DNA of 64,000 nucleotides, taken from NCBI GenBank assembly GCA_043228905.1, contig JBHGNT010000006.1, positions 17,732,001-17,796,000 of the forward strand, written 5' to 3'. Made by a program: the position numbers and the translations under genes. The stretch's first letter is position 1. Every line of letters starts with the position of its first letter. Below, in pieces: positions 1-64,000 of this stretch. Source of the DNA: Azolla caroliniana. Its lineage: Eukaryota; Plantae; Polypodiophyta. The notes under the pieces were generated by a model. It saw only the letters and a list, made by a program, of their open reading frames with translations, did no database searches and was not told the DNA's origin.

Positions 1-252
1 TCTCAATTATATCACAAACTTTACAACCAATGTTTTTTATAAGAAACGATATTCATAGGAATCGAAAGAATTCAAAACACATGCTTTTATATTACTTGAT
101 TTGTTACATGTGGAAGGTAGTTACACTAAATAGCCAAAAATACATTCATGATCACTCCTTTACAGAGAATCACTACTATAGCTAATATACAATGAGGATT
201 CCTCCTCGTCATCCTCAGATGTACCAATCAATGCCTTATCTTCATCATAAAC

Positions 253-730
253 CTAATGGTGTGACTCTAGATTATGTGCAACAGATCTCATTTGCCTTCG
301 ACTCGAGCCACCTTCTAGACCTGGTAATTTTTCTTTTATTATACCTATTGTTGGCTTCCTTAAACGTCCAACTTTTGTAAGCGTGAAATTGTACACGATG
401 ATATCCACATCAAAGATATCAAGGGTCGAGGTGTTATGAATGCTTCGCTTCCTCTTCCTACTTTCCCTTGTCGTCGGGCATTCCATCATCTCCAATGTAT
501 ACTTACCCGTAAAAGCATTTTAACTTCTAGTGTTCTACCAATGCACTTTTATAGACTTGATCGTGTTTTCTATTTCATGCATCAACACTTCTAGAATTTT
601 ACCAATCCAAAAGTGGTGGCCTTGGTTGTTGTTATCAGTAGGTGTTGCATCCCCACCACGAGCTCTTGCAAATTGCCTAGCCATCTAGCTTCAACTGCTT
701 TGGTCATCCTTGTTCCCACATAAATGTCTC
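253..730 (-). pseudogene. 3' fragment of a decayed protein gene, possibly the C-terminal beta-barrel (Tudor/BAH-like) tail of a DNA-transposon protein
   Basis: Reading through a frameshift and stops gives ..ARWLGNLQELVVGM..HHFWIGKILEV..IKVHW*..FTGKYTLEM..VYNFTLTKVGRLRKPTIGII. The family assignment rests on pattern resemblance only. Confidence 0.4.
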
Positions 731-770
731 TTTGTTGTGGTCCAAAATGTGTATTATATAAAAAATCTAT

Positions 771-2620
771 TTGTATTTGTATACATATAGTCTACGACGT
801 CAATGTCTTCATGAGGTTGGCATTGTTGTTGACGATAATGTTAACGTAGACGGTCTTCGTAAGTACGAGTCATGGTTTCAACTAGCCTTTAGAGATGGGG
901 AACTCTCGGAACTTCAAGATCAAATTTTTTCAATGTGGGAGAATAAGGAGGTAAATGGTTAACAACAAAGAAAAGGTAGAGTAGACCCCCAACTCGAATT
1001 GAAATCCCAAGCGGCGAAAAAAATTGACCTAACAATTGAAGAAGCGGTCGACGACATGAAGTTGTCTCCGTGGAGAGCAATGCAAGGTATTAAGGATGAG
1101 CAACTATTAGTGTCAGTGTTGTGAGGGGTTGTGGCCAAAGAATTGAGCCAAGAAGAGATGGTCACTTAGTGCAACAAGTAAGTTTTGTCAAATAGTTAAA
1201 TGAGACAGTTACAGTTTTATATAAAGTTCTAATCTCTATTGGTGATTTCACAGTCAAAGGTATATATGAAGATCCAAGAGGTTATGATGAAACAACTTGG
1301 GAACAAGTGATTGAAGATTATCCTCTAACGTCTTCATATAAGGCGTTATCTGAATATTTCATTGCATTCAAGGATTGGGTTAGTATTCGTCTTTCATAAT
1401 ATGTAAATGTTGTCTATTAATAGTCAATGCCTTATTTTCGCTATTAGAAACCTTGTCATGGCAAGAAACCAGGAAAAGTCAAGGATATACATGACTTTCC
1501 AATAGATTCCTTCCTTGCACATCTCCAGAGAGCCAGAAAGGAAAAAGATCCTCGCTTACTCAAGGCATATGAAATTGAAGAAGATGGCTCCTTCAAAAAA
1601 ATTAGCCACAAGAAAGACATTACAAAAGATCTCTACTATAATGTAATCTGTGGCGATGTCATAAAGATGATGGAGAAAGTGCCAAAGAATGACTATACAC
1701 TTTTGATTGCAGATATACCTAGTGATGGATTTCGAATAGCTAGATCATCATACGATGATGAACCATTCAGGTTCAAACTATTAGAAAAAATGGTTAAAGA
1801 TTTTGCTGAGCTGACAATTACATCCTTGTGGAGGATAGTTGTGTTTCATATCATGGACCAAGGGTACTCAGTAGCTCAAGCAATGAGATTTCATTGCCAC
1901 GGCATCGAGAACCTTGATTGGTAAGGATTAGTTATAAGTCTCATTCACCACATATTAGTTCTTAATTTATCAAATCTATTCTTAACTCACCTACTATTTA
2001 TTATAGGACAAAAACCAACGTGAATAGAGGACCGAACTTTCGGCTCGTAAATGTGACTGGTTCGTTACTTCGACGAAATAAAGAAACAAAGAATCAAGGA
2101 ACAGTCTAATGAAGTTGGAGGTTCAAACCTACTGGTATATCCAACAGTCACATGCAAACCTGCTGGTATATCCAGCAGATTGGATATTAGACCTACTTTC
2201 TGGCACAGGTATCATTTGAATTGGATTTAGGTTGCTAATATAATCAATATCGATTCTTATGGTTGGATAATTGAGTCTTCTTGCCCATTTCTTTACAGGT
2301 ACATTGTCTGCATGAATTGAAGCTCTTCAGAAATACGGTAGCATTGGAGACAAACGAGGAACAGGTTATATTTATAAATATGAGGATTAAGGCCTTGTGG
2401 GAACGTCGAGACTAGGATGAGGAGGTTGATGCAAAGCACATCGCTGATACGGAACGGTTTCAATCGGCTTCCCGAGAGCCTATTCCTCTGTTAGCTAGGT
2501 AACCGGGGAGGTAATTGAGCTTGATGACGAGCTTACAAAAGATCTTATGGTTGCTCAGCTAACAGGAGAAGACAATGCGCAGATAGCTTATGAGACTTCT
2601 CAGACTAAGGGAAGATGACG
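771..2620 (+). pseudogene. Spliced pseudogene of a beta-class amino (N4-cytosine/N6-adenine) DNA methyltransferase
   Basis: Exon 1448-1920: YNVICGDVIKMMEKVPKNDYTLLIADIP (motif IV region). Spliced W-TKTN from 2007. PADWILDLLSGTG at 2172-2208 (motif I, FxGxG-like). KLFRNTVALETNEEQVIFINMR after 2299. GT-AG introns at 1178-1253, 1379-1447, 1921-2006 and 2209-2298. Stops and frameshifts are present. Confidence 0.75.
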
Positions 2621-2802
2621 ATAATGACGTTGATGATTTGATTGTTATATAATAGAATGTTTTTTTGATGAAGTGTAAACTTATGAATTCCAAGTTCTAA
2701 TATAAATTTTGGGTTCTTCCATTCGTGTAATCCATTATTTACATTGTTCTATATGTTTCAACTATATTCCTATACACTTGGTTTGTTGACTTATGATTTC
2801 AT

Positions 2803-5760
2803 GTAGTTATTTGGTTTTTGTTACTCTTAGAGTATAAGAGTATTGTATTCTTTTCTTATTAGTATATTGAAGCATTCTTTTTTCCTCCTCCTCTCTTCTC
2901 TATCATTTTTCTCTATCTCTTCATCATTTTGGCACTCCAGGGAGGGTCGATCCTTTCCGTATAACGGGAGGAACGGTTGGCCACTCATTGATGGTTGGAT
3001 CTACCGATTCATCATCAAACTGATGGCAAGATATGGAGTTCGCGATGCGACAGATCTACGAAGAGAACTTTTCCAATTGCGTATGGTTTCATCAATGTGC
3101 TACCTCGACTATGAGAAGACATTTTTGGATATATGGTCCACTTGGATTCGACTTGTTGGAGGTGTTGAAGATGTATACTTCAAGATGCAAAGATTCAAAG
3201 CAGGGCTAGATCCATATTTTCAATATGAAGTGCATATGAATTACCCAAGGTCTTTCCATGATTTGCTTCAAGTATGTCAAAGTTTTGATCAACAATTGAA
3301 GAAATTGTTATTCGGTGAAGCATATGGAGTATTGACGTCATATACCATAAATCCAAGCTATAATAATTGTGGATCGGTCATGAGCCAACAACCAGCATAC
3401 TTGCAATGTCTGATTCAACAGGCTCCCTCATATCATTATTCTAATTTTTGGAGTTATAATGATGTCTATGAAGGTGATTCCAGAGACAAAGAAGAAGAGG
3501 TGATGAATGTGGAATTCCCCCATCTAGTTCATGAGGACAACCATGATATAAAGAATGATGATGTGAAAGACGAATCCAAGGAGATTGTTATGAGAAGCGA
3601 TGCTATGGATGGTGATGCCAATGTACATCATGTTGAGGACATTATTGATACAACAAGAGATATGGTGGTTGATGATGAATATGTGCAAGATGAAATGGAA
3701 GATACGACATAAAAAGTTGTTGATGGTAAAGTACCCACAACGGAGTTGCAAGATGACGAAGGTAACCTCAAAGTGATAGCTAGAGATTGGCTTTTGGAGA
3801 TCAATGCGTGTAACGAAGCATTGGTAAGTGCCAAGTTGCAGTGTATGAAGGTGTTCGTGCAAGATTTGTGTTTTGGATTTGCATTGAGTAGCAGCAAAGT
3901 TATGTGGGCATCGACTCTTCAACAACAATTTGATCAAGAGCCAAGAGAATTACTTGTAATGCATGATTGGAGTATCATGAACTTATCACCATGAAAGGCT
4001 CCACAACAACTAATCAAATGTATAAAGGAGAAGGAATCATCTATCGACAATGGCAAGCAAGAAGAGGAAAGCATAACAATTGATGAATTTTCATGGGATA
4101 GGGAAAACAAATCATTCCACATGGTGTCTAACAAGGAAGAAGAAGTCATTAAAGAGAAAAGTATTATGACTTTGGGGGAAAAAGAAAAGATGATTTCCAA
4201 AAATATTCGAGGAGAGCATCAAAGGTTTATTTCTCTTATTTCTAAGTTTCCAAAGTTATTCATAATTGACTATTCACAGATAAGAGGAGAAGACATCAAG
4301 CACCACATCAAGTTGGAAGATTTGAAGTTTGTCTCACCTATTGTTGTGGTTCCAAAGAAGAATGACATCAACTTCAAACCCTTGATTGATTCAACCAAAC
4401 GAGATCAGTTTTTGCTTCCTTTTCGAGATGAGATTCTAGATGAAATGGTCATACATACAAAACAAGGTAGTGTGGAGAATTTCGTGTGCCAAGAAGGAAT
4501 TTATATGGATAAATCAAAGATCGAAGAAATTCAAAAGGTGACAACTCCAACAAGTCTCAAAGCTTTGAAGGTGTTTGTGCAAAAAGTTTGATCGCTTGAA
4601 AGATTTATTCATATGTTGACATGCTTACTTCTATCAAGAGTTATGATCCAATGGTCCACCTAGTATTTGGAGAGTTGAGGAAGATATAATAATTGTTGTA
4701 ACCTCTTTCTTTGTGTTGACAAGGAGAAAGATGGCGATGGCAATTGTCAATGTGTGTGTGCGTGTAGGAGTGTGAGGTTTTTCCTACCGACTAGCGGGGG
4801 TTTTACTCACATAATTAGTTTCTTTTTATTTATTCTCTCCTTCTTTTTCTATTGCCATGAATAAAGCGAAGGAGAATTTTTGGTTTTATTAGTAGCTTAG
4901 GGTTCACCATAAATGGTTCACCAAAAAGCAAGGATGGGGGCTAAATGTGAAGTCAATTTTTGCTCATAGGAAAATACCGTGACAAATACATTGGATGCAA
5001 AGGTATAGAAGAATAAAGCACAATATGAAAGGTTCAAAAGGTAAAAGATAAATGAAATTGAAGAGAAATAAAGTTAGACGCGTTTTTCAAAAGTAGAAAA
5101 AGCAGAAAAAAAGAAAAAGAAAAAAACGCAGGAAATTAAGTCGAAAAAGCAAGGTAAAGAAAAAAGCTCATAACTTCTTCATCTCTTATCCAAATTTCAA
5201 AAGAAAAGATTCGTAAGAAAGCTGACAAAGAGAAATTTCTTGTATGAAAATATTGGATCAAAACCCAGAAATAATTATATGAAAAACGCACCACACAAAC
5301 TAGAGGATATGTAAAAGAAAAGAAAAGAAAAAAGCAAGAATAACGCAACTAAAAACCTATAAGTATGAGGGGATTCTTAGACATTAAGGGGAAGGAGGAA
5401 GAATAGAATATCTACAAGGATAGAATTTCTACATGAAGAAGCGAAGAAGAAGAAGTGAGGAAGAAGAAGAAGATTAGAAGAAGTGGGAAGACGATTAGTA
5501 GAAGAAAGAGAGAAGGCAAAAAGACTATTTTAGTAATAGTATATTGAAGAAGGTAGAAAGAATAAGAGGGTTATAAGAAGATTAGTAGAACAAAGGGTGA
5601 AGAAGGAAAGAATTTTTTGTCTAATATTATATTTAAGTAGTTATTTGGTTTTTGTTACTCTTAGAGTATAAGAGTATTGTATTCTTTTCTTATTAGTATA
5701 TTGAAGAATTCTTTTTTCCTCCTCCTCTCTTCTCTATCATTTTTCTATATCTCTTCATCA
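2803..5760 (+). mobile_element. Non-autonomous, decayed Ty3/gypsy LTR element with a truncated 5' LTR
   Basis: 2803-2926 matches 5637-5760. TGG-starting PBS-like tggcactccaggg follows 2926. Gag-like and RT remnants (FVSPIVVVPKKN; DQFLLPFRDEILD). PPT aaggatgggggc at ~4930. Confidence 0.8.
4946..5760 (+). repeat. 3' LTR (TG..CA)
   Basis: Begins tgtgaag just after the PPT and ends cttcatca. Its last 124 bp are duplicated at 2803-2926. Confidence 0.8.
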
Positions 5761-6500
5761 CATAGCTTTATCTATCACTTGCTCCAGTGATTGATTTCGG
5801 AAATCGGACACTGCTAAAGTTGTTTGAAGAGGTTCACGTATAGCCTCCAGGAAAATATCCGTCAATTCCTCTTCTGGAATGGGGCGCAAAATCTAGAGTC
5901 GTAAATTCTAAAATCAAATCACAAATTGTGATACCGTTTCATGTGACTCCTAATAGGCCGCATAGAACTAACCTATTAGATCCTTTTGTAGGATCTGCAA
6001 ATGAAACAATTGTGTGAATCTCGCAGCTAATTGTTCAAATGAGTTGAATGCTTTTGGCCCGTTCTGGATAGACCATCAAGTGATAAGACGAACTCAACAA
6101 TTTTTTTCCTCGGCTACTGCCGACAGTCGCTACGCCACATTGTTCACCTCCCATGTGGTCAGAAAATAACTAATATGCACTTTCTCATCAACGCCATCTT
6201 GATATTTTGAGTAGGGGTAAGGCATAGTATCGTCTCCCCAAATGTCAAAAAAAGAACTTTGATCAAACTGCTCCTCACCTGAATGATTATCAGTTAAATT
6301 CGGAATTCTAATCCACTCCTAATCAGCTTGCTGTTGATTCTCATGGCTATGTTCGAAATTGTCAACACTACCTTCTACTACACATTGACACTTTGCTCAT
6401 GTGCGAGGTTGTTTATGGCCAAGAGGTATTTTCAGACTAGATGACATCCATTCCACCTTCTTCTCTGCCTATTGCAGATGTAATCGGGTGTGCCAAAATT
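5761..6500 (-). pseudogene. Decayed gypsy gag fragment, same group as the gag at ~62 kb
   Basis: Minus strand reads ETVSQFVI..PIPEEELTDIFLEAIREPLQTTLAV..QVIDKAM, similar to ESIPQFVI..PPEEELRTIFLNALREPL at 62.2 kb. An LTR-like AT-rich stretch follows at ~6.6-6.96 kb. Confidence 0.65.
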
Positions 6501-7363
6501 ATTGTGTTGTTTGGCTGACAATCGGTTACTGTACGTAGCCGACACAATAAGAAGAAAGTTCCAATGCGAACGTTCTCTCAAGATGATTGTGGTAGAAGGA
6601 TGGATAGATGTATTAGTCAGTAAAGAAGACTTGTTGTCTGAGTAACTATGATCGACTATTAGATCTTAATATAATTACTTCGAGAGCAAAGCAATTCAAA
6701 AGTCAACACTTAGAATAACAATGAGTAGAGAGACTTGTGGACACACAGATACTCTAACCACTAACTATATTAATTTCTGAAATAGAATGATAGCTTTACA
6801 ATGCTTTCGGTCCCTTATTTATAGGTAAAATCGAGAGTCTCTTTTCCAAGATTACACCTGCCTATATTCGGCAAGAACTAACACAAATCTATTTAACTAA
6901 TTCTAAGATATACTTTCTAAATGGCAAAATAAATACTTCTGACTCATTGATCCGACTCTGACTCTTCTATACTCCCAGCATCGTCGACTCACATCCTTTC
7001 ACACTTGTCCGATTTTGACTTCCCAACCCTGTAGCCGACCGACTAACATGAGGGGTGTCATTGCCAGTTACAACGACCCCAACAACTCCAGCTTCTCCAT
7101 AGTCGAGAAGCACTCCTTCTGATTCGTCATCTGGTTCGATGCGCTTGAATCCACATACCACACCTCATTCTACCTTGAGGTGTTCACCACCATCGAGTTG
7201 GCTTTGTGCTTCATTACGAAGGTTGGGCCCATTTCGGCTCGCCCTTAGCCTTCGCCGTAATGCGACCTCTAATGCCTATCTGCGTTGTCGTGAAGATTTT
7301 CGGCAACAGTGTGAAAATCGTGTAGAAAGGAGAAAACTGAGAAGGTTTCTTGCACTGTGCACA

Positions 7364-7793
7364 TGTCATGAATCTGTGAACATTATGCTTCACCTGGACT
7401 TGAACCCAGCACATCGTATTACGAAATTCGAAGCCTAACTATAGTGAAATGATAAAGGCTACTTTTCATAGTGACTATTTTATCAAAGAAACTTCCAGAA
7501 CTTTCTAGAAATCTTCTGGAACATCCTAGAATATTCTAGGTCCATAACATTCTAGAACATTCTAGAAATCTCTAAGATATTCTAAAGAAACCTATAAATA
7601 GAGACAAATAGATCATATCAAATCAGTTCGAATCAACACCAATCTTCAGATTCAAGCCTACCTTGTATCCAACTCATCCTTGTACACATTCTATTCTAAT
7701 AAACCCACTCTCCTCTTATCAATCCATTCTCCTCTCCTCTTCTATTCTCTTATACCTTCCTTCAATCGTTCAATTTCTTGCTTTGTTTTGATA
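7364..7793 (+). repeat. Chromovirus family 'A' LTR (+ copy)
   Basis: Reverse complement of 12050-12484. TATA at ~7593 and a TTCTAGAA array. Confidence 0.85.
7488..7590 (+). promoter_or_regulatory. Heat-shock-element (nGAAn) array upstream of the LTR TATA box
   Basis: ttccagaactttctagaaatcttctggaacatcctagaatattctag..ttctagaacattctagaa, a ~10-bp periodic TTCnnGAA pattern directly before cctataaata. Confidence 0.7.
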
Positions 7794-9920
7794 GTTTGAT
7801 TCGAATAGTTTTATTCTTATTTGCCATATCAATTGCACCTTCTAGTGACACTCAAGGGAAGTCACAGGTCTACATTCCTAAAAAGTACAAAGAATATGTT
7901 GACGTCTTCGACAAAGTCAAAGCTAGTGTACTTCCACAACATCGGCCATACGATTGTCCCATTGATCTACACCCAAGAAAAGAACCACCATGGGGTCCAA
8001 TCTACAATCTCTCACCAATGGAGCTTGAGGTTCTTCGAGCATACATTGACGAGAATCTTGCAAGTGGGTTTATTCGACATTCAAAGTCTCCAGCTGGTGC
8101 TCCTACCTTTCTCTTGAAGAAAAAGGATGGCTCACTTCGTTCGGTGGCCTCATTTACAACAATTTGTTGAAGATTACATTCGCACATGTGACACATGTTG
8201 TCGAGCCAAAATGCCTAAGCATCATCCTTATGGGTTGTTACAACCATTGCCGACTCCGAGCAAGCCATGACAGTCAAGTTCCATGGATTTCATTATCGAT
8301 CTGCCACCTTCACAAGGTTTTGATGCGATTTTAACCGTAGTGGATCGATTTACCAAGATGACACATTTTTTGCCCTGCGTAAAGAGCATCAGTAGTCAAG
8401 AAACAACATATATCATTATGCGTGAAGTATTTCGCCATCATGGTCTTCCAAATGACATAATTAGTGATCGTGGTCCGCAATTTATCTCTCACTTTTGGAA
8501 GCACCTATGTAACGGGCTCCGAATCTCTTGCAACCTGTCTTCAGCATATCATGCCAAAACTGATGGCTAAACAAAGTGCACAAATCCAGAATGCTTATCT
8601 TTCAAATGAAATTTAATTGAAGAATATGGGTTTGGTCACTCATCTCGAATGACAAAGAAGGATTTAATGGATTGGGTGGAGTCTACTAACAAAGAGTTCA
8701 GTGCGAGTGCGACGCTCAACGAAATTAGCAAATATTTGATTGTCTGCTTGCACTTGACCAAACGCTTCTCAATTCCAACAAGGTGCTCCTATTTATCAAA
8801 TCAGTAGATGTGGCAGATCGAAGAGATCTTGGACTACTACTAGAAAATGATGAAGGCCTCATTTCTAATTGGGCTCCAGTGAAGAGAGCGTGTGGACGAG
8901 GTGATAAGCGCGTGAAAATTTTGTTAATGGCCTAGAGTAGGAGGTAGCCTCCATTCTCGATTCTAAGATTGTGCACAATAAGGTGTATTATCTAGTTGAT
9001 TGGCTAGGGTATACCCTGAGCCATGGCTCGGAGATCAACATCATGTCTCTTGACTTCTATCTAAAAGGTCGTTGGCCCATTAACACTAGGCATGGGTGGA
9101 AGATTCGATCGACAACAAAGAACAACTCTACTATAAACCTAAACGGTTGATTCCTTACGAGCACAAGTCACCGGATTCATCCTCCCCGGTCAAAGACTGC
9201 GGTGGTCCCGTTCAACTGACCTACCTGCGTGTATTTCCACAACATAAGATTTGGTGAACCACGTGGTCGTGGGTTCGGTTTCGATGGTGTATATTCGAAA
9301 CTCCGGAGTTACCCACAAAGCCTTGTGCAGAGGATCATTTGGAGCGGTTACGCAAGATATAGGCAGATTTATCTACTAATTTACAACAAGTTCAACAAAC
9401 ACACAACAATTATGTGGATTGACATCGTCTTCCATCCAGTTTTAACATTGGAGATCTAGTATGGCTATTACGACGAGACGTCAAGACTACTCGCCCATGC
9501 GATAAATTGGATTATCGGCGATTGGGTCCTTTCCGTATTATCAGAAAAATTAATGATGGCTCTTTTTGTCTCGATCTACCTCCGCAACTACAGATACATC
9601 AGGTATCTCATAGGTCTCTTCTAGAACCATATTAGGACAGCACTATCCGAGGTCGTATCAAAGCACCTCCACTTCCGATGTAACTTGAAGATGGACTTGA
9701 GGATGAGGTTGCCGCCATCCTTGATTCCAAGATTGTTCGCAACAAGCTCTACTATTTGGTTGATTGGCTAGGATGTAGCTCTAGCGTGCCTACTTGAGAA
9801 CCAATAGAGAATCTAACCAATGCTCGTGCTCTTCTTGAAGACTTCCATTGTCAATATACAGACAAACAAGGTCCTCAATCCAAAACGACTCGTAACACTG
9901 TCGTTTTAAAAGGGGGATAG
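7794..9920 (+). pseudogene. Mosaic of retroelement fragments (chromovirus RT start, integrase, chromodomain; E-type gag, protease, LTR end and PBS)
   Basis: Each 100-450 bp piece matches a longer copy elsewhere in the window (21.2-21.5 kb, 13.3-13.7 kb, 28.6-28.97 kb, 12.6-12.7 kb, 30.06-30.15 kb, 33.23-33.33 kb). Confidence 0.75.
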
Positions 9921-10318
9921 TGTCATGATATGCCAAGATTCGAACCAATGTCCTTATATTACATGGGTCGAGCCCTTGCTATTAGACTATATATTATAAT
10001 ACAAACGATATTATTTCCATTTATTATTTCAGTATAGAAAATTGATGTATATTTCCAGATTTCTTTGGAACATTCTAGAAAGTTCAGAGTACTCTTGAAA
10101 ACACTATAAAAGGTGGCATAAGGCATTAATTTGAACCAAATCGGTTCAATGCCAGTCTTAAGCCTCATAGTTATTCTTGTACTTACTGTTCATATATTAT
10201 AATATATCTTTTGTTATCATCATTCTCTCTCTCTCTCTCTCTCCTTCTCTCGTGAATTATACACCCTTTTCTCTCCCTTAGTACTAATTCCCTCTATGTC
10301 TTAGAACTATTCCTGACA
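9921..10318 (+). repeat. 3' LTR of a second chromovirus family ('D')
   Basis: Follows a chromodomain remnant (YYLVDWLG) and PPT aaaagggggatag. Termini tgtca...tgaca, TATA at ~10105. Confidence 0.7.
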
Positions 10319-10563
10319 CTTACAAGCACAAATCACCCGATTCATCGTCCCCGGTCAAAGACCATGTTGATCCCATTTAATCAGCCCGCAAGCGCGGATT
10401 TCCGGAACATAAGATTTGGTGAACCTAGCGTGAAGAATGGCAATGGAGGATGGTCGATACTTCAAGTGCTCAGGACTCCAATGATAGTCTAGCACAAGCA
10501 ATGGCGAAGATGATGGACCAAATGCTTCAAGCGAGAGACAACGTCGCGGGCCTTGATGTTGCC

Positions 10564-10985
10564 TATCAGAACAAAGCAAGAGATTGAACGATTGCAGGAA
10601 GGTATAAGAGAATAGAAGAAGAGAGGAGAATGGATTGATAAGAGAAGAGTGGGTTTATTAGAATAGAATGAGTACAAGGATGAATTGGATACAAGGTAGG
10701 CTTGGAGCTGAAGACTAGTGTTGATTCGAACTGATTTGATATGATCTATTTGTCTCTATTTATTCTATAGAATAGTTTAGAGATTTCTAGAATGTTCTAG
10801 AATGTTATGGACCTAGAATATTCTAGGATGTTCTAGAAGATTTCTAGAATATTCTAGTAAGTTCCAGAAGTTTCTCTGATACAATAATCACTATGAAAAG
10901 TAGCCTTTATCATTTCACGTTCTAATAGTTTACCTTAATGGTTAGGCTTTGAATTTCGTAATATGAAGTCTTGGGTTCAAGTTCA
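10564..10985 (-). repeat. Family A LTR (- copy, truncated)
   Basis: Matches 12050-12484. Left flank TTGCC equals the flank at 28459-28463. Confidence 0.8.
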
Positions 10986-10989
10986 TTAG

Positions 10990-12049
10990 CAAAATGTCCA
11001 CACGCTCTCTTCATTACCGCCCAAGTAGAAGTGAGGCCTTCATCATTTTCTAGTAGTAGTCCAAGATCTCTTCAATCTGTCACATCTACTGATTTGATAA
11101 ATAGGAGCACCTTGCTAGAATCGAAAATTGTTTAGTCAAGTGCAGGTAGACGACCAAATCTTTGCTCAAATTCATTGAGCGTCACACTCGCACTGAACTC
11201 TTTGTTAGTATACTCCACCCAATCCATTAAATCCGTCTTTGTCATTCGAGATGAGTGACCAAAGCATCCGGATGCTTTGATGGTAAATTTCATTTGAATA
11301 AGCATTCTGGATTGGCCTCTTGTAGCTCTACGACCTGGGTGTAAAGACTTGAAGTTACAATCCTCAAGACGCTTGCCACTTGTCTCACCATGGGAATACC
11401 CTTTTTCCGCATTCTTGTTTTGTAGGCTTCAATGTATTGTGTCACATCTTTACCATCAAAGCATCCGTTGTCGTCCATGATCCTATCGGTGGCAACATCA
11501 AGGCCTCCGATGTTGTCTCTCACTTGAAGCATTGCATCCATCATCTTCGCCATTGCTTGTGCTAGACTATCATTGGGGTCTCTAGCACTTGACTTAAATG
11601 TTGAGAAACAAGACACGCCACCAATAAGATAACTAGGTTTTTATTATTAATATCTTGATTCAGTAAATAACTTCCTTCCTTCCCCTTACTTTCTCTTTTG
11701 TCCTTTCTTTTATAGATACCCCCATGCATATGATGCATGTCAGGGTGTAAGTCATGCATAGAATGCATGAAATGCATGCAATACATGAAATGCATGCAAT
11801 ACATGAAATGCATGCAATGCATGATTGCAATTTGGCACTCATGCATCACATGTGATTAATGATAACCATCCCACTCACTCAAGCTCTCATTTATGAGAAT
11901 TTACATGTCAAAAGTACAATGATGAAAATAGACCTTAAAGAAACAACTTAGCCTAATTGTATGTCAATTGTCTCCTATGTTGGAGGTGTAAGCTTCAAAA
12001 CCCATGTGCTAATATATGAGTGTAACCATCACCCCTTTCATGCGTGTGT
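10990..12049 (-). pseudogene. Inverted E-type gag fragment plus the middle part of an E-type LTR
   Basis: 11290-11616 ORF (FDGKDVTQYIEAYK) matches the gag at 28.5 kb. 11590-12049 is the reverse complement of ~31700-32105. Confidence 0.75.
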
Positions 12050-13684
12050 TGTCAAAACAAAGCAAGAGATTGAACGATTGAAGGAAGGTATAAGAGAATA
12101 GAAGAAGAGCAAAGACTGGATTGACAAGAGAAGAGTGGGTTTATTAGAATAGAATGAGTACAAGGATGAGTTGGATACAAGGTAGGCTTGAATCTAAAGA
12201 CTGGTGTTGATTCGAACTGATTTGATATGATCTATTTGTCTCTATTTATAGGTTTCTTTAGAATAGCTTAGAGATTTCTAGAATGTTCTAGAATGTTATG
12301 GACCTAGAATATTCTAGGATGTTCCACAAGATTTCTAGAATGTTCTAGAAAGTTCCAGAAGTTTCTCTAATACAACTATCCTTTCACGTTCTAATAGGTT
12401 ACCTTAATGGTTAGGCTTCGAATTTCGTAATACGAATCCTGGGTTCAAGTCCAGGTGAAGCATAATGTTCCCAGATTCATGATACTATCCCTCCTCTTAA
12501 AACGACGAGTGGAAGGAGTTGTTAACAATGCAGGGCCGGGTTTGTTGGGATAGTGATGATGGAAGTTGTCGATAAGAGCTTGAGCATTACGAACATTATT
12601 GACAGGTTCCCATATGCGATCGCTCGGGGTATACCCTAGCCAATCAACTAGATAATACAACTTATTGTGCACAATCTTAGAATCGAGAATGGAGGCTACC
12701 TTGTACTCTAGCCATTAGCATGTTGGAGAGGAGGCGGCGGCGACACGACATGATTGGGAGTCGAGTTGGTGTGGCAAGGTTCCAAAACAAAGTTGTGAAA
12801 GACTGGATGAAGCCGCAAATTTGCTGGAAGATCAAGACGGAATTTTGCATCATTAATCCGCACCGTGATGACAAAAGGACCCAAGCATTTATAATCTAGC
12901 TTATCACATGGTCGGGTAGTCTTTATGTGACAACATAACAACCATATCCGATCACCAATCTTGAATGGAGACAGAAGATGATGTCGATCTACGTGGGTCT
13001 TATGTTGGGCTTGAGCTTTCTGAAGATGTGAAGATAACTTAGACCGAAGGTGTTGCAGTCAGTGGAGGTGTTGCTCCACACCAGGGTTTGGTGAGATCAC
13101 TAGAATGTCTAAGGTACACCATCGAGGATGGTTGCTAGTATAGGCATAGAAAGGTGTGACCTTGGTAGAAGAGTGTATGATGTTATTGTACGCAAACTCT
13201 GCAAGATACAATATATGACTCCAATCATCTTGTTGATAACTGATGAAACATCGAAGATACTGTTGAAGTGTTTGATTTATGTGCTCTGTTTGGCCATCAG
13301 TTTCGGCATGATATGCTGAAGAGAGTTTGCAAGAGATTTGGAGCCTGTTACATAGGTGCTTCCAAAAGTGAGAGATAAATTGCGGACCACGATCACTAAT
13401 TATGTCGTTTGGAAGACCATGATGGCGAAATACTTCACGCATAATGATATCTGTTGTTTCTTAACTACATATGCTCTTTATATAGGGCAAAAAATGTGTC
13501 ATCTTAGTAAATCGATCCACTACAATTAAAATAGCATCAAAACCTTGTGAAGGTGGCAGATCTATAATGAAATCCATAGAAATTGACTTGCATGGCTTGC
13601 TCGGAATCGGCAATGGTTGTAACCACCCATAAGGATGATGCTTAGGCATTTTGGCTCGACAACATGTGTCACATGTGCGAACGT

Positions 13685-16600
13685 TGTGGTACTGTGAATT
13701 ACACACTATGTGAAATATGTAAAACACCATATCCGATTTAGAGTACGTATAATAAATAAATAAATAAAATAAAATATTAAAAATTTTTATTACATGCATA
13801 GCACAACATTCGAACCCTATACCTCCACGTAGACAAACCCCAGCCTTATCACTATACTAGCATACTATGAGTCTTAAAAGTTATACTCAACTTTATCCCA
13901 TGTAAATATTCTAGATATGCATGGTACAAAAAGTTATTCATGCATACACACTCGAGTTAAAAGAAAAGATGGGATAGAAAGCTAATCATGCACATGGAGT
14001 GTGCATGAAAACTAAAGTTAGGAAAAGCAAGATGTTTGCATGTGATAAACTTAGACTCTTCCAACACTATATAAGGAAGAGAGAAAGATGTATAGGGGTT
14101 GTTGATTATTTTACAAGGGTTGATTAATATAACATAATCGTGGGATCCACGAATTTGCTAACTATTTTTCTCTCTTAATCTGAGCACTCACTAATACACT
14201 ATACTTGTGGGATTCATGAGTTTTTCATATCTTTCTTTGTTACAATATATTTCATATTCTTAATTGCCTTAGAATTTTCTTTCCTCCTAGTCCAAAACCC
14301 CAGCGGTTCCCACCCGACTCATGTAACGATCCGGCACTGAAAGGCACGACACAAGTGGTGAACCCGACATGAAAACGGGTGGCAAGGAGATGGAGAATCA
14401 ACAAGAGGCTAACAACATGATGATGATGTTCGAGCGGATGCTTCAAGAACAACGTGCGATGTCAGAGATAGCGGCGGCAGTAGAGCGGCTCGTGCAACGA
14501 ATCGAGCAATTCAACGAAAAGGACGTATCACGCTATCTTCGGGACTACAAGGCAGAAATGATACGGTGTGGGATTTTGGAAGGACTGCAAGTGACATCCT
14601 TCAACTGGGTAGCTGCTGACGAGCTTCAAGCAAGTATCCACGGGCTACGACAACAAAATCTAACGTGGGAAGCATTTGAAGAGGCGCTAAAAGTCCACGT
14701 TCGCTATCGAGGACTCCTCCAAGGCAAAGCGGAGAGGATTCGAGGATTGGGTGGAAACGCCGGACAAGGGAATGAAGGTCCTCAATTTGTTTTCGGCATT
14801 CGAAAGTCGGTTCGGGAGGTTGTCTACGAGAGATCAAGCTATCCTTGCACCGAACAAAGTTATCATGTTCTTACGAGCCGTAGACGTCCGGGACCGGAAG
14901 GATCTTGGAGTGCGTCTAGAGGACACGACTACCGAGAGTGGCCTCACCGAAACATGGGAAAGTGTGCGGGATATCGTCGCACAATACACAAAGAGGGGGC
15001 AATGGCTTGCCAATGAAGAAAAGAGGGTTTCGGAACCGATTCCGAAACCGAGATCCGGATCGGAAGACCATCACCGTGGGCTCGGGAGACTACGACTGAG
15101 AAGGGAGTCGACACAACCACGGTGGAGCAATTGCTGAAGGAGATGGAGAATCTGAAAATCGTGATGGTGAAGAAGACTGAAGACCGTCCCACAAGTTCCA
15201 AGTACATGGACCGTCGATGCATATGGTGCGATAGCACTGAACATGATCGGAGAGATTGTGACAAACACAAGGAGGCGTTACAACGGGATCTCGCACGAAT
15301 TCGGAGCCAAAGCGGTGAGAAATCCATCCAGTTCCTAACTATGCTGGCAAATCATGAAAGGAACAAGAGAGAGCTCTTGTCCCAAACAAGGATGGATTTT
15401 TAGAGCGGACTATTGTGGAGTGGGGAAGTGATAGTCTGAGAAGCCCTGATACCCCACATAGGAAGAAAACTCTCCGAGAAAAACAAGTACGAATCGGTCT
15501 GGATGGGGCATCAACGGACACGGCCGTAACGGGAGGAATGAAGAAAGAATACCAAAAAGTGGAGGATAAGTTATGGTTGGCATCAATAATAAAAGAAGAC
15601 GAAGAAATCGTGGGAATAGTTGAAGAAATGTTCTATGGGAGCACGCTACAACGGCTTGAAGAGCTTGTGGAGGATAAAAGCCAAGGAGACCGGGTAGTCC
15701 CAGTGGAATCGGTCGAGATGTACGAGATCATTGCGAAAATGGGGCTGGATGCGTTCCGCAAAGAAGAAGCAATGGTAAGTACGAAATACAAGACCGTGGA
15801 GAAGAAAGTTAAACCGGTTGCGGGACCGTTACCCGCCGATAGCGAGCAAAAGAGGAAAGAAGTCTTGGGAGATCCGACACTTTGGAAGTCAGTGGATATT
15901 GGACATGCCTTCACAGATGAGACCAAGAAGAAACTTCAGATCGGTGGAGGTGGTCTCCTTTTACAAAATGAAGAAGAACGATTTCGTGGGATGTTGGAAC
16001 AACATGGGAAAGCATTTGCATTCACATCGAAGGAGATAGGGTGCGTTGATCCGAAGTTAGTGGAGCCGATGGTGATCTTCATGATTGACCATGTGTCATG
16101 GAACCTGAAGCCGATTCCGGTGCCACGGGCGCATATTCCGAAAATCATCGACTTGCTCAAGGAGAAGGTGGCGATGGGGATTCTAGAGCCATCAAACGCT
16201 TCGTACTCAAATCGATGGTTTACGGTTCCGAAGAAGAATGGGTCGCTCCGATTTATCCAAGACTTGCAACCGGTGAACAAGGTCACGATCCGGAACTCTA
16301 GATAGTGGACGAATTTGCGGAAGCATTTGCCGGTCGTGCGATATACTCCATCGGAGACATATACTCAGGGTATGACCAATTCCAACTAGTCGTGGAGATT
16401 CGAGACATCACTACCATGCAGACACCGATATGATTAGTTCGGATGTGTACGCTACCACAAGGCGCGACGAACTCGGTCGCACATATGATGAATGCAATGA
16501 ACAAGGTACTTCGAGACTGCATTCCAAAGATAACGATGTCGTTCCTAGATGACATTCTGATGAAAGGATGCACGGTGGAAGAAAAAGATGACACTAAGGA

Positions 16601-19600
16601 TGATCGGGGATGCCGACAGTTCGTAGTCAACAATATTCGCAATTGCGAGAAAGTGCTATGAAAGTTAGAAGATATGCTCCTAACACTTTCCAGAGAGAAA
16701 TTGGCATTCGGGCAAGAAGAGATATTGGTAGTCGGACATCTATGTGGGCCCTACGGCCGAAGACCATCACCGACCAAGATCTATGCGATTCAAGCTATGA
16801 AAGAAGTATGTGAGTCACAATCCGAAGTCCAAAGGTTTCTTGGAATATGTGCATTCTATCACATATGGATTCTACACTATGCACATATTGCGGACCCACT
16901 CTATCACTTGTTGCAGAAGGGTAAGAAGTTTGAATGGAAACCGGAGCATACCAAAGCCGTGAAGAAGCTCAAGAAATCACTACGGAGGGCAAAAGCACTA
17001 AAGAAGTCGAATTATGACCAACCGATCATAGTAACGGTTCACACAAGTCCAACCGGAATCGGATGGGTCATCAATCAAGCCGACTCGGATGGTTGACGAT
17101 ATCCAATCCGATTCGGAGCAAAGGTTCTCAATGAAAGGCAACACGGATATGCACAAGTCAAAAGAGAATTATGGGGAGTCGTGTCGGCAATCAAATCAGA
17201 TCGAGATTATTTGATCGGAGCCGAAGTAGTGATCAAAATGGATTGTCTTCCGATACTCGGGATCATGCAGTGTTGCACGATATCGGATGTGGCTATGCTA
17301 CGGTGGATTGCATATGTTAAGTGACTTAATCCGGAGGTACGATACATCTCCGGAAAAGAACGTGGTAGCGGATATGCTATCAAGGGCGCGGTTCGGAGAT
17401 GACATAACCGAATCCGATAATGAAGAAGTTTTCGAAGACTACTTTGCTTCGGAGCACATATGCCGGGTGAACGTAATCCGAGAATTCTGGGAAGAAGAAT
17501 ACGAGGAAGAAAGCTTGCTGATCGGGAAAGTGCTACAAGAAATCGAGGAATCATCGGACAATAAAGAGAAGAGAGCCGAGATCCGAAGTAAGAAGCGGCA
17601 AGTCCGAAAGTTCTTCTTGAAAAATGGATTAATATGGAGGGAACCGAAAAGACGAGATGGCATACCACTTCGGGTAGTCGGGACGAAAGAGCAACGAAAC
17701 CGGATAATTTCCATGTTTCACAAATCCGATTGGGCTGGAGATCGGGGGACATGGGCAACATTTTTGAAGATGAAACAAAAAATATGGGTGGGGGAACATG
17801 TACAAAGATATAGCAGAGTTCACGGGAAGCTGCGAGAAGTGTCAAATCTACTCCGGAGTTCGACACCGAGATGAGTTACATCTGACATTCTCACCGACAA
17901 TCAACTTCAAATGGATGGTCGATATTGCAGCCATGCCAACCGGGATTAACAAAAGAAGTATTTGGTGTTAGCTCGGGAAGATCTCACAAACCAAGTAGAA
18001 GGCCGGGCGCTATGAAGGAAAACGTGTTTTGTAGTATGCCAATTTCTTTTGGAGGAGGTGTTTTGCAGGTACGGGTGCGTAGGACAAGTGATTGCGGATC
18101 GGAGAGAACTCGACTCTGATAAAGCTAAGGAATTCTTCACCAACCATGGAGTTCAGTTAACACTAACAACGGCATACAATCCGGAGGCCAACGAGAAAAT
18201 CTAACGAGGACATAGTCTGATCGTCAAAGCACTTGCCAAAGCATGCGACGGAAGGATGAAGGATTGGCCGTAAATGCTTCCTTATGCACTATGGGTGGAT
18301 CGGACGATGCATAACTCCATAACCGGTTACATGCCAGCAAAACTCATGACCAGACAAGCACTGGTAATGGCAACGGAAACCGCGATCGCGACATGGACAG
18401 TGCTACCGTGGAAGGAAGAGATGAGCTAGGAAGGACTACTTGCAGTCCGGATACGAAAACTAAAGGGAAGACCGGAAGACATAACAGAAGCAATACGCCG
18501 ACAACAAGAAGCGCGATTCCGGAATAAAAGCCGGTTCGACACAAAGCACCGACTACGACCGCGGAAGATTGAAGAAGGAGATTGGGTGATTGTCTACGAC
18601 AGTAGTTTGGATCATCAACATGCAACGATGTGGAAGTTCGTGAAAATGTGGTTCGGGCCATACCAGGTTCGGAATGTTTTCGACAACGGAACTTACCGAC
18701 TACGCGAGTTGGATGGAACGATACTACGAGTACCTATAGCCGGGAAACGGGTGAAGATATTCAAAAAGCGGACTGATGAAGAACCCTACGTGATCCTAGA
18801 TAAGACCAACAAGAAGGAGCAATTGGACGAAGATCGCGGTGATGCGGAAAGCGAAGAAAGTGACTTAAGCGGAGAATCGGAGGAAGCTTCGGATGAAGGT
18901 GAACAACAAGCATCGGGGACTTTAGCACATATCGGAGGATGTGCAGGTTCAGAGGGGGCGAGTGTCGTAGTGTGAATTACACACTATGTGAAATATGTAA
19001 AACACTATATCCGATTTAGAGTACGTATAATAAATAAATAAATAAAGTAAAATATTAAAAATATTTATTACGTGCATAGGGCAGGATTCGAACCCTATAC
19101 CTCCACGTAGACAAACCCCAGCCTTACCACTATACTAGCATACTATGAATCTTAAAAGTTATACTAAACTTTATTCCATGTAAATATTCTAGATATGCAT
19201 GGTACAAAAAGTTATTCATGCATACACACTCGAGTTAAAAGAAAAGATGGGATAGAAAGTTAATCATGCACATGGAGTGTGCATGAAAACTAAAGTTAGG
19301 AAAAGTAAGATGCTTGCATGTGATAAACTTAGCCTCTTCCAACACTATCTAAGGAAGAGAGAAAGATGTATAGGGGTTGTTGATTATTTTACAAGGGTTG
19401 ATTAATATAATATAATCGTGGGATCCACGAATTTGCTAACTATTTTTCTCTCTTAATCTGAGTACTCACTAATACACTATACTTGTGGGATTCACGAGTT
19501 TTTCATATCTTTCTTTCTTACAATATATTTCATATTCTTAATTGCCTTAGAATTTTCTTTCCTCCTAGTCCAAAACCCCAACGGTTCCCACCCGACTCAC

Positions 19601-19629
19601 GCAATGATCCGGTCCCGAAAGGCACAACA
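13685..19629 (+). mobile_element. tRNA-Trp-primed Ty3/gypsy element 'C', protease region deleted, inserted in the A integrase
   Basis: 667-bp LTRs at 13685-14351 and 18963-19629. TSD ACGT. PBS tggtgaacccgac at ~14356. PPT agagggggcgag. Gag, RT (FLDDIL), RNase H and integrase remnants with stops. Confidence 0.92.
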
Positions 19630-21173
19630 ACGTAATATTCAACAAATTGTTGTAAATGAGGCCACCAAAATGATCGCTTGACTAGCTCCACGGTCTTGGC
19701 AATAGCAAAGTGTCCGGCCATATGGGCATCAAGACAATGCTCCAACACTCGAAGGCATGGTGATCCATCAAGGACATAAAGGAGATTCTTGTAGAAAAGT
19801 AAGTTATCTTCCCACGTGAACTTTTTATAGCGTCGAGATGTCCCTGGCAATGCATGATTTGGATCAAGGTGGGCGAAGACATCCTTAGCAAAATCATCTG
19901 AGTGAAGATGTTGTTGAATAGTATCAAGAAGACTTGACTCCAGTGGGGTGGCACAAACCGTGATTGCTTGTGGTTTTGCTGGATCAAGCAAAACTTGCTT
20001 TTGATTGTCGAAAGTTGGATGTCTAGGGCGAAGTGCCAAATATGAGGGTCGAGATAGAGCATCTACTTGCCAGTGTTTTTTCCTTGGGCGAAAAATGATC
20101 TTGAAATCAAAATGAGTTAAATATTGTGCCCATCGAGCTTGTCGCCTAGTTAGCATTCGAGCCATTTGAAAATATGTAAGATTTTTGTGGTCACTATAAA
20201 TGATTATTTGATGAGGTGAACCTTCCAAAAAATGTTGCAATTGCACAAAAGAGTCAACCACAACTAGTAACTCTTTGGCATGCACCTCGCAGGTAATCTC
20301 CACAACATTAAATTTTCTTGAGTGAAACACGACTAGATGCAACTGCCCATCTTCACCTGGTTGTGCTAGGATGCTCCCCAATGCAAAGTTGGATGCATCT
20401 GCCTCAATGGTAAATGACTTTTGTGGATCAACATGAGCTAAGACATGAGCTGATATGAATGCCTCTTTCAATAGATTATAGGCTTTGTCCGCTTCGGGAG
20501 TCCAAACAAATGCTTGATTTTTCTTGGTGAGTTCAGTGAGCGGCAATACAATCTTCAAATACTTCCATATGAATTTGCGGTATAAGTTGGCAAAGCCAAG
20601 GAAACACTGGACATCGTGGACGGAACTTGGAGTATGCCATTCCAAAATTGTTTGACTTTTCGTTGGATCCATGAAGATACCTTTGGATGAAATGGTATAA
20701 CCCAAGAACTCAACTTCTTTGCAATCAAAACCGCACTTCTCCAGTTTGGCATAAAGACCATACTCTCTTAAGTGTTGGAGTACCTTCCGCACATGTATAT
20801 CATGCTCCGCTTGTGTTCTAGAGTAAATCAATAGATCATCTAAATAGATGATGAGAAAGATATCTAGAAAATCTCGGAAAATGTCATTTTCCATATGTTG
20901 AAACACGGCGGGAGCATTTGTGAGCCCAAAAGGCATTACTGTATACTCGAAATGGCCATACCAAGTGCGAAATGCAGTCCTCCACTCATCTCCTGTTCGA
21001 ATACAGACAAGATTATATGCAGCCCTTAGATCAATTTTGGTAAAATGCTTTGCCCCACCAATGAGCTCTAAAAGACTGGAATTTAAAGGTACAACATACC
21101 TATTTCTTATTGTGACTTTATTTAATCCCCGATAATCCACGACCAAACGAAGTGAGCCATCCTTTTTCTTCAC
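19630..21173 (-). pseudogene. Family A pol: RT, RNase H and start of integrase
   Basis: 547-aa ORF KKKDGSLRLVVDYRGLN..YLDDLLIYS..EADASNFALG, cut by element C. Confidence 0.9.
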
Positions 21174-22856
21174 GAAAAAGCTAGGAGCACCAGCTGGAGA
21201 CTTTGAATGTCGAATAAACCCACTTGCAAGATTCTCGTTGATCTATGCTCAAAGAACCTCAAGCTCCGTTGGTGACAGATTGTAGATCGGACCCTATGGT
21301 GGCTCTTTTCCTCCATGTAGATCAATGGGACAATCGTACGGCCGATGCTTTGGAAGTACACTAGCTTTGACTTTGTCGAAGACATCAGCATATTCTTGGT
21401 ACTTTTTAGGAATGTAGACATGTGACTTCCCTTGAGTTTCACTAGAAGGTGCAATTGATATGGGAAATAAGAATAAATCTTCTTTTGCTCCTTCTTGGCA
21501 TAATTGTTGTACAGTAATGGTTGAAATCTGATGAAGAGGAACAACGTGTTTAGTAGAGGTTGAATTGGCAACACTATGTTTTTCAAGAGGAGGATCCTGG
21601 GTTCAACCCTTAACTACTATGTTTCCTTTTGAAGGGTACTGTAGTATCGTCTCGAACTCCTCGAATATCTTTCCAGAAGCTATGGGACGTCCATCAATCA
21701 CTACTATAGAAACTGGGCAAGGAAGTTTATGCAAGGGTATTTGATGTTTTCGGCCAAAATCTCTATCCATGAAACAAGAATTGGCGCCGGTATCTAAGAG
21801 AGCTGGGACATGAAGTTGACAACTTGGTGTCCTAACTTGTACTTGGGCAGAAAAAACTCTACTAACATGCTTGGAAGAGATGGAACCCGCACTAGGTTGT
21901 ACAGATCTACGACTGTCCAACCAAATGGCTCCGATTTTGGCTGGACTTATTCATTTTACTCCTCTTCTAATTGTCTTAGGACCTCAAATGTATTGGATAG
22001 AGTTGGATTACTAGAACTTTAGTTGGCACAGTTTCAACGATGCTAGACTCATTTCTATTATCATAGTTAATGTGATGTACGTGACGTCTCGGTCTGTGCA
22101 GGCAGTGAATGGCAATATGTCCTGGACCTCCACAATATAAGCATAGTCGATTTGCTTGACGACATTGTTTCTCTTCATCCAATAACGGTCTTTGTCGCCG
22201 GGTCATGTCAATCTCCATCGGTGTCGGGCTAACCCACCTCGAGATGAATCCGTCAGATAATGTGTGGGATGCATCTGGATCACCAACCGCACTTGATTTA
22301 TAAAACCCCGAAAATGTGCTCTCGAACCATCGAATTCAGCTCGGAGGCTGACTTTGGGCTCCTTAAGAACTCCTTGACCATCAATTTTTAGTTGTTGTAA
22401 AGCAACAATTTCCGACTCTAATTGTTGAACCCTTCGTGTAAACTCGCCGTGTATTTGTTGCTTCTCTACAGAAACCTTATGTAGATCTTGAAGCAGTCAT
22501 TGATTCTCTAGCTCTAGTGATGCAAACTTTCTTTTGAGATTGTCCATTTCTGCACAAGGGCGACATATTCCTATGAGTTGCTAGCATCCATGGTCACTGA
22601 CTAGTGTTTGTGGAAGAGGTAATGGAGAAGAAGTTCGAATCAAACAGTCAGAACAAAGCAAGAGATTGAACGATTGAAGGATGGTATAAGAGAATCAAAG
22701 AAGAGAGGCTAATGGATTGATAAGAGAAGAGTGGATTTATTAGAACAAAATGAGTACGAGGATGAGTTGGATACAAGGTAGGCTTGGAGTTGAAGACTGG
22801 TGTTGATTCCAACTGATTTGATATGACCTAGTTGTCTCTATTTATAGGTTTGTATA

Positions 22857-25800
22857 TATAAAGAATCAAGTGATGGATTCTTGTGAAGCGGAAGAGATGT
22901 GAGTTATGTGTGTGTGTAAGAGAGAGAGAGAGAGTGAAACACAGAGAATACGCAAGGTAAAGTATATTGACAAAGGAGAAAGACTCAACCAAATACAAGG
23001 TGGGAGGAGGGTGCTTTATATAGTCACCCTCTCTCTTCATTAACTACAAGGCTCATGGAGCATGGGGAATGTGAAAGCTCATAAGTTATGTGTCATAGAA
23101 TATGATTCTATGACTCATACTAAATGCTAGAATACAAAGTGGTGACATAGTGGTGACTCTTGACCGTTGGAGTGTCTATTCACTCTCAGGGTGAGTTCAC
23201 ACACTAGACCAAGTTGAGCTTGATTCTCAACACGGCCCCTCAAGCTCAAGTCGAGTCGGTTTCAGACGGTATCCAAAATACGCTTCACCTCGCGTTCTGG
23301 AGTTCGCGTCGATTCACATTTATGCGGAGTTGCGGAATCCATGCTCCAGCTTGCATTGTGCATAGTTGCGAAGTCTATGCTTCAGCTTGCGTCTTTCTTC
23401 GTGGCTTTGCGCGGTTGCGGAATCTACGTGTTATTGCGATTGCGTAGTGTCTTGCGTACTCCCCCTCAAGCTTGGCAGGTTAGGAATCGTTAATCCAAGA
23501 TCGGTCATGAATTGCCATAGCTTGTCGGCTCCTAAGGCTTTAGTGAAGATGTCGGCCGTTTGAAGATTGGTGCTAATGTGTTGTAGGTCGACATCGCCAG
23601 CCAGAACGCGCTCTCGGATGAAGTGATAGTGCACTTCGATGTGCTTTGTCCGCGCGTGGAACACCGGGTTCCAAACCAGATAGATACTGCTCATGTTGTC
23701 GCAGTAAAGGGAAGTCGGATCCTTGATGGGTACGCCCAGATCCTTCAAAATCCTCTTGAGCCATATGGCTTCACACGCAGCTACGGTTGCGCCCCTATAT
23801 TCCGCCTCTGTACTCGAAAGAGCTACGGTAGGCTGCGTCTTGCTACTCCAGGGTATTGCTCCGCTGCCGAGGGAGAAAACAAATCCGGAGGTTGATCTTC
23901 TATCAGCTTTGTAGTCGGCCCAATTGGCGTTTGTGTACCCCTCGAGTCGTATTGGCATCGCGGTCTTGTAGAGGATGCCGCAATCCATTGTGCCGCTGAC
24001 GTAGCGTAGAACTCGCTTAGCGTAATCCAAGTGAGTATCACGCGGTGTTTGCATGAAGTGGCTAAGGAGACCGACCGGATAACTGAGATCGGGTTGTGTG
24101 ATCGTGAGGTAGATGACACTCCCGATGAGTTGCCGATACTGAGTCGGCTCACACGCTTTGGTGTTGGAGTTCGCATCTAGTTTGAGATTACGATCGAGCG
24201 GGGTTGCCATGGATTTGCACTCAGCCATCCCGAACTTGTATAACAAGTGGAGGATGTAGTGTCATTGAGAGATCATGATTCCGGCCGGAGTCCGAATTAC
24301 CTCGATGCCTAGGAAGTAGTGGACCTCCTTCGTGTCCGTCATCTCGAACTTGTCGAAAAGTAGGGATTTGACCTTAATGATTTCGACGAGATGCTCACCT
24401 CCAATGACTAGGACATCCACATATAAAATGATGACGATCGGACTTGCGGAATCACTTCGTATGTAGAGGGAGTTGTCTGATTTTGACATACGGAAGCCGA
24501 TTTGATGAAGATATTGCGTTATCTTCGAATGCCAAGCACGCGGTGCTTGCTTGAGGACGTAGAGTGGCTTCTTGAGTCGGCAAACAGCTTTCAGATGGGT
24601 GCTCGAGTTGAAGCCGGGTGGTTGGATCATGTACACCTCCTCTTCTAATTCGCCTTGTAGAAAGGCGTTCTTGACGTCCATTTGATGGAGGTGCCACCCT
24701 TTCGCCGCAACAATCGCAATTACGGTCCGCACCGTCGTCATCTTTGCCACCGGGGCAAAGGTCTCTTCGTAGTCGACGCCATGCGTCTAAGCGTATCCTT
24801 TCGCTACGAGTCCAGCTTTGTAGCGGTTTACGGAGCTATCGGCATTATACTTCACCTTGTAGATCCATCTACATCCGATCGCCTTTTTGTGTGGTGAGGT
24901 GGGAACGAGATCCCACGTCTCGTTCTTTCGTACTCTCCTGCATCTCCTCGTTCATTGCTTCGATCCATCACAGGTCCCTCGCGGCTTCTGAAAAGGTCTC
25001 CGGTTCCCGTACTGTCGCTACCTTCATCATAAAGGCGTAATGGTACGCCATATAATCGTTGTAGCCGAATCAGCTTACGAGGTTCTTTTCACAAGTTGAT
25101 CGGCGGAGCTTTTGATTTGCAGAGATGAGGGCTTTCTTAGCTCCGATTGGTACCTTGAAACCGCCGAACTCACTGTCCAGTGAGTGAGTCAACTCATCGC
25201 CGTTGAAGCGATCATCTTCGTATTCCGACATTTTCACCTTGCCTTTGTCCATCTTCGGGCTAGGCCGTCATGTGCTTTGATCGCTCAAAGGCTCTTGTGG
25301 TCCGCTCAGTCGAAGATGTGGACTTGTCAAAAACAACGTCTCGACTTACTCGAGATTTTTGAGTTGAGGGGTTGTAGCACTTGTACCCCTTTTGCTCCAA
25401 TGAGTATCCTACGAGGATACATTTCTCCGACTTCGGGTCAAGATTTTGACGCTTCTCATTGGGGATGTGCACGTACGCTATCGCGCCGAATATCCGGATG
25501 TGCGATAAGTCTGGCTTCTTTCCGAAGTATTTTTTATGCGGAGTGACCTCATGCATGCCGGATGTTGTGCACCGATTCATTAGGTAGACGGCCGTATTGG
25601 TAGCTTCGGCCCAATATGACTTGGGCATATGCTTCTCGTTCATCATGGCCCGCGCTACTTCGAGGATGTGCCGATTTTTGCGCTCGGCTACTCCGTTTTG
25701 TTGCGGAGTGTGTCGGCAAGTGAATTCTCACCGAATTCCTTCCTTTCGGAGATACGCCGTGAAATCGTCCGAGAAGTACTCGTTGCCGCCATCCGATCGA

Positions 25801-28206
25801 AGGAGTCGTACATGTCGGCCCGTGGCTTTCTCGACTTCATTCTTGAAATTTTGGAAGTGTCTGAACACTTCGCTCTTTTGCCGCATCGGGTAGATCCAAG
25901 TGTGCCTAGAGAAGTCGTCAATGAAGAGCACGTAATATTGGCATCCGCCGAATGTAACCATCTGCGCCGGTCCCCATATGTCGGAATGGACTACTTCGAG
26001 TAGATCTTTGCTCATGTTCCGCACTTTCGGGAATGGGTGTTGGTGTTGCTTGCCGAATTGGCACGCTTCACATACACCTTCAATCTCCTTCTCTTTGAAT
26101 GTCGGGAGTTCGATGACGACTCCTTTCGATTTCATTGCTTTGAGTTTGTTGAGATTGATGTGGCCGATTCGCTTGTGCCATAGCTCTATGTCAGAGTCGG
26201 CTTTCGTGTCTTTCGCGAACATGGCGGATTTCATCTCGCGTGAATCGAGAATGAACATCCGGCCCTCTCTTCTTCCACGTGGGATGAGTTGGCCCTCTTT
26301 TTCGATGAAGCAACCGCCTTCATTAAATCGAACTTGCATCCCTTGCCCTACAATTTGGCTGACGGAGACCAAATTCTTCGTAATGGTTGGTACATGCAAG
26401 ACATTTTTAATGTAATTTTGCTTACCTTCTTTTCCGAACGGAACATTGCCAATGTGACGAATCAGGTCCGTAGTGTCGTCTCCGGTTTCAACATAGTCGG
26501 GTCGGTCCGGCTCTCGAAGTTCTTGGAACCATTCTTGATGCGATGTCATATGGTTCGAGGCACCGGAATCAACAAACCATAAGTCTTCCAGACCGGAGGC
26601 ACTAGTTGAGGTAATGGCCAACATAGAGTTTGCTCTATGTTTCATCATGAACATTCCGCCACGGTCGGAGTTGTGCGCATACATTCCGCCACAATCTTTG
26701 TAGTCGGAGTTGTGCCCATGCATTTCTCCACGGTCGGAGTTGTGTGCATACATTCCGCCACGATCTTCGTAGTCGGAGTTGTGTGCGTAATTCGTGAGTT
26801 GTCGGCTTGTGGAAGCCGATTCACGCATCTTCTTTCGGCACTTTTCTTCGTGGTGGCTGAGCTTTCCGCAATATCCGCATTCGGTTGCGTTTTGATGGCT
26901 AGGGCCGGAGTGGAAGCTCCCCCTTCTTGAGAAGGTTCCTCGTTGGCCTCCGTTTTGCGGCCGAAATTGGGAGTTGTTGTTGTAGGTCGGACCTCGTCCG
27001 CCTTGTCCTTGACCGAATCGGCCTCTCGGTCGTCTACGTCCTCTTCCTCCATTAGAGTGCGTGTAGAGCATGTGGCCTTCCGACTCATTGCTCCTTGTAC
27101 GCACGTGCTTTTCTTCGACCAATAGCATTGATTGGAGCTCGAAGAAGGAGGGAGATTTCTCCCGTGTTAGAACGGTGGTTCGCATCGCGCCGAACCGTGG
27201 TGTGAGGCCGCCGAGGCATATTTGCACCATCTCATCATCATCTATACTTACGCTTATTGAGCCGAGCGAGTTGCAAAGATCCTTGATCTTCAAGGTGTAT
27301 GTCGTGATGGACATTTCCCTTTATTGAATGTTGTTCAACTCTTGGCGGAGTTGAAGCTTCCTCGCGGTCATGTTGGCGGCGAAAATCTTTCGTAGATTTT
27401 CCCACGCTTCCTTCGGCGTCTTGGCTTCTCGAATGTAACTGAGCATGTGGTCGTGAACACATGTTGCCAAACAATACATCACGCGGCTTGCGGCTTGCTC
27501 CCATGTTACGTATCCGGGAGCCGCTTCAGCGGGTCGGTCTTCATGCGCTCCTTTGATGTAGCTCCAATAGCCTTGTCTAACAAGGTATTGGTGCATCTTG
27601 TACTCCCAAGATGCGAAGTTGTTTTGATCCAACTTCTCGGTAGGGAGAGAGCTCCCCATTTGAGTATTCATTATGTCGATTCTTCTTCTTCTTCTTCTCT
27701 CTTCGAATGCGAGCTATGTAGCGAAGCTACGATATCTATGAACTGATTCTTGGTCGTCGGCGTAGAGCACAACACACGATCACGATGAGGCGAATGGGCT
27801 AGATCGAGCTACCAAATCGCTCTGATACCATATAAAGAATCAAGAGATGGATTCTTGTGAAGCGGAAGAGATGTGAGTTATGTGTGTGTGTAAGAGAGAG
27901 AGAGAGAGTGAAACACAGAGAATACGCAAGGTAAAGTATATTGACAAAGGAGAAAGACTCAACCAAATACAAGGTGGGAGGAGGGTGCTTTATATAGTCA
28001 CCCTCTCTCTTCATTAACTACAAGGCTCATGGAGCATGGGGAATGTGAAAGCTCATAAGTTATGTGTCATAGAATATGATTCTATGACTCATACTAAATG
28101 CTAGAATACAAAGTGGTGACATAGTGGTGACTCTTGACCGTTGGAGTGTCTATTCACTCTCAAGGTGAGTTCACACACTAGACCAAGTTGAGCTTGATTC
28201 TCAACA
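22857..28206 (-). mobile_element. Young Ty1/copia element inserted in the 5' LTR of family A
   Basis: 376-bp LTRs at 22857-23232 and 27831-28206, with 2 differences seen. TSD GTATA/CTATA. iMet PBS tggtatcagagcg. Order gag-PR(DSGAS)-INT-RT-RH, broken by a few stops. Confidence 0.95.
26650..26790 (-). repeat. In-frame tandem repeat (30/39-bp units) in Copia gag
   Basis: Encodes four YAHNSD(Y-D)RGGM-like units. Confidence 0.8.
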
Positions 28207-31200
28207 CTATAGAATAGCTTAGAGATTTCTAGAATGTTCTAGAATGTTCTGGACCTAGAATATTCTACGATGATCCAGAAGATTTGTAGAATGTTCTAGA
28301 AAGTTCCATAAGTTTCTCTGATACAATAATCACTATGAAAAGTAGCCTTTATCATTTCACGTCCTAATAGATTACCTTAATGGTTGGGCTTCGAATTTGG
28401 TAATACGAAGTCCCGAGTTCAAGTCCATGTGAAGCATAATGTTCACGTATTCATGACGTTGCCATCAATAGGATCATGGACGTTAACGGATGCTTTGATG
28501 GTAAAGACGTGACACAATAACTTGAAGCCTACAAAATAGAAATGCAGAAAAATGGTATTCCCATGGCGAGACAAGTGGCAAGCTTCTCGAGGATTGTAAC
28601 TTTAAGTCTTTATTCCCGAGCCCTAGAGCTACAAGAGGCCAATCCGGAATGGTCATCTTTCGAACGAAGTTTACTTGAAGAATATGAGTTTGGTGACTTA
28701 TCTCGAATGACGAAGAATGATTTAACGGATTGGGTGGATTCTACTAACAAAGAGTTGAGTGTGAGTGCGATGCTCCACGAATTCGAGCAAAGATTTGATC
28801 ACCTGCCTGCACTTGACCAAACGATTCTCAATTCCAAGAAGGTGCTCCTATTTATCCAATCATTGGATGTGAAAGATCGAAGAGACCTTGGACTACTACT
28901 AGAAAATGATGAAGACCTCATTTCTGATTGGGCCGAAGTGAAGAGAGCATGTGGACGTTTTGATAAGTGTCAATAATGGGACAATGAGACAAGATCGCAT
29001 AATGCAAGACAAGAACCACAAGGCCAAAGACCGAGGGATGACGAAGTGGCTCAGCCCACGAGTGGAGCCACAATGGATGAACTTGCAGACATGCTTCGAG
29101 AGATGAGAATTTATCAAATTTGAATTTTTCCGGGTCGTCGATTGAACTTTCCCTGCAGGTGTATTTGGTGTGACTCTTTGGAACACTAGCGAAAAGATTG
29201 CTTTGAATTCCAAAATGCCCTCCAAATGAGATATCATTTATCTCTCCAACAATCGGATTCACTCCTCAGTGTCGAAGCGTCCTCTCAACACCAACATCGA
29301 CCAAGGAGGTATGAAGAAGTTGATGAAGGAATTGGAACAAACCAAAGTGAATTGTGTTTACTATTCTTCATCCACCGGAATTGGAGATGGACATGAGACG
29401 AGAGCCCAAGAAGAACTTTGGCCGATCATATTGAACCAAGTCAATAAAGGGAAGCTCTGCATGAACGAGGCATTCTAAGTGGAACAAAGAGTCCATGCAA
29501 TGACGGGATGGGAGGACCCTATCGAGGAGAAGTTTAGCTTTGTGGAGACCATGTATCAAAACTATGATGTCCTAGTTGAAGAGAAATGAAAAAGACCAGT
29601 TGACGAATCAGTCTCTTCGAAGAAACATGACACAAGAGAAGTTGTTTGAAGAAGGGAGGAATCGTCACTGCCCCAAACGATAACCCAAAAAAGGAAGGAA
29701 AGAATTGGGCCGACGTTCAAACTACGCTTGGAGATAGAGCAATCCACCGACCTTAAGCGTGTGATGGAAGAAAGGATCGTGGATAGCCGAATCGAGTTCA
29801 CACTACGGGAGTTCCTAGGAATTGCAAAGAAATAATTTCATGATGTCATCATTGACTTAATAAAAAGGAAGAGATTGATGACAACTAAAGAAGGAGCCAG
29901 ATCGGCAAATGTCTCGACAAGGGTTATCACAACGAAAGGTCATGAAATTGAATGAGAATTTGTGGATAGCCATTTCACGAGGACACATTGGGCTAGGGCC
30001 ACTACCGAGACACCGGTGCAGATGGGAGACTTGAAAGATCCGGTGGTGGCGCTAATTGATCATGGCTCGGAGATCAACCTCTTGTCTCTTGACTTCTATC
30101 GGAAAGGTCGTTGGCCCATTACTACTAGGCATGGGTGGAAGATTTGAGTGGCAACAAGGGCGATGGAAGAGCTTCATGGGGCCTACCCTAATGTTATGGT
30201 AACTATTGGGGAAGTCAAGCATGATCAACACTTCTTTGTGCAGGAGTTGACGTCATATCCTGTCCTCCTTGGCGAGCCTTACATTACAGCATCCCGGATG
30301 GAGACAAAAGTACTTGATAATGGTTCGGCATATGCACGGATACGAAGTCAGGATGGGACAAGCTCGATTCAATTCCTCACTGTGCATAGGCATAGCTTAG
30401 GGAAAGAATCTAGTGAGGTTTTTTAATTCAGGCTATTAGGGAGAGGGACAACAATAGTCCGGGACATCTAACTATGTCCCCAATTCAGTGTAATAGAAGT
30501 TGTCACCCCATTAATAAAAAGGAAGTCTTGTTTTCTGAAAATGGGATGTGCAAATTTAGATACATTAATGTAGGAGATATTAAAATAGACACTCTAGAGG
30601 AATAACATAGAGAAATCGGGATTATGAACGAGGAAGAGGCAATAAACAGGTACATGGAGATAATATCATTTGATGATACTCTTGGGGAAATGGAGAAAGA
30701 CATCAAATCGAAACAGCAAGTCAACATAGTGATTCCGATCAACTATGTCGCTTTATACACCGCCATCGACGAATAGGAGCAAGGTGTTGCGACATATGAA
30801 GTCTAAGTTAATACTAAATACAAGAGAGTGGATAAGAAGGTCAAACCTATGGTTGCTCCCTTGCCTGAGGATAGTTGGCAGCGAATAAAGGAGGTATCAC
30901 GAGATCTGTGCCTTAGAGACCCAAAAGGAGTAGGGCATGTCTTCACCGACGAAACTTGAAGGAAGCTCAAAGTTGGTGGGGGTGAGTTTTTGCTATCCAA
31001 AGAAGAGTCCAAGTTGCGGGAAATGTTGGAGCAGCACGAGAAAGCGTTTGCCTTTTCCCCACAAGAGATCGGATGTGTTGACCCAATGCTTGTGGAAACA
31101 ATGGTTATCTTCACAATACCCCATGCGCCATGGAACTTGAAGCCAATTCCCGTTTGAAGAGCTCACATTCCAAGATTGTTACAGCTATTAAAGGAAAAGA

Positions 31201-31626
31201 TTAGAATGGGACTCCTTGACCCATCTAATGCACCTTATTCAAATAGGTGGTTCACGATGCCAAAGAAGACTCAAGCATTTCAATTTATCAAAGACCTACA
31301 GCCGGTAAACAAGGTCACCATTCGTAATGCTGGGTTCGGACCGTATGTGGTGATCAGAGACAATGACAACGCCACCTACCACTTTGTGGAGCGAGACAGA
31401 TCAAAGTTGGCCATACCCATTGCAGGGAAAAGAGTAAAGATCTTCAAGAAAAGACAAGATGAGGGTCTTGACCTCGATGACCTTAACAATGATGATGGTA
31501 GGACGGAACCCGCAAACGTGACCAAGGTCAACGAGGATGTGGAGGAATCAGATTGATCGCCATAGCCAAAATGTTACACTCTCTTCTTGGCACATACTGG
31601 AGGACGTGCGGTTTGGTGGGGCTAGA

Positions 31627-33331
31627 TGTCGTGAAATTTTTTGGCAACGGTGTGAAAATCACGTGGAAAGGAGAAAAGCAAGAAGGTGCAATGTGCACAT
31701 ACATGAAAGGGGTGATGGTTACACTCGTATATTAGCACGTTACCATGCACATGGGTTTTGAATCTTACACCTCCAACATAGGAGACAATTGACATACCAT
31801 TAGACTAAGCTGTTTCTTTAAGGTCTATTTTCATCGTTGTACTTTGGACATGTAAATTCTCATACATAAGAGTTTGAATGAGTGGCATAGTTATCATGCA
31901 TCACATGCAATGCATGAGCGCCAAATGGAAATTATATGCATGGCTTACACCCTAACATGCATCATATGCATGGCGGCATCTATAAAAGAAAGGAAGGAAG
32001 AGAAAGGAAGGGGAAGGTAGGAAGCTATATAGTGAATCAAGATATTAATAATAAAAACCTAGTTATCTTATTGCTGACATGTTTTGTTTCTCAACATTGA
32101 AGTCAAGGGTTCAAACCCAGAATTGGAATTTCCGTTCGTCTCTATCTACCTATCTATCTTCAATATTTTCTCATTTGTGCTAGTAAAACATTGAGTCCTT
32201 CCGGTGCGGACACCAACGTTCCTGCTTTATTATCTTGAACGATCCTCCATCACCACTTGCGGATAGAGGCCCGGTGATTGTCTGCACATGTGTGACGTGC
32301 ACATTGCGACATTTGGCACATGTGTTACGTGCTTCTCGACATCTTTGTGGTGCGATAAATACTTTCTCTCTCTCTCTCTCTCTACAAGATCACTTCCCAT
32401 TAAGATCAAGGCCATGGAAAGGGTTGTTGAATACATGCTTAAGGTTCAAAAAAGTCTCTCACATCGACTTCTTAGAATTGCATGGGAAGCAAGCAAAAAG
32501 ATCCAAAAGACGCATAAAAGCAAATTTTTGTGTTCCAGTTGGATGCAATATATAGAAAAATGGTTTGGTAGATGGAATGCGAGACACTTGCTTCATGATG
32601 CATCATTAGATTCCTTTGTAAATGAGGCCTTATTGCAACGTCAATGTGTCAGAACATTGGACAAATGGGCAGGCTCACGCTTCACACATTATACTACACA
32701 TGTTGCACCTAACTACAAAACCATATTCTTTGTGGAATGGGGAAATTGTACACATTGATACATGTTAGAGCCCATACCGTTATCTGCCATTCGAACCATT
32801 GCTTCCATGCGACTTAGCTCACATGCATTGCGATGTGAGACAGGGCATTGGGGCACAAGTGATGAGAGTGGTCGGCTATGCACACTTTGCCCTAAACAAG
32901 TTCGTGAGTCTGAGTATCACACTTTGATACAATGTTGTGCCGTTGATCATATTCGACCATGCTTTCCACATCTCTTCAACCGAGCCCAATTCTTGCATGA
33001 ATTCCTCTCACAACCACAATGTGCACTCTCGATTGCAACATTCATTGGTAAAGTTCTTGAGCATCGAGAGTCACTACTCACTAATACACGTATCACGTGA
33101 AATGTAATATTTTTGGTCTCATAGGTCATATTTGACCTCCGAAGACGATAATATAATCTATCTATCTATCTCTCATCCAACTCGCGCAAGCATCTTCGAC
33201 AACAAATAATGACTCGACAAAAAACCTAAACGGCCGATTCCATACAAGCACAAGTCACCCGATTCATCCTCCCCGGTCAAAGACCCCGGTGGTCCCGTTC
33301 AACTGACCAGCTGACACGGATTTCCGTGATA
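31627..33331 (+). repeat. 3' LTR of element E, containing a LINE insertion
   Basis: Starts tgtcgtgaa after the PPT. The end segment matches 9135-9244 and 10321-10409. Confidence 0.75.
32383..33172 (+). mobile_element. 5'-truncated non-LTR retrotransposon (RTE/L2-like 3' end)
   Basis: C-terminal RLSSHALRCETGHW..RLCTLC..ESEYHTLIQC, a (CTAT)n tail, and insertion within a (CT)n tract. Confidence 0.75.
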
Positions 33332-33429
33332 GCGTCTCCTTGGCGCGATCCAGCCTTGTCCGAATCGGCTCGTTTTTTCCAACACTCGCTCTCTCTATGG
33401 CCCTTCCGGCCACAGTACCAACAGTCCGT

Positions 33430-34311
33430 TGTCATGAAGAATTTCGACCATATGGTGAAAAAGGGTTGAGCGCATGTGAACGTGGGTTTTTGTGCGAGCA
33501 GAACCAGTCGAACAAGCGTGTGAGCGAGGGTGTGCAAATAGGCACAAAACACAAGGACCGGAGTACAAGGAATGTAAATATGTGTAAAATATTGAAGGTA
33601 CTAGGTAGAGTAGTTAATGGGTACTAGATAGAGAATAAGAATAAGTTTAGATAGAGAGAATCAAGGGCAATCTCTAACAAAAATGGCTGCCATTTACTTG
33701 CAATGTAATGGCCTCCCCTTGTGCAATAAAATGGGAGGTTTGAGACTATTTTGAGTATCCACATTTTGGAGAACAAAGCGTTGTCCGACCGAGCTCTACA
33801 GACTTTTGTGTTCTCTTATTCTTTGTTTTCAGTTCCGTTTCGAGTTGGTAGCCCGTGTACTCCCGATCGGAGGCTCACTAGCATCTGTGTGTTTGTGTGT
33901 GTAGCGAGCTCGAAGCTCTTTTGTTAGCTGCATCCGGTTGTAATCTTTCCTCTATCTCTATTAATCATTGGTATTTGTTAAGTCTCTCTTGTGTCCGGAC
34001 ACTCCCGCATTGTCTCTGTAGGTCTTGTGTTGCCGTGTTCCGAGCCGTGTCCTTGTCCTTGTTCTACTCCCATTTGCGTGTGCGTATCCGAGTGTGTGAG
34101 CTCGTAAGCTCCTCATTGCTGACCGTCGACGGGTCGGGAACAAGATACGTCTCTAAGCCCGTGCGCTCATTGTTCAGTATCCAAGAATCAATCCGTATCG
34201 GATACACATCCAAAGAGCGACCCGTACAACCTTCCTCTTTCACCGGATCCTTGGTTTGAGACCCTAATGGTCACGCCCCGTTTCCACACGTACCCGCGGA
34301 ATACCACAACA
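33430..34311. repeat. Solo LTR in the Copia gag
   Basis: Termini tgtcatgaag...cacaaca with flanks CCGT/CCAT. Removing it restores the Copia reading frame. Confidence 0.7.
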
Positions 34312-35483
34312 CCATCGCAGCCTTTCCTTGCTGACCTCCGGCGCCACCTTGAGTCCCGCTACTCATGTCATCGGAACTATTGTCAAAATTTTGATTATTC
34401 CTCGAGTTTTGCTCTTGTCGGCCACTTTCATTACGCGTCGATCCGCCTCATACACCACATCCACAGGGCCGAATTGCCTCTGTGTACAACATCTTGTTGT
34501 TGGTATGTATACTCGTCGACACACCCGAGTGGTTTTCTTCTACGAGAAACATTGATTGTAGCTTGAAAAAATAGGTTGTATTCTCCCTTGTGCAGACCGT
34601 TGTTCGGAATGCTCCGAATTTCGATGACAACCCTTCGAGGAAAACCTACACCATTTCGTCCTCCTCAACATTCACGTTGACAGAGGCGAGGGAGTTGCAG
34701 ATCTCCTTGATCTTGGAGGTGTAGTCAGCCACAGACATGTCTCTTTGTCAGACGTTTTTGAGCTCCTGTCTCAGTTGAAGCTCTCTTGTTGTGGTGCTGA
34801 CGGAGAAAATGTTCTTCATATTTCCCCAAGCATCCTTCGACATCTAGGCATCCTGAATGTAGCCCAAAAGATGATCACTCACACTATATGTAAAGAAGTA
34901 GAGATCTCAGCTTGCCGCAAGTTACCAGGCCTGGAAATCTCTGAGTGTTGACTCGAGTGTTGCATCATTAGCTCCTTCGACATAACTCCAGTCAACGTGC
35001 CCGAGCAGGTATTTGTGCATCTTGTATGACCAAGAAGCATAGTATTATAGATCTCGGTACTAAAGTAAGCTTAAGATAAGGATAAAGAAATGAAAGATAG
35101 AAAGGAGAAAGAGAAAGAAGGGTGCCGATCCACCCGACCACCCCCGAGCGAAGGGATCGAGACAGACTCGAGCCTCTATCGGCGTCCCATACCACCGCCG
35201 TGGCGTCAAGTCGTACCTGGTGCTGGCGCGCTCGCTACAAGAGTTGACCCACCACAAGAGCAGAGTCTCGATGTAGTCAAAAGATGATCCAATGAGGGTA
35301 GCTAGGCCTCTTATTTATAGCGATACCCAAGGCCCCCAGGCAAGTTCACACTTGACCTAATGGGTTGTCTCAATCCCGAGGATTAAAAGTAATCCTCCCC
35401 TTCTTTACACTCTCGTTTAACCCTCACACTTATCCACGTGTATAGAATACTACGGTAAATTCTTACCACGGGATATTATATGG

Positions 35484-38400
35484 TCATGCCCGTAACATAC
35501 TCCCCCTCTTTAAAACATTGCACTCTTGCAATGGAAAGTTAGGGAAGTTAGTTCTAAGAGTATTTTCGCGTTCCCATGTGGCATCTTTTATTGATTTATC
35601 CATCCATTTTATTTTAAATTCTCGGATTTCTTTAGTACGTAATTTTTTTGTTTTAACATCGAGAATTCTTTCTGGTACATGTCGTTTAGAAGATAATTCT
35701 TCAGAAGTAACCAGAGTTTCAGTCGTAACTGTATTGTCGCCAGAACCTAGAAGTTCTTTTAGATGACTCACATGAAAGACTGGATGAATTCTGACACCAT
35801 CGGGAAGAGCGAGACGATAGGCTGATGACTCAGTGCGTTTGAGGACTGTAAAAGGTCCACAAAACCGTGGGGCTAACTTAGCGCACTTACCCGTAGACAA
35901 TATCTTAGAATTGTGAGGTACACGTAAAAATACCTTCTGTCCAGGGTTGAATACACGAGGTTGCCTATGATGATCGGCATAAAAACGCGCTCTATCTTGA
36001 GCTGTTTTTATATTATCTCGTGCAATATGCAACATATCTTGCATATCCCGAAGAAAGTTTTGCGTACTTCGCAACTCATCATGATGTATATTAACATCAA
36101 TCGGGGCTCGTGGCTGAAAACCATACATCAACATAAAAGGACTATATCCCGTCGACGTATGCTTGGAGTTGTTATAAGCAAACTCCAAAATTGGGAGATA
36201 ACGTTCCCATTTTGTTGGTTTTGCACCAACGTATGCTCGAAGCATGTCCTCAATAATTTGATTTTCTCGTCTTTTCTGTCCATCGGATTGAGGATGATCC
36301 GTGGAGCTCATGCTCAACGTAGTTTCTAACTTCTTAAAGACTTGTGTCCAGAAGTCACTAGTAAACTTTGGATCTCGATCGCTCACGATATCCATCGGTA
36401 ACCCATAAAAACGAAACAATTCGTCAACGAATTGGTAAGCCAATTCAGGAGCTGTTACCATGGTTTTAGTAGCAATAAATCTGGCCATTTTAGTTAGTCG
36501 ATCAAAGACAACCCAGATGGCATCATGACCTTTTTGGGTGCGAGGAAGGCTAACAATAAAATCCATGGATATACTTTCCCACTTATTACTGGGAATGTCC
36601 AAGGGATGTAAAAGTCCTGCGGCTTTAAGTCGCTCGGCTTTGTTAACCTGACACTGGTGACATTTAGTCACATAGCTATGTATGTCAGGACGCATCTTAG
36701 GCCAATAAAATTGAGTGGAGATGAGAACGAGTGTACGATGTATTCCAGGGTGCCCTGCTGAGGGTACATCATGGCATTCAAAAAGAATCCTCTTTTTGAC
36801 CTCGGGTAAATCTGGAACACAAACCTTCCCATTACGGTAGAGCAAACCGTTAGCAATGTGGAAGTATTCCTTCGAGGATGTGGTGGTGTCTGTTCCAGAC
36901 TCAACTCTTGCCCAGTATTTTGCGAAATAACTGTCATCAGGATACTTTCCTCGAAGGTGATCATAAAGATCTGATGATATTGCAGTGAAGCTAAGCATGT
37001 TAACTTCACGGATGCGACCTAGTGCATCAGCGACAGTGTTCATGGAACCTTTACGATATAGTATGGAAAAATCAAAGTCCTGGATGAGATCAGCCCATCA
37101 TGCCTTACGACCTTTCAGGTCTTGTTGGTCACAAAAATATTTCAAGGACTCGTGGTCCGTAGTTACCACAAAGTGATTTCCATAAAGATAATGGCGTCAT
37201 GTTTTGAGCGCATGTATAACTGCAAATAATTCCTTTTCTTGAACGGTATACCGACATTGAGCAGAATCAAGTTTCTTACTCTCGAATGCTATTGGTTTAC
37301 CATCTTGATACAAGACAACACCTATAGCATAATCGCTTGCATCGGTTTCAACCTCAAAAGGTTTTGAAGGATCAGGTAAAAGAAGTGAAGGAGCCTTGCA
37401 AACCAAGTCCTTGAGTTCCTTAAAGGCAAGGTCTAGTGTAGCATTCCACACAATAGGTTTTGTAGACTTACGTGTTTGACCTTTTAAAAGATCAGTAAAC
37501 GGCGTCGTCAATTGGGAGTAATTACGAAGAGACTTTCGCAAAAACCCCACAAAACCAAGGAATGATCGAACTTCTCGAATATTCCGAAGAGTGGACCAAA
37601 GCTTGATTTTCTCAATGCGAGAAGGATCAATTTCAACTCCTCGTTCGGTTATGAGATGTCCTAGATAAGTAATTGATTTCTTGAAGAACTCACATTTTGA
37701 GATCTTCGCATAAAACTGTTTGTCACGCAATGTTTGTTAAACAAACCGGACATGTCTAGCATGTTCTTGTAATGTACGGCTATAAACTAAAATATCATCC
37801 AAGAAAATAACGACAAATTTTCCAAGTTGTTCTCGGAAAATGTCATTCATTTCTTGTTGAAAAGTAGCCGGAGCATTGGTCAAACCAAAAGGCATAACCA
37901 AAAACTCGTAATGGCCATAGCGCGTACGAAATGCCGTTTTAGGAACATCGTCCTCACTTATTCGTATTTGATGGTAGCCAGTACGGAGATCAAGTTTTGT
38001 AAAATACCGAGCTCCCTGGAGACGGTCAATTAGATCGCCAGCCCGGGGCAATGGATACGAATTCTTGATCGTCACTTTATTCAAGCGACGGTAATTAATA
38101 CACATACGCCATGTGCCCTCTTTCTTTTTAACCAACAGAACTAGTGCACCCCATGGAGATTTACTATAACGTATATAACCCATTCGTAAACAGTCCTTGA
38201 GTTGCTTAGATGCCTCATCTTCTTCGGATCGACTTAAGCGATACAGAGGTATACTTATTGGTGCAACACCAGGTACAATATCTATACGATGGTCTATATT
38301 ACGTTTAGGAGGTAACCCATCAGGTAGTTCACTTGGAAAAACATCATGAAAATCATTTAAGATTTCATCAAGTTGTTGTTGTTCAAAATATGTTAATTGA

Positions 38401-39917
38401 ATCGGGACATTATCGATATTGTAAACGTGAATGTCCGGATCAAGTACACAATAAAATAACGTAGAACAAGACAACTCGGATATTGATGGACACGAGGAAA
38501 CAATCGAGAGGGATTGTTTTTTTACACATTGAATAAAATGCGTACAATCGTTCAGTACAAAAGAAATGGAATGACGAACCCAATCAATAAATAAAGAAGA
38601 GTTTTTATTATAAAACCAGGGATAACCCAGTATTACATCGGTGGTACAAAGATTCATTACATGGAAGTCTACTTCCTCTATATAAGTATCAATAGAAATT
38701 CCTAATGAATGAATCGCCCCATTGATGTATTGTACTCTTCCATCAGCCAAGTGCACCGTGTAGGTGTGATCACTTACGGTGGGTTGGATTCCCCATATCT
38801 GAACCAAACGATCATTCACAAAATTGTGTGAGCTTCCCGAATCAAATAAAAATTGTACGGGAGATCCATTGATATACCCGTTTGCACGTAGTAAATCATT
38901 GGGACCCAATACATAGTGAGGGAAAGAACATTGACAATTACTTAAATGATGTGTATAGACCTGAAGGACATTAGGAATCTGACCTTTATGGTCTGTAGCT
39001 TTAGCTTTGTTGTCGTGCTCTTTCCGTTGGAGCTTTCGACATTGATCTTTTGTATGACCCTTCTTTTTGCAGAATACACAAAAAGGATGTTGTCGCTTAC
39101 AATCGCGATCCAGGAATTCGTTGGGTGTCTTGCGTTTCCCAACAAATTGCGACTGCTTAGTCCCGGGCGCTTCGTTGGGTTTGTTATGGTCCTTCTTCGA
39201 AGTGCGTTGATAGCGAAGAACTATTTCAACGGCCTCTTCGAAGGATTTTGGATCCTTATCGTGCACTATCCAGTGATAGTCCGAATTGGGGATGCCATTG
39301 ACAAAACAAGCTATCAACCAATTGTCCCCTTCTAGACCCGATTTTTGGATTTGGGTTCTAGCATGGTGAACATAGTCTTCTAGCGAGGAAAATTTCCTGT
39401 TAGAGAGGTTCATTAAAGCTTGTGCTGCCTCGGTTCGAGAGGGAGGTTGCAGAAATTGGCCCTTAAAGACCGTGACAAAATCTGTCCAGGTATCGGGCAA
39501 TTTCCCCATAGTACGGAGGCCACGCCACCAGGCGGCGGCCTTACCCCCGAGTGCTCGGCCGACATATGCAATCTTCGTACTATCTGGCGTGGGATAGAGC
39601 TCAAAATGAGACTCCCATCGTCCCAGCCATATGCAGATTGCTTCTTCGGTTCTTTCCTTTTTGTCTCCGGTAAATGGCTTAACGACAAATGATGGTTCAC
39701 CGTGTCGCTCATCAGGTCTATTAGTCTCACGTTGTAGACTAATGACACGTGCCTCAAGAGCACTCTGAGATTGCCGAAGTTCGGTCATTTGTTGAGCGGT
39801 GAAACTAAGGTATTGGGTTATTTGTGCCAAATACATCTCAGTGGTCATTTGTCCAGGAGGATTCCCTTGAGTTCCTTCCGCTTGAGTGGATGACATCGGG
39901 TCGTTAATTTGAGCCAT
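35484..39917 (-). pseudogene. gag-pol polyprotein (gag, CCHC, PR, RT, RH, INT, chromodomain) with a few stops
   Basis: ORFs 37737-39917, 37197-37730 and 35484-37043 in one frame. Motifs [47 protein letters not shown]. Confidence 0.92.
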
Positions 39918-41087
39918 TAAAGATTATTTCTGGAAAAGAAATAGGATAAGGTCAAAGATATAGTCATAACATCATGTCGTGATGTAAACATATCATGGGC
40001 GAGCATTAATCGATATCATTATCTCACGTCAATACCCCTCTAGACGTATGAGATGAGGTTCAAGATCAGGTTACTATGGTAACACAAAGGTGTTTTAAAA
40101 ACCATGGGGGTGACAAATAAATGTCTTTCCCTGATCTCTATATCGATTTTTTTATGGTGGCTCCCCGAGGCTCAACCATGTATGTTCGCGTCATGAATTG
40201 TTTATACACGAAAAAAATGTTAATAATAAACTATGTTTCGGTGCCCACATATGTGGTTTCGGCTCTTTAAGTCCTATTACGAGGACCCCCAGGTGCACTT
40301 AGACCTTAAGTCTAAACATGTGTTATAGTCATATGTATCAAGGATGTTGTATGGTCTTGGTCATATTTGAACTCGAGACCTCGAGAACAAATACATTAAA
40401 CACTTGAGCCAACCAAGTAAGTTTCTCTTCTCGAATGCTTAATGTTTGATGCATATAAGAGATATGCGAGATCATATATGTTTTTTTTCAAAGAACATAT
40501 ATGTCAAGGGTCCTTATTTCGCCCTCATTTACCAAAACTATGTTGGTACGTTACCTATCCTCAAGTCTCGTAATTACGATGGCATACGCCAAAGTGCAAC
40601 CTAATGGTGAAGCCAAATGAGCCCTTGTTTCGTAGTAGGCTCACGTGGGCCATCACATGGTCACGTCATTACGAATGCCTCTCGTAAGAACGAGCTCATG
40701 GTGGCATCGTATCCATGTAACGAGGGAGGGATGTTGGATACGTGCGTCATTGGAGCGACCTCACTTGAAGTGGGTCAAGCCCTACATACTCAACATCATT
40801 ATGGCTATTGGCGTTTCTTTACGTAACGAAATCGAGGTCATCAACGGGGTTATCAACAATAAGAAATTGTTGAAAAATGGATGGTGACAACGCCATTCTC
40901 ACAAAAATGTGAGGACGGCCACCAACATCCTTTTCCCGACCATGACAACTTTCGACATAATCACGTAATAACGAATATACACATACGTTTACTTTTCACA
41001 TATATACGATCAAATACGTATATATGTGACCACATATGCCTATATTAAACATATCGTTATATTAAATAGCCACAAATGATGTGATCG

Positions 41088-41352
41088 AGATACGTAATCG
41101 AGGTATATACCTCTACGCACACGAAACATCCACAAATAAGAGATCATCGTAATACGCAATTGAGGTATTGACCTCTTACGCATACGAGACCAACCGCATA
41201 TCGTTTACAACAAATCAAGGTATTAAACTCATACGCAAACGTAACATATGTTCGTGAAAGTACTACGTAATTGAGGTATTAACCTCGTACGCATACGACA
41301 CTCATCACATATTATTAATATGTCAAACGAGGTATTGACCTCGTGCACATAT
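41088..41352. repeat. Degenerate ~60-bp tandem repeat in the chromovirus 5' leader
   Basis: About five units with the core tacg(t/c)aattgaggtatt(g/a)acctc(g/t)tacgcatacga. Confidence 0.7.
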
Positions 41353-43163
41353 GTAAACGTTTTAGATAATCAATTAAAGACCACTACAACATCATTGACT
41401 TAATGAAAAAAATTACATATAAACTAAACACATGATTAGATGGGAGAAGAGAGAATAGAAAGAAAAATTATGGAAAGAGTTACCGAAGTTCTTTGTTGAT
41501 CGTTTTCTAGATCAAGGCCAACCGCACAACAATCGATCAGCATCAATCAAAAGACAAATGAAAAACAAAGAAACATTAGTACAAAAATCTGATACCAAAT
41601 ATTATAGATCTCGGTACTAAAGTAAGCTTAAGATAAGGATAAAGAAATGAAAGATAGAAAGGAGAAAGAGAAAGAAGGGTGCCGATCCACCCAACCACCC
41701 CCGAGCGAAGGGATCGAGACGGACTCGAGCCTCGATCGGCGTCCCATACCACCGTCGTGGCGTCGAGTCGTACCTGGTGCTGGCGCGCTCGCTACAAGAG
41801 TTGACCCACCACAAGAGCAGAGTCTCGATGTAGTCAAAAGATGATCCAATGAGGGTAGCTAGGCCTCTTATTTATAGCGATACCCAAGGCCCCCAGGCAA
41901 GTTCACACTTGACCTAATAGGTTGTCTCAATCCTGAGGATTAAAAGTAATCCTCCCCTTCTTTACACTCTCGTTTAACCCTCACACTTATCCACGTGTAT
42001 AGAATACTACGGTAAATTCTTACCACGGGATATTATATGGTCATGCCCGTAACACATAGCTTCTCCTATCCTGCTTTTCGATGGGAAGCGAGCTCCCACT
42101 CCTCTATCCATGTTCTTGTCTTTTCTTTCCCGAAAACGAGAAGCCTTGTCTCTATCTTGTTCGCATGCTTTTCTGTCGACTACAAAGGAGTCTCAACCCT
42201 TGCGCTATGATACCATGTAAAAGAATGAGTGCGAAAGAGTGTGCAAAAGACATGGAGTACACAATAGATTAGTTCGAAAACTCTACAGTTAGGTAAACAT
42301 AGAGAATGGATACACAGTGAGTGAGAGAGAGACAGAGGGAGTAGACAACAACACTACAATTTCAAATAATGAACATTCTATACATACATTGTGCCCAATG
42401 AGCACTTTTTATACAAGCCCTAACAAGCGGGCTGACACAAGTACCATCAGTACTTGAATGTTCATAAATGAGCCTGACACTAATTCTACCTATAATATTC
42501 CTATTCACTATAAGAGGAATGTAGGCCCCTAACAGTCTTTTCAGATTCCCTCCAACTCGTCTCACCGCTCTCAGCTCTCAGCTTCTTCAGCCGATTCGGC
42601 CCATGTTGAGGTTGTCTATCAACATAGAGCCTCACAATGAGCGACGACCGGAGGACGATCGGTCCCGGCCAAACATCTGTTTCCAACAAGAGGATCGGTA
42701 TGGATCAGATAGAGGATTTTGGTGTGAGGACACCCGAAGGAGAGAGGATTGCCCACGGGACAGATATGATCGGGATTATTTTCTAGAGTGTGATAGAAAA
42801 ACAGGAATGGAACAAAGATATTCGGACCAGCAGGGGTACCACAATCAACATCGGAATTATAGTCCCCGACGTGGCAACCATAATCGGCGAAACAAGCACG
42901 ACGATCTACATCAGGATTACAAACGAGCTCCGGATGCCAGAAAATCTTTGCCGGAGGGCAATGTTGTACAATTAGAACAAAGGAAAATGGAGGAAATCAC
43001 ACAGACAGTTCTTGAAATGCAACCAGTAGTGGCAGAGAACGGAGAATCGAGTGGATCTAGGAAACTGTACTACTATTTTTGTTGGCAAGAAGGACATTAT
43101 AGCAACCAATGTAGCAAAAGAAAAACAACCGGCAGTAAATATGGTAAATTCAAAGGTGGACGG

Positions 43164-44436
43164 TGTCGTGAAGATCCGTCACTAGGCACGGATTGCGAGG
43201 CAGAACCGCCGGGTTCTGGACCGGAAGGATCAAAGTTCGCACCGAGCTTAGCAAGAAAGTATTTAGGATAGATTGAGAGAGAGAAAGAGATTAAGATTAA
43301 ATGCTTGACTTAGATTGAGAAAGATTGATATGGCCAAGAGAGAGATATTGAGATTAAGATTTTAACTCTTGATTTAAGAAACAAGATATATCATCAATGA
43401 ATTTTCTTCTCATTAATTTCTTAGTTCATACATGGATCCATAATACATTTTCATCCATCCTTTTATAGATGCCCCCATGCATATGATGCATGTTTGCCAT
43501 TTGGCGCTCGTGTATTACATGTGGTGCATGATAGCCATGTCACTCATTTTAGCTCTCATGCATAAGAATTTACATGTAAAAGTACGATGATAGAAATATA
43601 ATTTCAACTAAATATCTTGGCTTAGTGGTAAGGCAATTGACTACTAACTTGGAGGTGCAAGGTTCGAATCCTTACTTGCCCTCCTTGTATATTTGTATAT
43701 TTATTTATCTAGTCGCCGGATGTCGTCGCCTCGCCGGCGCCGGATGCCGCCGATTACCGGTGGCTGCCACGTCGCCGGCACCGGATGCCGCCAATCATAG
43801 GTGTCGTCGCCTCGCCTCGCCGGTTGCCGCCGGATGTCGGTTCCACCGGCTCCGTCGGATCACCAGTTGCCGGTGTGCCACCGTCACTTTGCCGGCTGCC
43901 GCAGGATCACCGGCTCCATCGCCAATCCAGTTTTGGTTGGTCAAAACCTTTACGAGTAGCTAGGCCACCTCCACTCGTAGTTCAAGTTACCTTGAAAGCT
44001 CTATGCTTCACACATACACACAAAGAAAATAGCTTTTGCTCTACCTTATATATGATGAGAGTCGTATTTGTCCTAGCTACCTCCACTCTTAGTTCAAGTT
44101 ACCTTGAAATCTCTATGCTTCACACATAGACACAAAGAAAATAGCTTTTTCTCTACCTTATATATGATGAGAGCCGTATTTGTCGTGCCTATATCAGATA
44201 TCTCATAGTTTTCTCTTTTCCTTTCACAAACTTTATACCCTCATATCTTGACATCTAATTGTCTGTTTCTCGTGTAATAAAGTGCATTCGAAATCTCTTG
44301 AAGACCTCCATCATTCTATACTTATATATTAAACTTATTTTAAATGTTATCTTCACTATTATTGTTTTATGTGATTCATAGTCGATTTTGTACGTTTTAT
44401 GTGATTTTCACACCATTGCCGAAAATCTTCACGACA
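43164..44436 (-). repeat. Trp-family LTR ('B'), copy 1 (solo-like)
   Basis: Termini tgtcgtgaag...cttcacgaca, flanks ACGG/CCGG, near-identical to 45377-46652. Confidence 0.88.
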
Positions 44437-44671
44437 CCGGTGTGCAGCAGGTCACCACCCAAGCGAAAGGGAAGACCATGGAGTGGGAAGCTCAGGAAGC
44501 TATAAGGAAGACAACCCAATAATGGGTAGAAAAAGTGAATCATCAAAATGCGGAGCAAGCATTACGAGAGCTGAGCAAACAAAGGACGGGGTTCAACATC
44601 AAATCAGAGGAAGAATCATGCACGGAGAATCCTGCATGGTAGGAACTAGAAAATTGTTAGATAACAATACC

Positions 44672-46652
44672 ATCAAGCCATCGACGATGTCTATCGATCT
44701 TGTTGCATGCTTGCTTCACCACAACCCAATCCGCCACAAGCTTGTTCGCTTGGGTATCATCTTCGAGGAGAGTCCCCAACTCTCTTCTATCCTTCATGTC
44801 CACAACCTTTAAGAAGTATAAAGTCTTGTCCTCTTCAAGTAGCACTTGATCCGTGTTGGGGAGACGGCCAAACATCTGGTCGAATTCGTCGTACACGCTC
44901 GAGGCGCTCATCTTTTTATTCTTATTCTCTATCCACTTCATCAGGGCATGTCCAGTCATCCTTGTTGAGTCTTCAGTCGCGAACTCTGCTAATATCGTTT
45001 TCTTGAACTCGGAGTATGTTTTCTTACCTTCTTGAGGTTCGATGATGCATCTTTCAACTTTGTTGGCGACAACTCTCTTGAAGCTTGCGATTTGACATGC
45101 TTCAAACACGTCCCTCTGATTCATCTCCCTTCTATATGCATCAAGGAACTTCGTAACGTTCCTTCCAACAAATTGGCCCTTGAGCTCTACGACACGATCG
45201 ACAGCCTTCTCCACGCTCGCGTCGTTGTCCCGAGATCTCATCATTTGCTCGACGATTAGCATCATCCTTTCGAGCTCTCCCGCTTGATTGCTTGAGGATG
45301 CCATCTCTAAGTATCGGTTGATCCTCGACTTGATCCTTCCTACTGCCTCTTTCACGTCGGGTTCACCACTTAATTATGTCGTGAAGATCTGTCACTAGGC
45401 GTGGATCGCGAGGCGGAACCGCTGGGTTCTGGACCGGAAGGATCAAAGTTCGCACCAAGCTTAGTGAGAAAGTATTTAGGATAGATTAAGAGAGAGAAAG
45501 AGATTAAGATTAAACGCTTGACTTAGATTGAGAAAGATTGATATGGCCAAGAGAGAGATATTGAGATTAAGATTTTAACTCTTGATTTAAGAAACAAGAT
45601 ATATCATCAATGAATTTTCTTCTCATTAATTTCTTAGTTCATACATGGATCCATAATACATTTTCATCCATCCTTTTATAGATGCCCCCATGCATATGAT
45701 GCATGTTTGCCATTTGGCATTCATGTATTACATGTGGTGCATGATAACCATGTCACTCATTTTAGCTCTCATGCATAAGAATTTACATGTAAAGTACGAT
45801 GATAGAAACATAATTTTTACTAAATATCTTGGCTTAGTGGTAAGGCAATTGACTCCTAACTTGGAAGTGCAAGGTTCAAATCCTTACTTTCCCTCCTTGT
45901 ATATTTATATATTTATTTATCTAGTCGCCGGATGTCGTCACCTCGCCGGCGCCGGATGTCGCCGGTTACCGGTGGCTGCCACATCGCCGGCACCGGATGC
46001 CGCCAGTTACTCGTGGATGTCGTCGCCTCGCCTCGCCGGTTGCCGCCGGATGTCGGTTCCACCGGCTCCGTCGGATCACCGGTTGTCGGTGTGCCACCGT
46101 CGCTTTGCCGGCTGCCGCAGGATCACCGGCTCCATCGCCAATCCAGTTTTGGTTGGTCAAAACCTTTACGAGTAGCTAGGCCACCTCCACTCGTAGTTCA
46201 AGTTACCTTGAAATCTCTATGCTTCACACATAGACACAAAGAAAATAGCTTTTGCTCTACCTTATGTATGATGAGAGCCGTATTTGTCCTAGCTACCTCC
46301 ACTCTTAGTTCAAGTTACCTTGAAATCTCTATGCTTCACACATTGACACAAAGAAAATAGCTTTTGCTCTACCTTATATATGATGAGAGCTGTATTTGTC
46401 GTGCCTATATGAGATATCTCACAGTTTTCTCTTTTCCTTTCACAAACTTTATACCCTCATATCTTGACATCTAGTTGTCCGTTTCTCGTGTAATAAAGTG
46501 CATTCGAAAGCTCTTGAAGACCTCCATCATTTTGTACTTAGATATTAAAATTATTTAAAATGTTATCTTGACTATTATTGTTTTATGTGATTCATACTCG
46601 ATTTTGTACGTTTTATGTGATTTTCAAACCATTGCCGAAAATCTTCACGACG
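44672..46652 (-). mobile_element. Family B 5' LTR (45377-46652), tRNA-Trp PBS and truncated gag
   Basis: ttcacgtcgggttcacca at 45351-45368 matches the 3' end of plant tRNA-Trp. Gag ORF 44657-45355. Confidence 0.88.
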
Positions 46653-49600
46653 CCGATGTGCAGCAGGTCACTACCCAAGCGAAAGGAAAGACCGTGGAGT
46701 GGGAAGCTCAGGAAGCTATAAGGAAGACAACCCAACAATGGGTAGAAAAAGCGAATCAGCAAAATGGGGAGCAGGCATTACGAGACCTAAGGAAACAAAG
46801 GACAGGGTTCAACATCGGATCGGAGGAAGAATCATGCATGGAGAATCCGGCATGGTAGGAACTAGAAAATTGTCAGATAACAATACCGCTAGGCAGACTT
46901 TTACAATTGGTACCCCAATTCGCGAAAGCAATTACGACCACACAAAAAAAGGAACCACTACTCGTAGCCCCAGTATAATTCATGAATCCGAGCAAAGGAC
47001 CCGTAGTGATGGTCAAAAATAATATGGTGGTAACAATGATCATCAAGGGAAAGGAAGTCCTTGGAACGATAGTTGATAGAGGATCCGGTGTAAACGTCAT
47101 CAGTGAAAATAAGTTTGACAAATTTGGCATTTGTGAATGGGAACCATGCCCATTCTGGCCGAGGATGGTGGATACAAGTTCCGTCCAACCAACACGACTA
47201 ATTCAGAACTTGGAGATCACCATGAGCATTCATTCTTTCCAAATGCCAACAATGGTACTTCAAGTGCACCAGGCGCATATCCCTTGCTGTTGGGAAGACC
47301 ATGGTTACAAACATCACATATCAAACAAAACTGGCAAAAGAATATCATCAGTTTCTACCTTGGAAAGCCTACAATGAGGGTGCCAACACAAGAACATGCA
47401 TCAAGAACCAATAAACTCATACCCTTGTGTGTGGAAGCAATCAATATGCTCGACGACTTAGCGGATGAAGAACTGGATCAGTATTTAGTAGACAACCCAT
47501 GGATTGTACCACTGTCCGAAATTAATGTCGCCGAATTTGTCACTCTGTATAATACCAACAAAGACATAGAGGCCACCGAACCAAATCAAGAAGCCATTTG
47601 GGAGCTCGGACAGGCTCAGGAGGCACAGGAGAAGGAACTAGCAGTTTCCTAGCGCATAAAGGCATCTACATTAGAGGAAGTAAACTTGGGCACGTTTGAG
47701 GAACCAGAGTCAGTGAGCATTTCCAAAGAAATGTGAATGGCAGAGAAAACAGCAATGGTAGATTTGCTTAAAGAATATCGGGATGTCTTTGCATGGTCGT
47801 ACGAAGATATGAAGGGGCTCAACCCACAATTCTATCATCATCAAATACATCTAAGCAAAGATGCCAAACCAGTAGCACAAAGACGTTACCGAATGAACCC
47901 GAATTATGTTGCCAAAGTCAAAGAGGAAATTTATTTAAATTGTTATGGGTCAGATTTACTAGGCTAGTAAAACAAGCAACATGACTGAGCCCAATCGTGG
48001 TGGTCCCCAAGAAATACAGGAAGATTAGGGTCTACGTGAACTATCGGAGACTAAACGCGGCAACAATTACAAATGCATTTCCACTACCTTTTACAGAAAG
48101 AGTGTTAGACAAGGTAGTTGGAAAGAAGGTATAGAGTTTTCTGTACAGATTTGGTGGCTACAACTAGATCCAGATGCACCTGGATGATAAGAAAGAAATG
48201 GCATTTGTGATGGAATGGGGAGTGCTCGTAATAGTGGTAATGATGTTCGACTTAAAGACCGCATTGGAAACATTTCAGCAAATAATCATCGAGATTTTTG
48301 GCGAGTACATCCCAACTTTTATGCAGGTGTTCCTGGATTATTTTGCGGTGTATAGAGGGAGGACAAAACATTTGGATCATCTCCGGATGTGCTTGGAGAA
48401 GTGTCAGAATGCAAGATTAAGCTTGAATCTGGCAAAGTGCGCATTCGGAGTAACAAGCGGCGCATTGCTTGGGCACATTGTTAGCAAGGAAGGGATCGCA
48501 ACGGATCTAGATAAACTAAAAGCAATCCCGCGGCACCTACACCAGCACCGGAAGCAGATTCTTGGGGCAGATACGGTGGCATCGCCGGATGTTGCGGTAC
48601 AGGTGTCTGGCTTAGCCGACTGTGTTCTTTGTGCACGAACTTGCACATACGCTATTCATTTACAATATGTATATTCATATACATATACGTACATGTACAT
48701 ATATATGTATATACATCTATGTATGTGAATATATGTATATTGCATGTGTATGTATGTATGTGTGTTATGTTGCAATATGTATGTATGTACTCCATAACTG
48801 AAGCTTTTTCTAGGATTCGCTAGATATACCCCCTAGCTCTGCATCCCACAACATGAACCCCTAAAGTTTACTACATAAAACTGTTTGCTTGCTATTCCGT
48901 CATCGGTAACTAATCTTATTGTAACTTGGAATTTCTTTACTACTATGTCCATTTAGCCTATGCCAGATCAATGACCAACACTCTAACAAGTTAGTTAATT
49001 TATTTGTGTGTGACCAAATTGATTCAATTAACTAGGGGCAAGCCAAGTATTTACCCTATCGATTTCAAACAATGATTTAAATGATTCATTTGAATTGATG
49101 TCGAACACTAGGTTACTAAATTACATCTAACAATAGATGCAAATGATATTCTAGTAATTTCTTCTCACACCATGCTAAAGTATACAAGAAGTTCAGTGTA
49201 TATTGATGAATCCCAAAGTCTTAAATATATATTGAGAAAACTTGGATATGCAACCAAGTCAGTTGTTTCATGTAGTATAATGGAGTTCTCATAAATTTTG
49301 GGGAGATTCAATTTAGTAAACATGTCAATGCCCAAAGACATGATTAGCTTACATATCTATGTCAATTAACCACATGTGTGTTGGTTAGACTTTCATCATT
49401 TTGCACAATTCAATGATATGGGCACAAATCAATGATATGGACATGATGATTGTTGCTTATTTTCCATATCCATTGCTTTTGTGCTACTCCGCAATTCTTT
49501 GTCGAAACACAATTGTAGTGGAGCAGTGCAAAATGGTTTGGCACTTTCTGTTCTTCATAACGGAGCCCATTTATCAAAGAAATATGGTGAAAGGAATATT

Positions 49601-50707
49601 TCAACAAGAATGAATATGTAAATGGTCATTATAGTGAAATTGGATTTCACATAAATAGGTGGCATCATGGATTAAAAATATGTATGTAATTGCCATGAAG
49701 GAATATCATGTTTTGCGAGGACCTTTTTTTATGATTTTTATGCCATTGACAAGATTAAATACATTAAATTTCTCCTTCCAATGTACACCCCTTATGAATC
49801 ATGATATTTACTTCTGAAGATTGTGAGCACATTTCACCTAGAATATCAAAACACACCCATTCATCATATTGGTGTGTTTTGACAATCTTTTGGAATGCAA
49901 AAGCCATTTAAAGCCAAAAATTGACATGCAATATCTACTGTTTCCCAATGGAACATACCCATGAACACAATTTCAATAAAAGAAATAAAATCTCAATAGA
50001 TCGTTTACCTTTGTTAGAAAAGATTCATGGGCCTTCTATCTTTAAATGGGATGTCAAATACGTACCAATCTAATGAGATCAAAATCTGTACGTGTCTTTG
50101 TTCACTCGAAAAGAAAGCCTTTATTTTCTATTCTTTAGGCATGATGAGGGAACCAATCCAAAGAATGGTGCAAGAATGCATTTAAGCCATAAATAAGTAG
50201 TGCTACAAGATAACCATCAAAGCTAGAAAATAAAATAGCAATGAATTGACACCAAAAGAGATGAAAAACCACAACTATGTTTGACACGCATTACGCATGA
50301 GAATCATTTACATGTATTATGCTAATCAATTGTTATGAGAAGAGCTCATCATAAAAATTCTAGTGATTAAACCCAACTATTATGAATTACTCGACAACGT
50401 CTCCCCCAAGAATCAAATTAACATAACCTTCCAATGGCTTAGAAGGTGTTGGAAGAATCAAGGTGTGTACATACAATAAATGCATAAGCACTTAAGATTA
50501 TAAAGAAAAAGGAAAAAGACTACGATGTTACCCTCTTCTCAAATTAACACATTTTGGATATACAATTCATTGAATCAAAACAATTGCTATTAACAAAGGT
50601 CAATAACAAACTCCCCTAAAATTGACTATTAACAAATCCACGACGGCGTTTGATTCTTCTATTTGATGACTACATACTGAGTCCAGGATTTGAGTGTTTT
50701 TTTATTC

Positions 50708-51336
50708 TCAAGACTTTTCAATGGATTTCTCAATCAAATCCGCAGCATCTTGCACCGTTGATATCAATTCCGCCCCGCTCTCGTTCACACTAATATTGAA
50801 TTCCTCTTCCAAAGCCATAACAATCTCCACCTACAGTCGATAAGAATAGACATTATCTTCTCTTCTACTCTCAGCTTGTAGATACAGAATAATGGCTTTA
50901 TTATTCATCAACATATATATCAATCTATCTTCCTCATATATTTTACCACATGATTTTTACTCATCAATCAAAGTCAGTAAGGGTAGCATTGTAATTCATA
51001 AACAATACAGCTTCTCGCATACAATTATAGCATCTGACTTCATAATATCAAAATCGGAATTTTACATTAGAGAATTAAATTGGTGGCTTATTTCAGTATA
51101 TATATTGTGTTTATGTATACCTGATCTAGAGAATCTGCACCCAAGTCTTGGAATTTAGAGTGGGGTTGGACGGTGTCTGGAGACGCGGCTAACTGCTTCG
51201 CAACAATATCCACAACTTTCTTTAGCGTCTCCGGTGTTGCGGGTGATGACGTAGCCTATGTTACATAAGGATAAAACGGCATCAAATTTATACATAGAAT
51301 ACCCAGCAGAAATATAATGTATATATATATGCATAA

Positions 51337-51372
<36 letters not shown>

Positions 51373-52160
51373 GTAGAAATATAATATATGCATATATACA
51401 GACACACATGGATGGATGAATGAATGTATGCATGCAATGTGCGGTGGTACATGCATGCATGTAGCTACCATCCAAACTGTAGAAGAAACGAAGTACACTC
51501 AATTTGTAGAGAAGAATCAAAGGCCATTCCACAACTATTAAGCAATCGGAAAAACAATAATAAAAACAATACCAACTTGTCGAGAAAGATGGAGAGCCAT
51601 GAAACAAAGTATAGAATCAATTATGGAAAAGGAAACATAAAACTATTAACAACCAATGAAGACAAAGGCAATACCCATTCTGTAGATAACAATCTACAGA
51701 AAACTGTTGAAGGATCAAAAGATATTGCAACAAATTATTACCAATTCTAGATAATAATATAAAAAAACTATAACCAACTGATACTCATTATATAAAAACC
51801 CAAACATAGGTTTTACCTCGCAAGTAATCTTAACCTTTCTTGTGACCCCCATGATTCTAAAAGAATAGCTCTTTTCTCCAGAAAAGGCCTTGAATTCACA
51901 ACCAAAAGACAAATAAATCAGTCTAAAAGATTAACCATAGAAAGCACATAAGAGGACAGAAAATGTCCCAAGGAGGTCAGTACAACAAAACCCTAATTAT
52001 TTGCAAGAGAAGGGTAAACAAAACCTAATAAGCCATAGCCCAAAGGGCATATTCCAAAGAATGAATTTCATTGTGTTTTGTTTGTTTCACATACCTGGGT
52101 TGTGGTGAAGGATAGAGAAGAAGGCAAAGTAAAGGATGTGAAGGATAGGGAAGAAGCCAT
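50708..52160 (-). CDS. ACP: Plastid acyl carrier protein, 131 aa. Exons 52160-52095, 51888-51817, 51255-51121, 50830-50708
   Basis: Ser/Thr-rich transit peptide [15 protein letters not shown], then [26 protein letters not shown]|[28 protein letters not shown]. Phosphopantetheine DSL motif present. All introns are GT-AG, phase 0. The exon 2 acceptor is AAG and less certain. Confidence 0.92.
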
Positions 52161-55100
52161 TGAAGGATGTACGTAACTATTGCCGTATCCTCTTCTTCGT
52201 TTCTTGTATAACCTGTGGCCTTCTCTTCTCCTTGGAATTATATGCAAAGACGGGTTTTTATTTGTTCCCCTGTGTTTATTTTTATTCACTTCCACTTCCA
52301 TACATAACAATTGCCAACCCCATAAATCCTCCTCATTTGTTTTTGCTCCATTCACATTATTTTTTGCCTTTTTGGCTATGCACACAAAGTTCATGCACTT
52401 CTTCATGCTTATTGCCTTCCTTCTTTCCCAATTACACCTCCTTTGGCCACGCACACTCCGAATGGAGAATTATGTATGTGCCAGATGTGCCCTCTCGATC
52501 CACCGAAGCCACTTTTTATAGAGCTCTACATCAGTTATTGCGAGGTTTGTTATAACCCTACGAGTGGCACTTGAGCCTAGTTTCCATGGGTAGAAGTTAG
52601 AACAATAATAGGGAGAGGGGAACCCTTGGTAGTATTCACCAAATCAATATGTGAACTCCCTTTTATGTACATTGCGTTTTCCTTTTATTTTTATCTCTAT
52701 GTTATTTCTTATTCCATACAGGCCATAAGTTGCAAGCATTGGTATGGAAGTAATATTGGCATATTTGATTGTTTGATTCAGTATGATGTTAACGTTTTGG
52801 ATTCACACTACCATTTGGCATTATTTGTTTAAGGATTCTATCATTCATTCCTCTCCCTTCCGGTCCAACATTCCTTCTTTTTCTGGATTTCATTGAGATT
52901 GATTGACCTGGTCTTTTTGAAATAAAATGCAAAATTTCATTAATTATTTCATTGCATAGTAACTACCAAATGACTAGAACACACAAGGGTAATGCCTAGT
53001 GAAGTAGGTATGAATGTGCACTAAACCTTGGGGGTTGTTGGATACATGAATAGCCTATGAAGTTCCCTTTTCCATGTTCTCCTTCATTTTATTTTCCAAT
53101 CTTCTAATAATCTAGGTCATATTTATGTACTTTATGTCTCTTAAATGCCTCAACTTGCCCTTAATAATTATGTGTGATTATGTATATCAACCCAATGTTT
53201 TCATGTAATTTGCATAAGCAAATGGACATATCATTGTTAGGCTTGGAATAATTGCATTAACAACATCATAATAGACTTTGTGTCATGTGATAATGAGATA
53301 ATACTCAATGATAATAATACAATGTATCCTTACACATCCACCCTTCCCTAGGTGTTTTTAATACGCACAAACATTTCAAGGCGGATCTTCTTTTGGTGCA
53401 TATTACCTAATGGCCTTTGAGAATTATTTAAAGCCTCACTTATTCGGTTGTTTAATGTCAAATGAACCATTTATCCAACAATCACCACCTATGTTTTCAC
53501 CATCATATTCTCCGGATCTTCAAAAAGTTGTGTACTTCCTTGATGGGGCCTGATGTCATCTATACTATGTTTAAAAGGTGGTATGTAATGGAAAATTTGC
53601 ATAGGTCAATGTGAGTCAAACTGGTAAACATTGTGTGGACAATGTATTTCTCTTATGTATAAGAAGGGTTTTTAAACAACCATTAATTTTACCGTTCTTA
53701 CCATTGTTGAGTAAAACAAACAACCACATCTTTGGTAAGCATAAATAAAATATATTAAACCAACACTATCTAAACATGAATCAATTATCTCTATGCGAAA
53801 AGTTATTAACCACATCACTAAGGTATACCAATTCATTCGTGAATATAATCAAAGCATTTATAGAACATAACATTCATGCACGATTTGTTAGGTCCATTGA
53901 CATTAAGAACCTTTTGTATCCGCTCTTTCTTTACCTATTCTTTTTTAAACGTCTATTAAAAATATAACAACGATATTCATATTCGTTTGCAAACTCTATA
54001 CTTGGATCTCATATTCATAGGACATCAAGGGTAAGGTGCACCATATGATAAGAGTAATCGGTTCATGACTCAAGTGTAATTTCAAGATTGCCATTGAACT
54101 AGCTCAATAATAAACCTATATTAGACAAACAAAATGTCACGGCTCACAACAAACAAATCTATATTAGACATCACATAATATGTTTTCGCGAGCTAGTTAC
54201 AACTAAAAATATCAATATCAAGCATAACATGTATATATAATGGAGATCAAATTTCTATATGGGTGATAATTGTTTGTAACATGGAGTTGCCATTAGAATG
54301 ACATTACACAAGTAATTCATCTTAAATTTACATGCATAAAAACAAGTCTACATTTGGAGACCAAAGGATTATTTTCTCGTTAATCTATGAGAAAATTTAA
54401 TTTCTCCATGGTAAGAAAACAACCCATCAGATACCCCGGAAATTTCAACCTTTCCAACCATTCCCCATGCAGTAGACACATTTGCATAATGGAGGGTATT
54501 CTCAGAATTGTTCAACACTTAGAACTCTTTTAATGAACACCCAACAAATGTATTTTTATTGTTTTTGCCCGTTTTTTAATGCAAGATATCCTAAAGCAAC
54601 CATGAAACCTAAATATCACTTCAATTTTTTACGACAATCCATGGAAAAGGCTATTAAAATCAAATGCATAATGCTACCTCAACATCATTGCAATATTAGC
54701 TTTGTCCATTGACAAACTTTTACAATGCTTCAACAACACTTTAAACTTATATATATTCCATGTGCATTTCTACTTCATAACATTGCTTGCCCAATCAAAA
54801 GACATCTTATGACAATACATTTGTTTTTAAGACATACATATAGTATTTCGGTAAGTAGGATTTCTATAGCTAAGATATGACACAACACATACAATTCAAG
54901 CAGTTTAGAAATGCATATTACATATGACATTGCATTTTCATGCTATAGCGTGTTAACATGAAGAAAAACATCAAACTCTAAGTTTATGCAATGTTAAAGG
55001 TTAGGTCAAAGGCATGACCTGAAGGACATATGATGAGATGAGAGTCAAACTAACAAAAAGATATATCTTAATTGCCAAGAGTTGCCCTTGGAATGATAAA

Positions 55101-55380
55101 GTGAATGGAAATGTTGGTTTTAATGGGTCCATAATGGCAATGTGAAATGGATGGTTGTGATGGTCAACATTTTGCTTAGAATGGGCACCTTGGGAAGATA
55201 AGCATAGGCTCATGCTAAAAGAGGTTGCTATTTTTATTTCTGAGAGGAGCTCAAGGAAACTATAAAAGGGAGAAGAAGGACCATTGTTTGTGGCTTTGAT
55301 TTGGTACAAGGCAGAAGTGTTTTTTTTTTTTCCAAAAAAAAACTCCTTCCATTAGTTATAAAATTTTACAAATGAGACGA

Positions 55381-58300
55381 TTATGTACAAATCCCTAAAG
55401 GGACACGATAGTTCCATCTTATGTGGAAGCCCACTGACTCAAGAAAGGGAGAGGACGACCATTGTTGGATGAAGGCTATGCGTTGTCTTTCAACTCCCTC
55501 GGAGCCGCCTTTAAGGCCATCATATTGGCTCTTCAGAGTGGCTACAATTTCACTCCATATCTCTTGCAATAACCTTGTTGGATGGGCGGTTTGGTTGGAG
55601 AAGACTCGCCTACATCATTGTTTCCATAAAATCCAAAGTTTTATTGGGCTGACCAATTCCAACACCTCTTGAGATTTGTTATTAAGAGGAATAGAGTGGA
55701 CATTGCCGTTGGAGGAGAAAAGGACCCCTTGTGCTTTTATCACCAAAGTCATCCCCTCCTCCTGATGCTCGTATCGGCCAATTGCAACCTGCCATGATAG
55801 CCAACATATATTTCCCCACTTGATTAAACCTTGCACCTGGCATAATTGCAACAAGCGGCCAACCCCCCGCCATATTCTATGGGACGTTGGGCAGTCCCAC
55901 AGAGCGTGTCGTATGGATTCTACTGCATGTGGGCACTCTACACAATTAGGAGAGCTAAGGTTCCCACGTTGCCATGCTCCCACCGGTAGGGACTTATGTA
56001 TTAACAGCCATTGGAAAGTGGTAATTCGCCTCGCGTGTTGTTGCTTCTAGATTTTTTGCCAAAACTTGGTGATTATTGCGGAGAGAACTTGAAATGTGTG
56101 CCAGACCTTCGCAGCAGCCAGTTCTCGGGCGGCTTGAGCAGCTAGAATGTGGCGACCCAATCTAGTTGTGAATTGGAAGAAAGGGATGGGTTTGCTTCCT
56201 TGCCCCGCGTAGGGATCACGCCATGTCCATTGCAAAGGGTCCCAACTGACCTTACGTAGCCATGTGTTTTCATGAGTACATATATGCCAATCGGGTTGTA
56301 CTTTGATCGGATCAGGATCTACAATCCATTTATGACCAGTGTACGCGAGTACTCGAATGGCGTTATTCTGTGTTGGTGTCTCAGTGTCTCACAATTCAGG
56401 GCCTTCAAGTCTGTCTGGTGATCCCCTACCTCTCGGGATCAAAGAACCCTCCTCCTTGTGGCCTATCCATTTCTCCATTGTCGTCCTTTGAGTAGCAGAT
56501 TCCCTAATTAGTAGAGCGTTAATGATTTCCGATCTCATAGTCCATCCGCCCTTGATTCCATGGAGTATGTTTGCTTGATCTTGTAGTGGTATTGACATAA
56601 ACCGTCGCCAACATTCTATACTTTTGCCTGGACCTTCTGCAATGTATCCCCATGACAACCCCTTACGTGATCCCAGTAGTTGATTAGATTCATCCTTGAA
56701 ACATGGGTTCCATAGGATACGTTGACTGAGCCAGGCAGGTTCTGATCTCGGTTGATCACACTTGAGCCCTCGACGAATGTCACACCATGCCTTCCACATG
56801 GATGCACCGAATGTATCCTCCAAATGGCGGGAAAAACTAGGTTTGAGATCCATGTTTAGAATCCATCCTGTTTGGGGGGCCCAATTGACCCCTTTTCGTG
56901 GCCTAAAGTAAGCGAAACGTAACCTCAGTAGCATTTTCCAACAATCATTTCCTGGTTGGAGTCCTCGCACCACAAATTTGGCAAGTAAGGCTTTCGATTG
57001 TGAAAGGGGATCAATAAGACCCAATCCCCCTCTCGACTTAGGCGTTGTGAGTATAGGCCACGCCACCTTGGCGCGAGCTAAATGGTCTTCCTTACCAGAC
57101 CAAATGTAGTTGCGGACCAATCGTTGAATCTGATGTATACTTTCCTTAGAGATTGTCTAGCATGATAGACTATACCATGTTGTTGCGAGGAGTACCTGAT
57201 TTGCCACTATGATGCGACCTGCTAGCGACAATTTTTTCGAGCTCCAATGTATCAACTTTTGTTGAATGGAAAGGATAATGGGTGCAATCATAGTCTCCTG
57301 CGGTATGTTGAAACCAATTTGGAAGCCCAAATATTTGGTGCTCACTCCTTGATTGATCCATTTGAAAGCGGGGTGTGGGTGCCACGCCGAATGTGTTTCC
57401 TGAGAGAGCCATATTGCACAGGATTTGTGCCAATTGATCATGACATTGGATCGCTTGCAAAATAAAGCTAGCCCACTTTCTAGCTTTTGGAGGTTTTCCA
57501 GGTCCCCTTGCAAGTAGACTGTTGTGTCATCTGCAAATTCTATATCCAGGATGCTTTGGTAAGAATGAGGTATGGGAAGACCACGTAGGTTGAGATGCCG
57601 CGAGTTGAGAAAACAAGAGAGTGCTTCGGCGTATAATAGAAATAAGGATGGAGCTAGTGGGCATCCCTGCCGTACAGAGCGGGATATTCGGAAAAAGGGG
57701 CCCCTTTCACTTGCTAGCGAAAAGCAAATGCTGCCATTCCTATAAAATCCCGCAATGCCTTTGATCCATGTCTCTTGAAAGCCAAGTTTCCTCATCACAC
57801 TTTCTAGAAAGTTCCAGCATACCTTGTCATATGCTTTCTCAAAATCTAGTAGCACCACCACTACCTTCTTGTTGGTTTGCTTGGCAAGGGCTACTGCTTC
57901 CCAGAATGAGAAGAGGTTGTCTAGGATGCTCCAATTTCTAACGAAACCTGTCTAGGATGGATGAATGAGTTGAGGGAGAAGTGGAGTTAAACGGCATGCC
58001 ACAATTTTTGCAAGCAATTTATAGACAGTATTGAGAAGAGTAATGGGCCGCCACTTGTGAATGTCGTTGGCATTCCCACCACTTTTAGGAATGAGATGTA
58101 TCATCCCCTATCCAAATTCCTCCGGCATGCTTCCAGAGGTGATGATCTCCTCATATGCCTGGAGGAGTTCTTCTTTAATAGTGCTCCAAAGGCATGTGAA
58201 AAAGTGTGGGGTGAGACCGTCAATTCCGGGACAGCTCTCGGCATCTAAATCAGTGAGGGCCTCCCATATCTCAATGATTGATAGGGGACGCACGAGCCAG

Positions 58301-59668
58301 GTATTCATTTCCAGCGTGACTTTCTCGGGTATGCTTTGGAGGATAATATCATCGCTTATGTCTTCCCCTGTAGCTATAATGTCTTCGGTAAGTAGGCAGC
58401 CATAATACCTTGTGGCAATATTCCTCATTTCGTCGCCATCCTCAGTGGTCGTTCCATCCTCCCGGTTGAGGCTGCGCATCACAGTTCTAGCGTGCCTCGG
58501 GCCTTTGGAGCAGAAGAATTCCTTTGTGGTTTTGTCCCCTACTCGAATCCATCACGCCATGCTGCCATGAAACTCCATGTCATATATTGCCTTTTCTGCC
58601 ATGCTAAGTTCTTGTTTCGCCGTGGCGAATTGTCCTGCAATCCAAATACATGATGGGTATCTCTGTTGGAGTCGTTGTAAGGCTATTAGTCCCCGTTTTG
58701 TCCTTTGTCGCTTCTCCTGAGCATCCTTGCGTCTGGTCTTGACAATCACATGTAGGAGAGTAGAGGATCTTGTTAATTTAGCTAAAAGTTTGTCCGATGC
58801 TAATGAGCCATTGACGGGTAATGACCGTTGGTTGGATAGTTGGTCCTTCACGTCTATAAGTGTGTGGGATGCGAGTCTGGAATGGGCCCCATTTTCGGTA
58901 CAATTGAAAATGACCAGCTACCGGGTAATGGTCAGAGAAAGTCGTGCCTGGAGTTATGCGACACCACCCTCCCTTCGCTTCTAAAGCCTCCCCCACATAA
59001 ATGTGGTCAATGCGAGATAGGGTGGGTCCACTATTCCGCCCGTCTAATCGGGAGAATAGGAGAGAATCCCTTTTCCGTTGGAAGTTGGCATAATGCCAGA
59101 TGTCTCGCAGGTTAAGGTGGACACATAGCTTCTCCCATTGTTTGCGTTCCCTTCCTTGTAGAACTATGGGGTTGTTGTTGGAGCTATCATGAATGGATTC
59201 GATCATATTAAAATCCCTTCCAATGCACCACTCTTCTGCACCCACTACTTGTAGGCGGATGCGGTCCCAGAATTTTGCTCTTTCTATTCTATTATTTGGA
59301 GCATAAACATTCATGAAGTTCCATCGTTGCCCTTGGATGGTCATCGTGCAAAAATGTGCCCTACCAGGTATAAGTGATCCTCGGTGTATTAAGCCTTGGG
59401 CTAGATGTTCCCGAATCAAAGTGCAAATACCACCATGATTTCCATCCTCCCCAATTGTTGGCTCCCAAATCGTTCGCCATGATCCTGGTAGAAGGTCTCT
59501 GACTTCCTTTAACTGCGTGCTATCGAGGTGGTGTTCCTGCAACATGATGATGTCAGCACCACTCCCTAGTAAATATTCTTCAAGATCCCTTCTCATTTTC
59601 CATCTATTTTGCTGGTCTAGTCTACTTCTAAGTCCTTGCACATTCCATGTTATAATCTTCATGCTCAT
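55381..59668 (-). pseudogene. LINE ORF2 (APE endonuclease, RT, zinc finger)
   Basis: MKIITWNVQGL, LQEHH, DFN, SDH, LDFEKAYD, RQGCPLAP, FADD, CVEC..HALWDC, with frameshifts and stops. Confidence 0.92.
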
Positions 59669-61404
59669 GGAATGGGGTGGGAGGTTGCCAGTTGTGCCTG
59701 GTGCTTTGTACAGCAAGTCGTGAGTGGGGAGCACTTACCATTTAGACATCCAGTCATTTCCAGGGATGGAATAGTGGTCCACATCCATGAGTGGAGTTTG
59801 TGGGCTATCTTGTGAGCTTCAATCGCCCCTTCATGCTTCTCATAGAAATAGACAAAGCTTGGAGTTAGTTGGGTGTCTATGATAGTCCGCAAGTGGATGT
59901 GGCAAAGATGGGGGTCCTCTTCATCCATGGTGCACCAGAATTCAGTGTTATGCCAATGTTGCTTTAGTTCATTCATGAGCTCTTCATCTCTTATTTGTGC
60001 TACAAAGCACGTTGCTTGGCTACATAACATATCTTTAATCTTGGATTTCGACCAATCTTCCTGAGTCGGAAGCAAGAGTGGAAAGGAGATTGAGGTCGTC
60101 GGAACTCCGTTACTGTGCACCGCTAATACATGTACCCTTATTTTTTCCACTGTCTTGAGCCCTATACGTAGCCATTTCAAGGCGTTTTGTGGGTGTGGTT
60201 CAAGGTTTTGGCTAGAGGAAGCACACTCATTTGTGTCCGAGACGACTATGATTTGAGGCGTGACATTCACACTTTTTCCTTGGGTTGTTGCTTCTGCATT
60301 GGGTGTCGTTCCACTCAAGCTCCTTATTAGGGTCTTTACATGACTTATTCGTCTGCGTTTCCCTATTTTGTAAGCTTTAACGAGAACTTTCTCTTGTGTG
60401 CTTGGTGTCACCTTAGGTCGTTCCTTGGGGCTTATGAAAGAACTAGGGGAATGCTCATCTGTGGGGGGGAGCTCTTGTAGTAGATCAAAGCAATTGGGGC
60501 TCATAGGTGATGGAGGTTTCTATGCCGATGATGTTTTTCGAAGGACACGGGTTTTTTCCACCAGTCACCATTCCATCACAGCCTTGTCGGATCGTGGTGG
60601 GGGAGGCTTTTGATGTCTTATGGTATCCTGACCTTCCAGAGTCTCCTTTGTAGGATCTTTAATACGTCTTGTGGGGCAATTCTTTTTTAAATGACCAAGT
60701 TTTTTGCATGCAAAACATTGCCCCGATGCGCCAATCACTTCTATGTGTTGTTCAATTCGCATTCCTTTTTTCCCGGGAATGAGGATCTTGGAGGGAAGTT
60801 TATTGATGTCCTGCACCAAGAGGCGGATAGAGGGAGGGCCTAGGTGCTTCTTTAGTCTGTCTGCTAGTGTTAGTTCCTCATCCAACATCATCCCAAAGGA
60901 GTTGCCAATAGTAGGAAGTAACATCATGATGTTATATTGTAAGGATAGTCCAGGAAACAACATTGTTACCTTTTTCATGGAGTCATCCTGTTGTGCGGCT
61001 TTCTTTGGGTTAAAACCATGTGTCCATTTACGCATGAACAACCATGTATTTCAGAGCTGGCAGGGGGAAAGTGCTATGAGGTTCGTTGCAAACTCCTTGT
61101 CTTCTAGTATGATTTGATAGAAGCCTTTACCAAGCGGTTGGACTTCTTTTATACCACGGAGTTGTGAATGAAATTGAGCTTGTAACATATCTCGCAACAA
61201 CCCTCTGTTTGGTCGTGATCCCATCACTCGGCATATGACCATTATTCGTTCAAGGCGCTCTATCTCTTTCTCAAGTAGAAGCATCTCTTCGTTGTTGAAA
61301 ATAATCTCAACAGGACCCCCGCTATCAGAGATGTTTTTTCCGTTATCGATCGAGGGGCCTGTTGGTGCAATGTGTTCGACAGTGGCGATGTTTGAAGGTG
61401 CCAT
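59665..61404 (-). pseudogene. LINE ORF1 (RRM/DUF4283-like plus CCHC knuckle)
   Basis: ICRVMGSRPN..LGKGFYQI and CFACKKLGHLKKNC. Confidence 0.8.
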
Positions 61405-61462
61405 TAGTGATAAAATCGGACTGCATCTCTTTCTCTCTTCTCCTTCTTTTTTATTTTTTTTT

Positions 61463-61750
61463 TTGGGGGGGGGGAGGGGGGTGTCACTTGTCGAAACTAT
61501 TGAATGGGTGTAGGAACAATTGCTAGTATTGTGTGGAATGGGGGGGGGGGGGGTTGTCACTCCTCGAACAGTGGGGGAGTGGGGGGGTTTCACTCCTTGA
61601 AAAGTGGGGGGGTTTCACTCCTCGAACTGTGTGTGTGTGTGTGTGTGTTGGGGGGGGGGGGGGGGGGGGTTCGCTCCTCAAACAATGTTTTGGGGGGGGG
61701 TTCACTCCTCAAACCTACTCCTCCTCGAACAGTGGGGGAGGTGTGAGAGG
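61463..61750 (+). repeat. G-run minisatellite
   Basis: About seven units of G(n)-tt(t/g)cactcctcgaaca plus a (TG)n tract. Confidence 0.8.
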
Positions 61751-61762
61751 AAACCCTAAATG

Positions 61763-64000
61763 ATGGCGTCCTCACGAAACTGAGGAGGAGGATGCAGCAA
61801 CGGTGGGGAGGAGAGGCGTCTGTGTCAATGAGCAGTGGGAGGTTTTTGGACCCTCACGTTTCCGCTGCTTCGGCTTCGGCTCCGGCTCCTGCTCCTGCTC
61901 CGGTTCCGGTTCCGTTTCCGCTGCCTACCGGCGCGAGTCAACCCTCCTGCGCCACTGCTCCAATCTGAGTTTCATTCTAATGGAGTTTGTGATCCTTTTG
62001 TATCACAGCGATTGACCCCGGAGGAAGAAGAACGCTCTAAGATAGCGGAATTTGGCGTCACATTGGAGGGACCAGCAGCAAGATGGCGCCGGACGCAGGA
62101 CCCGTCTACCATCAACACCTTTGCAGATTTAAAAGCTAAATTCTTGCATTTTTTTCAAAAGGAGGTGGACCAGACCGTAATGGTAGGCTTATTTTATACC
62201 ATCCGGCAAGAGGCAGGGGAGAGCATTCCCCAATTTGTCATCCGCTTTCAACGGATGCATAGTCAGCTTGCCCGCGCACCCCCGGAGGAGGAATTACGGA
62301 CTATATTCCTAAACGCGCTCCGGGAACCCCTACGCACGGTTTGCACGGTAATCGACTTCCCACAAGTACCATCGACCAGGTCATTGACCGGGTGAGAGAG
62401 ATGGAAAAGACAAGCTCCTGGCTCACACTGGGAGCACTTCAACGGGCGTTACCGTCCGATGAAGACCTCCGGTTTCGGCAAGCAATATAGTGCACAACCT
62501 GCTTGAATTCCGGACACTCGGCTCTAGAATGCACTATGAGGACGCAATGTGTAATCTGTCAATCCAAGAGCCATACGACGGATAGGTGCGAGTATAATCT
62601 GTTGAATCAGCAAGCACCGCCCGTCCGACAAATTGAGCCACGCAGCAGCCGGGATGAAGAAGACGAACGCTGGCGGCGAATGGACCGTGACCGACCAGCA
62701 CAGGATGTCCGGTATGGCGATCGACGGGAAAATGATGTCCGGTACCAGGATTACAATAGACGATACAAACATTACGACCGGGAGCACTCCCCCAGGTATC
62801 ATCAGCAACAGGAGGAATACGGCAGATATAACGGGCAACCTCGTCAAGAGTACCGTAATAAGAAGAGCTATAACAAAAAACGAGGAGCTATAACGGGCAA
62901 CCCCGGCTACCCTCGGGATCCGGAACAAGGAGCTCCAAGCAGCCAACCCGTACAAAACCTTGCTCGTACCGCAGGACCTGCCCTGGGTACAACAGACAAT
63001 GCCGAATCTAGCAATACCCGAAAGGCCTACTGCTACTACTGCCGATAGGAAGGCCATTATAGTAACCAATGCCCGGTGAAGAGCTATGAAAAACGACCAG
63101 CAGTAAATATGGTAGTCCCTGAGGTGGCAGATCTGCGGCAGGTGACCACAAGGTCGAAGGGCATGGCCAAAGAATGGGAGACACAGGAGACCATCCGGAA
63201 ACAAGCAACGGAATGGGTAAAGAAAGCAAACGAGCAGAATGTCACAGACTTACAGCGGCAAAAGGAGAACACCGCAGGGCTTGCTGGCGGTAGTCACTCC
63301 GAGAACGAGACATGGCAGGCGTTGCAAGAATGCTAGATTACGTTACCACTAGGAAGACTCCTACAACTCGTGCCAAGATTCACGGAAGGACTGAAGACGG
63401 CCATGACGGCAGGAGAACCATCACCGGCACCGGTACTCTTCTCGAATCCGGAGGAGGGACCAACGGTGGTGGACACCAGCAGTCCGGTAATCACGGCCAT
63501 TGTAAAAGGGAAAGAACTCCCCGGCACAGTTATAGATGGAGGCTCTGGGGTAAATGTAATAAGCCTCCGGACGTGTGATGACCTAGGAATCCACAAGTGG
63601 GAGCCGTGTCCGTTCTGGTTGCGGATGGCCGATACAAGCTCAGTGCGGCCGACAAGATTAATACGGAAATTAGAAGTCACCGTCAGCGGTCATACATTTC
63701 ACATCTCGGCCGTAGTGCTACAATTACAGGCATAAGGCGCATACCCGCTGTTGTTGGGGCGGCCATGGTTGAAAACGGCACATATCAAACAGAATTGGCG
63801 AAAAAATATAATTACCTTCCGGTGAGGAAAAGCCAAGGTACGGGTACCAACACAGCCAAGGACGAGCACTGGCAAGGAATGTACACCGTTGTATGAGGAA
63901 TGCGTCAACATGCTAGAAGGGTTAGCGGACGAAGAAGAAGCTCAGTACCTGCAGGAAAACCCGAAGATCATACCCCTCTTCGAAATTGACATTGCCGAAG
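61763..64000 (+). mobile_element. Ty3/gypsy gag-protease region, decayed, running off the window
   Basis: Gag TLEGPAARW..IRQEAGESIPQF, three Cys/His knuckles, protease VIDGGSGVNV and LLLGRPWL. Confidence 0.85.

What the first reader, a model, noticed from the sequence alone, without database searches (positions are those of the whole stretch)
7384..45895. Five different LTR types carry an antisense tRNA-like Pol III module upstream of their TATA box
Seen, always opposite to element transcription and ~115-210 bp upstream of TATA. A: accttaatggttagg..cctgggttcaagtccagg (12400-12460; also ~7384-7440, 10930-10985, 28370-28435). D: tagtctaatagcaagg..ggttcgaatc (9930-9990, -). C: tagtatagtggtaagg..gggttcgaatcc (19074-19139 and 13795-13861, -). 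E: tagtctaatggta..gattcaaaacc (31745-31812, -; 11946-12010). B: tggcttagtggtaagg..aaggttcgaatcctt (43618-43682, 45830-45893). A- and B-box spacing is tRNA-like and D/T arms partly pair, but the acceptor stems are lost. Established: A/B boxes recruit TFIIIC, which can act as a chromatin barrier, and Cassandra LTRs carry 5S Pol III promoters. Inference: both chromovirus and non-chromovirus lineages captured tRNA-derived cassettes, as an insulator against silencing or a divergent Pol III transcript source.
Basis: partly seen in the sequence, partly recalled or inferred. Interest (0 to 1): 0.8.

Follow-up and report, generated by a model that had tools for sequence, protein, structure and literature searches.

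The report
Backwards tRNA promoter boxes in LTRs
Two groups of protein-coding jumping genes in a moss-like plant keep the two promoter boxes of a tRNA gene, facing backwards, in their terminal repeats while the rest of the tRNA has decayed, which suggests the boxes are likely kept as a landing site for a host transcription factor that would help shield the element's own promoter.

Summary
All 11 sites are present, each is antisense to its element, and the A-to-B gap is 31-32 nt in the ten with an intact A box (7 strict hits against 0.35 in shuffles). 'Five types' reduces to two Gypsy clades: A/D (Tcn1-like chromoviruses) and B/C/E (Phygy-like). Relatives fetched by a chromodomain motif alone carry the cassette antisense in 56 of 72 LTR starts and sense in 0 of 72; a sister clade lacks it (0 of 18). 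Across families the A box, B box, an 'AGGT' just before the B box and the spacing persist; spacer, flanks, cloverleaf pairing and T-run terminator do not. That fits a TFIIIC DNA site, not a tRNA-like RNA. No binding or expression data exist. Against: one multi-copy family lost the A box, 29-41% of C-type depth carries C56T, and one possible sense-strand cassette exists. Closest known: Helenus TRIMs, which are non-autonomous and sense-oriented. This scan noted similar cassettes before in other genomes (rays, fungi, diatom).

The parts
12400..12452 (+). Type A cassette (A box, 31 nt, B box) in the 3' LTR 12050-12484 of a minus-strand Tcn1-like chromovirus; B box ends 32 nt from the LTR's outer end
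7396..7449 (-). Type A cassette with A box damaged by a deletion, in LTR 7364-7793 (+); LTR followed by a self-priming-type PBS at 7794-7806
10931..10984 (+). Type A cassette in a minus-strand LTR (about 10564-10990) whose outer end is lost
28373..28426 (+). Type A cassette in the 5' LTR (28458 to 22647, minus strand), which is split by a copia insertion 22856-28206
9936..9989 (-). Type D cassette in the 3' LTR 9921-10318 (+) of a second Tcn1-like family, behind chromodomain and PPT; B box ends 15 nt from the LTR's outer end
13806..13859 (-). Type C cassette (decayed copy) in the 5' LTR 13685-14351 of a Phygy-like element
19084..19137 (-). Type C cassette (0 mismatches) in the 3' LTR 18963-19629; element flanked by a 4-bp NCGN duplication
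31754..31807 (-). Type E cassette in the 3' LTR 31627-32341 (+) of a deleted Phygy-like element
11949..12002 (+). Type E cassette (decayed) in a broken E-type LTR (11588-12049 minus strand; its first 78 nt lie at 7286-7363 plus strand)
43618..43671 (+). Type B cassette (0 mismatches) in LTR 43164-44436 (minus strand); 765 nt from the outer end because U3 is longer than in E
45830..45883 (+). Type B cassette (0 mismatches) in the 5' LTR 45377 to about 46650 (minus strand), followed by PBS and a gag fragment
32064..32118 (+). Possible second cassette, sense to the E element and about 85 nt downstream of its TATA box; strong B block, weak A box; one copy only
19530..21242 (-). RT-RNase H-integrase zinc finger frame of the type A element (shows the carriers are pol-coding)
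14352..18962 (+). Interrupted gag-pol of the type C element; named RT relatives are from liverworts and a fern

Best explanation
The LTRs of two Gypsy clades carry, antisense and upstream of their TATA box, an A box and B box at tRNA spacing that outlast the sequence around them, and these likely act as a DNA binding site for host TFIIIC that would help keep the element's own Pol II promoter usable. Shown: presence, orientation, position, and conservation limited to the box bases, the AGGT at tRNA positions 44-47 and the 32-33 nt gap. Inferred: origin from a tRNA gene or tRNA-derived SINE, probably once per clade; purifying selection acting through the copies that transpose; TFIIIC binding. 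Further inferred, and not separable with these data: whether bound TFIIIC works as a barrier to silent chromatin, blocks read-through from neighbours, or loads TFIIIB on the side facing the TATA box and keeps that region open. Facing outward, the cassette cannot make the genomic RNA and sends no Pol III through the Pol II start.
For: Relatives were fetched by a chromodomain motif, not by the cassette. Antisense cassette (at most 3 mismatches) in 56 of 72 LTR starts and 21 of 34 cluster representatives; sense 0 of 72; shuffles 1 of 340; gap 32-33 nt in 18 of 21. Leave-cluster-out matrix: 69 of 89 antisense, 0 of 89 sense, 0 of 18 in the sister clade, 0 of 10 distant IMG/VR elements. Carriers span 49% minimum, 66% median protein identity and every main branch of one clade. 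Pairwise identity among 22 representatives: A box 0.67, AGGT 0.87, B box 0.77, against spacer 0.39, upstream 0.37, downstream 0.36; AGGT was not in the search pattern, and a motif-blind alignment of 25 LTRs peaks at the same places. Yeast TFIIIC contacts DNA just upstream of the B box, changes at +44 to +47 alter activity, and 32 bp is the commonest A/B distance (PMC11724288, passages). No cloverleaf and no conserved terminator. Multi-copy contigs keep it in 36 of 39 cases, low-coverage ones in 33 of 50; 13 of 16 high-coverage carriers have a stop-free integrase tail. Phygy side: the best B-C LTR match is 26 nt at the B box; a run labelled as another organism lays 3153 contigs on 19052-19139 and next to nothing on 19140-19230; sister subfamilies replace the spacer but keep the A box in register (14 contigs; 52 contigs). 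TFIIIC-dependent barrier activity of tRNA genes and ETC sites is established in yeast and mammals (PMC12409998, passages; PMC4228148, abstract).
Against: No binding, chromatin or expression data. Within 7 clusters the boxes vary about as much as the spacer (0.19 against 0.21; rest of LTR 0.27; coding 0.16). L056 (71x coverage; it lacks a recognisable A box and keeps two B-box-like remnants) and L044 (11x) score negative, and related chromoviruses without any cassette exist, so it is dispensable. At the C cassette the key base C56 reads T in 41% (X1) and 29% (X12) of contig depth while G57 changes are not listed at the 10% cut-off; CpG decay is symmetric elsewhere (42 against 36; 327 against 352), so this is unexplained. 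TFIIIC tolerates gaps up to 93 bp, so the tight 32-33 nt is stricter than the factor needs. The 22 representatives were chosen for having the motif, which inflates A- and B-box identity. All cassette-positive loci have contig names from one accession series, so host breadth is unknown. The barrier evidence comes from yeast and animals, not plants.
Confidence: 0.55

Rival explanations
1. The cassette matters through an RNA: Pol III transcribes outward from it, making a short antisense RNA over the U3 end and PPT (3' LTR) or into flanking DNA (5' LTR) that tunes silencing or reverse transcription.
For: The A box is conserved as well as the B box, and the A box contributes little to TFIIIC affinity, which points to TFIIIB loading and perhaps initiation. 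The upstream zone is A/T-rich.
Against: T4 within 120 nt behind the B box in 10 of 22 representatives, inside the LTR in 4 of 22; no conserved fold; no conserved upstream motif; no cassette-specific strand bias of mutations (C>T over G>A about 1.6-1.8 in every zone).
Confidence: 0.15
2. The cassette works on the genomic RNA, where it reads as the complement of a tRNA: it docks a host tRNA near the PPT to bridge the RNA ends or aid strand transfer, as proposed for a tRNA-like stretch in HIV-1 U3 and for the split Ty3 primer site (both recalled).
For: Antisense orientation in 11 of 11 window sites and 56 of 56 positive loci is what pairing needs; in Tcn1-like elements the B box lies 10-62 nt (median 30) from the PPT-side LTR end; exact tRNA spacing is kept.
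Against: Type A has an 11-nt PBS complementary to its own LTR 34 nt after TATA, and Tcn1 elements are mostly self-priming (PMC6317226 supplement), so there is no primer tRNA to dock. Stem and anticodon positions vary freely and variation falls on the degenerate box positions, which pairing to a given tRNA would not allow. In type B the cassette lies 765 nt from the LTR end. I could not confirm the HIV case in a text.
Confidence: 0.12
3. A neutral relic: a tRNA or SINE piece was captured once per clade and is decaying without selection; its apparent conservation reflects shared descent and my selection of matches.
For: Within-family variation is not lower in the boxes; losses in L056, L044, L086; frequent C56T in C-type contigs.
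Against: Spacer and flanks have fallen to background identity (0.36-0.39) while boxes 32-33 nt apart have not, also in the motif-blind alignment and at the AGGT that was not searched for; multi-copy families keep it more often than single decayed copies (35 of 37 against 28 of 37 with an LTR start).
Confidence: 0.1
4. The cassette steers integration: TFIIIC or TFIIIB on the cDNA end or on resident LTRs guides new insertions, by analogy with Ty3 targeting of Pol III start sites.
For: Ty3-type targeting of Pol III genes is known (search listing only); in Tcn1-like elements the B box sits close to the att end; the window is a nest of insertions into LTRs.
Against: The two nested insertions into cassette-bearing LTRs here lie 47 nt behind a B box (12050) and 166 nt before an A box (28207), not at a predicted Pol III start; only two events were examined.
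Confidence: 0.05

Closest known systems
Helenus (TRIMp3), Kojima 2024, PMC10886601 (parts 1-4 of 6 of the main text read; passages; one supplement passage)
   Same: tRNA-derived sequence in both LTRs; conservation centred on boxes A and B; no functional tRNA.
   Different: Helenus elements are non-coding, 311-1263 bp, and in the four LTR consensus sequences I saw the tRNA part reads in the given strand with a T run behind it; for the Selaginella family the internal part fixes that strand as sense. The paper argues that autonomous partners must use Pol II promoters and are unlikely to share such LTR sequence. Here the carriers encode gag-pol, keep a TATA box, and the cassette is antisense without a conserved T run. 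The paper does say that 'not a few' Repbase LTRs resemble part of a tRNA and analysed only TRIMs, so undescribed autonomous cases may sit in Repbase.
Cassandra and Ajax TRIMs (PMC10886601; PMC10946416 passages)
   Same: Pol III internal promoter captured in an LTR and maintained.
   Different: 5S-type promoter, non-autonomous; Cassandra uses it to transcribe the element itself.
tRNA genes and ETC sites as TFIIIC-dependent chromatin barriers (PMC12409998 passages; PMC4228148 abstract)
   Same: A/B-box or extended B-box DNA next to a Pol II promoter, acting without a useful RNA product.
   Different: Shown in yeast and mammals at host loci; ETC sites are B-box only; not tested here or, in what I found, in a plant LTR.
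Tcn1 chromoviruses and Phygy non-chromoviruses (Neumann 2019, PMC6317226, passages and supplement MOESM5; Novikova 2010, PMC2864245, passages)
   Same: Host clades: chromodomain, self-priming PBS and 5-bp TSD (A, D); 4-bp NCGN TSD and no chromodomain (B, C, E).
   Different: The passages I saw describe no tRNA-like LTR cassette.

Membership tests
Helenus / TRIMp3 | tRNA-derived sequence with A and B boxes in both LTRs | tested here: met
   C and B carry it in both LTR copies; A in four LTRs
Helenus / TRIMp3 | Non-autonomous, short (about 0.3-1.3 kb), no coding capacity | tested here: not met
   A, C, D, E carry gag-pol parts; 13 of 16 high-coverage carriers have a stop-free integrase tail
Helenus / TRIMp3 | Pol III promoter oriented so that it can transcribe the element | tested here: not met
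   Antisense in 11 of 11 window sites and 56 of 72 loci, sense in 0 of 72; one possible sense copy at 32064-32118
Functional tRNA gene | Cloverleaf with paired acceptor, D, anticodon and T stems | tested here: not met
   47.1% paired against 46.7% shuffled; acceptor 34%, anticodon 39%; ARAGORN 0; Rfam 15.5 bits against cut-off 29
Type 2 Pol III promoter (TFIIIC site) | A box and B box consensus at tRNA spacing | tested here: met
   spacing compared with PMC11724288
Type 2 Pol III promoter (TFIIIC site) | TFIIIC binding and/or Pol III initiation | not testable with these tools
   No RNA holder listed; only DNA contigs could be laid
Copy-specific SINE insertion | Polymorphic insertion with own TSD, body and tail | tested here: not met
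   Same place in all carriers; flanks at background identity, no shared tail
Tcn1 chromovirus (types A, D) | Chromodomain at the integrase end | tested here: met
   Matches the chromodomain end of P0014 and P0016, which carry PF00385
Tcn1 chromovirus (types A, D) | Self-priming PBS and 5-bp TSD | tested here: met
   Type A only: 11-nt complement of its own LTR; 5-bp flanks match across rearranged copies, one pair with a mismatch. No 5' end of D is in the window.
Tcn1 chromovirus (types A, D) | Placement in the Tcn1 clade of an RT/RH/INT tree with REXdb references | not testable with these tools
   Reference FASTA too large to read
Phygy (types B, C, E) | 4-bp TSD of pattern NCGN, no chromodomain | tested here: met
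   C has an exact NCGN duplication; B and the broken E LTR have NCGN flanks; no chromodomain hit in the C integrase tail
Phygy (types B, C, E) | tRNA-Trp PBS | tested here: inconclusive
   B and C share a tRNA-type PBS; it was not compared with a host tRNA set
Phygy (types B, C, E) | Placement in the Phygy clade with REXdb references | not testable with these tools
   named RT relatives are Riccia and Adiantum at 57-64%

The most novel reading that the evidence does not exclude
Autonomous LTR retrotransposons of two distant Gypsy clades in bryophytes independently built an outward-facing TFIIIC/TFIIIB site into U3 and depend on it as a portable insulator that protects their Pol II promoter from host silencing; some LTRs may even be bracketed by two outward-facing sites.
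Probability: 0.35. Interest if true: 0.82.

Novelty: new variant of a known kind. Interest (0 to 1): 0.63.

Why it matters
Known Pol III promoters in LTRs belong to tiny non-coding elements that use them to make their own RNA, and the Helenus paper expects autonomous elements not to carry them. Here pol-coding elements of two clades keep the boxes backwards across dozens of families. If TFIIIC binds them, a host general transcription factor has been co-opted in cis by abundant plant retrotransposons, each insertion or solo LTR would deliver a TFIIIC site, and the question whether TFIIIC acts as a chromatin barrier in plants becomes testable with a point mutation in one LTR, with cassette-free sister clades as natural controls.

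Tried and rejected
No whole genome is held, so no genome-wide copy analysis. ARAGORN and window-wide Rfam found no tRNA. Viral-contig scans for LTR-junction patterns found 0 matches; protein queries there gave no confirmed relatives or 10 distant elements at 34-40% identity without a cassette. No RNA holder listed; this says nothing on expression. The single metagenome scan went to the Tcn1-like clade, so the Phygy side rests on window copies and laid contigs. The first laying showed only 40 of 392 difference rows and could not give a per-site profile. One search used too strict an LTR-start rule and a faulty group test; it was superseded. Rejected: tRNA-like fold (the D-stem register of the 32-nt class is one column off in that alignment, so its 58% is approximate); conserved terminator; a Pol III mutation footprint; strand-biased CpG decay as the cause of C56T; a shared anticodon-loop word between type C and a real tRNA in L075, which is 4 nt out of register; hit 11345-11398 (score 14.8, within shuffle range). 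The source tRNA isotype could not be determined. A look-up of earlier findings by the C cassette sequence returned nothing. Not-in-print claim rests on searches (listings only, except papers named as read); PMC7466625 has 0 occurrences of 'tRNA'. Also seen without bearing: PMC13570524, PMC3286476, PMC13578239, PMC6088434 (passages), PMC8136502 (abstract). Two REXdb supplements could not be read and may bear on clade names; subscription papers and Repbase reports were not searchable.


Full report
Setting. The window is a nest of LTR retrotransposons with a LINE and other repeats. No genome is held. Named relatives of the type C reverse transcriptase come from the liverwort Riccia and a fern at 57-64% identity, with unnamed metagenome proteins up to 90%; together with Tcn1- and Phygy-type features this points to a bryophyte, probably a moss (inference).

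Observation. All 11 sites exist. A matrix trained on outside relatives alone recovers 11 of 11. With PPT, PBS and reading frames as guides, all 11 are antisense and upstream of the TATA box where one is found (114-233 nt). They are not tRNA genes. Counting from the boxes, the geometry is that of an intron-less tRNA, including AGGT at positions 44-47.

Two clades, not five. A and D start alike after a PPT, end in a chromodomain and share 45-57% protein identity in the integrase tail. A has a PBS complementary over 11 nt to its own LTR 34 nt after TATA, the self-priming pattern that Neumann et al. report for 83% of Tcn1 elements. B and E LTRs are 72-77% alike, B and C share a PBS, their gag and RT pieces are related, and their flanks fit the 4-bp NCGN rule of Phygy. 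Clade names rest on these features, not on a tree with references. A copia LTR and a third chromovirus LTR in the window have no cassette.

Independent test. I scanned metagenome contigs with a 10-codon chromodomain motif that knows nothing of the LTR: 123 loci returned of about 140 estimated. Of these, 21 form a sister group by motif and 102 the main group; 72 of the 102 have a recognisable PPT-LTR start with at least 130 nt behind it, and 30 were dropped (24 without a detected start, 6 too short). In the first 150 nt, 56 of 72 have an antisense cassette with at most 3 mismatches, 0 of 72 a sense one; by 80% clusters 21 of 34, 0 of 34, and 1 of 340 shuffles; the gap is 32-33 nt in 18 of 21. 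A leave-cluster-out matrix scores 69 of 89 main loci with at least 300 nt, 0 of 89 on the sense strand, 0 of 18 sister loci and 0 of 10 distant viral-collection elements. On a 44-row tree of the integrase tail and chromodomain, carriers fill one clade (27 rows, minimum identity 49%, median 66%) with scattered losses; the sister group and the window's third chromovirus lie outside. Multi-copy contigs (10x or more) carry it in 36 of 39 cases, low-coverage ones in 33 of 50; 13 of 16 high-coverage carriers have a stop-free frame.

What is conserved. Among 22 representatives (chosen for the motif, so box values are inflated) pairwise identity is 0.67 in the A box, 0.87 in AGGT, 0.77 in the B box, and 0.36-0.39 in spacer and both flanks. 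AGGT was not in the search pattern and is present at 20, 19, 21 and 22 of 22. A motif-blind alignment of 25 LTRs shows 0.71-0.74 column agreement over the boxes against 0.44-0.54 in the neighbouring windows. On 27 sequences the cloverleaf pairs 47.1% of cells against 46.7% shuffled, and no consensus fold is predicted. A T4 run follows inside the LTR in 4 of 22. Yeast TFIIIC contacts bases just upstream of the B box, positions +44 to +47 affect activity, and 32 bp is the commonest gap. The pattern is therefore that of a protein-binding DNA site.

Phygy side. The best match between the B and C LTRs is 26 nt at the B box. In a run labelled as another organism, 3153 contigs lie on 19052-19139 and next to nothing on 19140-19230 (19020-19055 was skipped as repeat); listed pieces span the B-side flank and the cassette, so they are LTR relatives rather than tRNA genes. 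Loose ends show sister subfamilies with a replaced spacer and the A box in register. This is thinner evidence than for the Tcn1-like clade.

Results against. Within 7 clusters, boxes vary at 0.19 alleles per site, spacer 0.21, other LTR 0.27, coding 0.16, which fits decay after insertion but gives no copy-level support. L056 (71x) lacks a recognisable A box, and L044 and L086 are damaged. C56 is T in 41% and 29% of depth in two runs at the C cassette with no matching G57 change listed, though it is C in 11 of 11 window sites and 66 of 69 positive loci (the latter partly by selection); CpG decay is otherwise symmetric. The gap is tighter than TFIIIC requires. A possible sense cassette lies at 32064-32118; the second E copy is broken before its B box and B has lost C56 at the matching spot. 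The carriers' contig names come from one accession series.

Mechanism. Most likely (0.55) the cassette binds TFIIIC and benefits the 5' LTR's Pol II promoter, by barrier action, read-through block or an open region on the TATA side; these are not separable here, and the precedent is from yeast and mammals. The outward orientation keeps Pol III away from the Pol II start and rules out a Cassandra-like role. Capture could be by SINE insertion, as Kojima proposes, or by reverse transcriptase copying into a tRNA, which would give this orientation by itself (inference). Rivals: functional antisense RNA (0.15), tRNA docking on the genomic RNA (0.12), neutral relic (0.10), integration steering (0.05).

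Comparison and novelty. Helenus has tRNA-derived LTRs but is non-coding and, in the sequences seen, sense with a T run. This finding fails two Helenus membership features and resembles it in origin only. My searches showed no report of this cassette in Tcn1 or Phygy LTRs; Kojima notes that other Repbase LTRs resemble tRNA. Earlier scan notes describe related cassettes in other genomes, including a self-priming LTR family of rays read there as a passenger (not checked). Verdict: real, conserved, a new variant of a known kind, function inferred. Interest 0.63.

Noticed in passing
window 32064-32118 (+): Second A/B-box-like cassette on the sense strand of the type E LTR, downstream of TATA; with the antisense one it would bracket the promoter. 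Single intact copy.
   Followed up: partly
window 7626-7636 and 7794-7806; 22634-22646: Type A PBS is complementary to the LTR's own predicted transcript start (self-priming); that start sequence itself resembles a B box.
   Followed up: partly
window 7286-12484 and 22647-28966: Four type A LTRs have swapped 5-bp flanks, and an E-type LTR is split between 7286-7363 (+) and 11588-12049 (-): an inversion, probably by recombination between two A elements.
   Followed up: partly
window 43164-46887: Two type B LTRs are each followed by the same 247 bp of target DNA, with only a gag fragment between them: a tandem duplication or unequal recombination. B's U3 holds a GC-rich block and a 112-bp tandem pair absent from E.
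   Followed up: no
window 19090 and 19107: Laid contigs of two runs show C-to-T on the cassette strand at two CpG sites (C56 included) with no matching change on the other strand; unexplained.
   Followed up: partly
L056, LTR start: High-coverage family with a tandem pair of B-box-like remnants and no A box: possible B-box-only (ETC-like) state or loss.
   Followed up: partly
window 35043-42054: A young chromovirus (LTRs 98% alike, 5-bp TSD, long open frames) without the cassette; a natural negative control.
   Followed up: partly
window 22856-28206: Very young copia element (LTRs 99.5% alike) inserted in a type A LTR between TATA and the cassette.
   Followed up: no
window 1448-2400: Fragmented gene-like frames with no Pfam hit at the window's left end, near possible DNA-transposon sequence.
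   Followed up: no
window 56389-61614: Minus-strand LINE remnant with endonuclease and RT domains.
   Followed up: no
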